From positions 62,001-126,000 of IMG/VR virus record IMGVR_UViG_3300022698_000267: a stretch of DNA of 64,000 bases; one strand, written 5' to 3'. The notes beneath the pieces are model-generated. The model ran no database searches and had not been told where the DNA came from. It saw only the letters and a list, made by a program, of their open reading frames with translations. Position numbers and translations under genes: made by a program. Positions within the stretch are counted from its first letter, which is position 1, and each line of letters starts with the position of its first letter. Shown here piece after piece: positions 1 to 64,000 of the stretch.

Positions 1-19
1 CCACATTCCTGAGAAGGAG

Positions 20-1555
20 ATGAAGGACTTTGGAAAGAAAGTTATCTCCCTTATGAATTTGGCCGGTGTGAACACAGGTAGAGCAACTCATTACAATACC
101 AAAGAGGAGAAGGAAGAGATGGAAAAGAAAGTCCATCATGAGATCTTCTCAAAGGACCGTGGGGTCTATGCGGCTGTTCATTGTATGCCAGGGGTAACGG
201 ACTATTCCATACAACGAGCCACAATGGCAATGCTTGGAAATACATGGGAACAGCATAACAAGTCTGCCCTGACTCAGGACGTTGAAACCTTTATATTGAA
301 GAAATTGGTTGCTAATCTTCCTGCAAACAGGATGTTAAATTTGTTTTCCGATATTCGAGAAAATCGAATTAACAACTCAAGGGCGAAGAAAAGGATTATC
401 CTTGAGACCCTGTTGAATGCTAAAGGCATTGATTGGTGGGCTGTTAAATACAGAAACAAAATGCGGAAAGCCCTTGAACATGCCTTGGGAAAGAGAAGAA
501 CCGGAATTTTGAAATCAATTCTTTCTCAGGACAGGATGACTGCCGATGGATTCGCAATCGTCAAGGACTTCATTTTGCAGTATGTAGATTTAGCGGAAAG
601 ACATGTTCTGGTTTTGGACAGTCTACGGTTTATTCTGGGATGTCCAATCGGCGAATCGGAATCAAAACTTTTCAAAGCGTTTAATGACGCCAAGAAAGAT
701 CTCAAAAAAGGTAAGGGTCTTCCAATGGAGGTTTTGGAAGGAATCAGATCAACTTACCATAAAGAGGTTCCTCAGGAAGCTATTCTTGAGCTGACTAAAA
801 AGACCATGACGAATAAGCAGAAACGTCAGGTTCAGAAGAAAGCTCAGAAAGCTGGTGTAGAGGTTAAGTTTGATCCAATGAAGTCCAATACCGTCGACCT
901 TTACATTTATGCTTTTGAAATGGGAATGACTGATGCTGTTGCCAAAGCCTTAAAAGTGAAGGCGGAAAAGATTGCAGCAAGTTTTCCATATTCATTCAAA
1001 CGACTTGGAATTTTGGTGGACGATTCACATAGCATGTCTGGTCATGACACTCAAAAGTTACGACCAATGGCTATCACATTTGCTATCAGAGATGTTCTGA
1101 GAAAAACTGCTGATAAATGTGATATTGAATATGCAACCGGAACCAAACTGAATTTCCATAAGCCAAGGGGAGGAACAGACCTTGCTACTGGTTTGGTTAA
1201 CTTGGCCATGAAAGATCCAGACGCCATTTTTATAATCTCCGATGGTTATGAAAATCAGCCAAGTGGAAGGGTTAATGAAATCCTTATGGCGTTTGAGCGT
1301 GTTGGTTTTAAAAGACCAATTTACCAGATTAACCCTGTGGTTGCATCTGAGACCGGAAAGGGTTTGCGTTCATTAAGTGAATCGATGATTGTAATACCTG
1401 CTTCCAAACCAGAGTCTTTGGTTTCCAATATGTTAATTCCAATGTTGGAAACGGATCCAGTTCGAGCACTTTCCAACATTGTTAACAGTGCCATTAAGTT
1501 GATTGGACAAGGTGATAGAGCTGTGAAAAGATTCTCAGAAGAAGAAATGCTTTAG
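20..1555 (+). CDS. Ro60/TROVE-like helical domain plus C-terminal vWA domain protein
   Basis: C-terminal MIDAS motifs LVDDSHSM, GGTDL, IISDG; basic helical N-terminus with WAVKYR, resembling the conserved KY motif of Ro60/Rsr; SD AAGGAG. Confidence 0.65.
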   Translation: MKDFGKKVISLMNLAGVNTGRATHYNTKEEKEEMEKKVHHEIFSKDRGVYAAVHCMPGVTDYSIQRATMAMLGNTWEQHNKSALTQDVETFILKKLVANLPANRMLNLFSDIRENRINNSRAKKRIILETLLNAKGIDWWAVKYRNKMRKALEHALGKRRTGILKSILSQDRMTADGFAIVKDFILQYVDLAERHVLVLDSLRFILGCPIGESESKLFKAFNDAKKDLKKGKGLPMEVLEGIRSTYHKEVPQEAILELTKKTMTNKQKRQVQKKAQKAGVEVKFDPMKSNTVDLYIYAFEMGMTDAVAKALKVKAEKIAASFPYSFKRLGILVDDSHSMSGHDTQKLRPMAITFAIRDVLRKTADKCDIEYATGTKLNFHKPRGGTDLATGLVNLAMKDPDAIFIISDGYENQPSGRVNEILMAFERVGFKRPIYQINPVVASETGKGLRSLSESMIVIPASKPESLVSNMLIPMLETDPVRALSNIVNSAIKLIGQGDRAVKRFSEEEML

Positions 1556-1570
1556 AAAGGAGGAAATGTA

Positions 1571-2581
1571 ATGAACATTCGAGAAATTTTAAAAGGAACG
1601 ACACCAGGAAAAATTCAGCAAGTCGGGTACATGTCTATCATTCCTGTCCTTCGGGAACCAGAGGATGTGAATGAAAATGTATGTGATCCAACCAAGATTC
1701 TTATCGGTACCAGAAATTATGGTGAAATGGATATGGAAAATCCAACCGATAAAATTGGAATTGTTCCTTTCGGTACTGGAGTATTGACCAAACAGAGAGC
1801 ACAGAATCATGCCACCCCAAAAGCCAAGATTCTGAGATCCAAGGCTTTGGAGAGCATAGACTACGGTGCTTGCATTCAGGAAACTCAAGGTGGATTAATT
1901 TCTAGGGGAGAACATGAATTTACTATTCTTCCTTGGTCTTTGAGAGAAGCCGGAATTCTAACACGTAACAAGAAGGAGTATTCAAAACTTTGGGCGCCAA
2001 TTCGAGAATTCAATAATTCTTTGGGTGTCCGGATAACCGGACACTTGGAAGTTTATTTAGATCATTTTAAGGACGACCTGGATAGTTTTGTTGCGCAGTT
2101 TGAAGTGGTTCCAAATCAAGTCGGTGCCATTATCTTAATGAATGGCTATGTGATGGGGATCGAACTTACCCCAAATTACAGTTACTTCCGGTCCATTTGG
2201 AAACCTTTGATTCGAGAATCTTATGGTTCATTAGTGCTTCAGTACCAGAAACAATTTGGAGAGGATGCTCCTATTCCAAGAACCCGAGTTGCTTTGCAAA
2301 CCAATGTGAAAGACATGAAATCATTGCAAAAGGAATTAGTTCGGACTCAAGAAGCTGAAGATGAAAAGGTTAAAGACGTCATTCGGAAGTTCGTGAATGA
2401 TAAATTTACCTGTACATCGGAAGAGATTGCAGATGGTTACAAAGTTCAGACTGTAACTAATAAGCAATTTATTGGACAGGTGGTAACCAAGGATTCAGAT
2501 GTTCAATATGCTTCTTTGGTAACTTCTGCTAGGGGAATTCGTGAGCAACAGAAGTTCGAAAAGGATGACTTTGTAATCTAA
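1571..2581 (+). CDS. ARPP-like (DUF6569-type) protein, partner of the upstream vWA gene
   Basis: MSIIPV, AQNHA, ACIQETQG, QVGAIILMNG..GIE and W..LIRESYG pattern recalled for the ARPP family; SD AAGGAGG; directly downstream of the vWA gene. Confidence 0.55.
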   Translation: MNIREILKGTTPGKIQQVGYMSIIPVLREPEDVNENVCDPTKILIGTRNYGEMDMENPTDKIGIVPFGTGVLTKQRAQNHATPKAKILRSKALESIDYGACIQETQGGLISRGEHEFTILPWSLREAGILTRNKKEYSKLWAPIREFNNSLGVRITGHLEVYLDHFKDDLDSFVAQFEVVPNQVGAIILMNGYVMGIELTPNYSYFRSIWKPLIRESYGSLVLQYQKQFGEDAPIPRTRVALQTNVKDMKSLQKELVRTQEAEDEKVKDVIRKFVNDKFTCTSEEIADGYKVQTVTNKQFIGQVVTKDSDVQYASLVTSARGIREQQKFEKDDFVI

Positions 2582-2604
2582 ATAACAGCGTAATTTAATA
2601 GAAT

Positions 2605-2643
2605 AAAACCTCTCATTAATACAATTTTAATGAGAGGTTTTTT
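2605..2643 (+). terminator. Intrinsic terminator
   Basis: AAAACCTCTCATTAA / TTAATGAGAGGTTTT inverted repeat followed by T run. Confidence 0.8.
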
Positions 2644-2683
2644 GTTAATTCTCCAAATCTAAAACATTGAATGAAGGGAGGAT

Positions 2684-2956
2684 TTGATTATGAAAAATAT
2701 TTTGAGTATTAAAGTAATCATAAATACCTTGATAGCCGTTTTACTAGGCGGTCTTTTGGGTTGGGGAATTTGGGCTACAGATTCTGCTTATTGTGCAAAT
2801 CAGAATAAAGAGAGGATTCAAGAAAACAAAGAACATATAGAAAGATTACAAGATAGCATCAGTTCCGATCTAAAAGAAATGAAGAAAACACAAAAGCAAG
2901 ATACCGATAGAATAATGGATAAGTTAATGCAGATTCAAAGGGAAATGAAAAAGTAA
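2684..2956 (+). CDS. Small membrane protein (N-terminal TM plus coiled coil)
   Basis: Hydrophobic LIAVLLGGLLGWGIWA then charged heptads; SD GGGAGG. Confidence 0.6.
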   Translation: MIMKNILSIKVIINTLIAVLLGGLLGWGIWATDSAYCANQNKERIQENKEHIERLQDSISSDLKEMKKTQKQDTDRIMDKLMQIQREMKK

Positions 2957-2962
2957 TTTTAG

Positions 2963-3115
2963 ATGGATCAAGATATTAAAGATTTAGTAGTTTCTCCGGC
3001 TGTATCCATTATGATGACTATTGCTATCCCGTTCAGTTTCCTTATGGCGGTTGGCTGGACTTTATGGGAAAAATGGAAGAAACTAGAACCTTTTTTTATG
3101 AGGTTTGTGAGGTAA
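2963..3115 (+). CDS. 50-aa membrane peptide (not in ORF track)
   Basis: MDQDIKDLVVSPAVSIMMTIAIPFSFLMAVGWTLWEKWKKLEPFFMRFVR; fills the gap between neighbours. Confidence 0.5.
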   Translation: MDQDIKDLVVSPAVSIMMTIAIPFSFLMAVGWTLWEKWKKLEPFFMRFVR

Positions 3116-3120
3116 ATATT

Positions 3121-3822
3121 ATGTCTAAATTTAAATTTTCGTTGATTCTAATTGTTTTACTTTTCCCTTTGACTGTTTATTGCACTGAACCAACTTCTCA
3201 GAATTATATGACCAGAACAGAAGTCAAGGATTTGATCAAAGACTACAACACAATCACATGGAAGCAGTACGTTGATGCAAGATTTAAAGAACTGCAAGAT
3301 GAAATAAAACTTAGGTCAGACTCTATAACCAAGTCCACTGAATTGGTTAAAGAAGGAATGGACATTCGATTCTATGCCGTCAAGGAAGCAACTGATAATG
3401 CAAGAGTGGCTATGGAAAAACGTTTGGATGGAATGAATGAATTCAGATCCGCACTTAAAGATCAGGCGGTTCAATTTGTAAACAAAGATGAGTATGCTGC
3501 AAGGGGAACGCAGTACGGAGCAGATATAGCCCGACTCAGGGATCAGATTTCAGGTACAGTTACACAAACAACATTCAAAGCAACTCTGGCACAGAGGGAT
3601 GAAATTAATAAACGGAACACGGACGACATTAAAAGCCTGTTGTTGTCCAGAGCAGAACTTGAAGGGAAAGCAACTCAAACTCAGGCGTTGATCGCTATGG
3701 CAATGGGTTTGGTTGGAACATTACTATCCGGAATCAGCATATTTGTTTCAATAGTTAGACGTTCTCGCAATAATAATCAGTACAGGGCTACAGACAGTAT
3801 AGATAAACAGCGATCTGCATAA
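3121..3822 (+). CDS. Coiled-coil protein with N-terminal signal/TM and C-terminal TM
   Basis: Start moved to ATG 3121 (SD GAGGT); FSLILIVLLFPL and ALIAMAMGLVGTLLSGISIFVSIV hydrophobic segments. Confidence 0.6.
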   Translation: MSKFKFSLILIVLLFPLTVYCTEPTSQNYMTRTEVKDLIKDYNTITWKQYVDARFKELQDEIKLRSDSITKSTELVKEGMDIRFYAVKEATDNARVAMEKRLDGMNEFRSALKDQAVQFVNKDEYAARGTQYGADIARLRDQISGTVTQTTFKATLAQRDEINKRNTDDIKSLLLSRAELEGKATQTQALIAMAMGLVGTLLSGISIFVSIVRRSRNNNQYRATDSIDKQRSA

Positions 3823-3909
3823 TCGATAGAAGATGTATTAGCAATCCTTCCAAATATAACTCTACTATATTTCATTACAATCTACTAAAATTAGTACTAG
3901 AGGTGACTT

Positions 3910-4623
3910 ATGATCTACGTTTGTGGTGACGTTCACGAATTTAAAGACAAAGATAAACTGTCTTCCAAAAATTGGCCTGAAGGAAAACTTCTTTCCAAAG
4001 ATGATTATTTAATAGTTCTTGGAGACATGGGACTAATCTGGGATGCTATATCCTCCCCAAGAGAAAAAAGATTAATTGAATGGTATAATCAAAAATCATG
4101 GACCACTTTATTCATAGATGGTAACCATGAAAACTTTGATCGTCTATTCTCAGATGAGTTTGGCAATGTACCAAAATTTGGATCGACTGTCAAACAAATA
4201 TCCGATTCTATATACTATTTAAAAAGAGGAAATGTATACAAAATAGATAATCGAAAGGTCTTTACCTTTGGAGGTGGGGAATCCATTGATAAAAATAGAA
4301 GATTAACCAGGATTAGTTGGTGGTATCAAGAGATTCCAAATTATCGAGAAATGGATAAAGCTATTGATAAATTGAAAAATTTTGATAATTGTGTCGATTT
4401 TATCCTCACACATGCTTGCTCAAATCTTGCATTTGAGATGTTAATGCAAAGAGCCGACCTAGGATATAAAAGAGATGCTGAAAGGGCATTACGGTCCTTC
4501 TTAGACTGGATAGAAAGGAATGTGCAATTTAAACAATGGCATTTTGGCCATTATCATGATGATTTTAAATTAGATAATAAGCATTTTCTGCATTATGAAA
4601 ATAAACCAATGCGAATTGTTTAA
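3910..4623 (+). CDS. Calcineurin-like metallophosphoesterase
   Basis: GDVH, LGDMG, DGNHE, LTH, FGHYH motifs. Confidence 0.9.
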   Translation: MIYVCGDVHEFKDKDKLSSKNWPEGKLLSKDDYLIVLGDMGLIWDAISSPREKRLIEWYNQKSWTTLFIDGNHENFDRLFSDEFGNVPKFGSTVKQISDSIYYLKRGNVYKIDNRKVFTFGGGESIDKNRRLTRISWWYQEIPNYREMDKAIDKLKNFDNCVDFILTHACSNLAFEMLMQRADLGYKRDAERALRSFLDWIERNVQFKQWHFGHYHDDFKLDNKHFLHYENKPMRIV

Positions 4624-4635
4624 AAAATACTAATA

Positions 4636-6152
4636 ATGTATGAAAGGAATAAGATGGATACAATACCTGAAAAGGGAAAAAGGTACAATATCAAATCTCG
4701 TCCTTGGGACGCAAGCTATCTCGATATTATAGAATCTGAGGAAGGAGATTGGATTTATGATCCTATAAATTCTGAAACAGATTCTGAAACAGAATATGGT
4801 TATGGAAATTGTCCTGATTGTGGATGGTACAAAGAACCACAAGGTTGTAACGTACCAAGAGATAGTCCGGGATGTAATCTAAACAGAACAGAAAGAAAGG
4901 AAGTAAAAAATGAACGACTTCGTTAAAGAAGCTGAAAAGAATTGCGTAAATGTTGCTAAAAATATGTCTGATATGCTCAATGTTATTAAAGCCCTAGAAA
5001 GGTTTGGCAGTAAATTCTTCAGTTATGATAGCATAGAAAAATCCGCTTATCAAAAAGGGGTTAATCTAATAAGGGAAGCTATTTACGCTCGATACATAGA
5101 ATCCATTAGTAATTGTTTTCTATTTGTTGGTGTCGGTGGTGAAGATGCTGCAGCATACTCCAAAGAAAAATTTAAAGAACTGTTTGGAAAAGAAGAAAAT
5201 GCTATTATGCAACTTCTAGACGAACATGGCACTTATCCTTCTTGGTATGAATCTGATAAAGAAGAAAAATTTCGTGAACAAGCAAAGAAGAAATTAGAAG
5301 AAGTGGAAGTTGGAAAAAAGTAAAATGGAACTGAAAGAATTTAAGGCATATTTCAAAAAAAGTCTAGAAGTATTTGAAGAGATATTTCCAGCTGCTACTA
5401 AAAATAAACAACTTGATTTAGCTCTTGATGATTTATTCTTAAAAGTACATACTCCAGTATGTTCCAATTGTGGAATGCTTGTCAGTGAATCTGAAGTTCT
5501 TTGTACAAATTGCGATCCTTATTATTGTGATAGCTGTGGAAAACCTTCAGATTTTCTTAAATGTTCTAAATGTGTCGACAAAATTGTTGAAAGAACAGTT
5601 GCAGATAAAATGAAAGAACATAGAAATATGCAAGCCGATGTGATACATGCAGAAAAGGGTTTATTGGCAGCGCTCAAAAGAAAATATGAGAAGGAGTAAC
5701 TTATGGAAAACACAATTCAATACATTGTATGTAAAAAATGTGGAGAGACCCTAAATCCTGCAGTAAATTATTGTCCCAATTGTGGCCTTTCTGTTCCAAA
5801 GCCTCCAAAGAAGAAATATTCTGGTACTTGTATAGAAGATGGAATTTACGAAGTAACTTTTAGACCTGTTCGTGGTCACTTTAGTACTATGGATGGAGCT
5901 AAAGAAGCTGCTATAAATTCTTGTTGGAATGAAGATGAAGAAATGGCAGAGGGTTTCGAGATTAAAAGAATTCATTCCAATTGTAATATAAAAGTCTTCC
6001 CCTATATCTGCGGAGATTGTTATGATACAGTAGCAAAAAAAGATGAAATTGATGGACATTGCTCTTTTTGTGATGCAATAAACTGGATTGAACGGGATGG
6101 AACAGAGAGTGAAGGAGAAATCCATTACAATTCTAAAAAAGGAAGGTCATAG
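4636..6152 (+). CDS. Four tightly packed hypothetical genes (4636, 4910, 5310, 5703), several with CxxC zinc ribbons
   Basis: Overlapping stop/start junctions; CxxC pairs; 5310..5699 is a paralog of 21724..22029. Confidence 0.6.
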
Positions 6153-6632
6153 ATGTACTTTTTTACGGCAGATGAGCATTATGGACACAAGAACATAATC
6201 AGATTTTGTGACCGCCCATTTTTATCTATCGAAGAAATGGATAGAACCATTATTGATAGAAATAATCAAATGGTTGGCAATAACGATACAGTGGTTCATG
6301 TTGGTGATTTTACATTGAAAAATACATCCATTGCTAAGCGTTACATTTCACAGCTAAATGGAAACCACATTTTTATAAGAGGGAGTCACGATTACTGGTT
6401 GAAAGGGACTCAAAAACTAGTAACCATGTGGGAAAAGAAGATTGAAGGACAGTATATAGTAGCCTGTCATTATGCCATGCGGCATTGGCCCAGATCTTAT
6501 CATGGGAGTTGGCAAGTTCATGGACACGCTCATGGAGGTATGAAGTCTATCGGATTGCAATATGATGTGGGTGTGGATAAAAATAATTTTTATCCAGTAT
6601 CATTTACTAAATTGTGTAGTATACTTGCTTAG
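6153..6632 (+). CDS. Phage metallophosphoesterase
   Basis: TADEHYGH, VGDF, RGSHD, CHY, HGHAHG, DVGVD motifs. Confidence 0.9.
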   Translation: MYFFTADEHYGHKNIIRFCDRPFLSIEEMDRTIIDRNNQMVGNNDTVVHVGDFTLKNTSIAKRYISQLNGNHIFIRGSHDYWLKGTQKLVTMWEKKIEGQYIVACHYAMRHWPRSYHGSWQVHGHAHGGMKSIGLQYDVGVDKNNFYPVSFTKLCSILA

Positions 6633-6820
6633 GAGCGAATCATGCAATGGGTATCAATCAAAGCTGAGTTCACTTACGATAAAGCACAAGAATTAATAAA
6701 ATTCTTGGTGTCTGAAGGTTTCTCAACTGTAGCAAAGGCAAAAGGTAAAGAATGGGAAATCTATGGAATGAAAAATGAGCATTTTCAAATTAATCCTAAT
6801 ACGGCAAATATAGAAAAATT

Positions 6821-7078
6821 GTGAGGAGGATAGTCATGTTAAGAATAATTTTTTCCACTGTTATAGTGGCATTTGTGTTATTGTTTCAAATTTTGTGGTG
6901 GGCTTTTTCAACTTCGTTCACAGCTTCAGTTGCAGTTGCACAAGTTGAAGATGGAATTGTTCAATATTCTTTGGTACAGAAGTTGATTAATACTTCATCT
7001 CCGGCTGCTGTAATTTTGGTAGGAGTTGTCATTCTTGTTTTAATTTGGATTAAACCCTTGATGAAAAAATGGAGGTAG
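6821..7078 (+). CDS. Two-TM membrane protein preceding the SPFH gene
   Basis: Two hydrophobic stretches; adjacent to SPFH gene. Confidence 0.6.
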   Translation: MRRIVMLRIIFSTVIVAFVLLFQILWWAFSTSFTASVAVAQVEDGIVQYSLVQKLINTSSPAAVILVGVVILVLIWIKPLMKKWR

Positions 7079-7084
7079 TAAAAG

Positions 7085-8071
7085 ATGTTGATGTCGATGA
7101 AGAAGTTTATCATTCTGGTATTATTGGTGATGGTGCTTGGTCTTACTGCTTGTGGACCTGCAAAAACAGACAGATTCAAAACAATCAAACCAAATGAGAC
7201 AGCTTTTGTCATTCCAGTTGAAGGAGTAACCAAAGCAGGCCAAAAAGCATTTATGTCCGTTGAATTCCTCAATCAACAAAAGGTCGCTACCAAACGAATT
7301 TATCTGCCCCTTCGTGAAATTAGTACTGGGAGATGGTGGTGGGAGTATGAATGGATTCCTACTGTAGACATCATTACGGTTGATAGATCACCCATTACAC
7401 GAGAATGGACGGGTGATGCAAAAACTGGATCAACAAATAAAAATCAAGCCCTATGGGTTGAATCATCTGATTCAATCGGGTTTGGAGTTGGTGTAAATCT
7501 TACCGCTATGATTCTTGAAGAAGATGCAGCTTTATTTCTTTATAAGTATGCAGGAAAATCACTTTCAGCAATTGTAGATAATAATGTTCGTGGAAGAGTC
7601 AATGCCATTTTAAGTAGAGAATTTGCCAAATATACCCTTGAGGTTGGCAGAGACAAGAAAAATGACATTATCGATAAAGTCGAAAAAGACACAGTGGACT
7701 ACTTCAAGAAGATGGGAGTGACCATTTCCAATGTCGGCCTTTCAGAAGGTCTTGTATATGAAGATAAAGAAATTCAAAACAAGATTAATGAAAATTTTGT
7801 TGCTGAAATGGATATTTCCATTAAGGAGAATCAACGACTTTCACAGGCCAAGACCAATGCTATGAATATTGAGATAGCAGAAGCAGAAGCTGTAGCTGCA
7901 AGTAAATGGGCTGCGGCGGCAGAAGATCGTAAAAAACAAATAGATGTTAAAATTGCACAAATGCTGGCTGAAGCAAAATTGACAATGGCCAAGAAATGGG
8001 ATGGCAAGCTTCCTGCCAATCTAATCCCACAAGACAATCCACTGATTATGGATTTTACAGGAGCCAAATAG
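7085..8071 (+). CDS. SPFH/band-7 domain lipoprotein
   Basis: Lipobox LTAC; GVTISNVG; AEAEA coiled coil; terminal KWDGKLP typical of phage SPFH proteins. Confidence 0.85.
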   Translation: MLMSMKKFIILVLLVMVLGLTACGPAKTDRFKTIKPNETAFVIPVEGVTKAGQKAFMSVEFLNQQKVATKRIYLPLREISTGRWWWEYEWIPTVDIITVDRSPITREWTGDAKTGSTNKNQALWVESSDSIGFGVGVNLTAMILEEDAALFLYKYAGKSLSAIVDNNVRGRVNAILSREFAKYTLEVGRDKKNDIIDKVEKDTVDYFKKMGVTISNVGLSEGLVYEDKEIQNKINENFVAEMDISIKENQRLSQAKTNAMNIEIAEAEAVAASKWAAAAEDRKKQIDVKIAQMLAEAKLTMAKKWDGKLPANLIPQDNPLIMDFTGAK

Positions 8072-8279
8072 AGATGCAAAGATTCCTGGTACCATTATTT
8101 ACTTTTATCTGGTGGAATAGATTGAGCCATGAAAGACAATTATATGATTTTCGGATAAGAGCAAGAGATCATGTGGTTAAAGTAAAAGGATGGAGAACTG
8201 CTCTTATTGATACATTTGGTTCTGGAAGACAAACAGTTTCTTTTTGTTTCTGGTGGTTTAAGTAGTATGGAGGGATACA

Positions 8280-10948
8280 ATGAAAATAGATGAAAGTATG
8301 ATTGCTGATGGTATCAGGGAAAAAATTGCCAGTGATGTCGTCAATTCATTGGATGAAGAGACCAAGGTAAAAATCATTTCAAAATCTGTAGAAGAGCTTA
8401 TTGGTAACTACAAATTCCAAAACGTATTACGAGATGAAATCAATTCGGTAGCCATAAATGATATGCGACAATATTTAAAAAGGGGAGACATTAGAGAGAG
8501 GATCCTCGAAGAAGCAGTAAAGGCTGTCGAATTATATATTCAGACATTACACAAAGGATTACTGCAGGTTTTACTAAAAAGTATTGATGGAAATAAGGGA
8601 TACGATAGACCAGATTTATCTGAAGCAATTAAAAAGATTCTTGGTGATAAATTTTTTGAGGAATAATAGAATGTTGGTGCAAGTCGATTACTACAAAGAT
8701 ACGGGTAAATGGTATTCTGGTGGCAGAGTTGAGATTGATAAAATGCCATGGGAAAGTGGTATAAGAGATGAAATTGAAAAGAATCAAAAAATTCTGTCTT
8801 CTTCTGGACATGATTTTTTCATGGTAGTGTCAGATATTCCAGAATCTGAAAATGATCCAAATTATCGAATGACTTATGCTAGATTGTATCATCCAAAGTA
8901 ACATTAATTGAGGGGAAGGTGGCCTTAAAAGTAGGAATCCTTTAAAGAGTGGCGTTAAATTGAACTGTATGAAAGAAGACAGTTGCCTTTGGTGTAACAA
9001 CACACCCCTCACATTTTAAGGAGAAATAATGGAAAAGATGATCATGTGGCTAGCAGTTGGTGATGAAGGAAAGCATTACTATTGGCCTTCATTATCTGTT
9101 AATAAGATGGATTGCAAAGCAAAGATATACGATGATTTGTATAAACCTTTTGGTGATAAGCCCGATTGGTCAAAAATAGAATTTATAAAGGTTCGGATAT
9201 CACCGGTTGGATGGGAAACCATTACGTATGGAAGTGGAACTCATATAGTGACAAGGAATGATTTTGAAAAGCCTCATTACTATGTGTATGCAGACAAACG
9301 TTATGAAGTATGTAAAGAATTGGAAGCTTGGTTGAATGGTGGACCAGATCCAAGATGGAGATTTAAATTAGTTCGTTGGACGGATGAAAGTGTAAAGGGA
9401 CCGGAAGGAATTCACATTTATACAACTGGACCTTTTATTCTACCACCAGATGATAATGGAGCCTTAAATTGGCAGGTAGATCCAGATAAAAAACAGGAAC
9501 GCATGGCTTTGATTGACAAACTTCTTGAGTGAAGATTTGAAACATATTGAGATTGTAAGATGGAAAAATTATATTACAAAATGTACGAAGATGTTAAAAG
9601 TATTCCTGGTAAATCAGTTGTGATTGAACCAGATCAAATGATTGATGAAATAAATGCTTCTAGGGAATGTGGTTGTGATATGCCTGTTTTTGAACCCGTA
9701 TTCATGACAGAGAGTGAATTTAACGAATTGCCTGAATTTACTGGGTTCTAAAGTTGTAGTAGTTAAGGAGATAGAGAGTGAAGGTTATTAAAACTTCAGG
9801 TCATTGTTACGATGGAATGGGTTGGACAGACTGTGATTTCTGGAAACATGGGGATTCTGAAGAGACTTCCAGTAAATGTACGCTTTTCGGTATAAATGGT
9901 GTGTCAAAGGATGCTAGTAAATCTTTAATACTTTGCGATAGAATCTATGGTTTAGATTATGAAGGAGAAGTGTAGATGGACTTCACCTACAAACAAGCAA
10001 AAGCTCTTCTGGAATTTTTCGGTGGAGATGAAGAAACAGAAGTGACAGTGGTGGAAGTTAAAGAAGGTGAACTAAGTCATTCTGGTCCTGGATTATATGT
10101 TTATTATACTGAGTATCCAGAAGATGGTTCATTTCTTTTACTAGATGGGGTTTAGGTTCCAATGTTTAAATGGAAGAAAAGTGATTTGAAATTGCCCCAT
10201 ATAAAAAACCCATTAACTTGAGCTCGCCGAGAGTTCCTCCACCGCCTCCAAAACGAATAATTCAAGAAGATATTAAATTTGGAAGGAGAAAAGCAATGTC
10301 TTTAGATTGGATTTCAATAGATGATTATCTTCCAGGTTATAAAGTAATGGAGGCTTTGGTTAGATTAGAAAACGGTGAACATAAACTTTGGAAAAGAATA
10401 GAAAAGCAATCCTTAACTGGAGAATGGGTAGTGAAAGATGGAAATGGAATGAATACAATTTCTACAGCAAAGAAATGGATTAGATTAAAGTGAAAAAGGA
10501 AATGGTAAAAAGGATAGTTCAATTGCTTCCAGATTGGATAAAAGATCCTCAACCTGGTCTCGATCCAACAATGTATGGAACAGGAACTTATGAAGGAGAT
10601 TTGGAAGAACACAAGAAAATTTTCAATTTTTTAAGAGAACAGGATTCTAAATTAAATCTTAAAAACATCAAATAAAGTAATTTCAATTTGAGGAATAAAA
10701 TGGGTAGAGGAAAAATCAGAATCTCAGAATCACTTTATAATTCCAGTTTATTTGATAAAAAAGAAATCTTTCGACAGATAGGATTCCTTGAAGAGTCTAT
10801 GGATTTTGAGGAAGGGGTGTATATTTTCACAGGTCAATCTATCCAATTTCTTGATTTAGAAGAAGAACAAGAACTACCCACCTATTTAATTCTTGGCAGA
10901 AAACTTTCTGATGGAGAGATTCGATATTCTGTCAAGTCAATTCTTTAA
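8280..10948 (+). CDS. Run of small hypothetical phage genes, including an unlisted 59-aa ORF at 9976..10155
   Basis: Consecutive + ORFs with GGAG-type SD; no recognisable motifs. Confidence 0.55.
8909..9011 (+). ncRNA. Possible structured (tRNA-like) ncRNA
   Basis: Intergenic; TGAGGGG/CCCCTCA closing stem, GGC/GCC plus AACTGT/ACAGTT hairpin, GTAACA loop before the 3' strand. Confidence 0.35.
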
Positions 10949-11048
10949 AATTCAAAAAATTATTGAAGTTTTTTAATTTTTAATACTAAAATAACTTTAG
11001 ATGTTACTTTGTTATTTGTTTTAAAACCTTGAACTAGGAGAAGCAAAA

Positions 11049-11528
11049 ATGACAGATTACTATAGATTACAGAACGATATGACTGGAAAAGATGAATTAC
11101 ATTACCCAATCGGAGTTTTTATTCATCAGATAGATCTTCCTAAAGAATTTGAAGATAGAATATATGGAAGGCTAACAGATATTCTTGTTTCTGTAATAGA
11201 AACTTATCCAGAAATGAAAGATGGACATTTTGATATCTTTACCCCAAGTCTATATCAGTTACATGATTTTGTAGATCAATTAGATAATGTAAAATTGTCC
11301 TATGTGGATGACATAAAAGATTTTGACTTGAATCCATCTTTGTTAAGTTTTCATGTCTGGGCAACGAAAGATTCTTTAGAAAGCTGTTATAACGTTTACA
11401 GATACGTTACAGATAATTTTGGGTTACATTCCACCTTTGAAGTTCTTGGAACAGAGAAAGACCAGAAGGAGCTAGAAGAGATTGCTAGGAAATATAGACT
11501 TTTACAAAGTACTGGAGCCAATAACTAA
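11049..11528 (+). CDS. Hypothetical protein
   Basis: SD AGGAG; TACTAAA motif upstream. Confidence 0.7.
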   Translation: MTDYYRLQNDMTGKDELHYPIGVFIHQIDLPKEFEDRIYGRLTDILVSVIETYPEMKDGHFDIFTPSLYQLHDFVDQLDNVKLSYVDDIKDFDLNPSLLSFHVWATKDSLESCYNVYRYVTDNFGLHSTFEVLGTEKDQKELEEIARKYRLLQSTGANN

Positions 11529-13245
11529 TGTTGGTCGTTCGAAAGGTACTAAGAAAGTAAGGAAACCAGAAACAAAAGCTCCAAAACAAGGAAGACCACG
11601 AAGGGAAAAGTCAGAACCACCCACCATTTCTCAGAAAGTATCTGGAAAATCTAGATTAATTCCTACGCCGATTTCAACCTCTTCTGGACATGTCCAAAAG
11701 TATTGGGTAGATGTCAATAAAAATCTTAAATCTAAAATTAATACAATAAGAGGTGCTGATAAAGGTAAAGAGGGTCTTCGGGATGCTAGTTCTTCTGGTA
11801 TAAATAATATTGTAAAGCAAGCAAGTAAAGATTTTATTGGGCAGGCAAATATTCCAAAGATTGTTGATTCTCTTAGACCAATACAAGGCAATTACTTTAG
11901 AAGATCGATAAAAGAAGAGCCTGATGTTGAAACATTTAGTAAATCTTGGGCCTATAAACCAGGATCTTCTTACTCTAAAGAGGTTTTTTCTCCTACCGGA
12001 AGGAGATCAGGGGTTACTTCTAAACAGGTTCATGACAAAGTCACTAACAAAACTAAAGCACAGAAGCATGTATATCGATATGAGCATACTTTAGATACTG
12101 GAGAAAGTGTTAAAGAAAGTGCTTTAGAAGTATTTAAAAGACATAATGCCGGAGGAGCAACAGATCAAGAGGTGGAGGCTTATGCAGCTTTAACTTTAAA
12201 TATGGCTAAAGATTTAGGTTGGGGAATGCCTGATGCTATTATAGTTCCTCCAAAGACCCTTACACCTGAAGCTAAAGAGAGAGGAGAATCGTCAAGCCAG
12301 AAGGATTCTCAATCTTTACACATTAGGGTTGCAAAGACTCTTTCAGAAAGAGTTCATATGGCTGTAGATAAAAAGACTGGAAAGCATTATGATGGACTTG
12401 AAGGTCCACAGAAGATTGTTAGTGGTGAAGCTGATCATCGACAGATTGCATTTGATCCAGATTTGTTAGATCCAAAGGATGCGAAAGTTCAAAATATTGC
12501 AGGTTGGGCTCATAAAGATGATGTAATTCCTTGGAGTAAAGATAAAGCAGAAAAATTTGAAAGTAACATGCGACAGAGAAGTAGTAGATACAGAGTTCCA
12601 GCTGCTGAAAATATGTTTCGTCAGGTTATGGGTGTTGGTGGAGTAGATAAAGCTGGAAAACAGAAATTTGATCGTGGAAGTCCAGAAGAGAGAGCAGCTT
12701 TAAAAGATCAACGTGATATGATGGAAATTCAACTTGGTTTGGATGAGAAACAAGGACTGAAGAGTGCTTGGATTTTAAATCATAATTTAGATACGGGAAG
12801 CACATTATTTGCTATGAGTAAAATCATGGAAGAGATGGGCATAAAAACTGAAATCATTGGTTTATTTGATATGAAGAATTCTACAAATAATCTAAAGTCA
12901 GAGTCTACAGAAGCTTTAAGTGGAAAAATTGCACAAGGGAAGGGACAAGCACAAGCTAGAAAGCAGGGAAAGGTGGAATCTAAAGAAGGTACAGATATTT
13001 GGATTACTCAGGATTATTTTAGGAATGTTGAAAAAAGAAATCTTCAAAGAGATGCACTCAAGAAACAAAAAGAACTTCAGCAGAAGGCTGCACAACGTGC
13101 TGTTAAAAAGATAGAACCAAGAGTACAGAGAAAAGTTGCGTCTATAGATAGTGGTGGTGGAGGAGGTGGAATGACTGCTGCACAAAGGCAAAAGTTACAA
13201 AGAAAATTGCAGTTCCAAGAAGACAAAAGAAGACGTGGTTTTTAG
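11482..13245 (+). CDS. Large basic protein with a degenerate phosphoribosyltransferase-like domain (putative virion-packaged protein)
   Basis: DAIIVPP and WILNHNLDTGSTL..M..IMEEMG..TEIIGL resemble type I PRTase core; K/R-rich termini; start uncertain (TTG). Confidence 0.45.
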   Translation: MLGNIDFYKVLEPITNVGRSKGTKKVRKPETKAPKQGRPRREKSEPPTISQKVSGKSRLIPTPISTSSGHVQKYWVDVNKNLKSKINTIRGADKGKEGLRDASSSGINNIVKQASKDFIGQANIPKIVDSLRPIQGNYFRRSIKEEPDVETFSKSWAYKPGSSYSKEVFSPTGRRSGVTSKQVHDKVTNKTKAQKHVYRYEHTLDTGESVKESALEVFKRHNAGGATDQEVEAYAALTLNMAKDLGWGMPDAIIVPPKTLTPEAKERGESSSQKDSQSLHIRVAKTLSERVHMAVDKKTGKHYDGLEGPQKIVSGEADHRQIAFDPDLLDPKDAKVQNIAGWAHKDDVIPWSKDKAEKFESNMRQRSSRYRVPAAENMFRQVMGVGGVDKAGKQKFDRGSPEERAALKDQRDMMEIQLGLDEKQGLKSAWILNHNLDTGSTLFAMSKIMEEMGIKTEIIGLFDMKNSTNNLKSESTEALSGKIAQGKGQAQARKQGKVESKEGTDIWITQDYFRNVEKRNLQRDALKKQKELQQKAAQRAVKKIEPRVQRKVASIDSGGGGGGMTAAQRQKLQRKLQFQEDKRRRGF

Positions 13246-13363
13246 CCATACTGCAAGAAGTGAAAACTCTCCTTTTTAATATCCAAATCTTGTAAACTAC
13301 TAGAGTGAATTTTCAACCTTTTAAAAATCCTCTTTCTACTAATAATATTAAAGGAGGAGTAAA

Positions 13364-13729
13364 ATGGATATCCATATTCAAGGTTTAGTTGTTCGAGTTG
13401 ATGAGAAGAAAAACTCGTACATGGATGGACTTTTCAAAGGATTTCGAGTTAGGGTGGTGGATATAGATCAGGATTTCTTTCAGAAGTTTGGTGTGGATAC
13501 TCCAACTACTGATGATTTCCACTCTTGGTATGCAGATTCTATAATAAGTCCAGCAGAGGCTATTGGAAATTTTGTTTTAAAGATGACTGGAAATCATCAG
13601 TACATTGATAATCATGTAAACCCGGAAGAAGATCCTGATCTGGAGCCATATCATGACGAAGAGGAGGATTCAGATTTAATTGTGATTTCTAAAAATCCAA
13701 GACCAATTAGTGGAAATCCTTTTGAATAA
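13364..13729 (+). CDS. Acidic hypothetical protein
   Basis: SD AAGGAGG; D/E-rich C-terminus. Confidence 0.7.
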   Translation: MDIHIQGLVVRVDEKKNSYMDGLFKGFRVRVVDIDQDFFQKFGVDTPTTDDFHSWYADSIISPAEAIGNFVLKMTGNHQYIDNHVNPEEDPDLEPYHDEEEDSDLIVISKNPRPISGNPFE

Positions 13730-13737
13730 GGAAGGAA

Positions 13738-14160
13738 ATGAAAAAAAGAAAACCAATTCTATGTTTAGATTTCGATGGTGTGATTCATAGTTATACAAGT
13801 GGATGGAAGGGAGCAGATATTATTCCTGATCCTCCAATGGAGGGAGCATTCGAAGCAATAACCGATTATAGTTATAGATTCGATGTTCATATATTTTCAT
13901 CACGTTCACATCAGGAAGGTGGTATTGAGGCTATGAAGAAATGGTTTATTCATTATGGATGGCCAGTCGGCCCGAGTGGAGATCCATTAAATCTTTGGTT
14001 TCCTACATACAAGCCTCCAGCGTCGGTCACACTAGACGATAGAGCCCTGACCTTTGCTGGGACATTCCCAAATACAGAAAATCTAACAGAATTTATCTCA
14101 GCTAAGAAGACAGGAATTTTCGATAAAATTAAAGTCGCTGTTTTAAAGTCGCTGTTTTAA
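13738..14160 (+). CDS. HAD-superfamily phosphatase
   Basis: LCLDFDGVI motif I, SSR motif II, KP..LDDRA motifs III/IV. Confidence 0.85.
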   Translation: MKKRKPILCLDFDGVIHSYTSGWKGADIIPDPPMEGAFEAITDYSYRFDVHIFSSRSHQEGGIEAMKKWFIHYGWPVGPSGDPLNLWFPTYKPPASVTLDDRALTFAGTFPNTENLTEFISAKKTGIFDKIKVAVLKSLF

Positions 14161-14177
14161 AGTCGCTGTTTTAAAGT
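14129..14177 (+). repeat. 14-nt tandem repeat TTAAAGTCGCTGTT x3.5
   Basis: Read directly; spans the HAD stop codon. Confidence 0.95.
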
Positions 14178-14898
14178 ACGAGGTTAATGATGCCTGTCCA
14201 AAAGATGATTGAATTAAATATTAAACTTGTTCGAAGACTTGCAAAGATTATAGGTCCTAGTAGTGCTGCACAGGCTGCTTTGAATAAAGCTGAAGAACTT
14301 GATAATCCTAGATTTTTTAGAAAGGGAGATACTATCATTGTTATTGACTCTTCCATTCTAGAAGAAAATTCTTAGAGGTAGTTTAATGCAATGTACTTGG
14401 AAAGATTGTAAAGAAAAAGCAACAAATCCACAAATTGCCAAAGATGGTGAGCAATGGGCAAATCTTTGTGACAAACATCGTAAACAGTTGGATGATTCAA
14501 TTGGTAAAGATCCTTCTATTATGTTATGGGCTTGGACTAAAGCAGGTGGTGGATCTGAAAAAATGGCAAATCGCATGATGAAAAAGATTGATCTTGTCAT
14601 GCTGGATAGATTATTGAAAAGGTTAAAGAAATGAAATGTCCAGATTGTTTTTCTGAGAAGTATAGTGTTATAGAAACTGATCCAATTATTATGTCTTGTG
14701 ATGATTGTCATTCCTTTCATTCTGTTTCATGGTCTATAGGATTTTGGATCGGTTATTTACAAAAGGGAAATGAACTTTTAACTGCAAAATGTTTTGTCTG
14801 TGGTAAAGAGTTGAAAGTTAAAGTTGAAGATTTTGTATTAGCTGACGCCGGTATAAATCCAATAGCATGTTTTGAACATGCAAATAAGGAAGATATAA

Positions 14899-15156
14899 AT
14901 GAGAGTTAAAACAATTTATAGAAAAAATTTAAAAATGTCGGTTGGTAAGATAGCAGCTCAGGTTGCACATGCTGTTATTGGTTTAGGAATAACTGATCCT
15001 CTTTGTACGATAGTTGTGCTTGGTGTAAGTGATAAGAAGTTCTTTGAAATAACAACGGAAAAGGAGAATGTTTACATTCATAATGACTTTGGTTATACAG
15101 AAGTTAAAGAAGGAGAATTCACCTGTGCTGCATGGGTAGAGGAAGGAGTTTATTGA
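14899..15156 (+). CDS. pth2: Peptidyl-tRNA hydrolase type 2-like protein
   Basis: RKNLKMSVGKIAAQVAHA signature, IVVLGV, and DFGYTEV..G..T (variant of DAGxTqi..GxxT); shorter than cellular Pth2. Confidence 0.75.
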   Translation: MRVKTIYRKNLKMSVGKIAAQVAHAVIGLGITDPLCTIVVLGVSDKKFFEITTEKENVYIHNDFGYTEVKEGEFTCAAWVEEGVY

Positions 15157-15157
15157 A

Positions 15158-17013
15158 ATGGACATATTACCGGTTTCACACGGTGACAGAGATTCAAAAT
15201 TACCGCATTATGCAGTTGTTGACTTGGACAAGTTTCCGGAAGGATCCACTTCTATGTCGGTATTTTGGAAAGTTCCTTTTATAAAACGTGTAAAATTGTT
15301 GTTTACCGGCAACTTGGAAACCAGTTTCCAAGCTAGTTCAGTTCCAAGCATGAGGATTGATACATAAAATGAGAACTTACTACATAGGATTTAATGACTA
15401 TTTCCATACAGCATCAATTCATTTGAGTGAAGTTTCAACTGGTTTGTATTACCTTTACATGCTTACAATGTGGATTTGTGATAAGATTCCAAGTATTCCA
15501 TTTCCAAAATGTATTCCCTGGAAGAGTTCAGAAGGTTGGATGTCAATGAATGAATGGTTTGGTGATTTACAACAATGGTTTCATATGGTTGTTTGTGAAT
15601 CTGTTGCTAATTTTTCTTTTAAACATACCAAGTCCATTATAATTCCTTTACCCTATGGATATTTAGAAGAGTTATTTCCTGAATACTGTCAACATAGTTC
15701 AGAATGGGATGATGACGATAGAATGTTTCGACAGCTATCTAAAGAACTATCTTGGAAACATACAGATGAATTCAAACAATTTTTGAAGAAACTTGGTTAT
15801 GAACACATCAAACAATTATGCGATTCACAAGTTTCTTGGTACGAACGAAAGATGAAAGGATCTTAATGAAAGACTATGAAATGAAGCAATGTAAACTTCG
15901 AAGGGGTGATGTCATCACCACTACTTGGATACCTATTAAATTTGCAATCAAAGGAAAATTTCTAAAATTAAAAGATGAAGGAATATGGACCAATGGTTGG
16001 CAGGTTATATCAGTATATGGACCAACGAAACTGTACAGTGATGTTAAAGAAAGAAGTCAGGAGTACAAACATAATCGTTCTATAACCGATATTTAGATTC
16101 TAAATTCTTAGAAAATACTAATATTAATTATAGTTTGCTAGAATACAAGGAATATGATGATGACTGAAGAAGAACTTATTCTATTGGCCCAAATACGAAA
16201 AAAGGTAAAAGAAAAGCCAGATTTTATCAATGTCATAATGGCTACGGCAACTCAAGGAGTGGTTGATGCAGTGGATCAATATCGTGAGATGGCAGCTGAT
16301 ATGGAAACTCTTGCTTCAACGGCTATATTCATGGCAGGACAAAAAAGAGTTACAAAGAAAACCAAAGAGAAATTTGAACAATTAGCTTTATCCAAATTGA
16401 CTAAGTATGAAGACAAAACTTTCTTTAAATGGGATTGGGCTTTGAAGGATAAAGAATGTTCGAAGGAAGAGTAAAATGTTTGCAAAAGTTTCTACATTTG
16501 AAGAACAGTACGAACAGCTTTCTCAAAAATACAGAGGACTTCGAAAAGAAGATTTAGAGGAATTAAATCCTTCGTATTCTTGTGTTCTATGTAAAAAGTT
16601 TGCAGTGTGTGGAAGGATAGGTCGTGCTTGTTTTGAAGCTGAACCAATGACAGAAGAACAATTTTCTTTGACTTACAATTTCGAGGGGTTTTAATGTGGA
16701 TATACAAGACAAAATAGAGCAATGGCTTGATAGAAACGTGCCTAGATGGACGAAAGAACAATTTAAAGAGCTTGTTTCATTGTTTCGTAGTTGTGAGTCT
16801 AGGACTAAAATAAGAATTTCTGGTCCTATAGTTAAAGAAGAAACTCTGGCTGATATTCTGTTAAATTTGGCTGACTGTTTTCAGAAAGCAGGTGGTGCGA
16901 TTCCATCGCTGGAAGTTCTTAAAGATCAAACAGCATGGGAATTCATTCGTATTATTGCACCTAATGAAATTCGTTTTCATGTAAAGGAAAAGGATCAAGA
17001 AGATAACCAGTAA
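15158..17013 (+). CDS. Run of small hypothetical genes
   Basis: Six closely spaced + ORFs; no recognisable motifs. Confidence 0.55.
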
Positions 17014-17073
17014 TGATCCAGACATTTAAATGTGGTGGATGAATTCACTATGAAAAATAATAAGGAGCATGTT

Positions 17074-17973
17074 ATGGAACTGACAGTTTATGGTTGCAGG
17101 GGCAGCATTCCAACACCGTCAACAAAGGAACATAGCACAATTATATATGGAGGAGACACGACTTGTTTTAAAGTCTCTTTCGAAGGTCTCAAAACTCACC
17201 TTATTCTCGATTGTGGTTCCGGAATGCGTCAATTGGGAAATGATTATATTCCTAGTCATGTTCTACAAGGCAATCCAGTACAAGCAGTCATTTGTTTGAC
17301 TCATTTTCATCACGATCATATTCAGGGAATTCCTTTCTTCGCCCCACTGTATATGAAGCAGAATCATTTCCTTTTTATTGGTCCTGTTTTCGATGGAATT
17401 ATTGGTGAGACAAGGAAACAAGTGCAGGATTATCTGCGACATGAACAACTGCCTCCATTTTTTCCTGTGTATCATGATTGCATGCCCTCCCAGAAAAAAT
17501 ATTTGGATGTTATTCCTGGTGAACAAGTTTTGATTTCACCAGATCTTATGGATTCATTTGATTTCTCATCTTTTCATGATAAAGTCGAGATTACAACCTT
17601 TGCTTTGAATCATCCGAATGGGGCTTGTGGTTATCGAGTAGAGTATCGTGGAAAGGTCATTTGTTTCTGTGGTGATCATGAACATTTAGGCTCTCCTTAT
17701 GTGCTATTTGAAAAATACTGTCAAGATTCTGATCTTTTGGTTATGGATGCTGCATATACTGAAGAGGAGTATATGAATTCAAACAATCCTAAGCAGGGAT
17801 GGGGACATGGAACAATTGGTAGTTGTATTGCTGAAGGGGAGAAATTAAATGCGAAGCAAGTTATGCTTTCACATCATGATCCTTTACATGATGATGTATT
17901 TCTTGCTAATGCTGAGGATAAACTTCCAGAAAATTTCTTCTTTGCAAAACAAGGAATGGTAATAGACATATGA
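17074..17973 (+). CDS. MBL-fold metallo-hydrolase (RNase Z / cyclic-nucleotide phosphodiesterase-like)
   Basis: GCRGSIP, LDCGSG, THFHHDHIQG, HP..ACGYR, GDHE, WGH, SHHDP; start at ATG 17074 with SD AAGGAG. Confidence 0.9.
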   Translation: MELTVYGCRGSIPTPSTKEHSTIIYGGDTTCFKVSFEGLKTHLILDCGSGMRQLGNDYIPSHVLQGNPVQAVICLTHFHHDHIQGIPFFAPLYMKQNHFLFIGPVFDGIIGETRKQVQDYLRHEQLPPFFPVYHDCMPSQKKYLDVIPGEQVLISPDLMDSFDFSSFHDKVEITTFALNHPNGACGYRVEYRGKVICFCGDHEHLGSPYVLFEKYCQDSDLLVMDAAYTEEEYMNSNNPKQGWGHGTIGSCIAEGEKLNAKQVMLSHHDPLHDDVFLANAEDKLPENFFFAKQGMVIDI

Positions 17974-19105
17974 GAGGGCGATATCCACAACTTTTTCCAA
18001 AATTAGAAGATTTATGGTTTCAAATTGCCGTCGTTTACCTAATCTTGGTAGCTTTTGTTTTTATTCTTTTCTTTAGTCTTTCATATGGTTACCGGGCCTA
18101 TCGAACGAAGAAATTCACTGGTAAAGATTGTGATTGGAAAGGCAGGCTTAAAAAGCGTTTCAAATTATCTAAGTTCAGATTCGAATGGGGCAGATGGTGT
18201 TATATCATTCATCCTATTGAAGGTGGAACACATATAACTTGGTGGGAATGGGAGAAGTAAAAGGAGGATACAATGTTTATCGATAATCGAGAAAATCTTA
18301 GAAAAAATATTGAATTGATTCAACGGAGAATGTGTTCTTACGATAATTTTTCATTTGATCCAGAATGTGAACCACCCAGATTTTGTGATTGTAAGTACGG
18401 TGCTAGTGGACGTGGAGAACAAACAGGTTGTCCTGAATTGCGTTGTATGTTGGTTCTTCTTGAAAATATGACGGATGAAGAGTTCTCAGAACTTGTTAAC
18501 AGAGCAAATCCACATATTATATTGAAGGAGTCAGACGATGAAACTTGAAGAATGTCCAGAATGTGAAAGTAGAGTTTTGAATAGGAGATGGTGTTCAGGT
18601 CGTAGATTACAACAATTCTGTGAAACTTGTGGATGGGAGGGTGAAAAAGAAATTCCAGAACAACGAGAAATAGAAACCACCAAAAGAGTAATTGTGAATC
18701 ATCATGGTGGTTTTCAATATACCATTTATGACAAGTATGGACATACTTATATGTATTCTAAATCTTTTGTTGAAAAAGCATTGGCAATAGAGGAATTAGA
18801 AAAGGATTTAAAAATAGGTGAAAATAAAGATTATGGACCTTTTACAGCAGTTCTATGGCCTAGATTTGTAGAGGTACATGGAGAAATTTTTACCAAGACA
18901 GTTCCAAAACCAATTGTGAGAGTACCTCCTCAACCTTACTTTTCTTGCGAAAGAATGAAATTTTGCAATGATAGAAATAGTTCGAATTGTAATGAAGAAT
19001 GTGTCGATTATGTCAAGAATACATATTGATAGATTCTTTGGGTTGAAAGAAATCGGAGAAAGATGCTACATGTCCTGGCTTCATAGACAATGTTCGAGGA
19101 GATAA

Positions 19106-19402
19106 ATGTTGAATAGGCGAGATTTTATAAGAAAGACCATTATAGCTTTGTTAAGTCTTCCTTTTATCACTTTACTTTCAAAGAAAAATGTAAAATTTCA
19201 TACAATAGATGAGAATCTTTCTGTGGGTTTTCCAGAAGCAGAAGGAACTTATTCAATAAGTACTTGGGTAAAACCAGTTAATGGAGATTGGAAACCTATT
19301 GATTTGAAATTTCTATCTGAAAAGAAGAAGACTTATATTCTTCAAAAACTCCTTAAATTCAAAGGACATGTGGATTCTATTACTGTATGGAGGGAGGTAT
19401 AG
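19106..19402 (+). CDS. Protein with twin-arginine (Tat)-like signal
   Basis: MLNRRDFIRK followed by hydrophobic TIIALLSLPFITLL. Confidence 0.55.
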   Translation: MLNRRDFIRKTIIALLSLPFITLLSKKNVKFHTIDENLSVGFPEAEGTYSISTWVKPVNGDWKPIDLKFLSEKKKTYILQKLLKFKGHVDSITVWREV

Positions 19403-19932
19403 AATGTCTTGGTTCTACAGAAGAAGTAATAAAAATGTCTACATTCCCTCTTTTCAGATGGATTGTGACCATGTTCAACATCAATGGTTGAGTCTTCTCC
19501 ATTGGAAAATGCAGACAGTAGTTAATCAAGGCCTCCGTGCTCCAGATACTCATTTCTGTAAGAATATCAAGACTGTCTGTCGATGGATGAGGAGCAATAC
19601 TTTACAAAATGCAGACGAACATCACACTTTTATGTGTAGAAAAGCTGACCTTCCAGACATAGAAGATATTGAAAATGAAATCAATTACTGTTCTGTTCAT
19701 TTTGCTACCCATTTTGTATATGCTTTGGAGATAATTGGTTACAAACATCCTCATGCGGCTGTTAGAGATGTTGCAATGAATTACTATCGAGGTATTGTTT
19801 CTGAGTTATGGCATTTTAATCTTGAAACACCTAAAGAATTGGAAATAAGATTGGCTGATGTTGGAAGAGTTCCAAAGGTTCAGAAATGTCCAGCCAATGA
19901 ACAAGACGACCCTTATTTAAGGAAATAGCATT

Positions 19933-20505
19933 ATGAGAGAGCAATTACCACAATTTGATCTTGGAGCACATATCAATATCCCTAAAGATAAACAAATTTT
20001 TACTGAAGAAGATCTGCCGGCCATCATCCTTACCAATCCGAAGTATCCTCATAATGTTGGAGCTGCTGTTCGTGGAGCATCATGTTATGGTGCTAAAACA
20101 GTAATTTTTACTGGAGATAGACTCCTTACTAGTCTAGCCTTGGTTTCTAAAACCAAGAAGGGTTGGCGACTTCCAAGAGAGGAGCGAATGAAGGGATACA
20201 AAGACGTCAGAATTTTCAATGATGACAAACCATTCAATCGATTTCCAGCAGATACCAGTTTCGTAGCCATTGAGGTTAAACCAAATTCCGAATGGCTCCC
20301 GAATTTTGCACATCCAAATAAAGCAGTTTACATTTTCGGTCCTGAGGATGGTTCAATACCATCAGTTTATTTGCGTCATTGTCATCGATTTGTCATGATT
20401 CCAACTAAGCATTGTTTGAATCTTGCTGTTGCAGTGAATACTGTTCTATACCAAAGGAATTGTTCTTTCGGTGTTGTAACAGCGGATGATATCGATATGA
20501 TCTAA
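19933..20505 (+). CDS. SpoU/TrmH family RNA 2'-O-methyltransferase
   Basis: NPKYPHNVGAAVR, YIFGPEDGSI, IPTKHCLNLAVA SPOUT motifs. Confidence 0.9.
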   Translation: MREQLPQFDLGAHINIPKDKQIFTEEDLPAIILTNPKYPHNVGAAVRGASCYGAKTVIFTGDRLLTSLALVSKTKKGWRLPREERMKGYKDVRIFNDDKPFNRFPADTSFVAIEVKPNSEWLPNFAHPNKAVYIFGPEDGSIPSVYLRHCHRFVMIPTKHCLNLAVAVNTVLYQRNCSFGVVTADDIDMI

Positions 20506-20519
20506 GAAAGGAGATTTTT

Positions 20520-21695
20520 ATGGACAATACAATCGATGTTTGTTTTACCTTTGATACTACTGGATCAATGTACCCTTGTCTAACACAGTTGCGACGATAT
20601 CTTAGTGAGACCTGTGAGCAATTATTTAAAGACATACCTGACCTTCGGATAGCATTCATTGCCCATGGCGACTATGATGATGCACCGTACACGTATGTAA
20701 CCAAGGTCTTTAACTTTTCCAGAGACAAGAATAAGATTGTCAATTTTGTTCGTACAGTTGGTCCGACGGATGGATATGACAGACCAGAATGTTACGAGCT
20801 GGTCTTACATAAGGCTAGGACTGAACTTGATTGGCGATCTGGTCGTTCCAAAGTTTTGGTTATGATTGGTGATGATGTTCCTCATGGTCCAGATTACAGG
20901 AAAAATCGTGATCGTATTGACTGGAGGAATGAATTGGGACTTCTTCTTGAAGCACAAATCAATGTTTATGGTGTGCACTGTATGCCTGGAACCAGATGGC
21001 ATTCTAAACCTTTTTATACAGAGATTGCTAAAAAAACTGGAGGGTTTTACCTGACTTTAGATCAATTCTCTTATATTCGTGATTTGGTTATGTCCATTTG
21101 TTATAAGCAGGAAAGTCCTGAGGCTTTGGATCGTTTTGTAGATGAGATTAAAGTTCAAGGTCGTATGAATCGAAATCTTGCTTTTTCAATCAGTGTCATG
21201 ACCGGAGAAGCTACATATTCGGAAGAGGAGGAAGTGTACGAGGCTCCAACATACAAAAGACCTCCAAGAACAAGGAAGTATGCTTTTGAAAAGGATGGAC
21301 TTATACCTGTTCCATCTGGTCGTTTTCAGGTTCTTCCTGTTGATGATGAATGTACAATCAAAAATTTTATTGCTGAGCAGGGTGTATCATATGAAAAGGG
21401 CCGGGGATTTTATGAACTGATAAGACATGGCAGAAAAAGATACAAAGTACAACCATACAAAGAAATTATCCTTATGGACCGTGAATCTGGTGATCTTTTT
21501 ACTGGTGCAGAACCAAGGAAGATGCTGGGTTTACGTCCTTTCATGGCTAGGAGTGATTACAAAGGAGAAGTATACGATACTTTACCTCCTAATCAATTGC
21601 CAAATTATCGGGTATTCATTCAATCGACATCTTATACCAGGAAACTTGTTCCTGGAAGCAGCTTGTTATATGAAGTGGAGGATTGGAAATACTAA
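20520..21695 (+). CDS. vWA domain protein with conserved C-terminal domain
   Basis: FTFDTTGSM MIDAS, GDYDD, ECYE, IGDDVPH; C-terminal GRGFYE...FIQSTS..RKL. Confidence 0.85.
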   Translation: MDNTIDVCFTFDTTGSMYPCLTQLRRYLSETCEQLFKDIPDLRIAFIAHGDYDDAPYTYVTKVFNFSRDKNKIVNFVRTVGPTDGYDRPECYELVLHKARTELDWRSGRSKVLVMIGDDVPHGPDYRKNRDRIDWRNELGLLLEAQINVYGVHCMPGTRWHSKPFYTEIAKKTGGFYLTLDQFSYIRDLVMSICYKQESPEALDRFVDEIKVQGRMNRNLAFSISVMTGEATYSEEEEVYEAPTYKRPPRTRKYAFEKDGLIPVPSGRFQVLPVDDECTIKNFIAEQGVSYEKGRGFYELIRHGRKRYKVQPYKEIILMDRESGDLFTGAEPRKMLGLRPFMARSDYKGEVYDTLPPNQLPNYRVFIQSTSYTRKLVPGSSLLYEVEDWKY

Positions 21696-21723
21696 TTATA
21701 TCTATAACTATCGGACTAAAGAC

Positions 21724-22029
21724 ATGCAATTTCAAAATGTTACGGATTTTAAAGATTATTTTAAAAGATCTTTTGGAGTGTTTCAAGATCTATATCCACA
21801 CGATATAGATAAGCAGATTGATTTGGCTTTAGATGATACCTTACGGATGGAATTCTTGGGAATCGAGGTTTACTGTACAAGTTGTGGTTGTCCTCAACAA
21901 GCAGATGATATTCTTTGTTATGAATGTCAGGAAACATTACTTGTACCTAAATGTGATTCTTGTAAAGCACTGATTCCAAGATCTTTATGTTGGAATTGTT
22001 TTAAGGTTGAATCTGGAATTCAATCCTAA
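21724..22029 (+). CDS. Zinc-ribbon protein, paralog of 5310..5699
   Basis: FKDYFKRS..F...P....KQIDLALDD shared with 5310; CxxC pairs; start moved to ATG 21724. Confidence 0.65.
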   Translation: MQFQNVTDFKDYFKRSFGVFQDLYPHDIDKQIDLALDDTLRMEFLGIEVYCTSCGCPQQADDILCYECQETLLVPKCDSCKALIPRSLCWNCFKVESGIQS

Positions 22030-22794
22030 AGATTTTGAATCGAAACCTAGAAGGTTTTCTGCTAAAAATACTAAATAATAATTGAATGATTTGCTTTTGT
22101 GTATAAAAGGGGAGGTCGAAGGTGTCTAAATCTACGAAACTTCTTTACTTACGTGAAAGAAAGGAAAAAATTCCTTGTGGAAATGAAGATTGTCCTTTTT
22201 GGTCTTCAGAAGCAGCAACACATTGTGATGATGCTGAGCATGGTGGGGATGCAACATCAGAATGTACTGTGTATTTTCCACAACCGGAAAAATCAAATAT
22301 TTTCAATGCAGAACAAACCGTGACTATTGGAACAATAACATCGGATTCTGCTTTTTCTTTGACCGAGCTTCTGCTGAATAAAGGTTTCTCAATGAATGTT
22401 ACCACTATCAACTCTTTGTGGCATATCGAGGCCTGGAAATAGTGACAAAGGTTATTCCTTTTAAATATGTTCCAAGCCTTTATTATCGGGAATGGATGCA
22501 AGATTGTGGTGCAGGAGTTATGCTTGGTTATGATGTTGTTGAAGCCAAGAACCGGTCGCGTGCAAAAGATTTTCCCGCTTATAATATGTATAATCAAGGG
22601 AAATTCACAAAGATTGTTCGAGTAAAAAACAAACATCGTGCATTATCTGAGGTTCAATTATCTACGATTTATGGAATGAAACCTTACGAAAAAAAGTTAA
22701 AAACAACAGTTCGATTTGCAGAAATAATTGCTTGGATTCTAACTTTCATTATTTTAGGAGTACTTCTCGGACTGATAGGTAAGAATATTTAGAG

Positions 22795-23442
22795 ATGTCC
22801 GGAATTTTATCTGGTCCTCAGGAGCTTGACTATAGACATAAATTGAGTAAAACACCTCCACCTGATAAGACAGTTGAGGAATTAGCGGAAGAGAATCAAT
22901 TAACCCTTATGAACTGTGATAGGAGGAAGTGTAAACTTCTTCCAAAAGCCTGTGCTAGAATTTGGTGGGAGGTTAATAAGTTAAAGAAGAATGGAGGAAA
23001 ATTCAACAGTTGCTATCGATGTTCTGTTGGTCAAAAACTGGCAGATGAACTCGAGGCAGTAAGACTTGTCAATCAACATTTTCTTTGTGTTCAATGTGGA
23101 AATGAACCAGCCATGTTACACCCGGCTACTAAAAGACCTTTTAAGCATGGTCTAGGAAAGGAATGTTTCAAGTTAAGAATGGCTGAGAGAAGGAAGAAAA
23201 AATTGGAGGAAAAAGGGAAAGTGTCTGAGGAAAAAGGGAAAGTGTCTGAGGAAAAAGGGAAAGTGTCTGAGAAAAAAGCTGCAAAAGCTAAGGATAGTGA
23301 TAATATTTTGAATATTGATTTTAACTCCCATCCTTATCTTCTAAGAAAACTACACGAGCAAGCAGTTCTTGAAATGCGAACAGATGAAATGCAAGCTCTC
23401 TGGATTTTAAAGACAGTCCTGGAAGATGTTAACAATGGATGA
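22795..23442 (+). CDS. Cys-rich protein with EEKGKVS repeats and possible C-terminal ribbon-helix-helix
   Basis: CxxC motifs; LLRKLHEQAVLEMRT..MQALWIL is Arc/RHH-like. Confidence 0.45.
   Translation: MSGILSGPQELDYRHKLSKTPPPDKTVEELAEENQLTLMNCDRRKCKLLPKACARIWWEVNKLKKNGGKFNSCYRCSVGQKLADELEAVRLVNQHFLCVQCGNEPAMLHPATKRPFKHGLGKECFKLRMAERRKKKLEEKGKVSEEKGKVSEEKGKVSEKKAAKAKDSDNILNIDFNSHPYLLRKLHEQAVLEMRTDEMQALWILKTVLEDVNNG
23206..23268 (+). repeat. 21-nt in-frame tandem repeat x3 (EEKGKVS)
   Basis: GAGGAAAAAGGGAAAGTGTCT repeated three times. Confidence 0.95.
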
Positions 23443-23879
23443 AAAATATAAAGATATTGGATTCCCTCCAGATCAGCTTATTGAGGAATGCTCAGAAGTA
23501 ATTACTGAATGTTCAAGTCTTATCAAGTTGATTTGTAAAGCCAGGAGGTTTGGTTGGGATTCAAACCATCCAGCTGAGGTTGAGACTAATTTGCAACGGG
23601 TTTCATCTGAGTTAGGTGATTTAGAGATTCGAATTTATGAGTTTCGAAAATGGTTGGAGGAAAAAGGAAATGCACGTTGAATTTACGTCCGATGGATCTT
23701 TATACATAGCTTCTAGTAATTCTATGGAAGATTTTACTTTAGAAGCCTGGTGGGAGCGTTTTCAAGATGGAAAGGTAATATTTGGAATTAGAACTGAAAA
23801 TGATGGACCTCCAAATTCTAGCAAAATTAAGAAGACAGACAGTAAAGGTTTGCACTTTAACAACTAGGAGATTCTTTCT

Positions 23880-24233
23880 ATGAAAAGTTCACTTCCAATT
23901 AATCTAGAAGACTTGAGAGTAGAACATCCTATGTATCCAACTCCCAAAAAAGGAAGTATAGAGGGAGCTTTTTTGATCCCATATGCTGATACAGATTTAA
24001 GGATTCTTTCTGGTTGTGGAGATGGATGGGATCATGTTTCCGTTTCTGTTGCACATCGTTGTCCAACTTGGAATGAGATGTGTTTCGTCAAAAATTTGTT
24101 TTTTGAAAAAGAAGAATTGGTTTTACAATTTCATCCACCAGAAAGCAAATATAAAAATTGTCATCCCTATGTTTTGCATCTTTGGAGACCATGGAATCAA
24201 AAAATTCAACTTCCACCAGCAAATATGATTTAA
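23880..24233 (+). CDS. Conserved phage protein (WDHVSVS..CPTW.EM family)
   Basis: WDHVSVS, CPTWNEM, QFHPP, HPYVLHLWRP pattern recalled from phage hypothetical proteins. Confidence 0.7.
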   Translation: MKSSLPINLEDLRVEHPMYPTPKKGSIEGAFLIPYADTDLRILSGCGDGWDHVSVSVAHRCPTWNEMCFVKNLFFEKEELVLQFHPPESKYKNCHPYVLHLWRPWNQKIQLPPANMI

Positions 24234-25924
24234 AATGACAACAGAGTCAGAATCAATAGAACACAGAATACATAAGGAATATGATAGGGTCTATCAACTT
24301 CTAGGACAAAATCCAACCATTTTATTTCTTGGAAGAAAAGAGATGTACGAATTTCGACAATTTGTATCTAATCTACCTGTAAAGCATAATGAGGATGAGA
24401 TAGAAATGTTTCTTGGTATGACAATTCGTTTTTTAGGTCATAAACTCTCACATCTTGAGGCAGCTTTTTAAGGGGGTATAAATGAAGAATAGATTTAGCA
24501 ACAATGTTTTGATGATATTTTTGGGAGTTGCAATAGTATACCTTGTAGTCTTGTATTTAATTAACTGAGAAAGGTAGATAAAATGGCTACATTGCTTGTA
24601 GTAATGTTGATTTTTCAGATTATTATTTGTGCAAGTCATGGGGGTGTACCAACTAACGGCTACGATTTTATCGAACCAGATAATGAAGATACTATAAGGA
24701 AACGTAATCCTGAAATGTCTGATGAAGAAATTGAGTACTGTTTACAAGAAGAGGCCAATTACTTTATGGTTGATATTGATTCTTTAAGGAAATAAAATGT
24801 CTAAACGATACGGTCGAAATCAGAAAAGGCGACATCGAGAAAAAATTGCAAAATTACAGGATGATTTAAAGGTATGTGAACAGACTTTAGATGCATCTAA
24901 AAGAATTATTAATGACACTGCTTGGCATCTTCGTGAACTTACTCAAACCATTGAAAAATTCTGTATTAATTCTATATTACTACCTCCAAAAAAGATTAAA
25001 CTTTCTATAATTCCTGAAAGGGTCCAATTGGAACTAATGAATCCTTTTGATCTAAACTTCGATCCAGATAACTTTGCTCCAAATGCATCTATAGAAATTA
25101 TAGATCTACTTAGTTTGGAAGTATTTATGGAATCCAAGTACGATTTTCTTAAACATCAAGTTCATGTAATAGTGGAGGCCGGTAAGGGAAGAACATCTTA
25201 TGCCATATCTCAAGAAGGTTTAGTAAATTACCCAATCGATTATCTTGTACGAAATTTGGCTCCAGATATTGCATTAAAACTAGCAAAAATCCTGAAGATG
25301 GAATTGAAATGAAATTTTGTGATAATGAGAAATGTTTTTGTCATCGAGAAGTTGATAAAAATACTAATAATAATATGACACTTACCTTTAATGGGATAAA
25401 AAGAAAGATAGCTAGATACGAATATATCATGGATGGCAAATGCAAATTCTTCTGTGAAATTTGTAAGAATGCTATTGATATGTTTGGTGAGGATTAAAAT
25501 GCTGAAGGTTAAGCAAATAAGAAACGATATATACTCCATACTTAATGGCAAGGGAAGTATTCGCCGTGAATATGGAGAAACTCCTGCTGGAAATGCTATG
25601 AATGGTCGATGGGTTTTTCGTGATGAAAATGGTAGAATGATTGACTATGACCAATATCGACACGATTTGTTTGAAAGACATGATATAGAGGAGGATCATG
25701 GCAGCAACTAATCTTCAAAAGATGAGTTGTGGAGCTTGTGGAGTATCCAAATTCATGATTTATAAGAAAAAGGATGCTGAAGAGTTACATGTAGAATGTC
25801 AGGGATGCAAAAGCACATCTATAATTTCTTGTTCGAAACCTGCCTTACGGATTGATTGGGGTGAGAAATCTGATGGTTTGTTGGTAGTATTTCCAGAAAA
25901 CCTTTAATCTAGGAGGACCTACAA

Positions 25925-27244
25925 ATGAAACAAGTGGCAAAGACTTTAAAGGAAATGAAAGATGATTCAGTAATGGGTCAGGTTCTTGATCGGACAATGC
26001 TTCTAAGTGATGATGTGATCGATGAAATTTTGGGTTGGTGGTCATTCGATCTGTTGAAAAGAAAAGCCGGCTTGGCATTGGACGGAATTGCTTATGGATT
26101 GGATTTATCCACTGTTCTATATGAATTTGCAAAAAGGAAAATGGTTGTAAATTTTCCAACGTATCATAGTATGAGAGGATCTACCATTACGGAAGGACAG
26201 AACGTTGTGTCTAAGGAGAACCGTCATGGTCCCATTCTACGGTTGAATGCAAATAAGGATATGTTCTCCTTCAGTGTCTTGACAAATGACGCAAATGTAA
26301 TGGGTACAGACAGTGTTGGAGCATTCAGGTCTTTTGCTGTTGTAGGTTTGACCGGAGAATTCGATGCCACATGGGAAAGAATCGAATTTATGCCTCCAAA
26401 AGATATCAAAGACCATTTTAATGATGAAGGTCTTGGAAATCACATTACCGTTAAGCATTTTGTTCATCCGGCTAGGAGATCACAGGTTTATGGTCAATAT
26501 TATGTGAAAACAAGGGCTGCATATCAAAGGTTGCAAGAGGAACTTGAACACCTGTCATTTTTGAAAAAACGTTTCGAGCATGAGGGAATAGTTCGTGATG
26601 AGGGTGAGAAAAAAGAGTGGCCCAAATCCACTACGGATTACAGCACAACCAAGAAGGTTTCTGTTCCGGCCTTTGAAATGATACTACATATTCCGAATAT
26701 GCTTCCACATCCGGTGGCAAAATTTGTGGGCAAGCAGAAGTCACCCTCACAATGGGAGAAGTTTAAAGGAAAACAACATGCTTCCAGATGGGATGAATGG
26801 GTTGATAAAAGGAATAAGTTGATGGATGCCTTTTCTGACGTTCCTTGGTTTCCAGAGCTTGATGCAAATGACCTGGATTTTATTGAAGATCGCATTAAAT
26901 ACTTGCGATATGATTTGCTTCCTACCCTGAATTTTTTGCTTCGGTCAGCAGAGCTTGCCTTTTGCAAATATGGTAAGGGTGCAACTGCTGACCCAGTAAT
27001 GCCTCCTTGGATTAAAACAACAAGGGTCAGGGATGCATGGAATCCTGGTTTTACTATACCAGCACTTGATCGTGAAATTGAAGGCTTCAAATCTACAAAA
27101 CCAAAAGTTTCGTGGGATAGATTAGTTCTATTTCAGGATAAGATTGGTGAGTACGGAACCTCATTGCTGAAGAGGACTTTTGAGAAGAATCAAACAGTGA
27201 ATGTCAATTACGATTTCACATACCCAGAATGGTTTCGGGGTTAA
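25925..27244 (+). CDS. 439-aa hypothetical protein
   Basis: Long ORF with SD AGGAGG; no motif recognised. Confidence 0.8.
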   Translation: MKQVAKTLKEMKDDSVMGQVLDRTMLLSDDVIDEILGWWSFDLLKRKAGLALDGIAYGLDLSTVLYEFAKRKMVVNFPTYHSMRGSTITEGQNVVSKENRHGPILRLNANKDMFSFSVLTNDANVMGTDSVGAFRSFAVVGLTGEFDATWERIEFMPPKDIKDHFNDEGLGNHITVKHFVHPARRSQVYGQYYVKTRAAYQRLQEELEHLSFLKKRFEHEGIVRDEGEKKEWPKSTTDYSTTKKVSVPAFEMILHIPNMLPHPVAKFVGKQKSPSQWEKFKGKQHASRWDEWVDKRNKLMDAFSDVPWFPELDANDLDFIEDRIKYLRYDLLPTLNFLLRSAELAFCKYGKGATADPVMPPWIKTTRVRDAWNPGFTIPALDREIEGFKSTKPKVSWDRLVLFQDKIGEYGTSLLKRTFEKNQTVNVNYDFTYPEWFRG

Positions 27245-28108
27245 TATTCAGCGATACTGAAAATGATAGTTCATCCTTGCGACACGTATCCAACTTGTGA
27301 TACGTGTCCAACATATACAAGTACTACTGAAGCAACAGATTCAGTACGAATATATGTTGGAAATTCATTCGTTAGTGAAACTAAACGTGATGAAGAAAAG
27401 GCATTCAAGGATTATAAAGAATTACAACATTTAATGCATGTTGCAGAAAGGCATGCAGAACAAAAAGCATGGTGGTATGCTGGTTTTGGAAAAGTTCATC
27501 TTTACGACGTTAAACCAAAAAGTCATTTAATTCATAGACGAATGATGTCCTGTAATAGATTTGATTAAGAAGCAGAATTTTAAAGTGAAAAGGGAATTAG
27601 AATGCCAATCGTAATTATTCATGAAGAAGTTTTTAGTTCCAAAGACGCTAACCCAGGTTTATATGGATCAGTTGACTTTCCTGGGGAAATGTTAATCAAA
27701 ACTCATTCAGGATTATGGTTTAATACTGCAGGTACGGAATTAAATCCCAAAGAAATTTTTCTTACTAATGTCTACACAGATCCTGATGAAGAAGAGATAA
27801 ATCCAAGTGGAGAGAAGTATAAAGAAACAAGTCTAACAGATTGTAAGCATGATTTTTTCATGGCTGTTTGTAAGAAATGTAAACAAGTTGTTCCACTTTA
27901 AAATGATAGAACCCATTATACATAAACAAGGTAGGGAAACTGCTACAAAATATGTAGGGTTTGGTCAGTACGAAGAGATAAAAGCTCCTCTATGTGTGGG
28001 TGCCAAAATGTTGTATAAGGGTTTCTCTTATTATATACATAGAAACTGGAAGTATGTGACATGTAAACATTGTTTGAAGAAAAAGAGGATTAGAAAGTGA
28101 TTAAAAAT

Positions 28109-28246
28109 AGCTGGCAGCGGCGCTGGAGCGAAAGCGCACCGTATCGAGCACGGGAGTAATTGGGTGGATGTCCAGGGCTCGACCGATGGGGTACTAAACG
28201 ATCCGTCAAATTGCTCATAGCCGGGGTAGCGTCCGGTCTGCCAGTT
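28109..28246 (+). ncRNA. tRNA-like structured ncRNA with very long variable arm
   Basis: GC-rich intergenic island; CTGGCAG/CTGCCAG acceptor-like stem, GCGC D-like stem, CCGT/ACGG stem with 7-nt loop, 15-bp variable-arm helix, GCCGGG-GTAGCG-TCCGGT T-like arm; no CCA. Confidence 0.75.
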
Positions 28247-29795
28247 AAAATAACTACTAGAAGTGAAATACAGGGATAATTGAATGAGACGTTGCTATTT
28301 TTGTAAAGAACCAATCTCATTACTAGCAACTTATTATATAGTAAAGGTTCCTACGAAACCAAAAGGTGTGTCAAATAGATGGAAACAAATTGGAGTTGCT
28401 TGTGAAAGATGTCAGGATAAGACACCTATAAAGGATAAAAGGAAAGATAATGACAAATATAGTCTGTACTCGGACTGAATGTTTTTACAATATACTGTGT
28501 GTAGGTTATTTTGGATGTAAAGCAACTGCTATTGGAATTACTGAGAAAGGATGCGATACTTATTTTAATTACTCTGAAACTCTAAAAGAAATTGAAGAGG
28601 AATTTCAAGTTGCTTCAGATTCTGAAAAGGTCGATTGATGAACATTGAAAAAGCTCGTAAGATTATAGGAAAAACTGAATATTTTCGTTCATACTTTCGG
28701 AAAGATATAGTTGATGCAATTAATTGGGTACTTGACACTTATCCGAATTGTGACAATTCCATATGCAGCAAACACCTATATCATGAATCAGGATGTAAAC
28801 TTTGCGAAGCAATTACTGTGGCTGAGTTAATCATAATTGATAAGAGAGGAGAGACAATGAAAGATACTAATATAAGGGAAAAATTAAAGAAGGAATCAGC
28901 CCGTCTAGAGAGTCTGAAGAAGTCTATAGACGCTGTTCTGGCAGAACCCATAGAGGAATCAGAACCATCGGATGTTAGTATAACTCTGGTTGGAAATCCC
29001 GAATGGTTACAAAAGCTTCAAGAACTTCATGAGCTTCATGAAGAGTTGGTTGCGGAGGCTATTGTCAAATGAAATTAGAAGATTACATCGAGAAGGCTAA
29101 AAAAGAATTAGATGATCTACAAAACCAATTTGTGGAAAGCAATAAGAAAGATCCTGATATGTGGCCTTTGGAAATGGAAGAGACTGATTGGGGCGATCAG
29201 GAATTGGCCGCAAGGTTTGGACAGATTTAAATTATGAGTAGTGCAATCGATATAAATGATTTTTTAAAATCTACAGAATCTAATGTCTGTATGGGTCATT
29301 TCATGGATATGCCAGATTGTCCTGGTAAAATTGATAGTAAACTCCCTATCTGTAAAGATTGTGTTGCTCAAGCAATGGAAGCAATGGAGCAGTCAATATG
29401 GCAACAATAAGTCCAGCAATTAAAGAAATTTCTGAGTTGATTATCAAAGAGGGAAATATCAGATCCAATACTGACCAATACCAAAATACTAATTCTGCTA
29501 TTCATTCTGTATTAATGGATCTGGTTCCAATATTATGTGGAACTATGGAAAAGAATGTTAAAAGAAAAAAGAAAACTGGAAGCAATGATGAAATTGCGAA
29601 CTGTTTGTGAAAGAGAAATATGGTCTGGTTTCTTTGGAATAGATGAATATGGTACTCAGCCTGAATGTGGACAAGAGATTGAAATAGAAGTAGAAGAGGA
29701 TTGTATAATCAATGACAAATATGGAATTCGACCCTCATTTTCAGTGGAATGTCCAAAATGTCATGGAACTATAGCATGGCCTCAACAGTGGGAAG

Positions 29796-30779
29796 TTGTG
29801 GAGAATGATAATGATAATAAATGAAAAACTAACAGTTAATGAAAAAATAATAGTGTATATGATCTTTGGTTCTCATCTATATGGAACTAACACACCTGAT
29901 TCTGACACAGATTACAAAGGGGTTTTCTTTCCAACTAAAGAACAGATATTTCTTGGAAGAATCCCAAAATCTTATTCCACCAGCCCAAAGAAAACAGGAC
30001 AGGGACAAAAAAATACCTCTGATGATACTGATATAGAAATCTATTCTCTCCACTACTTTTTAAAATTAGCATGTGAAGGACAAACTGTTGCTATAGACAT
30101 GCTTCACGCTCCAAGTCATATGCTTTTGGAATCTTCTGAGATTTGGGATTTCATTGTAGGAAATAAACATAGATTCTACAGCAGAGATATGGATTCTTTT
30201 ATTCGCTATGCTAGGAAACAGGCGGCTAAATATGGAATAAAAGGTAGTCGTTTAGCCGTAACCAAAGAATTTATAGATTTACTAAATTCTGTTCCAGATG
30301 ATACAAGACTTTCTGAGTTATGGAATAAACTTCCAGATGGTGAACATTGTTATTTTGTGGAAGATGACCCAAAAGGAATTGCTCAATATCAAATCTGTGG
30401 AAAAAAGTTTCAAGCTACTAGTAAAGCATTGTATGTTAAGAAAATAGTTCAAAGTTTCTATGATCGTTATGGTGAACGTGCTAAACAGGCTGAATTAAAT
30501 CAAGGGATTGATTGGAAAGCAGTTTCACATGCTTTAAGAGCCGCTTATCAAACCAGGCAAATTTTAACAGAAGGAACCATAACTTATCCTCTAAAAGAAT
30601 CTGGTTTTCTACGGGATGTGAAGCAGGGTTATTTTCACTACACTAAATACGTTGGTCCTGTTTTAGAAGCTCTTATGGATGAACTTGAAGAGCTTTCTAA
30701 AAATAGTGATCTTCCTGCAACAGCCGATAGAAAGTACTGGGATACCTTCCTCATAGATCTCATCGATGCAACTCTTTAA
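29796..30779 (+). CDS. Pol-beta superfamily nucleotidyltransferase (T4 NrdC.11 / RlaP-like)
   Basis: FGSHLYGTNTPDSDTDYKGV and DWKAVSHALR. Confidence 0.85.
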   Translation: MWRMIMIINEKLTVNEKIIVYMIFGSHLYGTNTPDSDTDYKGVFFPTKEQIFLGRIPKSYSTSPKKTGQGQKNTSDDTDIEIYSLHYFLKLACEGQTVAIDMLHAPSHMLLESSEIWDFIVGNKHRFYSRDMDSFIRYARKQAAKYGIKGSRLAVTKEFIDLLNSVPDDTRLSELWNKLPDGEHCYFVEDDPKGIAQYQICGKKFQATSKALYVKKIVQSFYDRYGERAKQAELNQGIDWKAVSHALRAAYQTRQILTEGTITYPLKESGFLRDVKQGYFHYTKYVGPVLEALMDELEELSKNSDLPATADRKYWDTFLIDLIDATL

Positions 30780-31136
30780 TTTCTAAAACATTTGTAGACG
30801 TAAAGATTATTTTTATGATAGGTCTACAAATGTATTGGATTTCTGAAGAAGCTTTACAACAAGTTGATGAATTAATCAAATCCTATAATCAACAACCAGG
30901 GTTACAGGAATTTGTAGTTGAGGATGATCATGAAATCTCAAGCGATACTAGAAATAAAACAGGCACTACTGGAAGAGGCAGGACGTAGATATAAACAATC
31001 AAAACATTCATATTTCGGAGCTGCAGTTTATTCTACATTTCTTGATTTAGGAGAAGAGCTTCATAATTTAATGTTTGGAACTCCATCGGAAAGAAAGAAA
31101 TTCGAGAAAGAAAATTCATAAGACTTAGGGATCAGA

Positions 31137-31688
31137 ATGTTGCTACGTTTAATAAAATCAATTTTAGATTACTTAAAGGAAAGCATAAATCTTATAACCT
31201 CTCATTTCATGCAACACCCTCATTCTATTGAAAGGAGTATATCATTGTCTAGAAATATTAACAAAGCAGGTTTGGAATTGATAAAAGATTTCGAGGGTTT
31301 TTATGCCGAAGCTTATATTTGTCCAGCTGGAGTTTGGACTATTGGATATGGACATACCAAAGATGTGCATAAAGGACAATGGGTTTCAAGACAACAGGCA
31401 GAGGAACTTCTACAAGAGGATCTGGAGGAAGCACAAGAGGCAGTAGAAAGGTATATAGAGGTTCCTTTGACAGACAATCAGTTTGCTGCATTGGTAAGTT
31501 TTACCTTTAATCTTGGTGCTGGAAATTTAAAGACCAGCACACTCCTGAGAAAATTAAATGCAGGTGATTATGATGCTGTCCCTTCCGAATTGGCTCGTTG
31601 GATTAAGGCTGGTGGAAAAACGCTGACGGGATTAGTCAGACGACGTGCTGCCGAAACTGAACTGTTTATGCAACCAGATGAAGTTTAG
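31137..31688 (+). CDS. Endolysin, GH24 phage lysozyme
   Basis: IKDFEG..AYICPAGVWTIGYGHT, QFAALVSFTFNLG, GLVRRRAAE; alternative in-frame TTG at 31245 with SD AAGGAG. Confidence 0.95.
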   Translation: MLLRLIKSILDYLKESINLITSHFMQHPHSIERSISLSRNINKAGLELIKDFEGFYAEAYICPAGVWTIGYGHTKDVHKGQWVSRQQAEELLQEDLEEAQEAVERYIEVPLTDNQFAALVSFTFNLGAGNLKTSTLLRKLNAGDYDAVPSELARWIKAGGKTLTGLVRRRAAETELFMQPDEV

Positions 31689-31714
31689 CCAATTCTATAA
31701 GTGAAGCAACTAGG

Positions 31715-31816
31715 ATGAAAAAATTAAGCAAATTAAAAACTCTACTGTTAGTTCTCAGCTACATTTTACCGATTATAATAGCTTTGGCTCTTATTTATTA
31801 TATCAAACATTCTTAA
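31715..31816 (+). CDS. 33-aa single-TM peptide in lysis cluster (not in ORF track)
   Basis: MKKLSKLKTLLLVLSYILPIIIALALIYYIKHS. Confidence 0.45.
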   Translation: MKKLSKLKTLLLVLSYILPIIIALALIYYIKHS

Positions 31817-31870
31817 AAACCTTATTAAAAACTTTAGTAATAATTTAACTTTATTTGCAGGAGGTCGGTC

Positions 31871-32368
31871 ATGAGAAAATTTTTTCTGTTTTTAATCGTT
31901 AGTGCAGTCTTGGCAATGCTTGCCGGATGTGCTGGAACTCCAACACCTTGGAATCAACCTTGTACGATTTATGATGACGTCGGAGCAACTCCGGAAAATA
32001 GTGTGATCGCAAAGTTGATTAAAAATCCTTGCGTTGCCCAAAAAATGCTTGTAACAGCAGCCAAGGCTCCATACCTCTGGAAGAAACAAGAATATATTGA
32101 TATGTTCAATAAATGGGAAACCTACATTGAAGAAATTGTTAGAGGGGGTGTAACATATTCCCAATTACAAACGATTGTTATTGCTCAAGTTTCAAAGTTA
32201 AATGAGGAGGCTGGTGTTGTTCTGCTTATACTATCGGATGGAATTTTTGTTTTCAATGGAGAAACCGCTTTAATTAGTGAAATCGATCAGACACTAATTT
32301 TAATGTCGTTGGAAGATTTGAAAACAAATGTCAATCAGTTGACGTTGATTGGTCGACAGCTGGAATAA
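31871..32368 (+). CDS. Lipoprotein (spanin candidate)
   Basis: Signal peptide with lipobox LAGC; SD AGGAGGT; next to endolysin. Confidence 0.65.
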   Translation: MRKFFLFLIVSAVLAMLAGCAGTPTPWNQPCTIYDDVGATPENSVIAKLIKNPCVAQKMLVTAAKAPYLWKKQEYIDMFNKWETYIEEIVRGGVTYSQLQTIVIAQVSKLNEEAGVVLLILSDGIFVFNGETALISEIDQTLILMSLEDLKTNVNQLTLIGRQLE

Positions 32369-32393
32369 AAGTATAGTACAATTGTTTAATTAG

Positions 32394-32432
32394 AAAAGAG
32401 GGTGTCAAATCATAAAATTGACACCCTCTTTT
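32394..32432 (+). terminator. Intrinsic terminator
   Basis: AAAAGAGGGTGTCAA / TTGACACCCTCTTTT perfect 15-bp inverted repeat. Confidence 0.85.
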
Positions 32433-32498
32433 AGTTTAACTACGTAATTTCTTCACAAATCACTTTTCTTTAAAATTTTAAACTATTTCTAGAATAAA

Positions 32499-32507
32499 TA
32501 CTAAATA
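32499..32507 (+). promoter_or_regulatory. Candidate late promoter TACTAAATA (motif also + at 3883, 10984, 13337, 16116, 22069, 37886)
   Basis: TACTAA(A/T) in AT-rich gaps upstream of operon-leading ORFs, no -35. Confidence 0.55.
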
Positions 32508-32774
32508 ATAGGAATGGAGTGAGAATAATATGAAAGTAAAAAAAGTCAAAGGCTACTTTTACACTTATCGTGGAAATGGATATGGTCCGTTTATTAGTAA
32601 AGAGATTTGTACTGTTGAAATAGTAAATAGAATGTATAGTGATACTTCGGATATTGGAAGGAGTCTACTATTGAAGTACCAAGAAGGTAGATACAAACCT
32701 AGGATTTACTTTGGAACAGTACGTGTCAGTGGAGCTAAAGAGTTACTAAAATCTACATTAAAGGTTGTGCTAAA

Positions 32775-33308
32775 ATGAAATTGATGAGTGAAGGAACAAA
32801 ATCGTATCTGTTTGGATGTCATCATTTTATTCTACATCCTTACTCAGTTTTGAAAGCGTGGAGAAAAGAATATAAATCCTGGCCTACTTGGTGGGAACTA
32901 ATTTGCATTCTCCTTCATGATATTGGGATTTGTGGAAGGGAATATTTATCTGATGGTAAAGCCAAACGAGGGCACTGGGAAAAGGGAGCAGATTTATCTT
33001 TTAATGTAATTCTTCTCTTGGCTCCACGAAGAAGGCAATTTTATCTGGCTTATAGGGCTTATATATTCTGTGCTGGACATTGTCCAAGTGAGTCTGATTA
33101 TACAATGAGTAGATTGTATAGAGCAGATAAAAAATCTTGGTTGGAAGCTCCAATGTGGTGGTTAAGGAGTAATGCCAGAATAGAAAAGTTTGTAATCTCT
33201 GCAGAAGAATGGGTTGCAATTGTTAGAAAACAATTAGAACATAAAGGTTACAATGGAGATGGTGCACATTCAATGTATATGAATATCAGGAGTTTAAAGA
33301 ATGAGTGA
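32775..33308 (+). CDS. HD-domain-like protein
   Basis: H..LLHDIG, HWEKG, GH, ADK pattern. Confidence 0.55.
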   Translation: MKLMSEGTKSYLFGCHHFILHPYSVLKAWRKEYKSWPTWWELICILLHDIGICGREYLSDGKAKRGHWEKGADLSFNVILLLAPRRRQFYLAYRAYIFCAGHCPSESDYTMSRLYRADKKSWLEAPMWWLRSNARIEKFVISAEEWVAIVRKQLEHKGYNGDGAHSMYMNIRSLKNE

Positions 33309-33530
33309 TGTAGAAATCGATTTGGAACTTATACGAAAAAGTCCTGCAGCGTATTTAGTTTCAGATGGTGAAATAGAAGAGTGGTTACCAAAATCTCAGG
33401 TAGAAGTAGATTCTAATGACGATTTAGAAGAAGGACAAACTTATCTTTTCATTATTCCTGAATGGTTGGCATTTAACAAGGGTTTCGTATAATTTCTTAA
33501 AGAAGTGCACAGCAATAAAATCCTTTCTTT

Positions 33531-33866
33531 TTATATCTTTATCTTCATAACTTTCATTTTAATTCTAAGACCATAACCATCTTCAACATCATCAGGTAGC
33601 CATACTTGCACTTCTTGTTTAATTTCTTGAATGATATTTTTTTCATCTACAACAACAGTAACTCTCCATCTTTGGGAATCAACAGTTAGTGCAGTACCAG
33701 GTGTAATTACTCGAATCATATTAGGTCGTAGAGCATGAACAAAACCCAAAGCAGTAGAATCCCATTCTAATCCTTTTAGAAATTCTAATACTGGAATACT
33801 AGTACTACCAAAACGAATACTTTCTGGCATATAGGTTTTCCCTTGCATACTTCTATAATCTTTCAT
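33531..33866 (-). CDS. Hypothetical protein with potato-inhibitor-I / I78-like motif
   Basis: RVITPGTALTVDSQRWRVTVVVDEKNIIQEI. Confidence 0.4.
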   Translation of the reverse strand: MKDYRSMQGKTYMPESIRFGSTSIPVLEFLKGLEWDSTALGFVHALRPNMIRVITPGTALTVDSQRWRVTVVVDEKNIIQEIKQEVQVWLPDDVEDGYGLRIKMKVMKIKI

Positions 33867-34580
33867 TTACTTCTCTCCTTTATTTATCACAAACCATTTG
33901 CTATTTTTACCTCTTTTATCATTTTTTCAAGGGCAAACACATCAACTCGGCCTCCCCAATCGGCAATGGTTTGTTTATCTTCTTTTGAAACATATCCACT
34001 TACAATAGATGCTCGTAATTGTAATTCCCCATTCACTTCTACAGTACCAATACCTAAAGTTCCTCTGGCTCCACTAACCCATGTAACATCTTTAAGAATT
34101 GTAGACATTACCACCTCCTTATGAAGAAATAATTAAAATTGGTTTTACATCATGAATAGGATTGTTGCAGAATTTTCCTTTTTCCTTAGTCCAACCACAT
34201 GAACATTTTTCCCAACAATCGCACTCCTCCATTTTAGCACCACACTTTACACAATGAACACTTTTATCAATTAATTTATCAAGCAATGTATCCATTTTAA
34301 TCCTTTTTAGGGTATAGAACAGATTGTTGCAAGGCCAGTGAATTCTCTAGCCATTTTTCAAGCATCAACCACTCAGTATTTTTGCCTTTTCTTTTTACAA
34401 CTTGCATTGTAGAGCGACATAGTTCATTTGCTGATTTGAGAGTTTTTTCAAGTTTATCTATTCTTTCCTGCATTAATTCAATGTACTCACATCTTGAATT
34501 AATTTTAGTTGTTTCTGAACGCATATTTTTGATAATAGTTTCTGTATTTTCTTTAGACACTTCCATTTTCAAATCATCCT

Positions 34581-35030
34581 TTAACTCAAAGTTCTACGTT
34601 TTTTAGATCTTTCACCCATGAATTCCCGTTTGTGTTTCTTTAGAAGACGAATAACATTTCCTTTAGTAGTTTCACATTTCTCAGCTATTTGTTTTATTGT
34701 CATATCCCGCATTTTTTTAGGAGGTATCTGCAAAAAGTTCTCTTGCTTTACTCCAGGATGTATAGAAAATCTTCTTCCACCCCTTGGTTTCTGTACAAAG
34801 ATGTTTATCTCTTTTAGATACCGTGTAACTCCATGTGGTGAAAGTCCCAATTTTCTTGCTAGAGGTCTTACATAAAACTCGCATTCTTTATAGAGATCAG
34901 CAATCCATTCCTCTGCCGTTTTGTAATTGGTTTTATTCCAAGTGTTGTAAGTGTCTTTAAAACTTTCCCAATCTATACGAGTATACACATTAATCCTCCG
35001 TTTTAGTAGTAACTGGTTCCCAACAATCAC
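34581..35030 (-). CDS. Putative double HTH DNA-binding protein
   Basis: VRPLARKLGLSPHGVTRYL and TIKQIAEKCETTKGNVIRLL. Confidence 0.55.
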   Translation of the reverse strand: MIVGNQLLLKRRINVYTRIDWESFKDTYNTWNKTNYKTAEEWIADLYKECEFYVRPLARKLGLSPHGVTRYLKEINIFVQKPRGGRRFSIHPGVKQENFLQIPPKKMRDMTIKQIAEKCETTKGNVIRLLKKHKREFMGERSKKRRTLS

Positions 35031-35212
35031 ATTGCTTTACAGGAGCAAATTGGTCGTCTCGTTGAACAATATATCCCATTTTTCTTTTGATTGGAGCAGG
35101 TAGTGGATAACGACAAATACCATCTCTAGTAAATTTTTCGGGGTTTAATTCGGAAATAACTGTTTTCCATTCTGACCAGATTGGTTCCCATTTACAAGTC
35201 AGACACTTAAAC

Positions 35213-36022
35213 TCAATTTGATTCTTCGATGATTGGGTCTTCTCCATTGAAAATAACTCCTACTCTATTGGTTACTTTAGAAAATACAGGCATATCTAGT
35301 CTTCTAACTTCTGTTCTTTCAATTTCTAGATCAGGATTCTCTCTTGCTTCATGTTTTGGTGGAAGTTTTTCAATTTCTTTAGTATCAAACTTCCTAAGGA
35401 CTGTTCTTTTTTGGAAGTACATTCCTCGTTTAAAATTAGCAGGATAATCATTCCAGTTCACACCTTTTTCAAATAACATTTCCTGCATATCTTTTCCATT
35501 TTTCTTGTGTAATTGTTTGTGGGAATAGTATACTCTTGCTGCCATTGAAATACTATTTTTGGTAGCATCAAATTCTCTCCACAAAATAACATTGGCTGCT
35601 TCTTGTTTAGTCGGGACTTCCCATGCTCTACAATCGAATAGAGCAACTCTGTGTGCTTTTTCAGGAATCATCTTACTTAAATAAGCATTAAAGGTTGCAG
35701 TGGTCACAGAAGTTAAAACAGAAACCATTTTCAATATTTTTCTATCAAAAAATATTTGGCTTTTCAAATTGTCACTGTAATATACCAGACTAATTTCATC
35801 TGATTGTGTATGACCAATACAGGCATTAGTTTCTTTAACAAGAGTATCAACAACAATACCCATTAATTCTGATAGTCTTACATCATAAGGACGTTCTAAT
35901 CCTTTTGTAAATTGACTGAAATTTTTACCATCAATTCGTACACAGATTGGAACCATAGGAAGAAACTTTCGTTTACTTTCACGTCCTTCATACATTTTCA
36001 TTCTGTCGCCTAAATCATCCAT
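35213..36022 (-). CDS. thg1: Thg1-like 3'-5' nucleotidyltransferase (tRNA-His guanylyltransferase family), intact active site
   Basis: DRMKMYE, RIDGKNF, QSDEISL, FDCR, WR..DA.KNSI, GVNWNDYP..FKRG. Confidence 0.93.
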   Translation of the reverse strand: MDDLGDRMKMYEGRESKRKFLPMVPICVRIDGKNFSQFTKGLERPYDVRLSELMGIVVDTLVKETNACIGHTQSDEISLVYYSDNLKSQIFFDRKILKMVSVLTSVTTATFNAYLSKMIPEKAHRVALFDCRAWEVPTKQEAANVILWREFDATKNSISMAARVYYSHKQLHKKNGKDMQEMLFEKGVNWNDYPANFKRGMYFQKRTVLRKFDTKEIEKLPPKHEARENPDLEIERTEVRRLDMPVFSKVTNRVGVIFNGEDPIIEESN

Positions 36023-36036
36023 TTATCATTTCCCTC

Positions 36037-36855
36037 TTATTTTGTATCAACAATTGGGTCTTCTCCATTGAAAATAACTCCTACTCTATTGATTACTTCG
36101 GAAAATGGAGGCATGTCTAATCTTCTGACTTCCGTTCTTTCAAATTTCAGATCAGGATCTTTTCTTGCTATGTGTTTTGGTGGAAGATCTGTAATTTCCT
36201 CTTTATTGAACTTTTTGGAAACTTTTCTTCTTTGGAAAAAAGTTCCTCGTTGAAAACTAACAGGATAATCGTTTTTCCAATCCATATCTTTTTCAAGTAA
36301 CATTGCTAATCTATCTTCTTCATTCTTTCCCAACAATTGTTTATGTGAGTAATATTGTCTTGCTGCTATTGAAATACTTTTTTCAATTGCGACAGTTTCT
36401 TCCCATAGAATAATATTGGCTGCCTCTTCCAATGTTGGGACTCCCCAAGCTTTGCAAGAAAACACAGCAACACGGTGTGCTTTTTCTGGTATTACTTCTG
36501 GAAGGTATCTATTAAATGTTGCAGTAGTTACAGAAGAGATGACAGAAATCATTTTCATTATTTTTCTATCGAAAAATATTTGACCCTTCAAATCGTCATT
36601 GTAATAAATCAGATTGATTTCATTTGATTGTATATACCCAATGCAAGCATTAGTTTCTTTGACAATGGCTTCAGTAACAATCCACATCAAATCTCGCATT
36701 CGTGTATCGAAGGGTTTATCTAATCCTTTTGTAACTCGCTTCCAATCTATACCAGTAACTTGTATACAAATTGGAATCAAGGGCATAAATCTTCGATTAC
36801 TTTCACTACCTTTGTAAAGTCTCGTTCTTTCAAATAAATCGTCTAATTTGTTCAT
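36037..36855 (-). CDS. Thg1-like paralog lacking catalytic residues
   Basis: Collinear with 35213..36022 but QVTG for RIDG, QSNE for QSDE, FSCK for FDCR. Confidence 0.88.
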   Translation of the reverse strand: MNKLDDLFERTRLYKGSESNRRFMPLIPICIQVTGIDWKRVTKGLDKPFDTRMRDLMWIVTEAIVKETNACIGYIQSNEINLIYYNDDLKGQIFFDRKIMKMISVISSVTTATFNRYLPEVIPEKAHRVAVFSCKAWGVPTLEEAANIILWEETVAIEKSISIAARQYYSHKQLLGKNEEDRLAMLLEKDMDWKNDYPVSFQRGTFFQRRKVSKKFNKEEITDLPPKHIARKDPDLKFERTEVRRLDMPPFSEVINRVGVIFNGEDPIVDTK

Positions 36856-37110
36856 TTTAATCTCCTATAAAATGTCTTTATTCCAGCCGGGTTTTGTGTT
36901 ATCAAGTCTTTTATACCAATCTTGATTGGCTAAGGTTATTGATGTACTCTTATTTTCATTCTGATCTTTCATGAAAGTCAAAGCTCGTAGAACGTAAAGA
37001 TCTTTTTCTAGATATTCTTGTGCTACGTCAAGATGACAATGCTTTTTTACTACTTCCCTCATTGTCATAGAAACTAATAGTCCGTCAATGATTTGTGAAG
37101 CATCCATTTA

Positions 37111-37596
37111 TCATTTCCTTTCTTTCCAATCAGTTATTTTAAAGGCTCTATCTTCGGTTATGTGAACAGAAAATAATTTATCAAAACCTTCATTCATACT
37201 TGGTATTTCTAATCTTTGATAGCTGGCTATTACAGCTACTTTTGGAAGATTTTTATCAAGTCGTTTTTCATTTCTTTTTATACAGATATCTAAATTTGCC
37301 TGAAAATAAAAACCAATAATCGGCATTTTTACTTTCTTCAATAAGGGAAAGTATTTTTCTCTTTCTTTTTTAGAGGGATTGGTATTATCGATAACCATTG
37401 GTTGTTCTGTTTCAATACAAAATTGAATTAATTTTGATTCTCGATTTCTGGTTTTCAACATATCCAGATTGACTCTTATATGCGTATCTGCAAAGTTCTT
37501 CTGATAGAAGGTTGATTTTCCGGTGGCTGGGATTCCAATAAAAATTATGTTATTCCTTTTCCAAGAAGCTGTTGACTTGTTTGAACTGCTTTCCAT
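37111..37596 (-). CDS. P-loop polynucleotide-kinase-like protein (AAA_33 type)
   Basis: GIPATGKST Walker A, VNLDML, VIDNTN...R, RN..R, EGFD. Confidence 0.88.
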   Translation of the reverse strand: MESSSNKSTASWKRNNIIFIGIPATGKSTFYQKNFADTHIRVNLDMLKTRNRESKLIQFCIETEQPMVIDNTNPSKKEREKYFPLLKKVKMPIIGFYFQANLDICIKRNEKRLDKNLPKVAVIASYQRLEIPSMNEGFDKLFSVHITEDRAFKITDWKERK

Positions 37597-37865
37597 TTTA
37601 TATCAAACCCTCCATCTTTAACAAAAATTGACAAGCTTTTAATCTAGTTTTAAATCCATCAGTCCCATTAAGAGGATGAGGTTTTCTCCACACAGCAGAC
37701 CATCCAGAATATTTACCTAAATTAAAAACCTGTCCAATTAACTTGCCCCCAATGTAGAAAGCATAATGACTATTTTGTAACTTCTTAAAACCATAGTCCT
37801 CAACTTTTCCATTTACATTTAAAGAATACTTCGACATTTTTTCTCCAATAAAATCTTAAACTAAT

Positions 37866-37872
37866 TTTAGTA
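37866..37872 (-). promoter_or_regulatory. Candidate late promoter TACTAAA for the kinase/Thg1 operon (motif also - at 41112, 42769, 49646)
   Basis: TTTAGTA on + strand upstream of minus-strand starts. Confidence 0.55.
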
Positions 37873-38205
37873 TATTTTCAGGAAATACTAAAAATAATCG
37901 AACTTAAATTTTAGGGATGCAACCAGGTAAAAAATTATATAGGTTTTGAAGATGCTGTTGCTGAACAATTCATAGAAGGTGCTTAAAGATGAAAGACTGG
38001 TTGTGGTTATATTTTACAGGTATTATTCTTGGAATTTATGCTTTTTTAATTATAACCCTTCGGATTTTGAAACGATATCGTGAAAAGAAATTGGAAAATT
38101 GTCCCATGTGGATAAGAACCAATATTCCCAAATGGAATACTGGCAACAAGAAGAAAGATAAATACAAGAAGTGGAATCTAAAGTGATGTAAATGGAGAAT
38201 TCAAA

Positions 38206-38376
38206 TCACTTCTTCTTTGGCTTCAATTTTGTTTTTGTTTCACCAGAATAGGTCTTCCCACCCTTTGAACAAAATTTCCTGTACTGATTTTTCTTCAAAC
38301 CGAACTTTTTGTTTGGTCCAGTAACAGTCCAAATCTTACCACCATCGGAAATGCATTTCATAAAATCAGCTGGCAT
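38206..38376 (-). CDS. 56-aa basic protein (not in ORF track)
   Basis: MPADFMKCISDGGKIWTVTG...GETKTKLKPKKK with SD AGGAGG. Confidence 0.65.
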   Translation of the reverse strand: MPADFMKCISDGGKIWTVTGPNKKFGLKKNQYRKFCSKGGKTYSGETKTKLKPKKK

Positions 38377-38725
38377 AGTAAAACCTCCTCATATAACCAA
38401 GGTTTTCTAAATAAAACAAAAACCTCTGAATAAAAGGATAGAAAAATGATAACTATAAACCCACTTTTATACTTTGTAGTGCTCTTGTTAATCGTTGTAC
38501 TAATTGCAATACATCTTAGCAAAAAATTCCATATGAAAATTCAAAAGTCGTTAGAGAACGTCCAAACCACAAACGTTAGAATCCTTGGAGTCGTGGAAGA
38601 CACCCTAGCTGGTATTGAGTATCTAAGAGAAGATATTAGAACACAATTCCATAAATGACAGATAAAAATTTAAGGACGCTGGAAGAAATTAAGTTCCTGA
38701 TGGAAAATCCAGAAGAGGATTAAAA

Positions 38726-39322
38726 ATGAAACTTAAAGCACCAAGAGCCCTAATAGAATTAACCGGCCACATTTACTTCCACAAACTTCCCGGTTTTATA
38801 CTATACAGGCCTCATATGCATAAAGTAAGAGGTGAGGACGTACGAAAAGTTTTAGATGTAGTAGAAACCGGTGACATACTACTAAGACGATTCGATGGAT
38901 ACCTCAACACAATTCTAACTCCTGGATTCTGGGGACATGCTGGAACCTACATAGGAGAAAACGATGTTGTCCATTCATTAAGCCAAGGAGTAACTCAAGA
39001 AGACATTCTAAACTTCTGTAGAGCCGATGCAATATCAATCCTTAGACCACTCAATGGTCCAATCCCAAACGTAAGAGAAATTGCTATAGCCCTTGCAGAT
39101 GAACACGTCCCATACGATTACGACTTCTGCTCAGGCAATAAAGCCTACTATTGCACAGAACTGGTCGACTACTTATCAGGATGGATATTCAAAAACGATT
39201 ACCAAATGATAGGAGGAAATTTGATACTAACTCCGGATGGGATTTTCAATAGCACACAAGCATATAAAAAACTAACGATTAACTACAGGAATCCTTCTAG
39301 AAGTCTTATTTCAACTTATTAA
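38726..39322 (+). CDS. Permuted papain-like (YiiX/YebB-type NlpC/P60) amidase
   Basis: GDILLR, WGHAG (His before Cys), PYDYDF, YYCTELV, TPDG. Confidence 0.85.
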   Translation: MKLKAPRALIELTGHIYFHKLPGFILYRPHMHKVRGEDVRKVLDVVETGDILLRRFDGYLNTILTPGFWGHAGTYIGENDVVHSLSQGVTQEDILNFCRADAISILRPLNGPIPNVREIAIALADEHVPYDYDFCSGNKAYYCTELVDYLSGWIFKNDYQMIGGNLILTPDGIFNSTQAYKKLTINYRNPSRSLISTY

Positions 39323-39906
39323 AACTGTCTTTTCAACCTCCAAGAATTTTGTATATTCGAGTATAATAGAAATTCGTCCTCAATTAAATCTTGCAAAGAA
39401 GATTTCAAAGTAGCATCAAAATCTTCAACACTAATATCCCACCCCATCTTTGCCAGAGCATAAGAAACTCCATTAAAAGTTAAGGAACCTCTCTCCTGCT
39501 CAAAAATCTTCTTCAAATCTTTTTTCAAAGCCTTGTAAGGAGGTTCCTTAAATTCTACCAACTTCCAAACCATTTGAATATTAGAATACGATAAATAACC
39601 TTCATCAACCAAGGCAAGTAGATTACGCCGAATCTCACGTTCGAAATCCTTTCTGTCATGAATCGTCCAACCACTCCTAAGCAAGATCGTCACCAAATCA
39701 GTAGTATACAAAGGTCTCAACTCAGACTTAAAAATTTCAAGCAAAACATCTTTTAAATTCGGATCTTCAACAGGATCTTCAACAGGATCTTCAGCTAATC
39801 CTAACAAATCAGACATTTCATCAAGACTTTTTCGAATGGAATTCAAAGAACGACGAAAAATTTTACTAACTTCCTTGTCCATAATCCTCTCCTCATACGA
39901 TTGCAT
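39319..39906 (-). CDS. Two-repeat winged-helix-like protein (paralog family)
   Basis: Repeated IF..E...L.....L...GW.I....F...I...L..L..EG.L.YS unit. Confidence 0.55.
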   Translation of the reverse strand: MQSYEERIMDKEVSKIFRRSLNSIRKSLDEMSDLLGLAEDPVEDPVEDPNLKDVLLEIFKSELRPLYTTDLVTILLRSGWTIHDRKDFEREIRRNLLALVDEGYLSYSNIQMVWKLVEFKEPPYKALKKDLKKIFEQERGSLTFNGVSYALAKMGWDISVEDFDATLKSSLQDLIEDEFLLYSNIQNSWRLKRQF

Positions 39907-40531
39907 AAGTCAAAACATTTCCCTTACTAGAGTAAGTCAAAAATCCTTCTCCAACCAAAATGGATAAAGTATTACTAACTTTACGTTTAAAATTGGCATT
40001 GTCAACCAACCACCCCTCTTCAGCCAAAATCTTTATCAAATCTTCGAAATGTATAATTCCCGGTCCCTCCTTAAAAATTCTAATCAAATTCTTTTTCAAC
40101 GCTCTATAAGGAGCAACATCTTCGGCCCCACGAAACTTCCAAACATCCTTGGAATTAGTAGTGATTTTATTTGAGCAATCGAAATACTCCAAAATCCCGT
40201 CCTCAACCAAGCTGGACAAAGCAGTACGAATATTCTTCTTAAATCCAGCATTACTAATCGGCCACCCCTGCTCAAACAAAATCACCAGCAAATCATTAAA
40301 CGATAAAGTACCCTGTTCCCTTTTAAAAATCGTAATCAAATTCCTCCTTACCGTACTAACAGGAACAAGAATAGACGTCATCTTCTTGCCCTCCTCCCTC
40401 TCTTCCTCCTCCATCTTCTTATGCTCCTCAACTACCATACTCCACTCAAGCCAACCAACTACTTCATCAAGACTTTTTTGCATCGAAACCAAAGAAGAAC
40501 GAATCTTTTCAACATCTTTTCCACTAATCAT
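39893..40531 (-). CDS. Two-repeat winged-helix-like protein (paralog family)
   Basis: Same repeated unit; N-terminal SL.S..KSLDE helix shared. Confidence 0.55.
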   Translation of the reverse strand: MISGKDVEKIRSSLVSMQKSLDEVVGWLEWSMVVEEHKKMEEEEREEGKKMTSILVPVSTVRRNLITIFKREQGTLSFNDLLVILFEQGWPISNAGFKKNIRTALSSLVEDGILEYFDCSNKITTNSKDVWKFRGAEDVAPYRALKKNLIRIFKEGPGIIHFEDLIKILAEEGWLVDNANFKRKVSNTLSILVGEGFLTYSSKGNVLTYAIV

Positions 40532-40809
40532 GACTTATCTCCTCTCTCCAACCACGTACGAATCCTCTGTTTAAAATTCTTCCCATGAATATCCCATCCC
40601 CTCCTAGCAAGAAGAATCATCAAATCCTCAAACGTCAAAGGCTCATCCTCCTCATGAAAAATCTCCTTCAAATCTTTATGCAACGCCTTATAAGGAAGAC
40701 ACTTACCCACCTCAAAAGAAACCCCTCTCTCCTCTGCAACCACATCAATCACAGCATCAAGACTATTTCTAACAGAAACCAAACAAGAATGCAAAACTTC
40801 CAAATCCAT
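40528..40809 (-). CDS. Single-repeat member of the same family
   Basis: PYKALHKDLKEIF..E...LTFEDL..LL...GWDI; start at MDLEVL with SD GGGAGG. Confidence 0.55.
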   Translation of the reverse strand: MDLEVLHSCLVSVRNSLDAVIDVVAEERGVSFEVGKCLPYKALHKDLKEIFHEEDEPLTFEDLMILLARRGWDIHGKNFKQRIRTWLERGDKS

Positions 40810-40822
40810 AAAAATACCTCCC

Positions 40823-41074
40823 CTACTGAACCGGTAAAGTAACAGGAGGAATATCCATACCACCTTCCAACCTGTCAGCACACTCCCTCAAAGCAGTTAC
40901 CATATCACCACGCTCAGCATTCGAAATATAGTTACTAACACCAGGCCTACCAAAATCAAAAACCAACAAAGCAAATCCCATCTCCCCAACAGTCTGATTT
41001 ATAACCTCCTCAATAGACAAACCCAAAATCTTCATAAATTCTTCTGTCTTCCTCTGCTTCTCAATATCATCCAA
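40823..41074 (-). CDS. Conserved small hypothetical protein
   Basis: GFALLVFDFG...NYISNAER.DM..ALRE pattern; SD GGAGG, TTG start. Confidence 0.6.
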   Translation of the reverse strand: MDDIEKQRKTEEFMKILGLSIEEVINQTVGEMGFALLVFDFGRPGVSNYISNAERGDMVTALRECADRLEGGMDIPPVTLPVQ

Positions 41075-41099
41075 AACAAATCCTCCAAAAATATTCAGT

Positions 41100-41770
41100 A
41101 GTAAATCATAGTTTAGTAGATTTTCGACACAAGTTACAGACCGAAATCAAGACGATCCAAAAAAATCCTGAAGAAAAGAAAGTAGAATTTCGACAAAAGA
41201 AGAAGAACGAGTCTTAACCAAAAAAACAGAAAAGAAGAAAAAGAAACCTTACCTAAAGAAAAAATTCTAAAACAAAAAGAAAGTAAAGAAAAAGAAACCT
41301 AATAAGGAAAGGTAAACAAAAAGAAAGGAAGTACCTTATTTGAAAGTAAGGAAAGGGGTAGTCTAGAAGGACTGTATTGATTAGAAGAGAAAGTCTATAA
41401 AGTTTGTTCTAGATATTTTTATAGGTAGAATAGGAGATTTACTTGTATTGTAGGCAGAAAAAACCTCTAGTTTTGTGTAGTGGATGTATTCTAGATGTTT
41501 TTCTAGGAAGTAATGAGGCATTACTTGTATTGTAGGCAGAAAAAGTCTATAGAGTTTACTCTAGATGTTTTTATAGGAAGTAATGAGGGTATTCTACTGT
41601 TTATTGACAGAAAAAACCTCTATTTTAGGAAGACTCATCGAAAAAATTAAAAGTTGCTAAAACCCCATACTGCGGCTTCAAACAATCCCTTCCTCATTTA
41701 TAAGAAGAAATCTGCTATAAAGGCTCTGGAAGTGGACATGAAAATTCTAGAGTCGTTCTAGAAGGAGTCT
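41100..41770. repeat. Non-coding block: A-rich tract then imperfect direct repeats (origin or terminus candidate)
   Basis: TTACTTGTATTGTAGGCAGAAAAA at 41439 and 41521; TCTAGATRTTTTTMTAGG at 41408, 41490, 41560; C/G skew flips here. Confidence 0.7.
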
Positions 41771-42430
41771 AAAGTCATTCTAGAATTTCTGATAGTACTT
41801 CCCAAAAAGATTTTTTAACACTATACTAACGTAAAGTCCCTCAGAGAAGGTGGCAGAGGATTTGGCAAGTTCGTATATAACGAAGGCACATATTACGAAG
41901 GGTAGAAGCAATGCTGTAAAGAATTTTTCCATAGCTTCTGCAACTAAAGGATTATTCCTCACGAAATTCTTTAATAAAAGTTTCATCGTGGGAATTTCCT
42001 TTCCACAGGTTCGAATCTTTTACAATCGAACTTCTTTACTTTACCAGTTGAGAGGTACGTTGTCCCCATATAGTCTGGACATTTCTTTGGATCTATCTGG
42101 TAATTCTTATTTTTATTCTTTCTACATCGTTCACAAAGATCATTTTCATCAAACATACTTTAATCCTCCTTTAACGATGTTTTTCTATTTCGATTCGAAA
42201 GATAAACAATCGAAGTGGAAGATTCCATTTCTTTCGTAACTCTTTTCCTTACATTTTGGGCAGTTTTGTGGAGTGAGTGTATAAAGACCCTTTTTATTAT
42301 GCTTACATTCTGGGCAGACTTCGTTTACTATTTGATTAACTTCCATTTTATACATCCTTTCTTCTAAATGAGGGATTTATTCGCAGTATGTAGGCTAATG
42401 AAGATGCTTCCCAATACCCTTATATACCTT

Positions 42431-42745
42431 TTACCCTTCATTAGCCTGTACATCAGTCTTACTAAATGTAACGCCGTCTTTTTCATTTATATGTTCTCGC
42501 AATTGTTCGATTGCAGATTTATAACCATAAATTGTATCGATAACATCATTAACTTCTTGTTCTGGATATCCTTCATCGATGAGTATTTGTCTAGTCATTT
42601 CAAGAAAGACCTTTGCCTCTTTACTGTTAAAAGCTTTAAGGAAAGCTAGTGTGGATAGAGTACCAGTGGTTTCAGTTAAGATTTGTTGTCTAACTGAAGG
42701 AGTGACTGTTTTGTTTTCAAATAGATTTTTAAGAAGATTTTTCAT
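42431..42745 (-). CDS. Hypothetical protein
   Basis: SD GGAGGT; TACTAAA upstream. Confidence 0.7.
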   Translation of the reverse strand: MKNLLKNLFENKTVTPSVRQQILTETTGTLSTLAFLKAFNSKEAKVFLEMTRQILIDEGYPEQEVNDVIDTIYGYKSAIEQLREHINEKDGVTFSKTDVQANEG

Positions 42746-42780
42746 TGCTACCTCCTCTTCTTCTTTAGTTTAGTATCTTC

Positions 42781-43025
42781 TTTCGATAATTAGTAACTTG
42801 CGTTAACTTAATGCTCAAAGCGACCGCAGGTTACTACGTAACCTGTATATAGAAGATTTCTTCTTTGTCTTTCGAAAATGCGAAAGCTGCGTTAACTATA
42901 TTTCCAAGGCTTTCGAAAATGCGAAAGCTGCGTTAACTAGGTAGAACAAAACTCGGACGAACACTTCGACCGTAAGTTACTACGTAACTTATATATAGGC
43001 GAAAATGAGATAACTGCGTTAACTT
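42781..43025. repeat. Non-coding block with iteron-like repeats and two covarying palindromes
   Basis: 30-nt perfect repeat at 42869 and 42910; TGCGTTAACT x4; CAGGTTAC-TAC-GTAACCTG and TAAGTTAC-TAC-GTAACTTA. Confidence 0.85.
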
Positions 43026-43178
43026 AGGAGAGACAATCTTCTTTATGCCAGACAACAATCTTCTTGCTTTCTCTCAGGTACCTTTCTTTTTCTTCTTCAG
43101 CTTTGTGATGCTCGATTATTGCAAGGATGATTAAAGTTGTACAGATGATGGCAGCAATTATTGTAAAAGTGATGAACA

Positions 43179-43805
43179 TTACCGAACCCTCCTGGAACTA
43201 GCAAGTGAAGATCTTATTAGGTATGAACTTGCGACTAACACATCTAGCGCTTGTAATGCTCGATACGTTTTAAATGGCAGTTTAGTGTATTGATAACTAG
43301 TCTTTATTTTTGTTCCATCTGAAATTTCTTGTTTGATTTTTAGACGATTTCCTTCCATAACCATGGTTTGTGAACCAATACCTCTTCTACCATCTTCGAG
43401 AATTAGTTCAATGGAACCAATAGGTTTATACGTTAACTGTATTGTGTTTGAATTCGTTAACAATTCCTCTTTATATAGTTTTGTTGTTGTATCAATTCCT
43501 AAATCCCCAGCTTTTCTGGCTTTGTTTAATGTTGTTAGTATTCGAATCATGTAGTCAGATTTTTTACTTTCTTTCTCATCGAATATTTTTTGTACAGCAG
43601 CACTGAACCCACTTACAAAACAATCGTTAAAAGCATTATTTGTTCTTAATCTATACTTTGTGATGTTTTGTTCTGTATTGAGTTTTGAAATCAATTGTTT
43701 TATTTTGGGTTCTTGCTCTGTTCCATTCCAATTTGCAAGTAAGAATTCCCACCATATTTCTGCACTTTGAATTTTGGTAGGCATTACAAAATCTACTTCA
43801 GCCAT
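43179..43805 (-). CDS. Hypothetical protein
   Basis: SD AAGGAG; 208 aa. Confidence 0.7.
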   Translation of the reverse strand: MAEVDFVMPTKIQSAEIWWEFLLANWNGTEQEPKIKQLISKLNTEQNITKYRLRTNNAFNDCFVSGFSAAVQKIFDEKESKKSDYMIRILTTLNKARKAGDLGIDTTTKLYKEELLTNSNTIQLTYKPIGSIELILEDGRRGIGSQTMVMEGNRLKIKQEISDGTKIKTSYQYTKLPFKTYRALQALDVLVASSYLIRSSLASSRRVR

Positions 43806-43865
43806 GATTTTCTCCTTTCATTTCTTATGTTTTAATATTTTTTAAGAATAATGTCAAAAACTCTC

Positions 43866-43894
43866 TTGACTTTCCATTACAAAACCTATATAAT
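43866..43894 (+). promoter_or_regulatory. Early sigma70-type promoter
   Basis: TTGACT-17-TATAAT. Confidence 0.8.
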
Positions 43895-44243
43895 ATTCGT
43901 AAGTTAAATATAATTTAAATAGTAGCAAGAGGAGGTGAAAATGATACATGATTAATGCTAATCTGGCAGCTCTAATTTCTAGTGGACTTACAACTCTACT
44001 TTCTAAAAACATAGATAATGGGGAAGTCATAGATTCTCAGACCCAAGGATGTACACAGGGATGGAATAAACCCAAGTCAAAATCTAAGGGACGACCTGGA
44101 ACATGGGCCTACGTCGAGAAAGAAGCTCTTGCAGATTTGGATAGAAGCAATGCTCTCAGTGATGAAGAGATGGAAGAAATCTATGCTGCAGCTCGTGCTA
44201 GGGGATATGAACTCTAATTGAATGTGAAGGAGGTAACTAGTGT

Positions 44244-44702
44244 ATGCCAGATGTCTATGTGGAGTACTTAACTAACTACAAGAAGAAAGAATGGGGACCT
44301 TTAACTTATGCCAAACCCGGTGACGCTTGTTTTGATCTTCGTGCTGCCATTAAGAATTCGCAAGTTTTAATGAAGGACCAAGTTGCTGTAATTTCTACGG
44401 GTGTAAAGTTTGCTATTCCGGAGGGTTATGAAATACAAATCCGTCCCAGGTCTGGCTTTGCATCTAAGAATAGTGTCATTATTGTTAACTCGCCTGGAAC
44501 CATTGACAGTGGTTATCGAGGTGAAGTAAAAGTGGCTCTACTTTCTTGCTCCCGTTCGGGGGTTGTTATACAACCTGGTGCCAGAATTGCTCAGGCGAAA
44601 TTGGCAGAAGTTCTTCAACTCAATTTTATTGAGACCAATGATGTTGCCACATCATTTGAGTCTGAAAGAGGTGAAGGGGGATTTGGATCAACTGGTAACT
44701 AA
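44244..44702 (+). CDS. dut: Trimeric dUTPase
   Basis: ACFDL, RPRSG, GTIDSGYRGEV, RIAQ, RGEGGFGSTG. Confidence 0.97.
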   Translation: MPDVYVEYLTNYKKKEWGPLTYAKPGDACFDLRAAIKNSQVLMKDQVAVISTGVKFAIPEGYEIQIRPRSGFASKNSVIIVNSPGTIDSGYRGEVKVALLSCSRSGVVIQPGARIAQAKLAEVLQLNFIETNDVATSFESERGEGGFGSTGN

Positions 44703-44722
44703 CTAAACCGGGAGATAACTAA

Positions 44723-45754
44723 ATGACTTCGGATTTAACTATAATAGCAAATGACAGTTTGGTTCTAGAAAAGAAGATGTTGGGTTTTTTAAAGCATACC
44801 AGATTATTCTTCGAGAACATCATCACTTATCTAAAAGGAAAACGGTTAACTAAAAGCAATTTTCGTATTGAAGACACTTCAGTTGTTCCTAACTACATAA
44901 CTGACATTGAAGAAATTTTGGATAGAGGTGAAGAACTTGTTGTTCTGGAGCATATTGTTAACGAACTTCATCCAAAAAGATGTTTCCTTTTTGATATGAT
45001 GCAGGAGCTAATGAAGAGTGAAGTTCTTTCTGATGAAGAGAGAAACAAGGCTAAATCCATTTGTGATGATTATTTACAGAAAGTTGTTTGGAGACTTTGT
45101 AACTCAGAATTATCTTTGGTAAAGAAAAAAGCTGGAAGTATTGCTCGTGGAGTAACTAGTGTTTCTTTCCAGGATAAAGTGGGTTATGGTTATGAAGGAT
45201 TGTTAAAGGCAGCTCATAAATTTGATTTCGAAAAGGGGATCAAATTTAATACCTATGCTTCTTGGTGGATTTGGGAAAGTATTTTGAATGGATGTAACAA
45301 TGAAATGTACTTTTTGAAGGTTGAAAGTCCAAAACAACAGAAGTACATAAAATTTCTATCATCCAGTCGAAAAAGAGATGGAAAAGAATCCACTCATTTG
45401 TCTTCATCTGAACTATTAGAGATTTATGCAGCATGTAACATTGCTTCTGTATATGGCGAAGATGGTGAAGACCATTCTGATTTGAAGATCGATGATAGTA
45501 ATTCAGAAGTTTTCTACCATAGTAATCCCGAAAACATTTTAAATATTTCTCAGAATCCCAGATCAATGTTAGAAGATACAATAAATACTAAATTGAATAA
45601 GGATGAGAGAAAGATTTTAACTCATTACTATGGTATTTTGGATTGTAGAAAACGATCAGAGAGTCAATTATGTCGTTCCTTTGGTTTTACGATAACACAA
45701 TTGAGAGATAAAATTCAGGAAATTCTCTCTAAGATAAGGGAAGACATGATATAA
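44723..45754 (+). CDS. Phage-encoded sigma70-family RNA polymerase sigma factor
   Basis: Region 2 GLLKAAHKFDFEKGIKFNTYASWWI; degenerate region 4 (L...ERKIL..YYG...IL.KIR). Confidence 0.88.
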   Translation: MTSDLTIIANDSLVLEKKMLGFLKHTRLFFENIITYLKGKRLTKSNFRIEDTSVVPNYITDIEEILDRGEELVVLEHIVNELHPKRCFLFDMMQELMKSEVLSDEERNKAKSICDDYLQKVVWRLCNSELSLVKKKAGSIARGVTSVSFQDKVGYGYEGLLKAAHKFDFEKGIKFNTYASWWIWESILNGCNNEMYFLKVESPKQQKYIKFLSSSRKRDGKESTHLSSSELLEIYAACNIASVYGEDGEDHSDLKIDDSNSEVFYHSNPENILNISQNPRSMLEDTINTKLNKDERKILTHYYGILDCRKRSESQLCRSFGFTITQLRDKIQEILSKIREDMI

Positions 45755-46439
45755 CTACGTGGAGGACACTATGGAAGAAACAAGTAACCCCGCATTCTTT
45801 GTCCCGGTTAATTTTTTGGGTTTTGTAACTATGATGGGAAAAGGAACGGAAGAGGAAAGAGATTCTTTAACAAAATCTCTTACAGAAGTTAGGAAGTCAG
45901 AGGAAGTTCAACGTAAATTCTTCGAAATTTCCAAATTTATATCCGAAAGGTTTGGAATAAATTTCCTTATGGTTCCTAGGTTCTTAGAAATTAGTGATAA
46001 AAATGAACATAAGGACCATATATCTAGCTTTTTAGCCTTTCTTGCAGAGGCAGAAGGTTCTTATGAGGAAGATGATGAAGCAAGTTTGATTCCAAAATGA
46101 CAGATTTAACTAACTCAGATTCTAATCTTCCCGCCACTACTAACTCGGATTCCGAATTAAGTACCGAGTTTTCAGAATCCCTTTCTTATGTTAAGAAAGA
46201 ACTTCTAGATACTCTAGAATATATTGATGGCCAATTGGACGACATCGCAGAGAAGACAAAAGGTGTAACTAGGTTTTCTCGAAATATTTTTGAAATGAAG
46301 AAACTATTTGTTGAGCAGAGATTAAATTTATTGAAACAACTGTCAAGTTTAGCAGTTGATAAGAAGCGTAATGAAAAAGAAGGGGATAAAGATTTACCTA
46401 ATATTTCTGAAATTTTAGGTGCAAAGTAGGAGGTGAGAT

Positions 46440-46904
46440 ATGGCTGATGCCCATCGTTATGAAGATGTAACTCCAGATGTTGTGGAGTTAGTAAATGTAG
46501 TATTAGAAGAGCATTTTGATGAGTTAATTGGAGCTAAAATAAAACCAATTTTCGATACCAAGAAAAGGACTCACGGGGGACGTGTTGTTCTTGGTAGAAT
46601 GCAGAAATGCAACGAGTTGGTAAAGTTTCTAACTAATGATCAAGCAATTTCTCCAGAGGGTTTCGACTTTTTCTTGTATCTCGACAAAAACATTTACCAA
46701 GCAATGCATGAAGAACAGAGAAAAGAATTGGTTTTTCATGAACTTTGTCATTGTGGCGTCGATTTTGATCGAAGCGATCCTTATTATGTAGTACCACACG
46801 ACGTGGAAACGTTCTACAAAGAGATTGAATTTCACGCAGATGATCCACGGTGGTACGAGAAGTTGTCGGTTATAGCGGAGGCCGTTTATGTTGAAACGGA
46901 CTAA
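46440..46904 (+). CDS. Putative phage metallopeptidase
   Basis: LVFHELCHC (HExxH) followed by PHDVE.F. Confidence 0.8.
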   Translation: MADAHRYEDVTPDVVELVNVVLEEHFDELIGAKIKPIFDTKKRTHGGRVVLGRMQKCNELVKFLTNDQAISPEGFDFFLYLDKNIYQAMHEEQRKELVFHELCHCGVDFDRSDPYYVVPHDVETFYKEIEFHADDPRWYEKLSVIAEAVYVETD

Positions 46905-47145
46905 TTTATGCAACTAAAGATTATACCTGTGGAAAACATTAAATCTTTGGATACAGTACTTCTATTTACTGAAGACAAACCGGAAGACTACGTTTTTTCA
47001 CACCTACTATCTTTGGTTGTAGACAAGGAAGATGAAAATGATTTCTTACAGAAGTCATACAAGACTCTTCCAGATTCTACTTTGGTAACTGAAAGAGGTT
47101 GCCATTTTCAAATTGACACTTTAAGTTTATTGGGAGGTTTTACAG

Positions 47146-47454
47146 ATGAAGGACAAGAACAGTTTTTCAGAGGAGTTGTTTAGAAGAATCGAAGAAAAGT
47201 ATCCATCCATGGCCACCAATTTTACAAAAAAGGACGCTGCAACATTGACGAATGAATTCATCGATTGTTTGAAGGACGTCATCAAAGATGGGGAGCCCAT
47301 TCGGTTTCATGGTTTTGGTATTTTTGAATTGTACGCTTCTAAACGAAGAAAGGGGCGAAATCCCCAAACCGGCGAATCGATTGATATTCCGCCAAGAAAG
47401 AAAGTTAAGTTTCGTACATCCAAAAGCTTTGCTGATCAAGTTATCAATCTCTAA
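47146..47454 (+). CDS. hup: HU/IHF family DNA-binding protein
   Basis: GFGIF, RKGRNPQTGESIDIP, VKFRTSK. Confidence 0.95.
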   Translation: MKDKNSFSEELFRRIEEKYPSMATNFTKKDAATLTNEFIDCLKDVIKDGEPIRFHGFGIFELYASKRRKGRNPQTGESIDIPPRKKVKFRTSKSFADQVINL

Positions 47455-47485
47455 CAGAGTTTCCATTTTCCCCTTCCTATTTAAT

Positions 47486-47513
47486 CCCCTGGTAAGCATC
47501 TCCAGGGGTTTTT
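47486..47513 (+). terminator. Intrinsic terminator after hup
   Basis: CCCCTGG/CCAGGGG stem plus TTTTT. Confidence 0.7.
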
Positions 47514-47537
47514 ATATTCCCCCTTAACTTGGTTCAT

Positions 47538-47566
47538 ATTATATAGTCTTGTACATTTTTTGTCAA
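47538..47566 (-). promoter_or_regulatory. Early-type promoter pointing antisense into hup
   Basis: Minus strand AAATAGTTC-TTGACA-17 nt-TATAAT. Confidence 0.8.
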
Positions 47567-47596
47567 GAACTATTTGTATATTTTTTCATAAAATAC

Positions 47597-47625
47597 TTGA
47601 CTTTTCTACACCTTTATTATATATT
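47597..47625 (+). promoter_or_regulatory. Early sigma70-type promoter
   Basis: TTGACT-17-TATATT. Confidence 0.7.
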
Positions 47626-47825
47626 AGTTTACATTTGGAAATCAGAGAGGTTAATTTACTAATGAAAGAAAAGAAACCATCATTGGCACCAGAGACAAAA
47701 GAGTATATACGAAATAAGGTTAAGGAGCTTGGTTCATTGGCAGCAGTTAAGAGATTGTACAAAGAAGACTGTTTGGTTGATAACTTTGCTAACAATTTTG
47801 CCAAACGTTTTTATAAGGATGAAGA

Positions 47826-48179
47826 ATGAAATGTCTACAGTGTGGTCGATGTTGTTTCTATGCTGTAATCATTATTAAGCCAGAATCTATATCAGAAGAT
47901 CTTGATATGGACTGTTTAACTGATGATGACTTAATGGCTTTGGATGGTACAGAGAAATGTCCTCATTTAACTTGGGAAGGACGTAAAGCTTTTTGTAACA
48001 TTCATCATTACGATTGGTTTCCAGATACACCTTGTGGACAGTTTACACAGATCGAAGCATCACCTCATAGTTTTTGTCGTATTGGGAAGAATATGTTAGA
48101 TCCAAAGAATGAAGATTTATGGCGAAGGATTACTTTTAGAACCTGGGAAGATGAAATAGAGGAGACAAATGAAAAATAA
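47826..48179 (+). CDS. YkgJ-like CxxCxxCC cysteine-cluster protein
   Basis: CLQCGRCC, CPHL, CNIH, PC. Confidence 0.7.
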   Translation: MKCLQCGRCCFYAVIIIKPESISEDLDMDCLTDDDLMALDGTEKCPHLTWEGRKAFCNIHHYDWFPDTPCGQFTQIEASPHSFCRIGKNMLDPKNEDLWRRITFRTWEDEIEETNEK

Positions 48180-49080
48180 ATATCAGTCTTTAACTAAAGA
48201 AGAAAGATTTAAGGGATCTTTGGTTGGTTTGGCAACAGGAGACGCATTGGGTGCTTCTCTAGAGTTTATACATACGATACCAAATCCTCCTTTAACTGAA
48301 ATGACAGATGGTTATTGGACTGATGATACATCTATGGCTCTTTGCACTGTTCATAGTCTTATCGACAGAAGGACTTTTGATTTAAGAAATCAAATGGAAA
48401 ATTTTGTCAGTTGGTACACCAGAGGCTTTCTTAGCAGCAGAGGTTACTGTTTTGATATTGGCAACAGAACAAGAGAAGCTTTAGAAGATTACATGTTGCT
48501 TGATCAAATAACTGAAGGAGTAGATCCCCATGATGACAATTTGAGCAATGGTTCATTGATGCGATTGGCTCCAGTACCTTTATTTTATTACAATAATGTA
48601 GAATTAGCAGCAAAGAGAAGTAAACAGCATACATTACTAACTCATCCTAGTCAAATGTGTGTTGATGCGTCTGCATGTCTTTCAACTTTCATAACTTGTT
48701 GTTTTCATGATCATCTAGGGAAACATGCTTTGGTAGAAGATGTTGCTAACTATCGTAACGACCTTTTTCCAAGTTTAAGTAACTGGTTTGATGATTACTT
48801 ACTTAATCCAAGGAAACCAGATACCAGCAAACATGTTGGTTACGTAATGACATCTTTAGAGATGGCCTTGTGGGCTTTTTTAACTACACCTAACTTTGAG
48901 GAAGGATGTATATTATGTGTTAACAATGGTGGTGATACTGATACCTATGCAGCTATATATGGACAGTTAGCTGGTGCCTACTATGGTTACAAAAGTATAC
49001 CAGAGAGGTGGACAAAGAAACTTATTCAACACAAGATTATTTGTGATTATGCTAAGATTCTTTGTGATATAACTGCTTAA
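48169..49080 (+). CDS. ADP-ribosylglycohydrolase (DraG/ARH family)
   Basis: GDALGA, WTDDT, FDIG, NGSLMRLAP, TH, GGDTDT.AAI.GQLAGA.YG. Confidence 0.95.
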   Translation: MKNKYQSLTKEERFKGSLVGLATGDALGASLEFIHTIPNPPLTEMTDGYWTDDTSMALCTVHSLIDRRTFDLRNQMENFVSWYTRGFLSSRGYCFDIGNRTREALEDYMLLDQITEGVDPHDDNLSNGSLMRLAPVPLFYYNNVELAAKRSKQHTLLTHPSQMCVDASACLSTFITCCFHDHLGKHALVEDVANYRNDLFPSLSNWFDDYLLNPRKPDTSKHVGYVMTSLEMALWAFLTTPNFEEGCILCVNNGGDTDTYAAIYGQLAGAYYGYKSIPERWTKKLIQHKIICDYAKILCDITA

Positions 49081-49622
49081 AATATTTGAAATATAACTTC
49101 TGATATGAATTCAATTCTAACTACGTTCTTTGGTAAGTTATCATGTGTATTCCATTCAGGATGATTAATTAGAAAAACTTTTTCCATCCCTTCACTACAT
49201 TGCAAAGCAACATCGATTCTATCATCCGTCCAGAATTTGATGTTGTTTTTCATTAGATACTCAAACTTCTCATGATTGTCTTTCAGAACTAATGCAACAT
49301 CATCACCAAATTGCTTATTACACCATTTCTGTGTAACTTCTTGTAACCCTGGGTACCTAGCAGTAACTATTGGAACAGGTTGACTTGTTAACTTTCGAAT
49401 GGTTTTGATGGCTGTTTTAACTTCTATTTCAGGTTCCAAGTGATTTTTGGTAAGATGTGTTAAAGCATCCCTGATTTCTTGTTTAATCTCCTCCTCAGAA
49501 ACTCCTGGAATAACTATTCTTTCGATAGGACTTTTTATTTCATAGCCCAATCGATTCTTTAACTCAATTTTCATGTAGTCATATGTGTTGACTATTGTAT
49601 CGTCCAAATCAAAAGCAATCAT
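49077..49622 (-). CDS. HAD 5'(3')-deoxyribonucleotidase-like phosphatase
   Basis: IAFDLDDT, IVTAR, K, DDR, WN. Confidence 0.85.
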   Translation of the reverse strand: MIAFDLDDTIVNTYDYMKIELKNRLGYEIKSPIERIVIPGVSEEEIKQEIRDALTHLTKNHLEPEIEVKTAIKTIRKLTSQPVPIVTARYPGLQEVTQKWCNKQFGDDVALVLKDNHEKFEYLMKNNIKFWTDDRIDVALQCSEGMEKVFLINHPEWNTHDNLPKNVVRIEFISEVIFQIF

Positions 49623-49674
49623 AAAACCTCCATTTTTATTAATATTTTAGTATATAAAAATATTCAAATAGTAC

Positions 49675-49703
49675 TTGACTTTTCACCTAATATACTATAT
49701 AAT
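49675..49703 (+). promoter_or_regulatory. Early sigma70-type promoter
   Basis: TTCAAATAGTAC-TTGACT-17-TATAAT. Confidence 0.88.
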
Positions 49704-49731
49704 GGTTTAAATTTAAAAGGGAGGTAGCAAA

Positions 49732-49860
49732 ATGGTCGACAAAGGTAAGGTCTGGTTGAGGTGTATGGAGTGTGGTAATAAGTTTTCACGATCACTTTCC
49801 AAAAGTCTTTACAATGTCAAATGTCCCAAATGTAAATCCTATGATGTGGAGGTGGACTGA
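49732..49860 (+). CDS. 42-aa zinc-ribbon protein (not in ORF track)
   Basis: CMECG...CPKCKS; SD GGGAGGT; first gene behind promoter 49675. Confidence 0.75.
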   Translation: MVDKGKVWLRCMECGNKFSRSLSKSLYNVKCPKCKSYDVEVD

Positions 49861-50076
49861 TGAGAGACCCAAATAGAACAGCATTTTTTATTTTGGACGA
49901 AAGAGAAGAACGTCGAGTTGCCAATCGGGGCATTGCCGCTAGAAACCGGGATTATCGAGAAACCCTCCGGCTTACCGGAGACCGGCGTGCTGCCACCAGA
50001 GCGTACTGTGCCGGTAACAAATGGCTCATGGAGAATGCACGAGCCTGTGGAAATCTTCCCTAACATCCCCTCCCCC

Positions 50077-50104
50077 TACGGGCTCCCGGAAACGGGGGTC
50101 CGTA
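50077..50104 (+). terminator. GC hairpin with GAAA tetraloop
   Basis: TACGGGCTCCCG-GAAA-CGGGGGTCCGTA. Confidence 0.65.
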
Positions 50105-50232
50105 CCCCTCTAAAGTACCTCTATTTTTCCTCATATGAACCTCATTCTATATGCTCTAAGACACAACGACGCATATTTTATCGTCTGTCTTTTCTTTCGC
50201 AAAATAAAGCAGAAATTTTCTTCAAATAATAC

Positions 50233-50261
50233 TTGACTTTTAGTTCAACACCTTATATAAT
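50233..50261 (+). promoter_or_regulatory. Early sigma70-type promoter
   Basis: TTGACT-17-TATAAT. Confidence 0.88.
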
Positions 50262-50288
50262 ATAGGAAATTTAAAAGGGAGGTAGTAA

Positions 50289-50498
50289 ATGGGAGATACA
50301 TCGTATCAGGAAAAAGATTTTGGTGATGAGGAAATATGGGCCAAATGTGAAACCTTGGAACAGTTTGAAGATTGGTGCATCGATGGTTTCTGGGAGGATC
50401 CAGAGGATTTTGAAAGTGATACTGGAATCACATTCGAGGATATCGAAGGCAGATGGTTCCAGTTTGTTCATGATCGGGTCTATATTAAGACAGATTAA
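50289..50498 (+). CDS. Highly acidic early protein
   Basis: 22 D/E vs 5 K/R in 69 aa; SD GGGAGGT. Confidence 0.75.
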   Translation: MGDTSYQEKDFGDEEIWAKCETLEQFEDWCIDGFWEDPEDFESDTGITFEDIEGRWFQFVHDRVYIKTD

Positions 50499-50985
50499 GG
50501 AGGATTAAATGCGACATCTCACAGCAAAAAACAAAGATAATTTTTTCTCTCGTTTGAAAGTTGGTGACAAGTTTACATCTTCTCCAGATGACTTTATTGG
50601 TAAAGATGTTCATCGACTTGCTAAACAGCAGGGCGTTCTGGTTCGGTATTTTCGGCCGGGAACACTAGAATACAAAGAATTTGGCTGCTTCACTTATCAA
50701 GTTACAAGTTACTTGTGTTCCTTGCAGAAACTTAAAGGGTTAACGGTGGATTGTGTACGTGGCATTCGTACTGATCAGAGAATTAAGAGTGGATTTTCAC
50801 CACAATACATTCTATTTACGGATGAGAAAACGTACATGGCATTGGAGGAACAAGATTATTATACTTATCATGATTGTAATTTCAATGCACGTTGCCTTCG
50901 AATAGAAGAAGATGAACGTATGTGGAAAATAATTAAGGAAGATTTGAAACGTTACCCGGAAGCAGACATCGATTAGAGGTTAACT

Positions 50986-51486
50986 ATGGATTATACCATT
51001 GGTCCTGTGAAAAAATGCGTGGGTTGTGGGTTCTGTTGCATGCAAGCACCATGTGCTGCTTCTGTCAGGCTTTACCCTGGAGCTAAGATTTGTCCTCAAC
51101 TTATCTGGGATGAAGCATTGGAGAGGTATTTATGTGGTCTTATGCAACTTCCTGGTTCGGTTGGCCTGGCTTACAAACAGGAGTTGTATGCGGGAGCTGG
51201 TTGCTGTAGCAACTTGAATTCTTGGAGAAGGAACGTAAAGAATAGACATCCAGTTGACAAGAAGGATAAGCTGTTAACTATAGATCCAATGTTTCAACTG
51301 TTTCTTAACTGCCTTGGACGTGAGTGGATAAGCAGTGATGTATTGGTATTAACAGTTTCGGCTTTCATGTTGAAATTAGTTAATCATATGGATATGACTG
51401 AAGATGAAGCACAGAGGTACGGTGAGCTGGTTACCCATTATATGAAAGATAATACACCAAGTTACCTGAAAGAATTTATGGGATAA
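50986..51486 (+). CDS. CxxCxxCC cysteine-cluster protein
   Basis: CVGCGFCC..APC, CPQL, CGL, GCC. Confidence 0.65.
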   Translation: MDYTIGPVKKCVGCGFCCMQAPCAASVRLYPGAKICPQLIWDEALERYLCGLMQLPGSVGLAYKQELYAGAGCCSNLNSWRRNVKNRHPVDKKDKLLTIDPMFQLFLNCLGREWISSDVLVLTVSAFMLKLVNHMDMTEDEAQRYGELVTHYMKDNTPSYLKEFMG

Positions 51487-51500
51487 TATTCAAAAAGTAC

Positions 51501-51529
51501 TTGACATTTTCAAATTTATACTATATAAT
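51501..51529 (+). promoter_or_regulatory. Early sigma70-type promoter
   Basis: TTGACA-17-TATAAT. Confidence 0.9.
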
Positions 51530-51584
51530 ATGAACAAGTGGTTGGGGATAGGGTAAATGTAAATTTTAGAAAAGGAGAAAGGCT

Positions 51585-51869
51585 ATGCTGTTAGATGAAT
51601 TGACTGCGTATTTCGATCTTAAAGCTCAGGCCGAAGAGATTAAGAAACAGATGACTGAGATTCGGGCGTCTATTCAATCTCAATTACCGGGAAATTCCAC
51701 CAAAACGTTGGTTCATACAGAGGATGGTTTAGTGACACTGCAGACGAGATCCCGTCTTAACAGAAAATGTAAGTGGGATGCTTTTGCAGTAGCAAACCCG
51801 GAACTTTACAACCAGGTGGTCACTGAATCTGAAACCACGTATTTCACCATTTCCAAAAAGCAACATTAA
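51585..51869 (+). CDS. Early hypothetical protein (coiled-coil N-terminus)
   Basis: SD AAGGAG; own promoter. Confidence 0.7.
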   Translation: MLLDELTAYFDLKAQAEEIKKQMTEIRASIQSQLPGNSTKTLVHTEDGLVTLQTRSRLNRKCKWDAFAVANPELYNQVVTESETTYFTISKKQH

Positions 51870-51881
51870 AAGGAAGGAGAT

Positions 51882-51899
51882 TAGGGGCTTCGGCCCCTA
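51882..51899 (+). terminator. GGGGC-TTCG-GCCCC hairpin (family also at 52890, 54104, 54865, 55303, 59266)
   Basis: cUUCGg or cUUCAg loop hairpins right after stop codons. Confidence 0.75.
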
Positions 51900-51927
51900 T
51901 TTCTATGTAAAAATATTCAAATAGTAC

Positions 51928-51956
51928 TTGACATTTTTATCAAATTCTGTTATACT
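51928..51956 (+). promoter_or_regulatory. Early sigma70-type promoter
   Basis: TTGACA-17-TATACT with extended -10 TG. Confidence 0.9.
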
Positions 51957-51999
51957 ATAGTTAATGGTTAAGGAGAAAGTTTTAAGAAGGAGATAACAG

Positions 52000-52347
52000 A
52001 TGGAACCAAATATGATTAATGTTGATGAAATTACTCCAACGGCAAAAGATGTCGAAAGAGCAGAAGGTCTTCGATGGCAGCGGAATACTTTCCATGGAGA
52101 TAATTCTCCGTTCAGGGGTCAGGCTGCTAAGATGGCGAAGTTAATCAGGGACCCAAAGAAGCTTGTGCGTAGAGCTAAGGCAGTCTATAACTTATATGGG
52201 TGCAATGATTATTTTGGCGACTTACCCCCTGGACAATGGATAGATCCGGAGTGGAAAGCAACGAAGGATGCTTGGAGACCATTTGCTAATGCTTTGAAGA
52301 AAATGGGATTCTCCTGGACGCAGATCAGGTCCATTTGCAATCGATAA
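52000..52347 (+). CDS. Early hypothetical protein
   Basis: SD AAGGAG; own promoter. Confidence 0.7.
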   Translation: MEPNMINVDEITPTAKDVERAEGLRWQRNTFHGDNSPFRGQAAKMAKLIRDPKKLVRRAKAVYNLYGCNDYFGDLPPGQWIDPEWKATKDAWRPFANALKKMGFSWTQIRSICNR

Positions 52348-52372
52348 TTTTTAAAAAATCTTCATAAAGTAC

Positions 52373-52401
52373 TTGACATTTTATTAAAATTTTGTTATAC
52401 T
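52373..52401 (+). promoter_or_regulatory. Early sigma70-type promoter
   Basis: TTGACA-17-TATACT with TG. Confidence 0.9.
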
Positions 52402-52455
52402 ACTTTTAAGTGGTTAGGGAAATTAAACGTTAATTTTAAAGAGGGAGGTAACAAA

Positions 52456-52884
52456 ATGGTTTTAAATGAAATGTCTGTTCAGGCCCTGAAGAAGTTCCAG
52501 GAGAAGAAAACCAGCAACAAAGATGTGGACAAGCGGTTTGAAGCAATGGGTGAGCTGGTCCAAGAATTGTCGGAGGTTTATGAGATTGCTTGTCCTCGGC
52601 TTCGTATGAAAGATATCGACGGTTCCTATTCCGGTGGGTCTACGTTCGATCCTGATGAGAATATCATCACCATGCGTGGAAAACTCTCCATTATAACCCT
52701 TCTTCATGAATTTGCTCATGCTTTGCTGCATTCTTCTGCACCGGATTTGCATGATACCAACCGCCGGGATTCAGAAGGGTTCTGCCGAATTTGGAGCGTT
52801 CTCCTTTTCAAAACCGTCTACCCCGAACAATTTGCCAAGCTTTACTATAATGGTGGAAGTTACATTCGCCAGAGAGCAGCTTAA
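52456..52884 (+). CDS. Zincin-like HExxH metallopeptidase domain protein
   Basis: TLLHEFAHAL and downstream E. Confidence 0.65.
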   Translation: MVLNEMSVQALKKFQEKKTSNKDVDKRFEAMGELVQELSEVYEIACPRLRMKDIDGSYSGGSTFDPDENIITMRGKLSIITLLHEFAHALLHSSAPDLHDTNRRDSEGFCRIWSVLLFKTVYPEQFAKLYYNGGSYIRQRAA

Positions 52885-52919
52885 CTTTATGGGGGCTTCG
52901 GCCCCCAATGGAGACAACA

Positions 52920-53573
52920 ATGCTACTGAATATTGATGAAGCAAGAAAAAAAGCGGCAAGTAAACTGTTGTCGTTGTCCTCTTTGAATGAATCCTTTACC
53001 TGTGATGTTTGTGGAGCCCCTTACAAAAGAAAGATTGCAGCCATTAAACATCTTTACAGGGAACATCCAGATGTGATACAACGACTTACTGAAACGGTGA
53101 TGCGAGAACATGCAGAACAACAAAGAGATAATTTTATTCGGGAACTTGCAATGCTTCCCTCTAGGGCCATTGAGAAGTATGAAAAAGACAAAAAAGATTT
53201 TATCGATAAGGTTAAAGATGATTACACCTTTATCTATTACGCTCGCCAGAGACTAGAAAAACTTATAAAGTTGGAAGCAACAGTTGCATTACACAAAGAA
53301 ACCTCCGAATTTATTCGAAATGCTCATTGTTCCTGGAGAGAATTGTTGGCAGATCTGGAGGCAGAGAGAGACAAAAAAATATATGAACTCATCATCTTTC
53401 CAGCGGAGCACAATTCCACTTCGGCGATCAGTAATGTTATAGAAATGTGGAGGTACAAAGCACAATGTAACTTCTACAAGAAAGATGTTTCCAGTGCAAT
53501 GGGAGATTACATTCATACTCTGAGAAAGATAATTGAAGCAGATTCCTTCTTAGCTTTCGCCCCTGTCCAATAA
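52920..53573 (+). CDS. C2H2 zinc-finger-containing protein
   Basis: FTCDVCGAPYKRKIAAIKHLYREH. Confidence 0.65.
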   Translation: MLLNIDEARKKAASKLLSLSSLNESFTCDVCGAPYKRKIAAIKHLYREHPDVIQRLTETVMREHAEQQRDNFIRELAMLPSRAIEKYEKDKKDFIDKVKDDYTFIYYARQRLEKLIKLEATVALHKETSEFIRNAHCSWRELLADLEAERDKKIYELIIFPAEHNSTSAISNVIEMWRYKAQCNFYKKDVSSAMGDYIHTLRKIIEADSFLAFAPVQ

Positions 53574-53590
53574 TAATCAGGAGGTAACAA

Positions 53591-56300
53591 ATGGATTTAA
53601 TAATTGAATTAGAAAGAAACGATGACTTTTCGATTAATGATTGGGGATCAGCTCAGTATTGTGGAGCCAAAGCATTTTTCGATTTACTCGATAAATATCG
53701 TAAAGATTCTTCTTTGGATGATTTGTTAGCGGAGTTTGGAATCGTTGTTGGTTATGACCATAAACTTCCGTTCGAACAAGTTAAGATGGAAATTCGTACG
53801 TCGTTTGATTTCGATGATCCCACAATTCAGGATATTCGTAATGCTGAGACCATTGAGGATATTTTCGAAGCTTTAAAGGATGCAAGTTGGGATCTTTGGT
53901 CGGCTGCTTCCTTCGTAGCACAACATTGTTTTCTTAACTTAACTGTAACTGGTGTTCCAACAGCACATAGTGTTGGTCCTGTTGGCAACCAAATGGTGCA
54001 ATCTGAAAATTATCTCACTGGTCTTTACTGTGCTCTTCTAGTCGAGTTTGAGTACGTAACTGATTCCAGTTGTTTCGCTAATTTCGATACCTAGAACTCA
54101 AGGATAGGGGCTTCAGCCCCTATTTCTATGTAAAAATATTCAAATAGTACTTGACAAATCCTCCAAATTCTGTTATACTATGTTTAAGTGGTTGGGAGAA
54201 CCTTTTACAGGAGGGTACTATGGAAGATTGGAAACTGGAGAAAATGATCGAGCTTTCAGACATTCTCGAGACACCTGATGGTTTTCGTCGGGAAGAGGAT
54301 TTTGGATGTGATAATTCTAAGAATCCTTGGATGTCGGAACCACCTTCGATCAAATTTTTTGCAGAAGATGGCAGTGTCGAGGTGTTTTTTCGTTTCGATT
54401 TCAGCGATTACGATAGAAAACAGGAGCTGACGATTTGTGGGACGACGAATTTCGTGATGCCGAATGGCAAGCGATTCACCTTCGATCGGCGCGGAATCAG
54501 CGATTCTTTTTATTTTGGCACACAATCGTACAATGAGCCGCTCAGTTCTGCTAATAAAATTTTGGCAGAGCAGATTGAATTGGCGCGGGATGGCATCATT
54601 CGCAGAGCAGACGCTGAAGACGTTCCTGGTCTTCAAGGTTTCAACATCACTCAGGAGAAGAAGAAGAGGATGACAGAGGAGTTGAAAGCGGGAAGAGTCG
54701 TTCAACTTGCCCCTGGAGGTATGGGAATTGGTTATCATCTTTCGAAACTGAAGAGCAATTTGAATCCTGGTCGATGGGGTGCTAGAAAGGCTGCTGACGC
54801 GATGGCAAAATTTTTCAATTGTACGACTCTCTGGATTGAGGAATTTGATCACGATTAAAATTTAAGGGGCTTCGGCCCCTATTTCTATGTAAAAATATTC
54901 AAAAAGTACTTGACAAAACGAACAAAATCTGTTATACTATATTTAAGTGGTTGGGGAGAACATTTAAATAGGGGGTACTAAAATGGGAGTTAATATCGAA
55001 GTTAAATTTACTGGTGAAAATGGTTTGGATTTGGTGGTACCAGTATCTGGTCCCGGCAATTGGAAGCTTCGTACCCAGACCGATTTTGGTTACGTGCTTC
55101 AAGGATACAATATGCACCGAGAACTTTTTATCCTTCTCAATGTTGACGATTGGAGAGTTAATATTGTTACCACCATTGTTGCCCACGGAGAGGGTATTTT
55201 CAGCAGAGGTGTAGACTTGGATCCCGAAGCAGATGATTTTGATGATAATTACTCCAATGTCGTGAATGAGATGCTCGCTAATTTGCCCTATGTTTAAGAT
55301 TAGGGCTTCAGCCCCATCTAAAGGAGGAGTAAACAGATGAGAGGAACCGTAAACGTTACCACAACTATTGGTTGGAGAGTAGTTGAGCACAAAAGTAAAG
55401 CTGGTGGGTTTGTTGGGTATATCGACGCAACTTACGATCGGTTGATTGAGCTTCTGGGTAAACCAAAGGGTTCCAATCCTTTTGGTAAAGTGAAAGCCGA
55501 GTGGGTTGTTCGTTTTACTACGGGAGACGAGTTTTACATTTACGATTTTAAAAGTAACAAAGAACCAGAGGATAGAACTTACTGGCATGTTGGTGGTAGT
55601 CGAAAGGCTGCTGAATGGTTTTTCAATAGTCTGGGAATTACAATGTATCGGGATCGATAAAATATTCAAATAGTACTTGACAAAACGAACAAAATCTGTT
55701 ATACTACATTTAAGAGGTTAGGGGAAAATACATAATAAAGGGAGGTAGCAAATGAGAAGAGAATGGAATGGAACGATGAACGTTGGAAATATGGAGCAGA
55801 AGATAATTTTCCTTACGGAGATGCAGGGTCAGTTGTCGGATGGTATGTGGGAGAATACAGAACCTTTTGACCATTGGCATCCGTGGTGTTCGTTGAATTG
55901 GGATACAGTCCACGTTGAACCCAATAACACAGGTGTAACCGGAAACCTTACTGCTGCTCGCAAACGGGGTTATCGATTTAACAGTACTGAGCTGTTGGAG
56001 ATTGTGGGCGAACGCATCATCGTCAAGATCAACCTGTGGAAGAAGCTTGGCGATAAATTCCTGGAGATTCTGGAAAAGAATCATTGGCTTATTCCGGATG
56101 ACGGCCGGCTTCCAACATCCAAAGATGAATATTGGACCAAGAAACGAGAAAAGTTGATCGAGCTTGGATTGACTGAAGAAGTAATGAGGGACGCCCTGGA
56201 AAATGGATCTTATACCATGAAGGATCTTCGAAATGACTGTGCTGCGTTAACTAAGGTTCTCAAAGCTAATGCAAAGGAACCTGCACAAGAAGCTGCTTAA
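53591..56300 (+). CDS. Early hypothetical genes (53591, 54220, 54983, 55337, 55752)
   Basis: Each with a strong SD; most behind their own promoter; ORF 54151 should start at ATG 54220. Confidence 0.65.
54151..54179 (+). promoter_or_regulatory. Early sigma70-type promoter
   Basis: TTGACA-17-TATACT with TG. Confidence 0.9.
54910..54938 (+). promoter_or_regulatory. Early sigma70-type promoter
   Basis: TTGACA-17-TATACT with TG. Confidence 0.9.
55677..55705 (+). promoter_or_regulatory. Early sigma70-type promoter
   Basis: TTGACA-17-TATACT with TG. Confidence 0.9.
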
Positions 56301-56376
56301 CCTCCCTCAAGGGGTGGCCTCCCCAGCCACCCCTCCTTCCTTCCACTTAAAAAATTCAAAAATATTCAAAAAGTAC

Positions 56377-56405
56377 TTGACAAAACGAACAAAATCTGTT
56401 ATACT
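56377..56405 (+). promoter_or_regulatory. Early sigma70-type promoter
   Basis: TTGACA-17-TATACT with TG. Confidence 0.9.
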
Positions 56406-56458
56406 ATATTTAAGTGGTTGGGGAGAGACCACAAATAAAATAAACGGGGGTAGAAATC

Positions 56459-57502
56459 ATGTGTTGGTTATATTTAAGGACGACGCAAAAAACAAGGCCA
56501 GTATCGAACCATTATTTAAGGAAGTTTTACAGTAAGGGTGGGGACCTTAACCCGGATGGTTGGGGAATCACCTCTTATATGGCAAAAGCCAAAGACTTCA
56601 CTCTGATGAAAGAGCCCACTAATGCTTCCGATAGCATGGTAGCCCATGCAGTTTCGGTTCAAAGTGGACTTCCAAAGACCAGAGCGGTCATTGCTCATGT
56701 TCGGAAAAAATCATGTGGCAAAGTTTCTTATCGGAATACACAGCCCATGTTGAAGAGAAGTGAAGTTACCGGAGAGATGTGGGCTTTTGCACATAATGGT
56801 AGTGCAACTCAGGAACAGATTGATGAGTTGAAAGAAGATGTAAAGGAAAATTGCTCTTACAAACCTGTTACACAGCTGGACAGTGAACTCCTTTTCATTG
56901 AATTTATGGATTGCATAGATAGGATAATGAAACCCAAAGATGAGAGTCGAGAAACCTTCAAGGTGATTCATGAATTTCTCAAAACCCTTAATGAGTATAC
57001 CAAAATGTGTGTGGTTGCTACAAACGGCGAGCTGTGCTTTGCTTACAGGGATATGAAGGGACAAAGATTCCTTCATTTACTCAAAGATAAGGTAGGCTAT
57101 GTAACCAGCACCCAACCACTTACCAGTGGTCCTTGGAAATCATTGTCACCTGGACAGATGTTGGTTTTTAAACGTGGAAAATTGATTTACAATAGCCATT
57201 ACAAACAAGATGCAGGAAAGAAGGTTGTTGCACAATCATCAAGGTCTGGTGGATATCAGTTATCTCCATACAAACAATCTTCTTACAAATATGATTTTGC
57301 CTTTCCCAAAGACGAGTATCTTATGGGTCGTGATAATTTTCATGATGAAGCAGAGGAGATGGGTCTTTGGGATGATTTGGATCAGGCAACCCGTTCCGAT
57401 GGGCGACGAGATTATGATGCCGTTCTGCTGGAAGATGGTCAGGATGGTCATTCGTTTACAACGATCGGTGAACATGTAGCAAATAAGTTTTCTGAATTCT
57501 AA
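56459..57502 (+). CDS. Class II glutamine amidotransferase (YafJ/EgtC-like Ntn hydrolase)
   Basis: N-terminal MC nucleophile, NPDGWG, AHVR, NTQP, FAHNG, DSE. Confidence 0.85.
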   Translation: MCWLYLRTTQKTRPVSNHYLRKFYSKGGDLNPDGWGITSYMAKAKDFTLMKEPTNASDSMVAHAVSVQSGLPKTRAVIAHVRKKSCGKVSYRNTQPMLKRSEVTGEMWAFAHNGSATQEQIDELKEDVKENCSYKPVTQLDSELLFIEFMDCIDRIMKPKDESRETFKVIHEFLKTLNEYTKMCVVATNGELCFAYRDMKGQRFLHLLKDKVGYVTSTQPLTSGPWKSLSPGQMLVFKRGKLIYNSHYKQDAGKKVVAQSSRSGGYQLSPYKQSSYKYDFAFPKDEYLMGRDNFHDEAEEMGLWDDLDQATRSDGRRDYDAVLLEDGQDGHSFTTIGEHVANKFSEF

Positions 57503-57600
57503 TCTAACCTCCCAACAACCCCCGACTGATGTAGCGGCTTCCCCCGGCCGCTACATCTATGTAATAACAGAAGATTTTTATATAATTATTCAAATAGTAC

Positions 57601-57629
57601 TTGACTTTTTAGTTCGTAGCCTATATAAT
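57601..57629 (+). promoter_or_regulatory. Early sigma70-type promoter
   Basis: TTGACT-17-TATAAT. Confidence 0.88.
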
Positions 57630-57675
57630 ACGTTTAAGTGGTTGGGGAAATGGATACGAAAAATTGGAGGTACTT

Positions 57676-57957
57676 ATGGAAGCAAATGAATTCGAAAGAG
57701 AGGAAATTTTAAATCAGGCTTACAACTTCGAGAAATTTGCAGTGAGGGATGGTGTGGTTGTTATTAAACATCCAGATGGTCGGATCCGGCTTACGGAAGA
57801 GGCTGGTCTTGGGCTTATACTTATTACTTCCTTTCCAGATGATGATACAGAGGGAGTTAAGACTTTTTGGATGAACATAAGCTCACTTCATGATTTGGGT
57901 AATAAATTGCGTGTTTCTGATCAAAGGAGAGTTTCACCAGATACAATTTGGATATAA
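57676..57957 (+). CDS. Early hypothetical protein, paralog of 62934..63236
   Basis: REEILN.A.NFEKFAV and FW.N.SS...LG.KLR shared. Confidence 0.7.
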   Translation: MEANEFEREEILNQAYNFEKFAVRDGVVVIKHPDGRIRLTEEAGLGLILITSFPDDDTEGVKTFWMNISSLHDLGNKLRVSDQRRVSPDTIWI

Positions 57958-58247
57958 TTTTTGGAGGATAATGTTATGGAAGCTTTAGAGATAGCTGATA
58001 AATGTGTTCGAATTGCAAAATCTTGTTGTCACAATGAACAAGTTGATGTTGCTAAGAATTTTTTTAATCGGGCTATCACAAAATTAGAGGCTAGTGATGT
58101 TCCGGGAAAGATGGAAGCTATAGACATCATAATCACAGCGTGGAATAAACTTTTGAATGATAGGGAACAGGGTGTCTTAGGTACTGGTTTCGAACATATT
58201 GATTCACAAACTATTTTAAATTAAGAACATTTTTCTTCAAATAGTAC

Positions 58248-58276
58248 TTGACTTTTTAGTTCGTAGCCTATATAAT
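58248..58276 (+). promoter_or_regulatory. Early sigma70-type promoter
   Basis: TTGACT-17-TATAAT, spacer identical to the 57601 copy. Confidence 0.88.
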
Positions 58277-58327
58277 ACAAATAAGAGGTTGAGGAATTAA
58301 GAACTTAAATTAAGAAAGGAGATAAAA

Positions 58328-59251
58328 ATGGAGGCAATGGAAACAAGTTTACAGACGATGAATGATGAATCAGTGAATCCTTTTTACGAAGTGGGTCGAT
58401 TCCCACTGGTGGCAAAAACTCGCACACCAGATGGACACTTTGGTCCCACCGTTGAGGCCGGATATGATCTTTTGGTCAATATGGAGGATCATTCCCCAGT
58501 CGGTCTTATCAGCCCTGGTTACAATCTGGTTACCAACAGGGAATTGGATGTGATGATTCAGGAGGCGACAGATGGAATTTCAATTCATTCCATTCAGGAT
58601 CATATGAATGCGAATGGAAGCGCCTGGATTCGGCGAATGATCTTCGATGCGGATAATATGACTTTTGATGTCACCGGCAACAATGACATTGTCAAGATCA
58701 TGCTGGAAATTTCCAATTCCTACAACGGACAGTCTTCCCTGGAAATGAACATGAAATTGTGGCGGAAGATTTGTGTCAATGGTTTAATGGGTTGGACTGA
58801 TTACCAACAACTTCGGTTCAAACATCTGGTGCAGGGAATTGTCGAAAGATTGAAAGATCTGTTTCGATTGAATGTGGATCGTGCAAGTGCTCAGGTAAAC
58901 GTTTGGAGCGATTGGGCCGAGATTACATTTCCACAGCAGATGTTCAATGATTTTATTGACATGCACAAAGTTCCGCTCACCGATGAAGAAGCAGAGACCA
59001 AATCACCGGTTCCCAGAATGTTGAGTGATCGACAGGCCGGATTCATCAAGGACCGTTACGAGCCGATCATGAACGAATATGGTGAGAACGAAACCAAATG
59101 GGGTGCGTACAACGTTCTTACGGCTATTGCAACCCATGATATCAAGACGCGCAAACCTGGGACCTCCCCTCTTTTTACTGCGGCATATGCAAGGATGGAG
59201 AAGTTGATTGGATCCTTCTACAATAACCAACCGGAAAATTTGCTTAACTAA
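58328..59251 (+). CDS. DUF932-like phage/plasmid protein
   Basis: Y.LVTN.E, NSYNGQSS, R.ICVNGL, TKWGAYN.LT..ATH. Confidence 0.75.
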   Translation: MEAMETSLQTMNDESVNPFYEVGRFPLVAKTRTPDGHFGPTVEAGYDLLVNMEDHSPVGLISPGYNLVTNRELDVMIQEATDGISIHSIQDHMNANGSAWIRRMIFDADNMTFDVTGNNDIVKIMLEISNSYNGQSSLEMNMKLWRKICVNGLMGWTDYQQLRFKHLVQGIVERLKDLFRLNVDRASAQVNVWSDWAEITFPQQMFNDFIDMHKVPLTDEEAETKSPVPRMLSDRQAGFIKDRYEPIMNEYGENETKWGAYNVLTAIATHDIKTRKPGTSPLFTAAYARMEKLIGSFYNNQPENLLN

Positions 59252-59298
59252 TAACCCACATAACTAGGGGGCTTCGGCCCCCTTGAAGGAGAGCAATC

Positions 59299-60018
59299 AT
59301 GTTAAACCATCTTATTTCAACAGAAGATAATTCTATTTCTATTTGGCGCCCAGACAATGGTCCTCATCTCATAAAAATCTTGACTTATGTGACTGAAGAA
59401 GGTCCCAGATATACATTCGAATACTTGGGACATTATTTTCCTGAAGATGGTTCAATTGTATGTCCCCGTACCTGGAATGAAAATTGTCCCATATGTGATT
59501 TCATTGAAATCAGTTGCAAAGGTTCTGGTATGGATTTTCTTGACTTTCGTTTTATACGAGCCAAGAAGCGGAGTCTCTACAATGTTGTTGTTTTGGATAC
59601 CAAGAAAGAAGAAAAACTTGGCGTTCAGATACTTGACATTTCAAGTTGGTTTGCAGAACGAAACCTTCTTGATCTTTTTAAAGAACTTATCCAAAGTGAA
59701 CCTCCTGAATTTGATTCACTCACTCCTGAATTAGAAGAAGTATACAATTACATTTCAGATTATGTTGCTTATACTTTAAAAGCAAAAGAAGTGGCTGACC
59801 CTATTCAAATTCTACAAGAAAATTATGTGCGGTTTTATGTTCGAGGAAAACGAACTTTTACTATGCAGATGGATCATTGGGGATTGGAACCTGATGAACG
59901 GAAATGCAAATGTAATGAACTTGTCCCTCATAACTTGGAGAATCTGTTGGTAAAATCAACGTTCGAAGAAGTTTATGCTAAACTCCGGAATTATTTCAAG
60001 AAAGATTGTAAATGTTAG
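59299..60018 (+). CDS. T4 gp32-like single-stranded DNA-binding core, divergent
   Basis: IWRP, HY...CPRTW.E.CPICD, K.R.LYNVVV, terminal KSTFEEV. Confidence 0.55.
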   Translation: MLNHLISTEDNSISIWRPDNGPHLIKILTYVTEEGPRYTFEYLGHYFPEDGSIVCPRTWNENCPICDFIEISCKGSGMDFLDFRFIRAKKRSLYNVVVLDTKKEEKLGVQILDISSWFAERNLLDLFKELIQSEPPEFDSLTPELEEVYNYISDYVAYTLKAKEVADPIQILQENYVRFYVRGKRTFTMQMDHWGLEPDERKCKCNELVPHNLENLLVKSTFEEVYAKLRNYFKKDCKC

Positions 60019-60037
60019 TAAAAAGTTCAAAAAGTAC

Positions 60038-60066
60038 TTGACAAATCCTTCAAATTCTGTTATACT
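60038..60066 (+). promoter_or_regulatory. Early sigma70-type promoter
   Basis: TTGACA-17-TATACT with TG. Confidence 0.9.
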
Positions 60067-60468
60067 ATGTTTAAGTGGTTGGGGAGAACATTTAAATAGG
60101 GGGAAGCAAAATGGGAGCAACGAATTTTTATTGTGAAGCAGTTGGAAAAACAGTGCAGGAAGCCTTTAATCGGGCCATCGAAGATGCGAGGCATGAGTAC
60201 GGTCATCGAAGCTATACTGGTTCGATTGCTGAAAAAGCAGGGCATGGCTTTCGAAAGGCTAATTTCCCAAAACGGCCGACCAAGAAGAATTTTGGCGATC
60301 AGGTCTATGAACTTTCAGACAAGTCGGACAAATATGGTCCGGCCCTTTATCATGAATTTACCGGCGTTATGCGTACCGAAGCCTGTCGTCGCCACGGCGT
60401 TAAAAAAGGTTCTCGGTCTAAGGTCTTTGCGTTCTTCGGTATAGCGTCTTGTTAAAGGGGGTCTAAAA

Positions 60469-60972
60469 ATGAAAAAGAAAATAACAACCAACATTTTTGT
60501 CTACGGAACATTGCGAAAGGGTTTTGGGAATAATAGGTTGCTGAAAGATTCCAGGTTCGTTGGAGATGCTGTTACGGTAAGAAGATATGGAATGTATGCA
60601 TCTGGAATCCCTTACGTTCATGAAGACGAAGCCTTTTGCACTGTAGTTGGAGAGGTTTACGAAGTTGACATTGATACTCTTCTGAAGCTGGACAGGTTGG
60701 AAGGACACCCGAATTTTTACCGGCGAAAGACTGTCGACGTTTGTTTGGCCACCGGCAATTCTATCCGAGCCGATATTTACTTCCATCAAGGAGGTGTTGG
60801 GGACCATATGCATAAAGTTGTAAATGGTGATTACAAATACCAGGAGAAAGAGGAGATTGAGAAAGTCTCTACACCTACGGTCTGGGAACCAAAAATTTGG
60901 ACATCGAAATCATACGTTTCACCAGTTAAGAAATCTCTTCTTGCAGCCTTCCGGGCTAGAGTATTTAATTAA
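60469..60972 (+). CDS. Gamma-glutamylcyclotransferase family protein
   Basis: FVYGTLRKG, P, V.GEVY.V, LDRLEG...Y.R. Confidence 0.9.
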   Translation: MKKKITTNIFVYGTLRKGFGNNRLLKDSRFVGDAVTVRRYGMYASGIPYVHEDEAFCTVVGEVYEVDIDTLLKLDRLEGHPNFYRRKTVDVCLATGNSIRADIYFHQGGVGDHMHKVVNGDYKYQEKEEIEKVSTPTVWEPKIWTSKSYVSPVKKSLLAAFRARVFN

Positions 60973-60991
60973 TAATTTCTTCAAATAGTAC

Positions 60992-61020
60992 TTGACAAAT
61001 CCTCCAAAATCTGTTATACT
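60992..61020 (+). promoter_or_regulatory. Early sigma70-type promoter
   Basis: TTGACA-17-TATACT with TG. Confidence 0.9.
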
Positions 61021-61061
61021 ATGTTTAAGTGGTTAGGGGAAATAGAATATAGGGGGAACAA

Positions 61062-62642
61062 ATGGGGACAAAGACGAGAAGTTACTTAGGGGTTGAGGGT
61101 CGTCACATGAAACCTACGCCCAGTCATCGTCCGGCGATTTGGGAATGTATGCTGGGCACGGTTTATGCATTGAACGATAAGGGTAAGGTTAGATATTTCG
61201 ATTTTGATTATGATGCAGCCAAAGAGTTTGCTGGAATTGATGAGAAACGGGATTTGAGAATCTGGAAGAATAAACGTTGGGTTCGTTGGGGTAATGGTGG
61301 TTCCTGCGAGCAGCCGAGAATGAACCAATTGGTTCTTTGGATCAAGGAGGCCGCATAATGTTCGATAAAGATGAGATTGAAGAATTGAATCGAAGATTTC
61401 CTCCTGAGATGACTGATGATCAATTCAAGGAATTGAGGCAAGAGATTATTGATGCCATAAACAGATTGAACTATCTGCAACGAATTCATTATCGAGAAGA
61501 AGGAAAATCTTATAAACCTTTCATATAATACTTGACAAAATCTTTAAAATCTGTTATAATGTATTTAGATTTGAGGAGGGAACATGAAAAATTCAGAGAA
61601 ACGAGATTTGGTCAGGCGTTTGATGCGAGTAAGTGTGTTTGAGAAATTTGATGGTCCTTATTCACATCACAATAGGGTTACAGCAAGGTTTCAAGAGAAT
61701 TCAGCCGTTGTGGTAACCAGAACCTTAGAAGCTTTATTTCCCAAGAATAAAGTTACTTGTCAACCCACCAGAGTTTGGGGAAGACTTTCTGTTCTTCGTC
61801 GGGTCACTATTTACATTCCAGTCAAGGAGTAACAAAATGAAACCAGGAATTTTTGGATGGTCTTATCCACCGGGGGTAACTTCGGTTCCCGGTGATTATG
61901 ATGAACCTTGTGAAGTTTGTGGTGGGATGCCTGATGATGATTGTATATGCCCTGAATGCCCTGAATGTGGGGCTTACGGCGATCCCTTTTGTTATGAAAA
62001 CCATGGTATGATAAAGACCCAAATGCAAAAGGATTATCTGGCGGTCAAAGAGAAAGAATGGGAAGAAGCTGCTAGGGCAATGGAAAAGGACATGGAAGAA
62101 GCCTATGGCGAAGCAGATTCTATCTTGGAGGAAGACTAATGCAAAGCCCCTACTATATTCAGAGAATGAAAAGAGTTGAAAACCCATCAGAGAACCCGTC
62201 TGTCGATGACCTTTATCGAATGGACTATATGGGTTCGGCAGAGTTTGAGTTTGGAGCTCTGCCCAAGTCATTGAAACGTATGACCAAAGTTTTCGATGAG
62301 CTTGTGGTTCAGATATCAGTAATCAAGGATTTCAAAAAGAAACCTCTTTACCTGCTTGGAACAGCAAAAAATGTTCATGAATATCAAAATTTTATTCCAG
62401 AATTGTTTTATGAAAAGATTCATTTGAAAGAAAGGCTGGAGCATACGTATGCTTGGAAAGGTAAAGGTGGTTATGGTATTACCAAGTATCCTTTCAAAGA
62501 GTTTTATCATCCAACGGCCTGGTGGGACATTGACAATGATGTGATGTTCACTTTCGGAAAGAAGCACGCTGAAAATTTGCGAAAAGCTATTGGTGTCGTT
62601 CGGGACAAGAAGATGGCACAAGGGAAATCCGAATGGTACTAA
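61062..62642 (+). CDS. Early hypothetical genes (61062, 61358, 61584, 61837, 62139)
   Basis: SD sites and promoter cassettes; 61837 is Cys-rich and acidic; 62139 has DYMGSAEFEFGALP. Confidence 0.65.
61532..61560 (+). promoter_or_regulatory. Early sigma70-type promoter
   Basis: TTGACA-17-TATAAT with TG. Confidence 0.9.
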
Positions 62643-62753
62643 TTGTATTTCTTCAACACCTCCCCCCCAACACCTTTCTCATGAGAGGTGAGGTCCCCTC
62701 CCTCACCTCTCCCTACCTATCACATAAATTATTCTGAAAAGTTCAAATAGTAC

Positions 62754-62782
62754 TTGACATTTCTATCAAATTCTGTTATACT
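62754..62782 (+). promoter_or_regulatory. Early sigma70-type promoter
   Basis: TTGACA-17-TATACT with TG. Confidence 0.9.
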
Positions 62783-62826
62783 ATGTTTAAGTGGTTAGGG
62801 GAAATAGAATAAAGGGGGGATAGCAA

Positions 62827-62934
62827 ATGATGAATGAAGCCGAATATGATTTTTACATGGAAGCACAGAGACAGGCGTGGGAAGTAGAGCAAGAGCTGGA
62901 AAAAGAAGAAGCGGAAGAGGAGGTGATAGAATAA
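62827..62934 (+). CDS. 35-aa very acidic peptide (not in ORF track)
   Basis: MMNEAEYDFYMEAQRQAWEVEQELEKEEAEEEVIE; first ORF behind promoter 62754; TAATG overlap with next gene. Confidence 0.7.
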   Translation: MMNEAEYDFYMEAQRQAWEVEQELEKEEAEEEVIE

Positions 62935-63236
62935 TGGAAATGGCTTTCGAATGGCAGCGGGAAGAGATTTTGAATAAGGCTAACAATTTTGAGAAGTTTG
63001 CAGTAAAGGGAAAGACAGTCACTCTTATCTGTTCGGATTGTACAATTGTCCTTCAAGTTGGAGTTGTACAAAGGGTGGAATTGGTTTTTGTTTACTACTT
63101 CCCAAAGGCTGCAGATGAGAAACCTTTGGAATTTTGGATCAATAAATCGTCTATGTCACAGTTGGGTGATAAGCTTCGAAGTTCTGCTTTTAAACGGGTC
63201 CCATGGACTGAAGTTCCAGTACTGAAGTTCCAGTAA
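62934..63236 (+). CDS. Early hypothetical protein, paralog of 57676..57957
   Basis: Start moved to ATG 62934 (SD GGAGGT). Confidence 0.7.
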   Translation: MEMAFEWQREEILNKANNFEKFAVKGKTVTLICSDCTIVLQVGVVQRVELVFVYYFPKAADEKPLEFWINKSSMSQLGDKLRSSAFKRVPWTEVPVLKFQ

Positions 63237-63300
63237 AAACTATTCCTTTACTTAGATTAAAACCTTTTTAAAATCATTTGAATCTACGTAGAGGACATTG

Positions 63301-64000
63301 ATGGGAAAGAGTAGGTTAAAACCCAAGGTTAAGAAAGAAATTGCAGTTGTTCCACATTCTCGTGTGGATCCTAAGAAGGGAGTTGAAGAAGTTGAAGGAC
63401 ATCAACGTAGTATGGATGTTAATGCTGCTGTTTCTGATGTACATAAATCGAAGGAAAATGCAGCAAATCCTGATAGACAAAGACGAGAGTTTGTGGATGA
63501 TATGAATCAGAAGTTTTCTGAGATGAATAGTAGGGAAGAAACACATGATGACTTTAGAAAAAAGACTGGACAAAGAGAACAAGCAAAGCGTCTTACCAGT
63601 GAAGAAATAGGAACTATTGATAAGTACACAGAGGAAGTTGGATTCAATGAAAAGTTGCGAAAGTCTATCAAGGATGGACATACCAATGATCCAGACGTAA
63701 AGCTTCTGGATTCTGTGGTTTCTAAAGCAGAACCACTAGCAAATGATACGTTAGTAGTTAGAGGATCCAGAAGAGATTTTCATAAAACCATTGGTAGAGA
63801 GTTGAAAGTTGGTGAAGTCATCACAGACCATGGATTTATGTCTACCACTACACAACCGGATGTAGCTTCTAATTTCATGTGGAAGCAGAATAAAGATACC
63901 GGAAAGATCAAGATGGGAACCTTCTATCAAATAAGTTTGCCGAAAGGAACGAAAGCATTTCCTATAAATGCTAAGGAGCATGAATATCTTCTTTCCAGAA
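63301..64000 (+). CDS. ADP-ribosyltransferase, R-S-E (VIP2/C3/Alt-like) class; truncated by window end, not in ORF track
   Basis: Manual translation: KYT...N.KLR, LVVRG, GFMSTT, I.LPKG.KA, KEHEYLLSR. Confidence 0.88.
   Translation, partial: MGKSRLKPKVKKEIAVVPHSRVDPKKGVEEVEGHQRSMDVNAAVSDVHKSKENAANPDRQRREFVDDMNQKFSEMNSREETHDDFRKKTGQREQAKRLTSEEIGTIDKYTEEVGFNEKLRKSIKDGHTNDPDVKLLDSVVSKAEPLANDTLVVRGSRRDFHKTIGRELKVGEVITDHGFMSTTTQPDVASNFMWKQNKDTGKIKMGTFYQISLPKGTKAFPINAKEHEYLLSR

Follow-up and report, generated by a model that had tools for sequence, protein, structure and literature searches.

A jumbo phage with an ADP-ribosyltransferase of arginine type and an ADP-ribose hydrolase resembling Tri1 and DraG, encoded in separate, probably early, transcription units

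Does a phage that encodes both a candidate writer and a candidate eraser of arginine ADP-ribosylation use them as a pair? An arginine-type ADP-ribosyltransferase (ART1) and a Tri1/DraG-like ADP-ribose hydrolase are both encoded by one uncultivated jumbo phage with a genome of 273.6 kb (~274 kb), of which the window analyzed here, the whole 64,000-nucleotide stretch, is a part. The chemistry suits a writer/eraser pair, as an ExE transferase and a Tri1/DraG-like hydrolase are both present, but the genetics gives no such pair: the two genes belong to separate, probably early, transcription units, and no tie between them was seen. ART1 is tentatively assigned here a role in early host takeover, and the hydrolase that of an eraser standing on its own; they are not read as the two arms of a staggered on/off switch. 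The features are collected in Table 1.

Table 1. Features of the ART1 and hydrolase units and of a DraT-like gene (window positions unless marked otherwise)
Feature	Position	Strand	Remarks
Sigma70-type promoter TTGACT-17-TATATT of the three-gene hydrolase operon	47597..47625	+	10/12 consensus matches
55-aa ORF, first gene of hydrolase operon	47662..47829	+	Same place in L007 and L008 at 76-86% identity
117-aa cysteine-rich ORF, CxxCGxCC start	47826..48179	+	Second gene of hydrolase operon
ADP-ribosylglycohydrolase (ARH), Tri1/DraG-like	48169..49080	+	303 aa, stop-free translation; PF03747
Consensus early promoter TTGACA-17-TATACT, TG-extended, of ART1 unit	62754..62782	+	One of ~42 such sites
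100-aa ORF, first gene of ART1 unit	62934..63236	+	Paralogue of window 57676-57957, 43% identity, E 1e-16
ART1, R-S-ExE ADP-ribosyltransferase	63301..64000 (to window-equivalent 64293)	+	PF03496; 233/330 codons inside window
R154 codon, NAD-binding Arg of R-S-E triad, in VVRGS	63760..63762	+	Nearly invariant in family A3
S181-T182-T183 codons, STS-type motif	63841..63849	+	S181 invariant in family A3
E226-H227-E228 codons, ExE, ARTT loop and catalytic Glu	63976..63984	+	E228 invariant in family A3
64-aa four-cysteine gene	64295-64489 (beyond window)		Third gene of ART1 unit; starts 2 nt after ART1
DraT-like domain protein	genome 151957-153594		42 kb from hydrolase; Pfam match only via orthologue in relative

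The hydrolase matched PF03747 ADP_ribosyl_GH over the whole profile (1-287/287; E 8.2e-60, 203 bits against a cut-off of 26) as well as phrog_6572 (E 6e-62). PDB matches were 2cwc (5e-48), Tri1 (6dre_A, 6.5e-44) and Lmo0067 (8za7_A, 3e-33), with weaker matches to DraG (2woc, 4e-20) and ARH3 (1e-14). The NCBIfam models for Tri1 (NF041672) and DraG (TIGR02662) gave 198 and 127 bits, each under its equivalog cut-off, which is 337 bits for DraG. The clade alignment shows no variation in the motifs GDALG..E32, T51-D-D-T, D96-I-G-N, T158-H and G-D256-T-D258-T, and every metal-site motif is intact. The protein is predicted to be a metal-dependent ADP-ribosyl-arginine hydrolase. Its nearest characterized relatives are Tri1 and DraG, which hydrolyze arginine-ADP-ribose, and the serine-specific ARH3 is more remote. 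Its alignment to Tri1 begins only at residue 70, and to the Tri1 profile at position 63, so it has no toxin-occluding N-terminal extension. Annotated relatives occur in 47 isolate phages, among them Serratia BF, Salmonella 7t3, Erwinia phages, Bacillus G and Cronobacter S13.

The hydrolase is the last gene of a three-gene operon that is syntenic in the relatives L007 and L008. The operon promoter is preceded by a terminator-like hairpin at 47487-47515, 3' of the HU gene, and has an equivalent in both relatives (TTGACT-17-TATAAT; L008 5547-5575, L007 9138-9166). A family search with the 55-aa ORF returned no family. The 117-aa cysteine-rich ORF shares 4 nt with the 55-aa ORF and 11 nt with the hydrolase gene, and its match to PF03692 CxxCxxCC was weak and sub-threshold (E 0.031). 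It is 71% identical in L008, where it also lies directly 5' of the hydrolase; a different gene is found there in L007.

The sequence-only reading had also proposed that an unlisted ORF encodes an ART, and both genes proved to be real. ART1 starts with an ATG preceded by AGAGGA, is open to the window end and continues for 293 nt beyond it; in the genome record the gene is complete, at 330 aa. The part inside the window matched PF03496 ADPrib_exo_Tox with E 4e-8, and the genomic gene with E 4e-11 (39.9 bits, cut-off 23.4). A weak match to phrog_832, 'RNA polymerase ADP-ribosylase', was also found (E 6e-4). The R, STT and EHE motifs lie where they had been placed. Their conservation was scored on family alignment A3 (n=40 sequences), in which the sole exception at R154 is a degenerate paralogue, ART2 (K).

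The AF2 model of ART1 (pLDDT 83.9) was compared with known structures by Foldseek, which returned as best matches Certhrax, VIP2, CDTa, Plx2A, Vis, C3, iota Ia and 8za7_B, each with probability 1.00. The modeled fold is of the C3/VIP2/Certhrax type. Certhrax, VIP2, CDTa, iota and Vis are arginine-specific ExE enzymes. From its sequence, ART1 is predicted to be a mono-ADP-ribosyltransferase, catalytically intact by its motifs, with arginine as the most likely target. The best PDB sequence match was a weak one to Lmo0066 (8za7, E 0.06), and only one weak match was found in 50,697 phage genomes; tblastn of these records at E 1e-5 detected no ART1 relative among T4-like phages. The ART domain is most closely related to domains within giant polyvalent-type proteins of phages and to one in a minor capsid (MuF-type) fusion, both host-directed effectors (PMC9503650). 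The N- and C-terminal tails of ART1 are strongly basic, a property conserved across the family. Both gene calls are far beyond chance, since family profiles, fold and conserved homologues concur, and by their motifs the two enzymes seem capable of catalysis.

The first gene of the ART1 unit matched no Pfam family. The 64-aa four-cysteine protein is conserved and travels with the ART as a cassette, after which the next promoter lies at window-equivalent 64516. Another cassette, at a different place in the genome, holds ART2, a fast-evolving paralogue with degenerate motifs (K / SVA / DFE); in this copy, which occupies the ancestral position, R and the first E are lost. The ART orthologues of relatives are near an amidase/endolysin-like gene and have no early sigma70 promoter.

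The genome carries its own sigma-like factor gene and sigma70-type promoters, judging by which the phage relies on host RNA polymerase. About 42 near-consensus promoters (TTGACA-17-TATAAT/TATACT), all on the + strand and each 25-55 nt 5' of a gene, form a 51-kb array at 105.8-156.8 kb of the genome. The perfect promoter of ART1 lies in the hydrolase's own early array, so the two proteins are likely to be made together. Promoter type and place in the array agree that the hydrolase is early, as had been suggested. The same evidence speaks against a 'timed' reversible modification: with both units inside one array, expression is probably early and simultaneous, not staggered, a timing read from promoter consensus alone.

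ART1 and the hydrolase lie 14 kb apart. In the relative L105 the neighbors of the ART1 cassette abut with no ART between them, and the hydrolase is retained. Across 80 viral loci with hydrolase relatives, no conserved neighbor was found. Among 25 other large hydrolase-bearing phage records, 7 have an ART (PF03496 or family profile, 2; ART-PolyVal, 5; DRAT, 0), a census of three ART families by low-sensitivity screens in which 'orphan' may be overstated. This co-occurrence is not above the ART frequency of >40% in jumbo phages generally (Iyer et al. 2022, PMC9503650). Two related phage lineages, in samples 3300033146 (L005, L007) and ERZ27249621 (L006, L105), appear to retain an ART as well as the hydrolase, on separate contigs; such joint retention would suit a functional pair too, though this is one lineage. 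The proposed writer/eraser pair is partly supported, by its matched arginine-type chemistry and the early hydrolase, but not by timing or genetic coupling.

In the preferred reading, host sigma70 RNA polymerase would transcribe the three-gene ART1 unit early, and soon after infection ART1 would spend NAD+ to ADP-ribosylate host proteins, most likely on arginines, for takeover. This role is modeled on the early T4 enzymes ModA and ModB; RNA polymerase and the ribosome, named earlier as targets, are pure inference. The hydrolase, made early from its own operon, would strip arginine-linked ADP-ribose regardless of the writer. Its substrates would be phage proteins, or host proteins that the phage has hijacked, marked by transferases of the host or of a competitor; marks left astray by the phage's own transferases might also be cleared. 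As both proteins would be made in one early period and are genetically uncoupled, a staggered on/off switch is not proposed. The alternative already offered by the sequence-only reading, reversal of an ART-based attack by the host, accounts for the evidence no less well. No protein-arginine ADP-ribosylating anti-phage system was identified as the adversary of the hydrolase, and PADLOC returned nothing. The genome also contains the DraT-like gene, a NAMPT-like gene and an NAD-dependent ligase gene, as well as a NADAR, which lies in the same early region as ART1 and the hydrolase. An orphan member of the NADAR family serves T4 as a counter-defence eraser (PMC11825919).

It is rather unlikely that the hydrolase instead serves a dedicated circuit, removing the marks of ART1 and perhaps of the DraT-like protein. 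Arginine ADP-ribosylation of host RNA polymerase, the ribosome or other targets would then be transient or proof-read, or phage proteins would be protected from it, much as Tri1 and Lmo0067 guard against their cognate toxins. The two enzymes are chemically matched, and the shared early array would have the hydrolase present while ART1 acts; nevertheless, the genes are neither adjacent nor in a shared operon, and unregulated writing and erasing at once would be futile unless substrates differ. Both genes occur in relatives' samples, but a hydrolase-keeping relative has no ART1 cassette at the syntenic position, and relatives' intact ART sits elsewhere without a sigma70 promoter, so that time pairing varies among close relatives. 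The two chains of the ART-ARH toxin-immunity complex 8za7 are among the best PDB sequence matches of ART1 and the hydrolase, although the latter has no ART-binding extension. DraT, to which one gene is similar, is the classical partner family of DraG; most hydrolase relatives, however, come from phages without ARTs of the families searched. Injection of a virion-packaged ART, as with T4 Alt, with the early hydrolase erasing its marks, is highly improbable. ART1 follows a consensus early promoter and is surrounded by small early genes, neither a head-protein fusion nor a head-gene context was seen in the genome, and ART2, at the ancestral position, has decayed. The polyvalent-type and MuF-type domain relatives, the conserved basic termini and the promoterless orthologues near an amidase/endolysin-like gene would fit injection.

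Either enzyme might also act on something other than protein arginine. ART1 might modify another residue or nucleic acid, link NAD-capped RNA to its targets in the manner of T4 ModB, or be mainly an NADase, in which case the hydrolase could not be its eraser; this is quite unlikely. Some ExE R-S-E enzymes do modify DNA or RNA, and others are RNAylating (PMC8883491, PMC10468400; PMC11833690). The basic tails would suit a nucleic-acid-associated target, and ART1 has no close characterized homologue in the PDB and phage searches above. The best structural matches are nevertheless arginine-specific ExE enzymes. For the hydrolase, a soluble or nucleic-acid-linked substrate (O-acetyl-ADP-ribose, phosphate-linked ADP-ribose on RNA/DNA ends or an ADPr-derived immune signal) is very unlikely. 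Each of its closest characterized relatives (Tri1, DraG and Lmo0067) hydrolyzes arginine-ADPr on protein, and the DIGN motif retains its DraG-type Asp. Phage ARGs are argued from phyletic patterns to favor macromolecular conjugates (Iyer et al., PMC9503650), and ARH-like enzymes are inactive on base-linked and 2'-OH-linked RNA ADP-ribose (PMC11833690). Activity toward O-acetyl-ADPr and phosphate-linked RNA/DNA ADP-ribose does occur within the ARH superfamily (PMC9503650; PMC11833690), and the scores under the Tri1 and DraG cut-offs, a Nudix-ARH fusion in another viral contig (L051) and the NADAR, NAMPT-like and NAD-ligase genes would fit a part in phage NAD/ADPr metabolism.

Among known systems, T4 ModA, ModB and Alt are, like ART1 as predicted, phage-encoded R-S-ExE mono-ARTs; the T4 enzymes act on arginines of host proteins. 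The ModA and ModB genes are read early by host RNA polymerase, as is inferred for ART1, whereas Alt is injected. ART1 has no tblastn-detectable relationship to them (E 1e-5), only the weak phrog_832 match, and differs in its four-cysteine partner gene and degenerate paralogue. T4 is not known to encode an ARH-type hydrolase. The ART-ARH toxin-immunity pairs Tre1-Tri1 (Serratia T6SS, 6dre) and Lmo0066-Lmo0067 (Listeria, 8za7) share the presumed chemistry of the phage pair, arginine ADP-ribosylation and its removal, and the hydrolase is most like Tri1, then Lmo0067. Their genes are adjacent, in contrast to those of the phage; Tri1 also blocks its toxin via the N-terminal extension, and the phage hydrolase scores far under the NCBIfam equivalog cut-offs. 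Co-expression is a requirement of an immunity-type partner. With DraG of the nitrogenase-regulating DraT-DraG system the hydrolase has fold and motifs in common, but its score is below the cut-off, no nitrogenase context is present and the DraT-like gene is distant.

To our knowledge, a counter-defence role has been shown for no phage ARH, and none of the catalogued phage ARG/ARH enzymes has been characterized. AdfN, an orphan NADAR of T4 that counters DarTG1, is, like the hydrolase, a stand-alone ADP-ribose remover with no adjacent writer; it is made during infection and undoes host-imposed ADP-ribosylation (PMC11825919). It differs in fold (NADAR, not ARH) and in substrate, guanine in DNA as opposed to, presumably, protein arginine. 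Phage ARG/ARH genes and ART-ARG pairs were catalogued by Iyer et al. 2022 (PMC9503650), so that the idea of both in a single phage is already published; unlike those pairs, ART1 and the hydrolase are unlinked here, and at the one Aeromonas locus inspected the hydrolase's upstream neighbor does not match the ART profile. ART1 and the hydrolase are fresh members of already known kinds, and the phage is a good instance of a known phage toolkit, not a novel system. New here are the ART cassette with its conserved 64-aa four-cysteine protein and the second cassette with a degenerate ART paralogue.

The hydrolase (303 aa) matches PF03747 (ADP_ribosyl_GH) over the full length of the profile (E = 8e-60; 203 bits against a cut-off of 26.2; positions 1-287 of 287), which confirms the DraG/ARH-type assignment made in the sequence-only reading. 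Its closest PDB sequences are Thermus ARH (2cwc, E = 5e-48), Serratia Tri1 (6dre_A, E = 6.5e-44) and Lmo0067 (8za7_A, E = 3e-33), while DraG (2woc, E = 4e-20) and ARH3 (E = 1e-14, partial stretches only) are more distant. Among the NCBIfam models, the Tri1 ADP-ribosylarginine hydrolase (NF041672) ranks first with 198 bits and DraG (TIGR02662) second with 127 bits. Because both scores are under the equivalog cut-offs (490 and 337 bits, respectively), the protein is regarded as a relative of Tri1/DraG and not as an equivalog. Judged by its sequence, it is nearer to the Tri1/DraG arginine-ADP-ribose hydrolases than to the serine-specific ARH3.

The binuclear metal-site motifs T51-D52-D53-T54 and G-D256-T-D258-T259 and the TH motif T158-H159 are invariant across the hydrolase clade alignment, and the corresponding motifs of 2cwc, Tri1, Lmo0067 and DraG line up with them. 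F-D96-I-G-N aligns to FDIGN of Tri1 and VDVGN of DraG; the Asp of this (F/V)-D-(I/V)-G-N motif, which has a catalytic role, is common to Tri1, Lmo0067 and DraG and invariant in the clade. The TH motif is one that PMC9503650 names. The alignment of the hydrolase begins at Tri1 residue 70 (position 63 of the Tri1 profile), where the Tri1 catalytic domain begins, and the phage protein is therefore without a Tri1-type N-terminal extension. This extension reportedly also blocks the toxin of Tri1 by occluding its active site.

An alignment-based scan of IMG/VR located 80 loci with hydrolase relatives of 30-43% identity. Single-protein IMG/VR scans with ART1 or the hydrolase as query returned nothing, and alignment-based scans were needed. 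Relatives are annotated in 47 isolate phages, none of them characterised, including ~350-kb phages of Erwinia, Serratia, Salmonella and E. coli as well as Bacillus phage G and Cronobacter phage S13. On another viral contig (L051:4969-6933), a 654-aa protein has a Nudix-like start, as judged by eye, fused to a hydrolase relative.

The ADP-ribosyltransferase gene ART1 starts with an ATG preceded by an AGAGGA ribosome-binding site and is open to the window end; the contig extension called for in the sequence-only reading was available in the full record, where the ORF completes at 330 aa. PF03496 (ADPrib_exo_Tox) matches ART1 with 39.9 bits (cut-off 23.4). This match, conservation in the family and the modelled fold all uphold the R, STT and ExE (EHE) motifs claimed earlier for this ORF. 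In a 40-sequence alignment of ART relatives from an exhaustive profile search, S181 and E228 do not vary and R154 hardly does. The AlphaFold2 model (pLDDT 83.9, core >90) was compared by Foldseek, giving a probability of 1.00 to Certhrax, VIP2, CDTa, Plx2A, Vis, C3 and iota Ia; E-values for Certhrax, VIP2, CDTa, Plx2A, C3 and iota were 2e-9 to 1e-7, with TM scores on the target of 0.57-0.67 (single-domain targets). On this model, ART1 is predicted to be an R-S-E clade ADP-ribosyltransferase having the ART fold with an N-terminal helical subdomain. The ExE motif suggests, but does not prove, arginine as the acceptor. The only sign of a relationship between ART1 and T4 Alt/ModA/ModB is a weak phrog_832 match (E = 5.8e-4), and the 234-aa part within the window matched no T4-like record by tblastn at E 1e-5.

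The virus record is a single sequence of 273,563 bp, estimated to be 97% complete, from a jumbo phage of about 36-41% G+C. No isolate phage is close: 50,697 phage genomes contained no megablast match to the region, and the only match to the portal protein was that of Ralstonia jumbo phage RsoM2USA (24% identical). A tRNA scan of the whole window found none. PADLOC defence-system models did not match the hydrolase, its Cys-rich operon partner, ART1, its degenerate paralogue ART2 or the four-cysteine protein encoded after ART1.

A consensus scan of the genome identified 49 sites that deviate from TTGACA-17-TATAAT/TATACT at one position at most. Some 42 of these are on the + strand within 51 kb (genome 105.8-156.8 kb), and every one of the 42 has a small ORF 25-55 nt behind it. 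Many of these array promoters are TG-extended, with a conserved TTTAAG(T/A)GGTTGG stretch downstream. Several spacers are identical, e.g. AAACGAACAAAATCTGT, which occurs three times, suggesting duplication of promoter cassettes. By its promoter sequences, the array has the hallmark of an early region transcribed by host sigma70 RNA polymerase. No public sequencing run bearing on expression was listed.

Features of the ADP-ribosylation genes and their surroundings (window coordinates unless marked genome; w.e., window-equivalent position beyond the window end; L001, L003 and L014 are loci of the same genome)
Feature	Position	Strand	Remark
Promoter array, part inside window	43866-64000, on to genome 156.8 kb	+	consensus scan
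Conserved block upstream of hydrolase operon	44244-47454		dUTPase, 343-aa sigma70 region-2 protein, two small ORFs, PhageMetallopep, HU
HU gene	47146-47454		
Perfect TTGACA-17-TATAAT promoter	47538-47566	-	back to back with hydrolase-operon promoter
Hydrolase-operon promoter TTGACT-17-TATATT	47597	+	after hairpin terminator behind HU gene
Hydrolase	48169-49080	+	
ORF converging on hydrolase gene	49077-49622	-	
Class-II glutamine amidotransferase (GATase_4)	56459-57502		among early genes
Paralogue of first gene of ART1 unit	57676-57957		
DUF932 protein	58328-59251		among early genes
GGACT/AIG2-like gamma-glutamyl cyclotransferase	60469-60972		among early genes
Perfect promoter of ART1 unit	62754		
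First gene of ART1 unit	62934-63236		
Tandem 14-nt repeat	63208-63236		at end of first gene of ART1 unit
ART1	63301-64293 (w.e.)	+	crosses window end
ART1 R154	63760-63762		
ART1 S181-T-T	63841-63849		
ART1 E226-H-E228	63976-63984		
Four-cysteine gene	64295-64489 (w.e.; L001:2796-2990)		2 nt past ART1 stop, outside window
Next promoter	64516 (w.e.)		
NADAR	genome 143187-143669		in same early region as hydrolase and ART1
DraT-like early protein	genome 151957-153594 (L014)		
GGACT paralogue	genome 162001-162387		few kb ahead of ART2
ART2	genome 165716-166615 (L003:1237-2136)		
Four-cysteine homologue of ART2	genome 166623-166823 (L003:2144-2344)		8 nt after ART2
NAD-dependent DNA ligase	genome 215321-217207		
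NAMPT-like phosphoribosyltransferase	genome 226024-226686		

The hydrolase gene is the third of a three-gene operon, preceded by a 55-aa ORF and a 117-aa CxxCGxCC ORF, with overlaps of 4 and 11 nt. Two related metagenomic phages keep the operon together with its promoter, and ahead of it the same succession of genes for dUTPase, sigma70-like factor, metallopeptidase and HU; their hydrolases are 59-60% identical to this one. The 343-aa protein with sigma70 region 2 is a putative phage sigma-like factor. The perfect minus-strand promoter next to the operon faces the HU gene, whose 3' end it would enter across the hairpin, and may drive an antisense or non-coding transcript. The two related phages, L007 and L008, also have a divergent minus-strand promoter at this place, the L007 version being weaker with two mismatches. 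The ORF converging on the hydrolase gene encodes 181 aa with a DLDDT start and a weak HAD_2 match (E = 0.07), and is absent from the relatives. According to Iyer et al. (PMC9503650), coupling to phosphatases is frequent among the ARG systems of hosts.

ART1 comes second in its unit, which opens with a perfect promoter and stops short of the next promoter. The first gene of the unit, which ends in the tandem repeat CTGAAGTTCCAGTA x2, is 43% identical to a paralogue among the preceding genes, both products being roughly 95 aa long. The early genes also include a GGACT-type cyclotransferase, with a paralogue ahead of ART2; in L105, a relative that keeps the hydrolase, a cpYpsA SLOG-domain gene comes after a GGACT gene. 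ARH is fused to GGACT in some bacterial proteins (P0103).

By the placement of their promoters, the hydrolase and ART1 are probably both early and made together. For the hydrolase, whose early expression had been proposed before, this is borne out as probable by the sigma70-type promoter of its operon and by its place in the promoter array. As both genes would be early together, a staggered 'write, then erase' programme does not fit, and the timed reversal envisaged in the sequence-only reading is not supported, since both promoters are in the early array.

The gene directly behind ART1 encodes a 64-aa protein in whose family the cysteines C26, C29, C39 and C58 are invariant. It has no match in Pfam, at PHROG level or in NCBIfam. 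The family has about six members, nearly always beside this ART family, and one small contig has the four-cysteine gene without an ART immediately upstream. A model based on six sequences was unusable (pLDDT 41.5), and the only Atlas look-alikes were unnamed viral clusters below 0.9. The predicted complex of ART1 with the four-cysteine protein was not used either way, because one control scored nearly as high.

A second copy of this gene pair was found elsewhere in the genome. ART2 (299 aa) is 33% identical to ART1 (E = 7e-50), and its 66-aa four-cysteine homologue shows 38% identity (E = 4e-14). PF03496 matches ART2 with 24.2-24.7 bits (cut-off 23.4), and its triad is degenerate, with K for Arg, S-V-A for S-T-T and D-F-E for E-x-E, making ART2 a candidate pseudo-enzyme. 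In searches of libraries of 5.8 and 1.8 billion proteins, the only close relatives were three proteins of 309-322 aa. These occupy the position of ART2, beside a CmcI-type methyltransferase, an amidase and GyrA, and have R, STT and ExE intact. Their four-cysteine gene is located directly after the ART, except in the relative L019, where it comes two genes later. A maximum-likelihood tree places ART2 with its positional orthologues (97/98 support), its branch being over 10 times longer than theirs, and ART1 and the L019 protein branch separately; the four-cysteine proteins show the same identity pattern as the ARTs. No sigma70-type promoter was found for the relatives' intact ART. In L105 the genes that flank the ART1 cassette adjoin each other, with no ART between them. 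We infer that the ART and the four-cysteine gene move as a unit; a second cassette under an early promoter would then have been gained or retained by this phage, and the resident copy would have lost catalytic constraint.

The genome also carries a NADAR protein, a NAMPT-like phosphoribosyltransferase and an NAD-dependent DNA ligase, which together form a broad NAD/ADP-ribose toolkit; profile searches of the genome found neither a macro domain nor a Pfam DRAT match. The NADAR proteins of T4 are orphan erasers against the DarTG1 defence system (PMC11825919) and so provide a precedent for a stand-alone eraser in counter-defence. Another early gene encodes a 545-aa protein with a DraT-like C-terminal domain and the motifs FRG, SSWT and QQE, the last being ESE in a relative. 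Its best Atlas structural look-alike is a DRAT cluster (TM 0.65/0.63), and the orthologue of a relative passes the PF07357 (DRAT) cut-off with 28.4 bits (E = 1.2e-6). In L005, a relative's contig, the DraT-like orthologue that passes the Pfam DRAT cut-off is directly upstream of the ART. An N-terminal basic 'leader' common to the ART family and the DraT-like protein appeared plausible by eye and in a joint profile, but was rejected because neither family's own profile found the other family.

The sequence-only reading had presented ART1 and the hydrolase as writer and eraser of the same mark. What stands of this is that the two enzymes are predicted to be chemically compatible; a dedicated partnership is unproven and the genes are unlinked, having separate promoters, more than 25 ORFs between them and no shared operon. 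We tentatively favour, at somewhat less than an even chance, the joint reading that ART1 is an early ModA/ModB-like host modifier and the hydrolase a free-standing arginine-ADP-ribose eraser. The main rival, a dedicated writer-eraser circuit of the two proteins, is in our judgement rather unlikely. It would account for their matched chemistry and common early placement, and two related samples each hold a relative's ART and hydrolase, on separate contigs and from one lineage. In the Listeria ART-ARH pair 8za7, moreover, one chain resembles ART1, by a weak match, and the other the hydrolase. Nevertheless, the position and promoter class of the ART vary among the relatives while the hydrolase stays fixed, the hydrolase is without a toxin-binding extension, and no conserved neighbour was found over the 80 IMG/VR loci with hydrolase relatives. 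A census of 25 other large hydrolase-bearing phage records, searched whole for three ART families, may likewise count against such a circuit. ARTs were found in 7 of the 25 (two by PF03496 or the family profile, five by ART-PolyVal), or in 3 of the 13 records at least 90% complete, figures that are lower bounds because only three families were covered in a fast first look. Since Iyer et al. 2022 (PMC9503650) give the share of jumbo phages with ARTs as >40% and that with ARGs as about 5%, hydrolase-bearing phages, at this lower bound, are not ART-enriched. The DRAT profile gave no match anywhere over the census records, and as the controls stayed silent too, this negative carries no information; a two-sequence DraT-like profile gave one insignificant match there and has no PDB relative. 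The Aeromonas phage avDM12-TAAL locus was inspected for the ART-ARG adjacency described in the literature; the 205-aa protein encoded upstream of the hydrolase there gave no match to the ART profile.

A more elaborate scheme, which we consider improbable, would make the phage a self-contained four-part arginine ADP-ribosylation circuit. An incoming ART and four-cysteine cassette set under an early promoter would have displaced the resident ART. The latter, still accompanied by a four-cysteine partner of its own, would now be a pseudo-enzyme (K/SVA/DFE) that evolves fast. As a regulator or targeting subunit specific to ARTs, the four-cysteine protein would be of a new kind. Proof-reading would fall to the early Tri1-like hydrolase, which would erase marks on phage or off-target proteins and so leave only selected host targets modified.

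That ART and ARG occur together in phages has already been catalogued (PMC9503650), and ART1 and the hydrolase add to known families. The finding is an annotation-level extension of this comparative-genomics catalogue rather than a new principle. More original are the naturally degenerate paralogue and the cassette of ART and four-cysteine gene; the small protein co-inherited in this cassette is a candidate for a new accessory factor of ARTs. To our knowledge, no ARH-type hydrolase of a phage has been characterised. The model phage for ADP-ribosylation, T4, encodes writers and, as far as we know, no ARH-type eraser. The present genome offers a compact part set of early intact ART, small partner, degenerate paralogue, DraT-like gene, Tri1-like hydrolase and NADAR. 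With these parts it can be asked if ADP-ribose marks are only written by phages, if phages also edit marks of their own, or if they employ orphan erasers against ADP-ribosylation by a host or competitor, in the manner of AdfN on DNA. Compared with known systems, the phage hydrolase differs from Tri1, which has an N-terminal toxin-occluding extension. In the Tre1-Tri1, Lmo0066-67 and DraT-DraG pairs, writer and eraser are encoded side by side or in one operon, whereas here they lie about 14 kb apart.

What the first reader, a model, noticed from the sequence alone, without database searches (positions are those of the whole stretch)
49660..62810. Array of repeated hairpin-promoter-leader cassettes each driving 1-3 unrelated small genes
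Seen: 15 copies in 13 kb (17 from 43.9 kb) of TTCAAAWAGTAC-TTGACW-17-TATAMT, often preceded by GGGGCTTCRGCCCCTATTTCTATGTAAAAATA (51884, 54107, 54866); subfamilies share identical spacers (54910/55677/56377; 57601/58248). Known: similar promoter-stem-loop repeats in T4-type phages mediate shuffling of early gene modules, and SPO1 has a multi-promoter host-takeover module. Inference: a recombinogenic, integron-like cassette array of host-takeover and anti-defence genes that also titrates host RNAP.
Basis: partly seen in the sequence, partly recalled or inferred. Interest (0 to 1): 0.75.

Follow-up and report, generated by a model that had tools for sequence, protein, structure and literature searches.

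The report
Phage early-promoter cassette array
This is the start of a 51-kb block of about 41 near-perfect host-type promoters in an uncultivated 274-kb phage, each switching on one to three small, mostly unknown genes at infection; related phages carry the same promoter-bounded units in scrambled order, as already described for T4-like phages.

Summary
TTGACW-N17-TATAMT occurs 17 times in the window against 0.27 expected. Fifteen copies lie on the + strand at 49675-62754, each preceded by TTCAAAWAGTAC.

The window is part of a 273,563-bp virus record. The array is larger than reported: 41 such promoters, all on the + strand, span about 51 kb.

Each unit has an A-rich upstream element, a consensus -35 and a consensus -10. 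Where the -10 is TATACT, an extended TGn always accompanies it. Many units carry a GGTTGGGG box 10 nt after the -10, then a strong ribosome-binding site and 1-3 genes. About half of the units end in a stable hairpin. Twenty-two of the 28 cargo genes match no protein family.

I read this as the immediate-early region, transcribed by host RNA polymerase, and as a counterpart of T4 PeSL cassettes and the SPO1 host-takeover module.

Relatives (protein identity 49-67%) share the promoter and box but not the gene order. Adjacency breaks at promoter-bearing junctions. One indel is bounded by direct promoter repeats. Promoters are mosaic and cluster by genome.

"Recombinogenic cassettes" is therefore supported. 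"Integron-like" is not: there is no integrase or attC, and every cassette has its own promoter. Anti-defence cargo and RNAP titration remain untested.

Dense promoter arrays also occur in unrelated metagenomic phages. Moderate interest.

The parts
43866..43894 (+). First consensus promoter of the array (TTGACT-17-TATAAT). It lacks the TTCAAAWAGTAC box and drives 43948-44217, 44244-44702 and the sigma-like gene 44723-45754.
47538..47625 (.). Back-to-back divergent promoters: the only minus-strand consensus copy (47566-47538) and a degenerate + strand copy (47597-47625, -10 TATATT, preceded by TTCATAAAATAC).
49663..50104 (+). Cassette 1. Promoter 49663-49703. Genes 49732-49860 (42 aa, zinc ribbon) and 49860-50063 (67 aa). 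Hairpin 50077-50104 (-22.9 kcal/mol).
50221..51486 (+). Cassette 2. Promoter 50221-50261. Genes 50289-50498 (69 aa), 50509-50976 (155 aa) and 50986-51486 (166 aa). No hairpin; the stop codon lies inside the next promoter's upstream element.
51489..51899 (+). Cassette 3. Promoter 51489-51529. Leader box GGTTGGGG at 51540. Gene 51585-51869 (94 aa, one of three paralogs, resembles the C-terminus of RecE-like PHROG 434). Hairpin 51882-51899.
51916..52347 (+). Cassette 4. Promoter 51916-51956 (TGn + TATACT). Gene 52000-52347 (115 aa). The whole cassette is absent at the syntenic place in relative L092.
52361..54122 (+). Cassette 5. Promoter 52361-52401. Gene 52456-52884 (142 aa, HEFAH motif). Internal hairpin 52891-52906. 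Genes 52908-53573 (221 aa) and 53591-54094 (167 aa). Hairpin 54105-54122. The two distal genes are absent in L092.
54139..54880 (+). Cassette 6. Promoter 54139-54179. Gene 54220-54858 (212 aa). Hairpin 54865-54880.
54898..55660 (+). Cassette 7. Promoter 54898-54938. It is mosaic: the 5' part matches P4/P6, the spacer matches P8/P9, and the leader matches P12. Gene 54983-55297 (104 aa), internal hairpin 55303-55315, gene 55337-55660 (107 aa).
55665..56334 (+). Cassette 8. Promoter 55665-55705. Gene 55752-56300 (182 aa; 63-64% identical homologs in L091 and L095, at other positions). Hairpin 56310-56334 (-18.2 kcal/mol).
56365..57557 (+). Cassette 9. Promoter 56365-56405; 69 bp are 100% identical to the cassette 7 promoter. 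Gene 56459-57502 (347 aa, class-II glutamine amidotransferase-like, GATase_4). Hairpin 57528-57557 (-21.7 kcal/mol).
57589..58224 (+). Cassette 10. Promoter 57589-57629. Genes 57676-57957 (93 aa, paralog of 62934-63236) and 57976-58224 (82 aa).
58236..60018 (+). Cassette 11. Promoter 58236-58276. Gene 58328-59251 (307 aa, DUF932). Internal hairpin 59267-59282. Gene 59299-60018 (239 aa, gp32-like ssDNA-binding fold as a lead only). The gene pair is conserved in L091 and L092; the second gene is absent in L095.
60026..60972 (+). Cassette 12. Promoter 60026-60066. Genes 60111-60455 (114 aa) and 60469-60972 (167 aa, gamma-glutamyl cyclotransferase-like, one of three paralogs).
60980..61528 (+). 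Cassette 13. Promoter 60980-61020. Genes 61062-61358 (98 aa) and 61358-61528 (56 aa).
61520..62711 (+). Cassette 14. Promoter 61520-61560 (its upstream element overlaps the end of the preceding gene). Genes 61584-61832 (82 aa), 61837-62139 (100 aa) and 62139-62642 (167 aa). Hairpin 62683-62711 (-20.2 kcal/mol).
62742..63236 (+). Cassette 15. Promoter 62742-62782. Conserved 35-aa mini-ORF 62827-62934 and gene 62934-63236 (100 aa). No hairpin or promoter precedes the next gene.
63301..64000 (+). ADP-ribosyltransferase gene (330 aa in the identical locus L099; it runs off the window). It is probably co-transcribed with cassette 15.
44723..45754 (+). Phage sigma-like protein with region 2 only. 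No region 4 was found anywhere in the genome. It lies behind the first consensus promoter and is a candidate middle/late sigma factor.
48169..49080 (+). ADP-ribosylglycohydrolase gene flanking the array.

Best explanation
The region is the first quarter of the immediate-early transcription block of an uncultivated jumbo phage (273.6 kb) that is not T4-like.

Promoter function (inferred from sequence). About 41 near-consensus promoters of the housekeeping-sigma type are read by the host RNA polymerase as soon as the DNA enters the cell. Each has an A-tract/TTCAAAWAGTAC element that resembles an UP element, then TTGACW, a 17-bp spacer and TATAAT. When the -10 is the weaker TATACT, a compensating TGn is present.

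Leader (inferred). Most transcripts begin with an unstructured purine-rich leader. It carries a GGTTGGGG box at a fixed distance from the -10. I think this box helps promoter escape from very tight promoters, or protects the 5' end of the mRNA as an SD-like stabiliser.

Genes and insulation. A strong Shine-Dalgarno site follows, then 1-3 small genes. Stable hairpins, often GGGGCTTCGGCCCC, insulate roughly half of the units. Further along the array, beyond the window, tRNA genes sit directly before five of the promoters.

Evolution (shown by comparison with relatives). The 60-120-bp promoter and hairpin repeats are all in the same orientation, so they act as portable homology. Homologous recombination between them deletes, duplicates, swaps and homogenises cassettes; the phage encodes a RecA-family recombinase that could do this. 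The block therefore behaves as a hyperplastic nursery of accessory early genes, as PeSL cassettes do in T4-like phages.
For: Promoters are real and of the host type.
- Enrichment is 17 against 0.27 expected.
- 41 of the 43 genome-wide copies sit on one strand within 51 kb.
- The spacing is exactly 17 bp.
- All 13 TATACT promoters carry TGn, against 1 of 28 TATAAT promoters (p = 8e-10).
- The only sigma-like gene lacks region 4 and itself sits behind a promoter of this same class.
- The upstream TTTCAAAAAGTAC-type element recurs in arrays of unrelated phage contigs, which points to host RNAP rather than a lineage-specific factor.

Leader box.
- It is present in 51 of 90 promoters across five phages.
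- It lies 10 nt after the -10 in 44 of 51 cases, and 16-37 nt from the start codon.
- The leaders are unstructured.
- The box is conserved in relatives whose spacers have diverged.

Hairpins.
- Folding energies are -13 to -23 kcal/mol, with z-scores of -2.6 to -6.8.
- GGGGCTTCGGCCCC-type hairpins occur 9 times, all on the + strand and all inside the array.

Shuffling.
- Relatives found through the DUF932 protein (49-67% identity) carry the same cassettes in a different order.
- Junctions with a promoter: 7 conserved, 33 broken. Junctions without one: 27 conserved, 8 broken.
- Counting independent loci only: 1/14 against 8/3, Fisher p = 8e-4.
- L095 has an extra cassette lying between two direct promoter repeats of about 100 bp, where L092 has a single promoter.
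- The deletion of the 233-aa gene in L095 ends inside the hairpin that follows DUF932.
- Promoter 7 is a three-way mosaic of P4/P6, P9 and P12.
- 69 bp are 100% identical between P7 and P9.
- With the hexamers masked, a promoter's nearest neighbour lies in the same genome for 58 of 89, against 23 expected and at most 37 in 1000 shuffles.
- A RecA-family gene is present.

Cargo. 22 of 28 proteins are orphans, as in the T4 hyperplastic regions (PMC2839356).
Against: - There is no transcription data, and the host is unknown. The best bacterial hits to a phage histidine kinase are only about 35% identical.
- No reads show excision circles or structural variants. One wetland run held only fragments. 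Two other samples carry 100% identical copies.
- The closest relatives are only 50-80% identical, so crossover points cannot be placed to the base.
- Breakpoints at promoter junctions would also be expected if selection simply forbids breaks inside operons.
- Only about half of the promoters have a hairpin.
- Complementarity of the leader box to the anti-SD is modest: -6.7 kcal/mol, against -11.0 for true SD sites, and 7% of random 16-mers reach it.
Confidence: 0.7

Rival explanations
1. The promoters resemble each other only because each was selected independently for maximal strength. Cassettes move by illegitimate recombination (moron accretion), and junctions with promoters are merely the places where breaks are tolerated. 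The repeats do not themselves mediate exchange.
For: Unrelated phages converge on the same upstream element, -35 and -10. Breaks inside operons would be selected against, which alone could give the association seen. Two other samples carry 100% identical copies, so no ongoing rearrangement is seen.
Against: Selection for strength does not explain several observations. The 17-bp spacers are identical and 69 bp are 100% identical between P7 and P9. Each genome has its own variants at non-consensus positions, and promoters cluster by genome. An orthologous junction in L092 carries the L092-type spacer. Promoter 7 is a three-way mosaic. One indel is bounded by direct promoter repeats.
Confidence: 0.2
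2. The array is an integron-like system in which a site-specific recombinase captures and excises cassettes at the repeats.
For: Cassette-like organisation of unrelated small genes, all in one orientation.
Against: The genome, estimated 97% complete, has no tyrosine integrase. The repeats are direct promoter sequences, not imperfect inverted attC sites. Each cassette has its own promoter rather than sharing one Pc.
Confidence: 0.03
3. The promoters are read by the phage's own sigma-like protein (44723-45754) or by a virion-carried factor, so they are not immediate-early host-RNAP promoters.
For: A sigma70 region-2 protein is encoded just upstream of the array. The TAC immediately before the -35 and the leader box go beyond the standard sigma70 elements.
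Against: The consensus is exactly the housekeeping TTGACA-17-TATAAT with TGn compensation. The phage sigma lacks region 4, which is the part that reads a -35. Its own gene sits behind a promoter of the same class. Unrelated phages use the same motif.
Confidence: 0.07
4. The main selected function of the array is as a decoy that soaks up host RNA polymerase, and the cargo matters little.
For: About 41 near-consensus promoters per genome copy. T4 early promoters are known to out-compete host promoters (PMC2988021).
Against: Many cargo proteins are conserved at 40-80% identity across relatives, so the genes themselves are under selection. Nothing here measures RNAP occupancy.
Confidence: 0.1

Closest known systems
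PeSL (promoter-early stem-loop) cassettes in hyperplastic regions of T4-like phages (Arbiol et al. 2010, PMC2839356; Comeau et al. 2014, PMC4122927)
   Same: Strong sigma70-like early promoters with an AT-rich upstream region and an adjacent GGGG...CCCC stem-loop. Conservation extends over about 100 bp. The cassettes flank orphan genes. Indels and replacements between relatives occur at the elements, and one endpoint here lies in a hairpin, as reported for RB49.
   Different: The phage lineage is unrelated: family-A DNA polymerase fused to UDG, GyrB, and at best 25% identity to the polymerase of any isolate. The array is one contiguous 51-kb block. Only about half of the promoters have a hairpin. 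There is an extra conserved transcribed box (GGTTGGGG). tRNA genes are embedded in the array. Mini-circles could not be looked for.
SPO1 host-takeover module (about 24-26 small early genes with multiple sigmaA promoters; the 26-gene cluster is mentioned in the abstract of PMC6873191, the rest is from my own knowledge)
   Same: A cluster of small early genes driven by many strong host-sigma promoters with conserved flanks. A phage-encoded sigma then drives the later classes.
   Different: No protein homology to SPO1 genes was detected with PHROGs. The array sits in the middle of the record, not at an identified terminal redundancy. It is about four times larger.
T4 early 'uber' promoters (UP/-35/TGn/-10) with Alt and ModA ADP-ribosylation of the RNAP alpha subunit (PMC2988021)
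   Same: The promoters combine an UP-like element, -35, TGn and -10, plus further consensus positions. About 40 occur per genome. An ADP-ribosyltransferase gene sits inside the early block (63301 onwards) and shows weak similarity to PHROG 832, 'RNA polymerase ADP-ribosylase'.
   Different: The target of the ADP-ribosyltransferase is unknown. The host is unknown. No MotA/AsiA-type system was looked for.
Integrons
   Same: A one-directional array of unrelated small gene cassettes separated by repeats.
   Different: No integrase, no attC sites seen by eye in the cassette junctions, and every cassette has its own promoter.
Morons of lambdoid phages
   Same: Self-contained promoter-gene-terminator units carrying accessory genes.
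   Different: Morons are scattered and lack shared flanking homology. Here the flanks are repeated and show concerted evolution.

Membership tests
PeSL-type promoter/terminator cassettes | Near-consensus sigma70-type early promoter (-35, about 17 bp, -10) | tested here: met
   17 against 0.27 expected in the window; 41 in the block; 17-bp spacing throughout. This rests on sequence only; activity was not measured.
PeSL-type promoter/terminator cassettes | [quoted passage not shown] | tested here: met
   Conserved aAAAAAa.TTCAAAtAgTAC upstream of the -35.
PeSL-type promoter/terminator cassettes | Adjacent GC-rich stem-loop (GGGG...CCCC) able to terminate upstream transcription | tested here: inconclusive
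   Present and very stable at 7 of the 15 promoters in the window and 17 of 41 overall. The remaining promoters have none. Termination itself was not assayed.
PeSL-type promoter/terminator cassettes | Located in a hyperplastic region rich in orphan, non-core genes | tested here: met
   22 of 28 cargo proteins have no Pfam or PHROG family. Gene content and order vary between relatives.
PeSL-type promoter/terminator cassettes | Indels and replacements between related phages bounded by the elements | tested here: met
   Adjacency breaks are concentrated at promoter junctions. An extra cassette lies between direct promoter repeats in L095 compared with L092. One endpoint falls in a hairpin. Resolution is limited because the relatives are only 50-80% identical.
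PeSL-type promoter/terminator cassettes | Excised cassette mini-circles | not testable with these tools
   No usable reads. One run held only three short contigs of a relative.
Integron | IntI tyrosine recombinase next to the array | tested here: not met
   PF00589 finds nothing in the 273.6-kb record, while it is found in all 14 control genomes.
Integron | Promoterless cassettes ending in attC inverted repeats and expressed from one Pc | tested here: not met
   Each cassette has its own consensus promoter. The repeats are direct repeats.
SPO1-type host-takeover module | Cluster of small early genes behind multiple host-sigma promoters | tested here: met
   15 promoters and 28 genes in 13 kb.
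SPO1-type host-takeover module | Homology to SPO1 gp37-gp60, or placement in the terminal redundancy of a Herelleviridae genome | tested here: not met
   PHROGs give no match to SPO1-type takeover proteins; the one takeover-category hit is a gamma-glutamyl cyclotransferase. The core genes are not herellevirus-like. The array sits mid-record and no end repeats are recorded.

The most novel reading that the evidence does not exclude
The GGTTGGGG box sits at about +3 to +13 of most early transcripts and is conserved across at least four related phages at a fixed distance from the -10. It may be a previously undescribed early-mRNA control element. It could be a handle for coordinated stabilisation, or for shut-off of the whole early regulon by a ribosome, nuclease or phage RNA-binding protein. 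Alternatively it could be an operator for a phage repressor. Either reading goes beyond its being a favourable initial transcribed sequence.
Probability: 0.25. Interest if true: 0.6.

Novelty: new member of a known kind. Interest (0 to 1): 0.4.

Why it matters
It extends the idea that repeated promoter/terminator cassettes drive modular shuffling of early accessory genes. That idea rests on experiments in T4-like phages only. Here the same pattern appears in an unrelated, uncultivated jumbo-phage lineage, and the same scan shows that dense consensus-promoter arrays are common in metagenomic phages.

In practical terms, the 41 promoters mark out the early regulon of a phage that has no cultured host. 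They point to about 100 small early proteins (28 in the window) as candidates for host-takeover or counter-defence screens. They also supply a natural set of strong promoter, leader and terminator parts.

Tried and rejected
- Megablast of the 14-kb array against GenBank phages found no match.
- The search for related loci with single cargo proteins (GATase-like, DUF932) in IMG/VR found no relatives. The genome search 'relatives' is not available for virus records.
- The exact-motif scan of IMG/VR returned promoter arrays of unrelated phages, not relatives. tblastx found no shared cargo.
- Reads gave nothing useful. No run was listed for a 6-kb stretch. The one wetland DNA run held three short contigs about 95% identical, with no joints. 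Copies from two other samples are 100% identical, so no population variants were seen.
- I tested whether C-rich 3' UTR tracts pair with the G-rich leader box to link the two mRNA ends. There are too few complementary sites, so I rejected this.
- No Rfam family matches in 43-64 kb at E <= 0.1. The leaders have no significant fold.
- I tested whether the amber-suppressor tRNA signals stop-codon recoding. Reading TAG as sense gives no specific gain in ORF coverage.
- Host identification through the phage histidine kinase gave only about 35% identity, to Bryobacterales and other phyla, which is inconclusive.
- The Atlas search for the 182-aa protein gave no lead. PDB sequence searches added nothing beyond the Pfam results.

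Full report
**Observation.**
The pattern TTGACW-N16-18-TATAMT matches 17 times in the 64-kb window, against 0.27 +/- 0.51 in dinucleotide-preserving shuffles. Fifteen matches are on the + strand between 49675 and 62754. Each is directly preceded by TTCAAAWAGTAC with 0-2 mismatches. The repeat finder groups them into families of 64-113 nt. It recovers the hairpin-plus-promoter unit at 51883, 54106 and 54865. Reading the sequence together with the ORF list gives 28 + strand genes with strong Shine-Dalgarno sites, 1-3 behind each promoter.

**Extent of the array.**
The window is bases 62001-126000 of a 273,563-bp IMG/VR virus record, estimated 97% complete. Across that genome the strict promoter pattern occurs 42 times on the + strand and once on the - strand. 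Forty-one of the + strand copies lie between 105.8 and 156.7 kb. The finding is thus the first quarter of a block of about 51 kb. Beyond the window the block also holds 19 tRNA genes. Five promoters there directly follow a tRNA 3' end (tRNA coordinates).

**What kind of phage this is.**
The phage is not T4-like. It encodes a family-A DNA polymerase fused to UDG, GyrB, an NAD-dependent ligase, helicases and a 1290-aa hybrid histidine kinase. The polymerase is at most 25% identical to that of any isolated phage. Fragments of relatives come from wetland and marine metagenomes. The host could not be determined.

**Anatomy of a unit.**
Aligning the 41 copies gives this consensus: aAAAAAa.TTCAAAtAgTAC-TTGACA-N17-TATAaT-A.attTAAGtGGTTGGGGAAA.

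- Two promoter classes exist. One is TTGACT...TATAAT. The other is TTGACA...TGTTATACT.
- All 13 TATACT promoters carry the extended -10 TGn, against 1 of 28 TATAAT promoters (p = 8e-10). This is the compensation expected for housekeeping-sigma promoters.
- The box GGTTGGGG (at most one mismatch) occurs in 51 of 90 promoters across this phage and its relatives. It lies 10 nt after the -10 in 44 of 51 cases but 16-37 nt from the start codon. It is therefore tied to the transcription start, not to translation initiation.
- The leaders are unstructured and match no Rfam family.
- Complementarity of the box to the anti-SD is intermediate: -6.7 kcal/mol, against -11.0 for the true SD sites and -2.4 for random 16-mers.
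- Stable hairpins of -13 to -23 kcal/mol close cassettes 1, 3, 5, 6, 8, 9 and 14, and also sit inside cassettes 5, 7 and 11.
- The GGGGCTTCGGCCCC type occurs nine times in the genome, all on the + strand and all within the block.
- Only 17 of 41 promoters have an upstream hairpin of -10 kcal/mol or stronger, and 32% of random positions in the array reach the same threshold. So 'hairpin-promoter' describes a subset.

**Who reads the promoters.**
The consensus is that of the primary sigma factor. The phage's only sigma-like protein (44723-45754) has region 2. No region 4 is found anywhere in the genome. That gene itself lies behind a promoter of the same class. The scan of IMG/VR for the 18-nt motif mostly hit unrelated phage contigs (no shared proteins). 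These nonetheless carry complete promoters with similar TTTCAAAAAGTAC-like upstream elements, often in dense one-directional arrays. Twenty-five of 82 loci hold at least five strict promoters, and density reaches 2.6 per kb. This points to a generic, UP-element-like contact with host RNA polymerase. It also shows that such arrays are common. By analogy with T4 'uber' early promoters (PMC2988021), I infer immediate-early transcription by the host enzyme. This step is inferred, not shown.

**Cargo.**
Pfam and PHROGs leave 22 of the 28 proteins without a family. The exceptions are:

- a zinc-ribbon peptide (49732-49860);
- a 94-aa protein resembling the C-terminus of RecE-like PHROG 434, with three paralogs in the block;
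- a class-II glutamine-amidotransferase-like protein (56459-57502);
- a DUF932 protein (58328-59251);
- a 114-aa protein (60111-60455) with a short match to an unnamed PHROG family;
- a gamma-glutamyl cyclotransferase-like protein (60469-60972).

In addition, the 239-aa partner of DUF932, which has no family hit, looks like a gp32-type ssDNA-binding protein by Atlas structure (TM 0.64-0.69), which is a lead only.

An ADP-ribosylglycohydrolase gene (48169-49080) and an ADP-ribosyltransferase gene (63301 onwards; weak match to 'RNA polymerase ADP-ribosylase') flank the window part of the array. 'Host takeover and anti-defence' is plausible for such a region but is not demonstrated.

**Test of shuffling.**
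The DUF932 protein has homologs at 67, 58, 57 and 49% identity. Their contigs (L091, L092/L093, L095, L096) are one-directional arrays of small genes. They have the same upstream element, promoter and leader box. The gene order is scrambled.

- L092 begins collinear with window genes 50986, 51585, 52456 and 54220. It lacks cassette 4 and the two distal genes of cassette 5. It then interleaves homologs of genes that lie 20-40 kb further along in this genome.
- Within-cassette pairs stay together, for example DUF932 with the 239-aa gene, and the 35-aa mini-ORF with its partner.
- Over all pairwise comparisons, junctions bearing a promoter are conserved 7 times and broken 33 times. Junctions without a promoter are conserved 27 times and broken 8 times.
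- Counting each independent relative once against this genome gives 1/14 against 8/3 (Fisher p = 8e-4).
- At the DNA level, one promoter of L092 (6456) aligns to two direct promoter repeats of about 100 bp in L095 (855 and 1367). These two repeats enclose an extra two-gene cassette.
- The 233-aa gene missing from L095 has one deletion endpoint in the hairpin that follows DUF932.

Within this genome the promoters are mosaic. P7 shares its hairpin-to-(-35) part with P4 and P6. It shares its spacer with P8 and P9, and 69 bp are 100% identical to P9. It shares its leader, up to the third codon, with P12.

With the two hexamers masked, a promoter's nearest neighbour lies in the same genome for 58 of 89 promoters. 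Label shuffling gives 23 on average and at most 37. At the one orthologous junction conserved with L092, the L092 promoter carries the L092-type spacer. These are signs of concerted evolution, that is, repeated exchange between copies. A RecA-family recombinase is encoded at genome 212866-214020.

**What is not supported.**

- No tyrosine integrase exists in the genome. The repeats are direct promoter sequences and each cassette has its own promoter. The integron analogy therefore holds only at the level of 'cassettes in a row'.
- No reads could be used to look for circles or variants. Copies from two other samples are identical.
- Titration of RNA polymerase remains conjecture.
- The enrichment of breakpoints at promoters would partly arise from selection against breaking operons. 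The argument for repeat-mediated exchange therefore rests on the mosaic promoters, the concerted evolution and the repeat-bounded indel.

**Comparison with known systems.**
The closest described system is the PeSL cassette of T4-like phages. PeSLs combine a strong sigma70-like promoter, an AT-rich region and a GGGG...CCCC stem-loop. They are conserved over about 100 bp and flank orphan genes in hyperplastic regions. They mediate indels and form mini-circles (PMC2839356, PMC4122927). Here the promoter, the AT-rich element, the orphan-rich setting and the element-bounded rearrangements were tested and met. The stem-loop is present in only about half of the units. Mini-circles could not be tested.

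The SPO1 host-takeover module is analogous in logic, but neither homology nor placement matches. I therefore class this as a new member of a known kind of architecture, found in an unrelated jumbo-phage lineage. Its extra features are the conserved transcribed box and the embedded tRNA genes.

**Verdict.**
This is a real feature with a correct core interpretation, and it is larger than reported. It is mechanistically ordinary for phage early regions. Interest is moderate (0.4). The part most likely to hold something new is the leader box.

Noticed in passing
L106:1867-1944 (genome 127867-127944, about 1.9 kb beyond the window end): A tRNA with anticodon CUA (amber suppressor, called 'Pyl' by ARAGORN) sits in the early block, with a consensus promoter about 20 nt after its 3' end. 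Reading TAG as sense gives no specific gain in ORF coverage, so genome-wide recoding is not indicated.
   Followed up: partly
L106 (genome 127.8-143.0 kb): Nineteen tRNA genes are embedded in the promoter array. Five are followed within about 20 nt by the next promoter, so they sit where other cassettes have a hairpin. A relative shows the same arrangement (L093, about 4150-4220).
   Followed up: partly
L101:140-4012 (genome 158139-162011): A 1290-aa phage-encoded hybrid histidine kinase (MASE3, several PAS domains, HisKA, HATPase, receiver) lies directly after the array. Its best bacterial matches are about 35% identical (Bryobacterales and others). A contig carrying a distant DUF932 homolog (L098) also carries PAS/histidine-kinase genes.
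   Followed up: partly
window 1571-2581, 48169-49080 and 63301-64000: A toolkit for NAD+/ADP-ribose conflicts: an ARPP-1/ARPP-2 protein, an ADP-ribosylglycohydrolase and an ADP-ribosyltransferase. cpYpsA-domain genes occur in the arrays of relatives (L092, L096).
   Followed up: no
L091:8245-8553 and L095:7104-7391; homolog at genome 128466-129077 (L106:2466-3077): Early-array genes with a ribosomal protein L7/L12 domain hit, on record for the relatives.
   Followed up: no
L083, L013, L010/L070, L077, L053 (IMG/VR contigs): Unrelated phage contigs carry even denser one-directional arrays of consensus promoters, up to 2.6 per kb. In L013 most promoters are preceded by a recurring CGTCTAA motif (in one case TTAGACGATAATCGTCTAA, a possible hairpin). 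The architecture looks widespread and little described outside T4-like phages.
   Followed up: partly
window 62827-62934: A 35-aa acidic mini-ORF directly after the promoter is conserved in relatives (L092:6532-6639, L095:1437-1532). In L092 it is followed by a different second gene, which places a breakpoint inside a cassette.
   Followed up: partly
window 57676-57957 vs 62934-63236; 51585-51869 and two copies beyond the window; 60469-60972 and two copies beyond the window: There are paralog families within the array: 43% identity (E = 2e-19) for the first pair, three copies of the 94-aa family, and three gamma-glutamyl cyclotransferase-like genes. This indicates cassette duplication.
   Followed up: partly
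window 50000-64000 vs 30000-50000: G+C is higher in the array (0.39-0.42) than in the preceding 20 kb (0.32-0.37).
   Followed up: no
window 50060-50076, 56300-56309, 57505-57523, 62654-62676: C-rich, G-free tracts (such as ACCTCCC... and CCTCCCCCCCAACACC) precede or flank the large hairpins that lack a T-run. They may be Rho-utilisation-like or 3'-end elements. Pairing with the leader box was tested and rejected.
   Followed up: partly
window 49077-49622 (-): The only clear minus-strand gene next to the array (181 aa; PHROG 420, with a weak polynucleotide-kinase-like match). It is convergent with the ADP-ribosylglycohydrolase gene.
   Followed up: no
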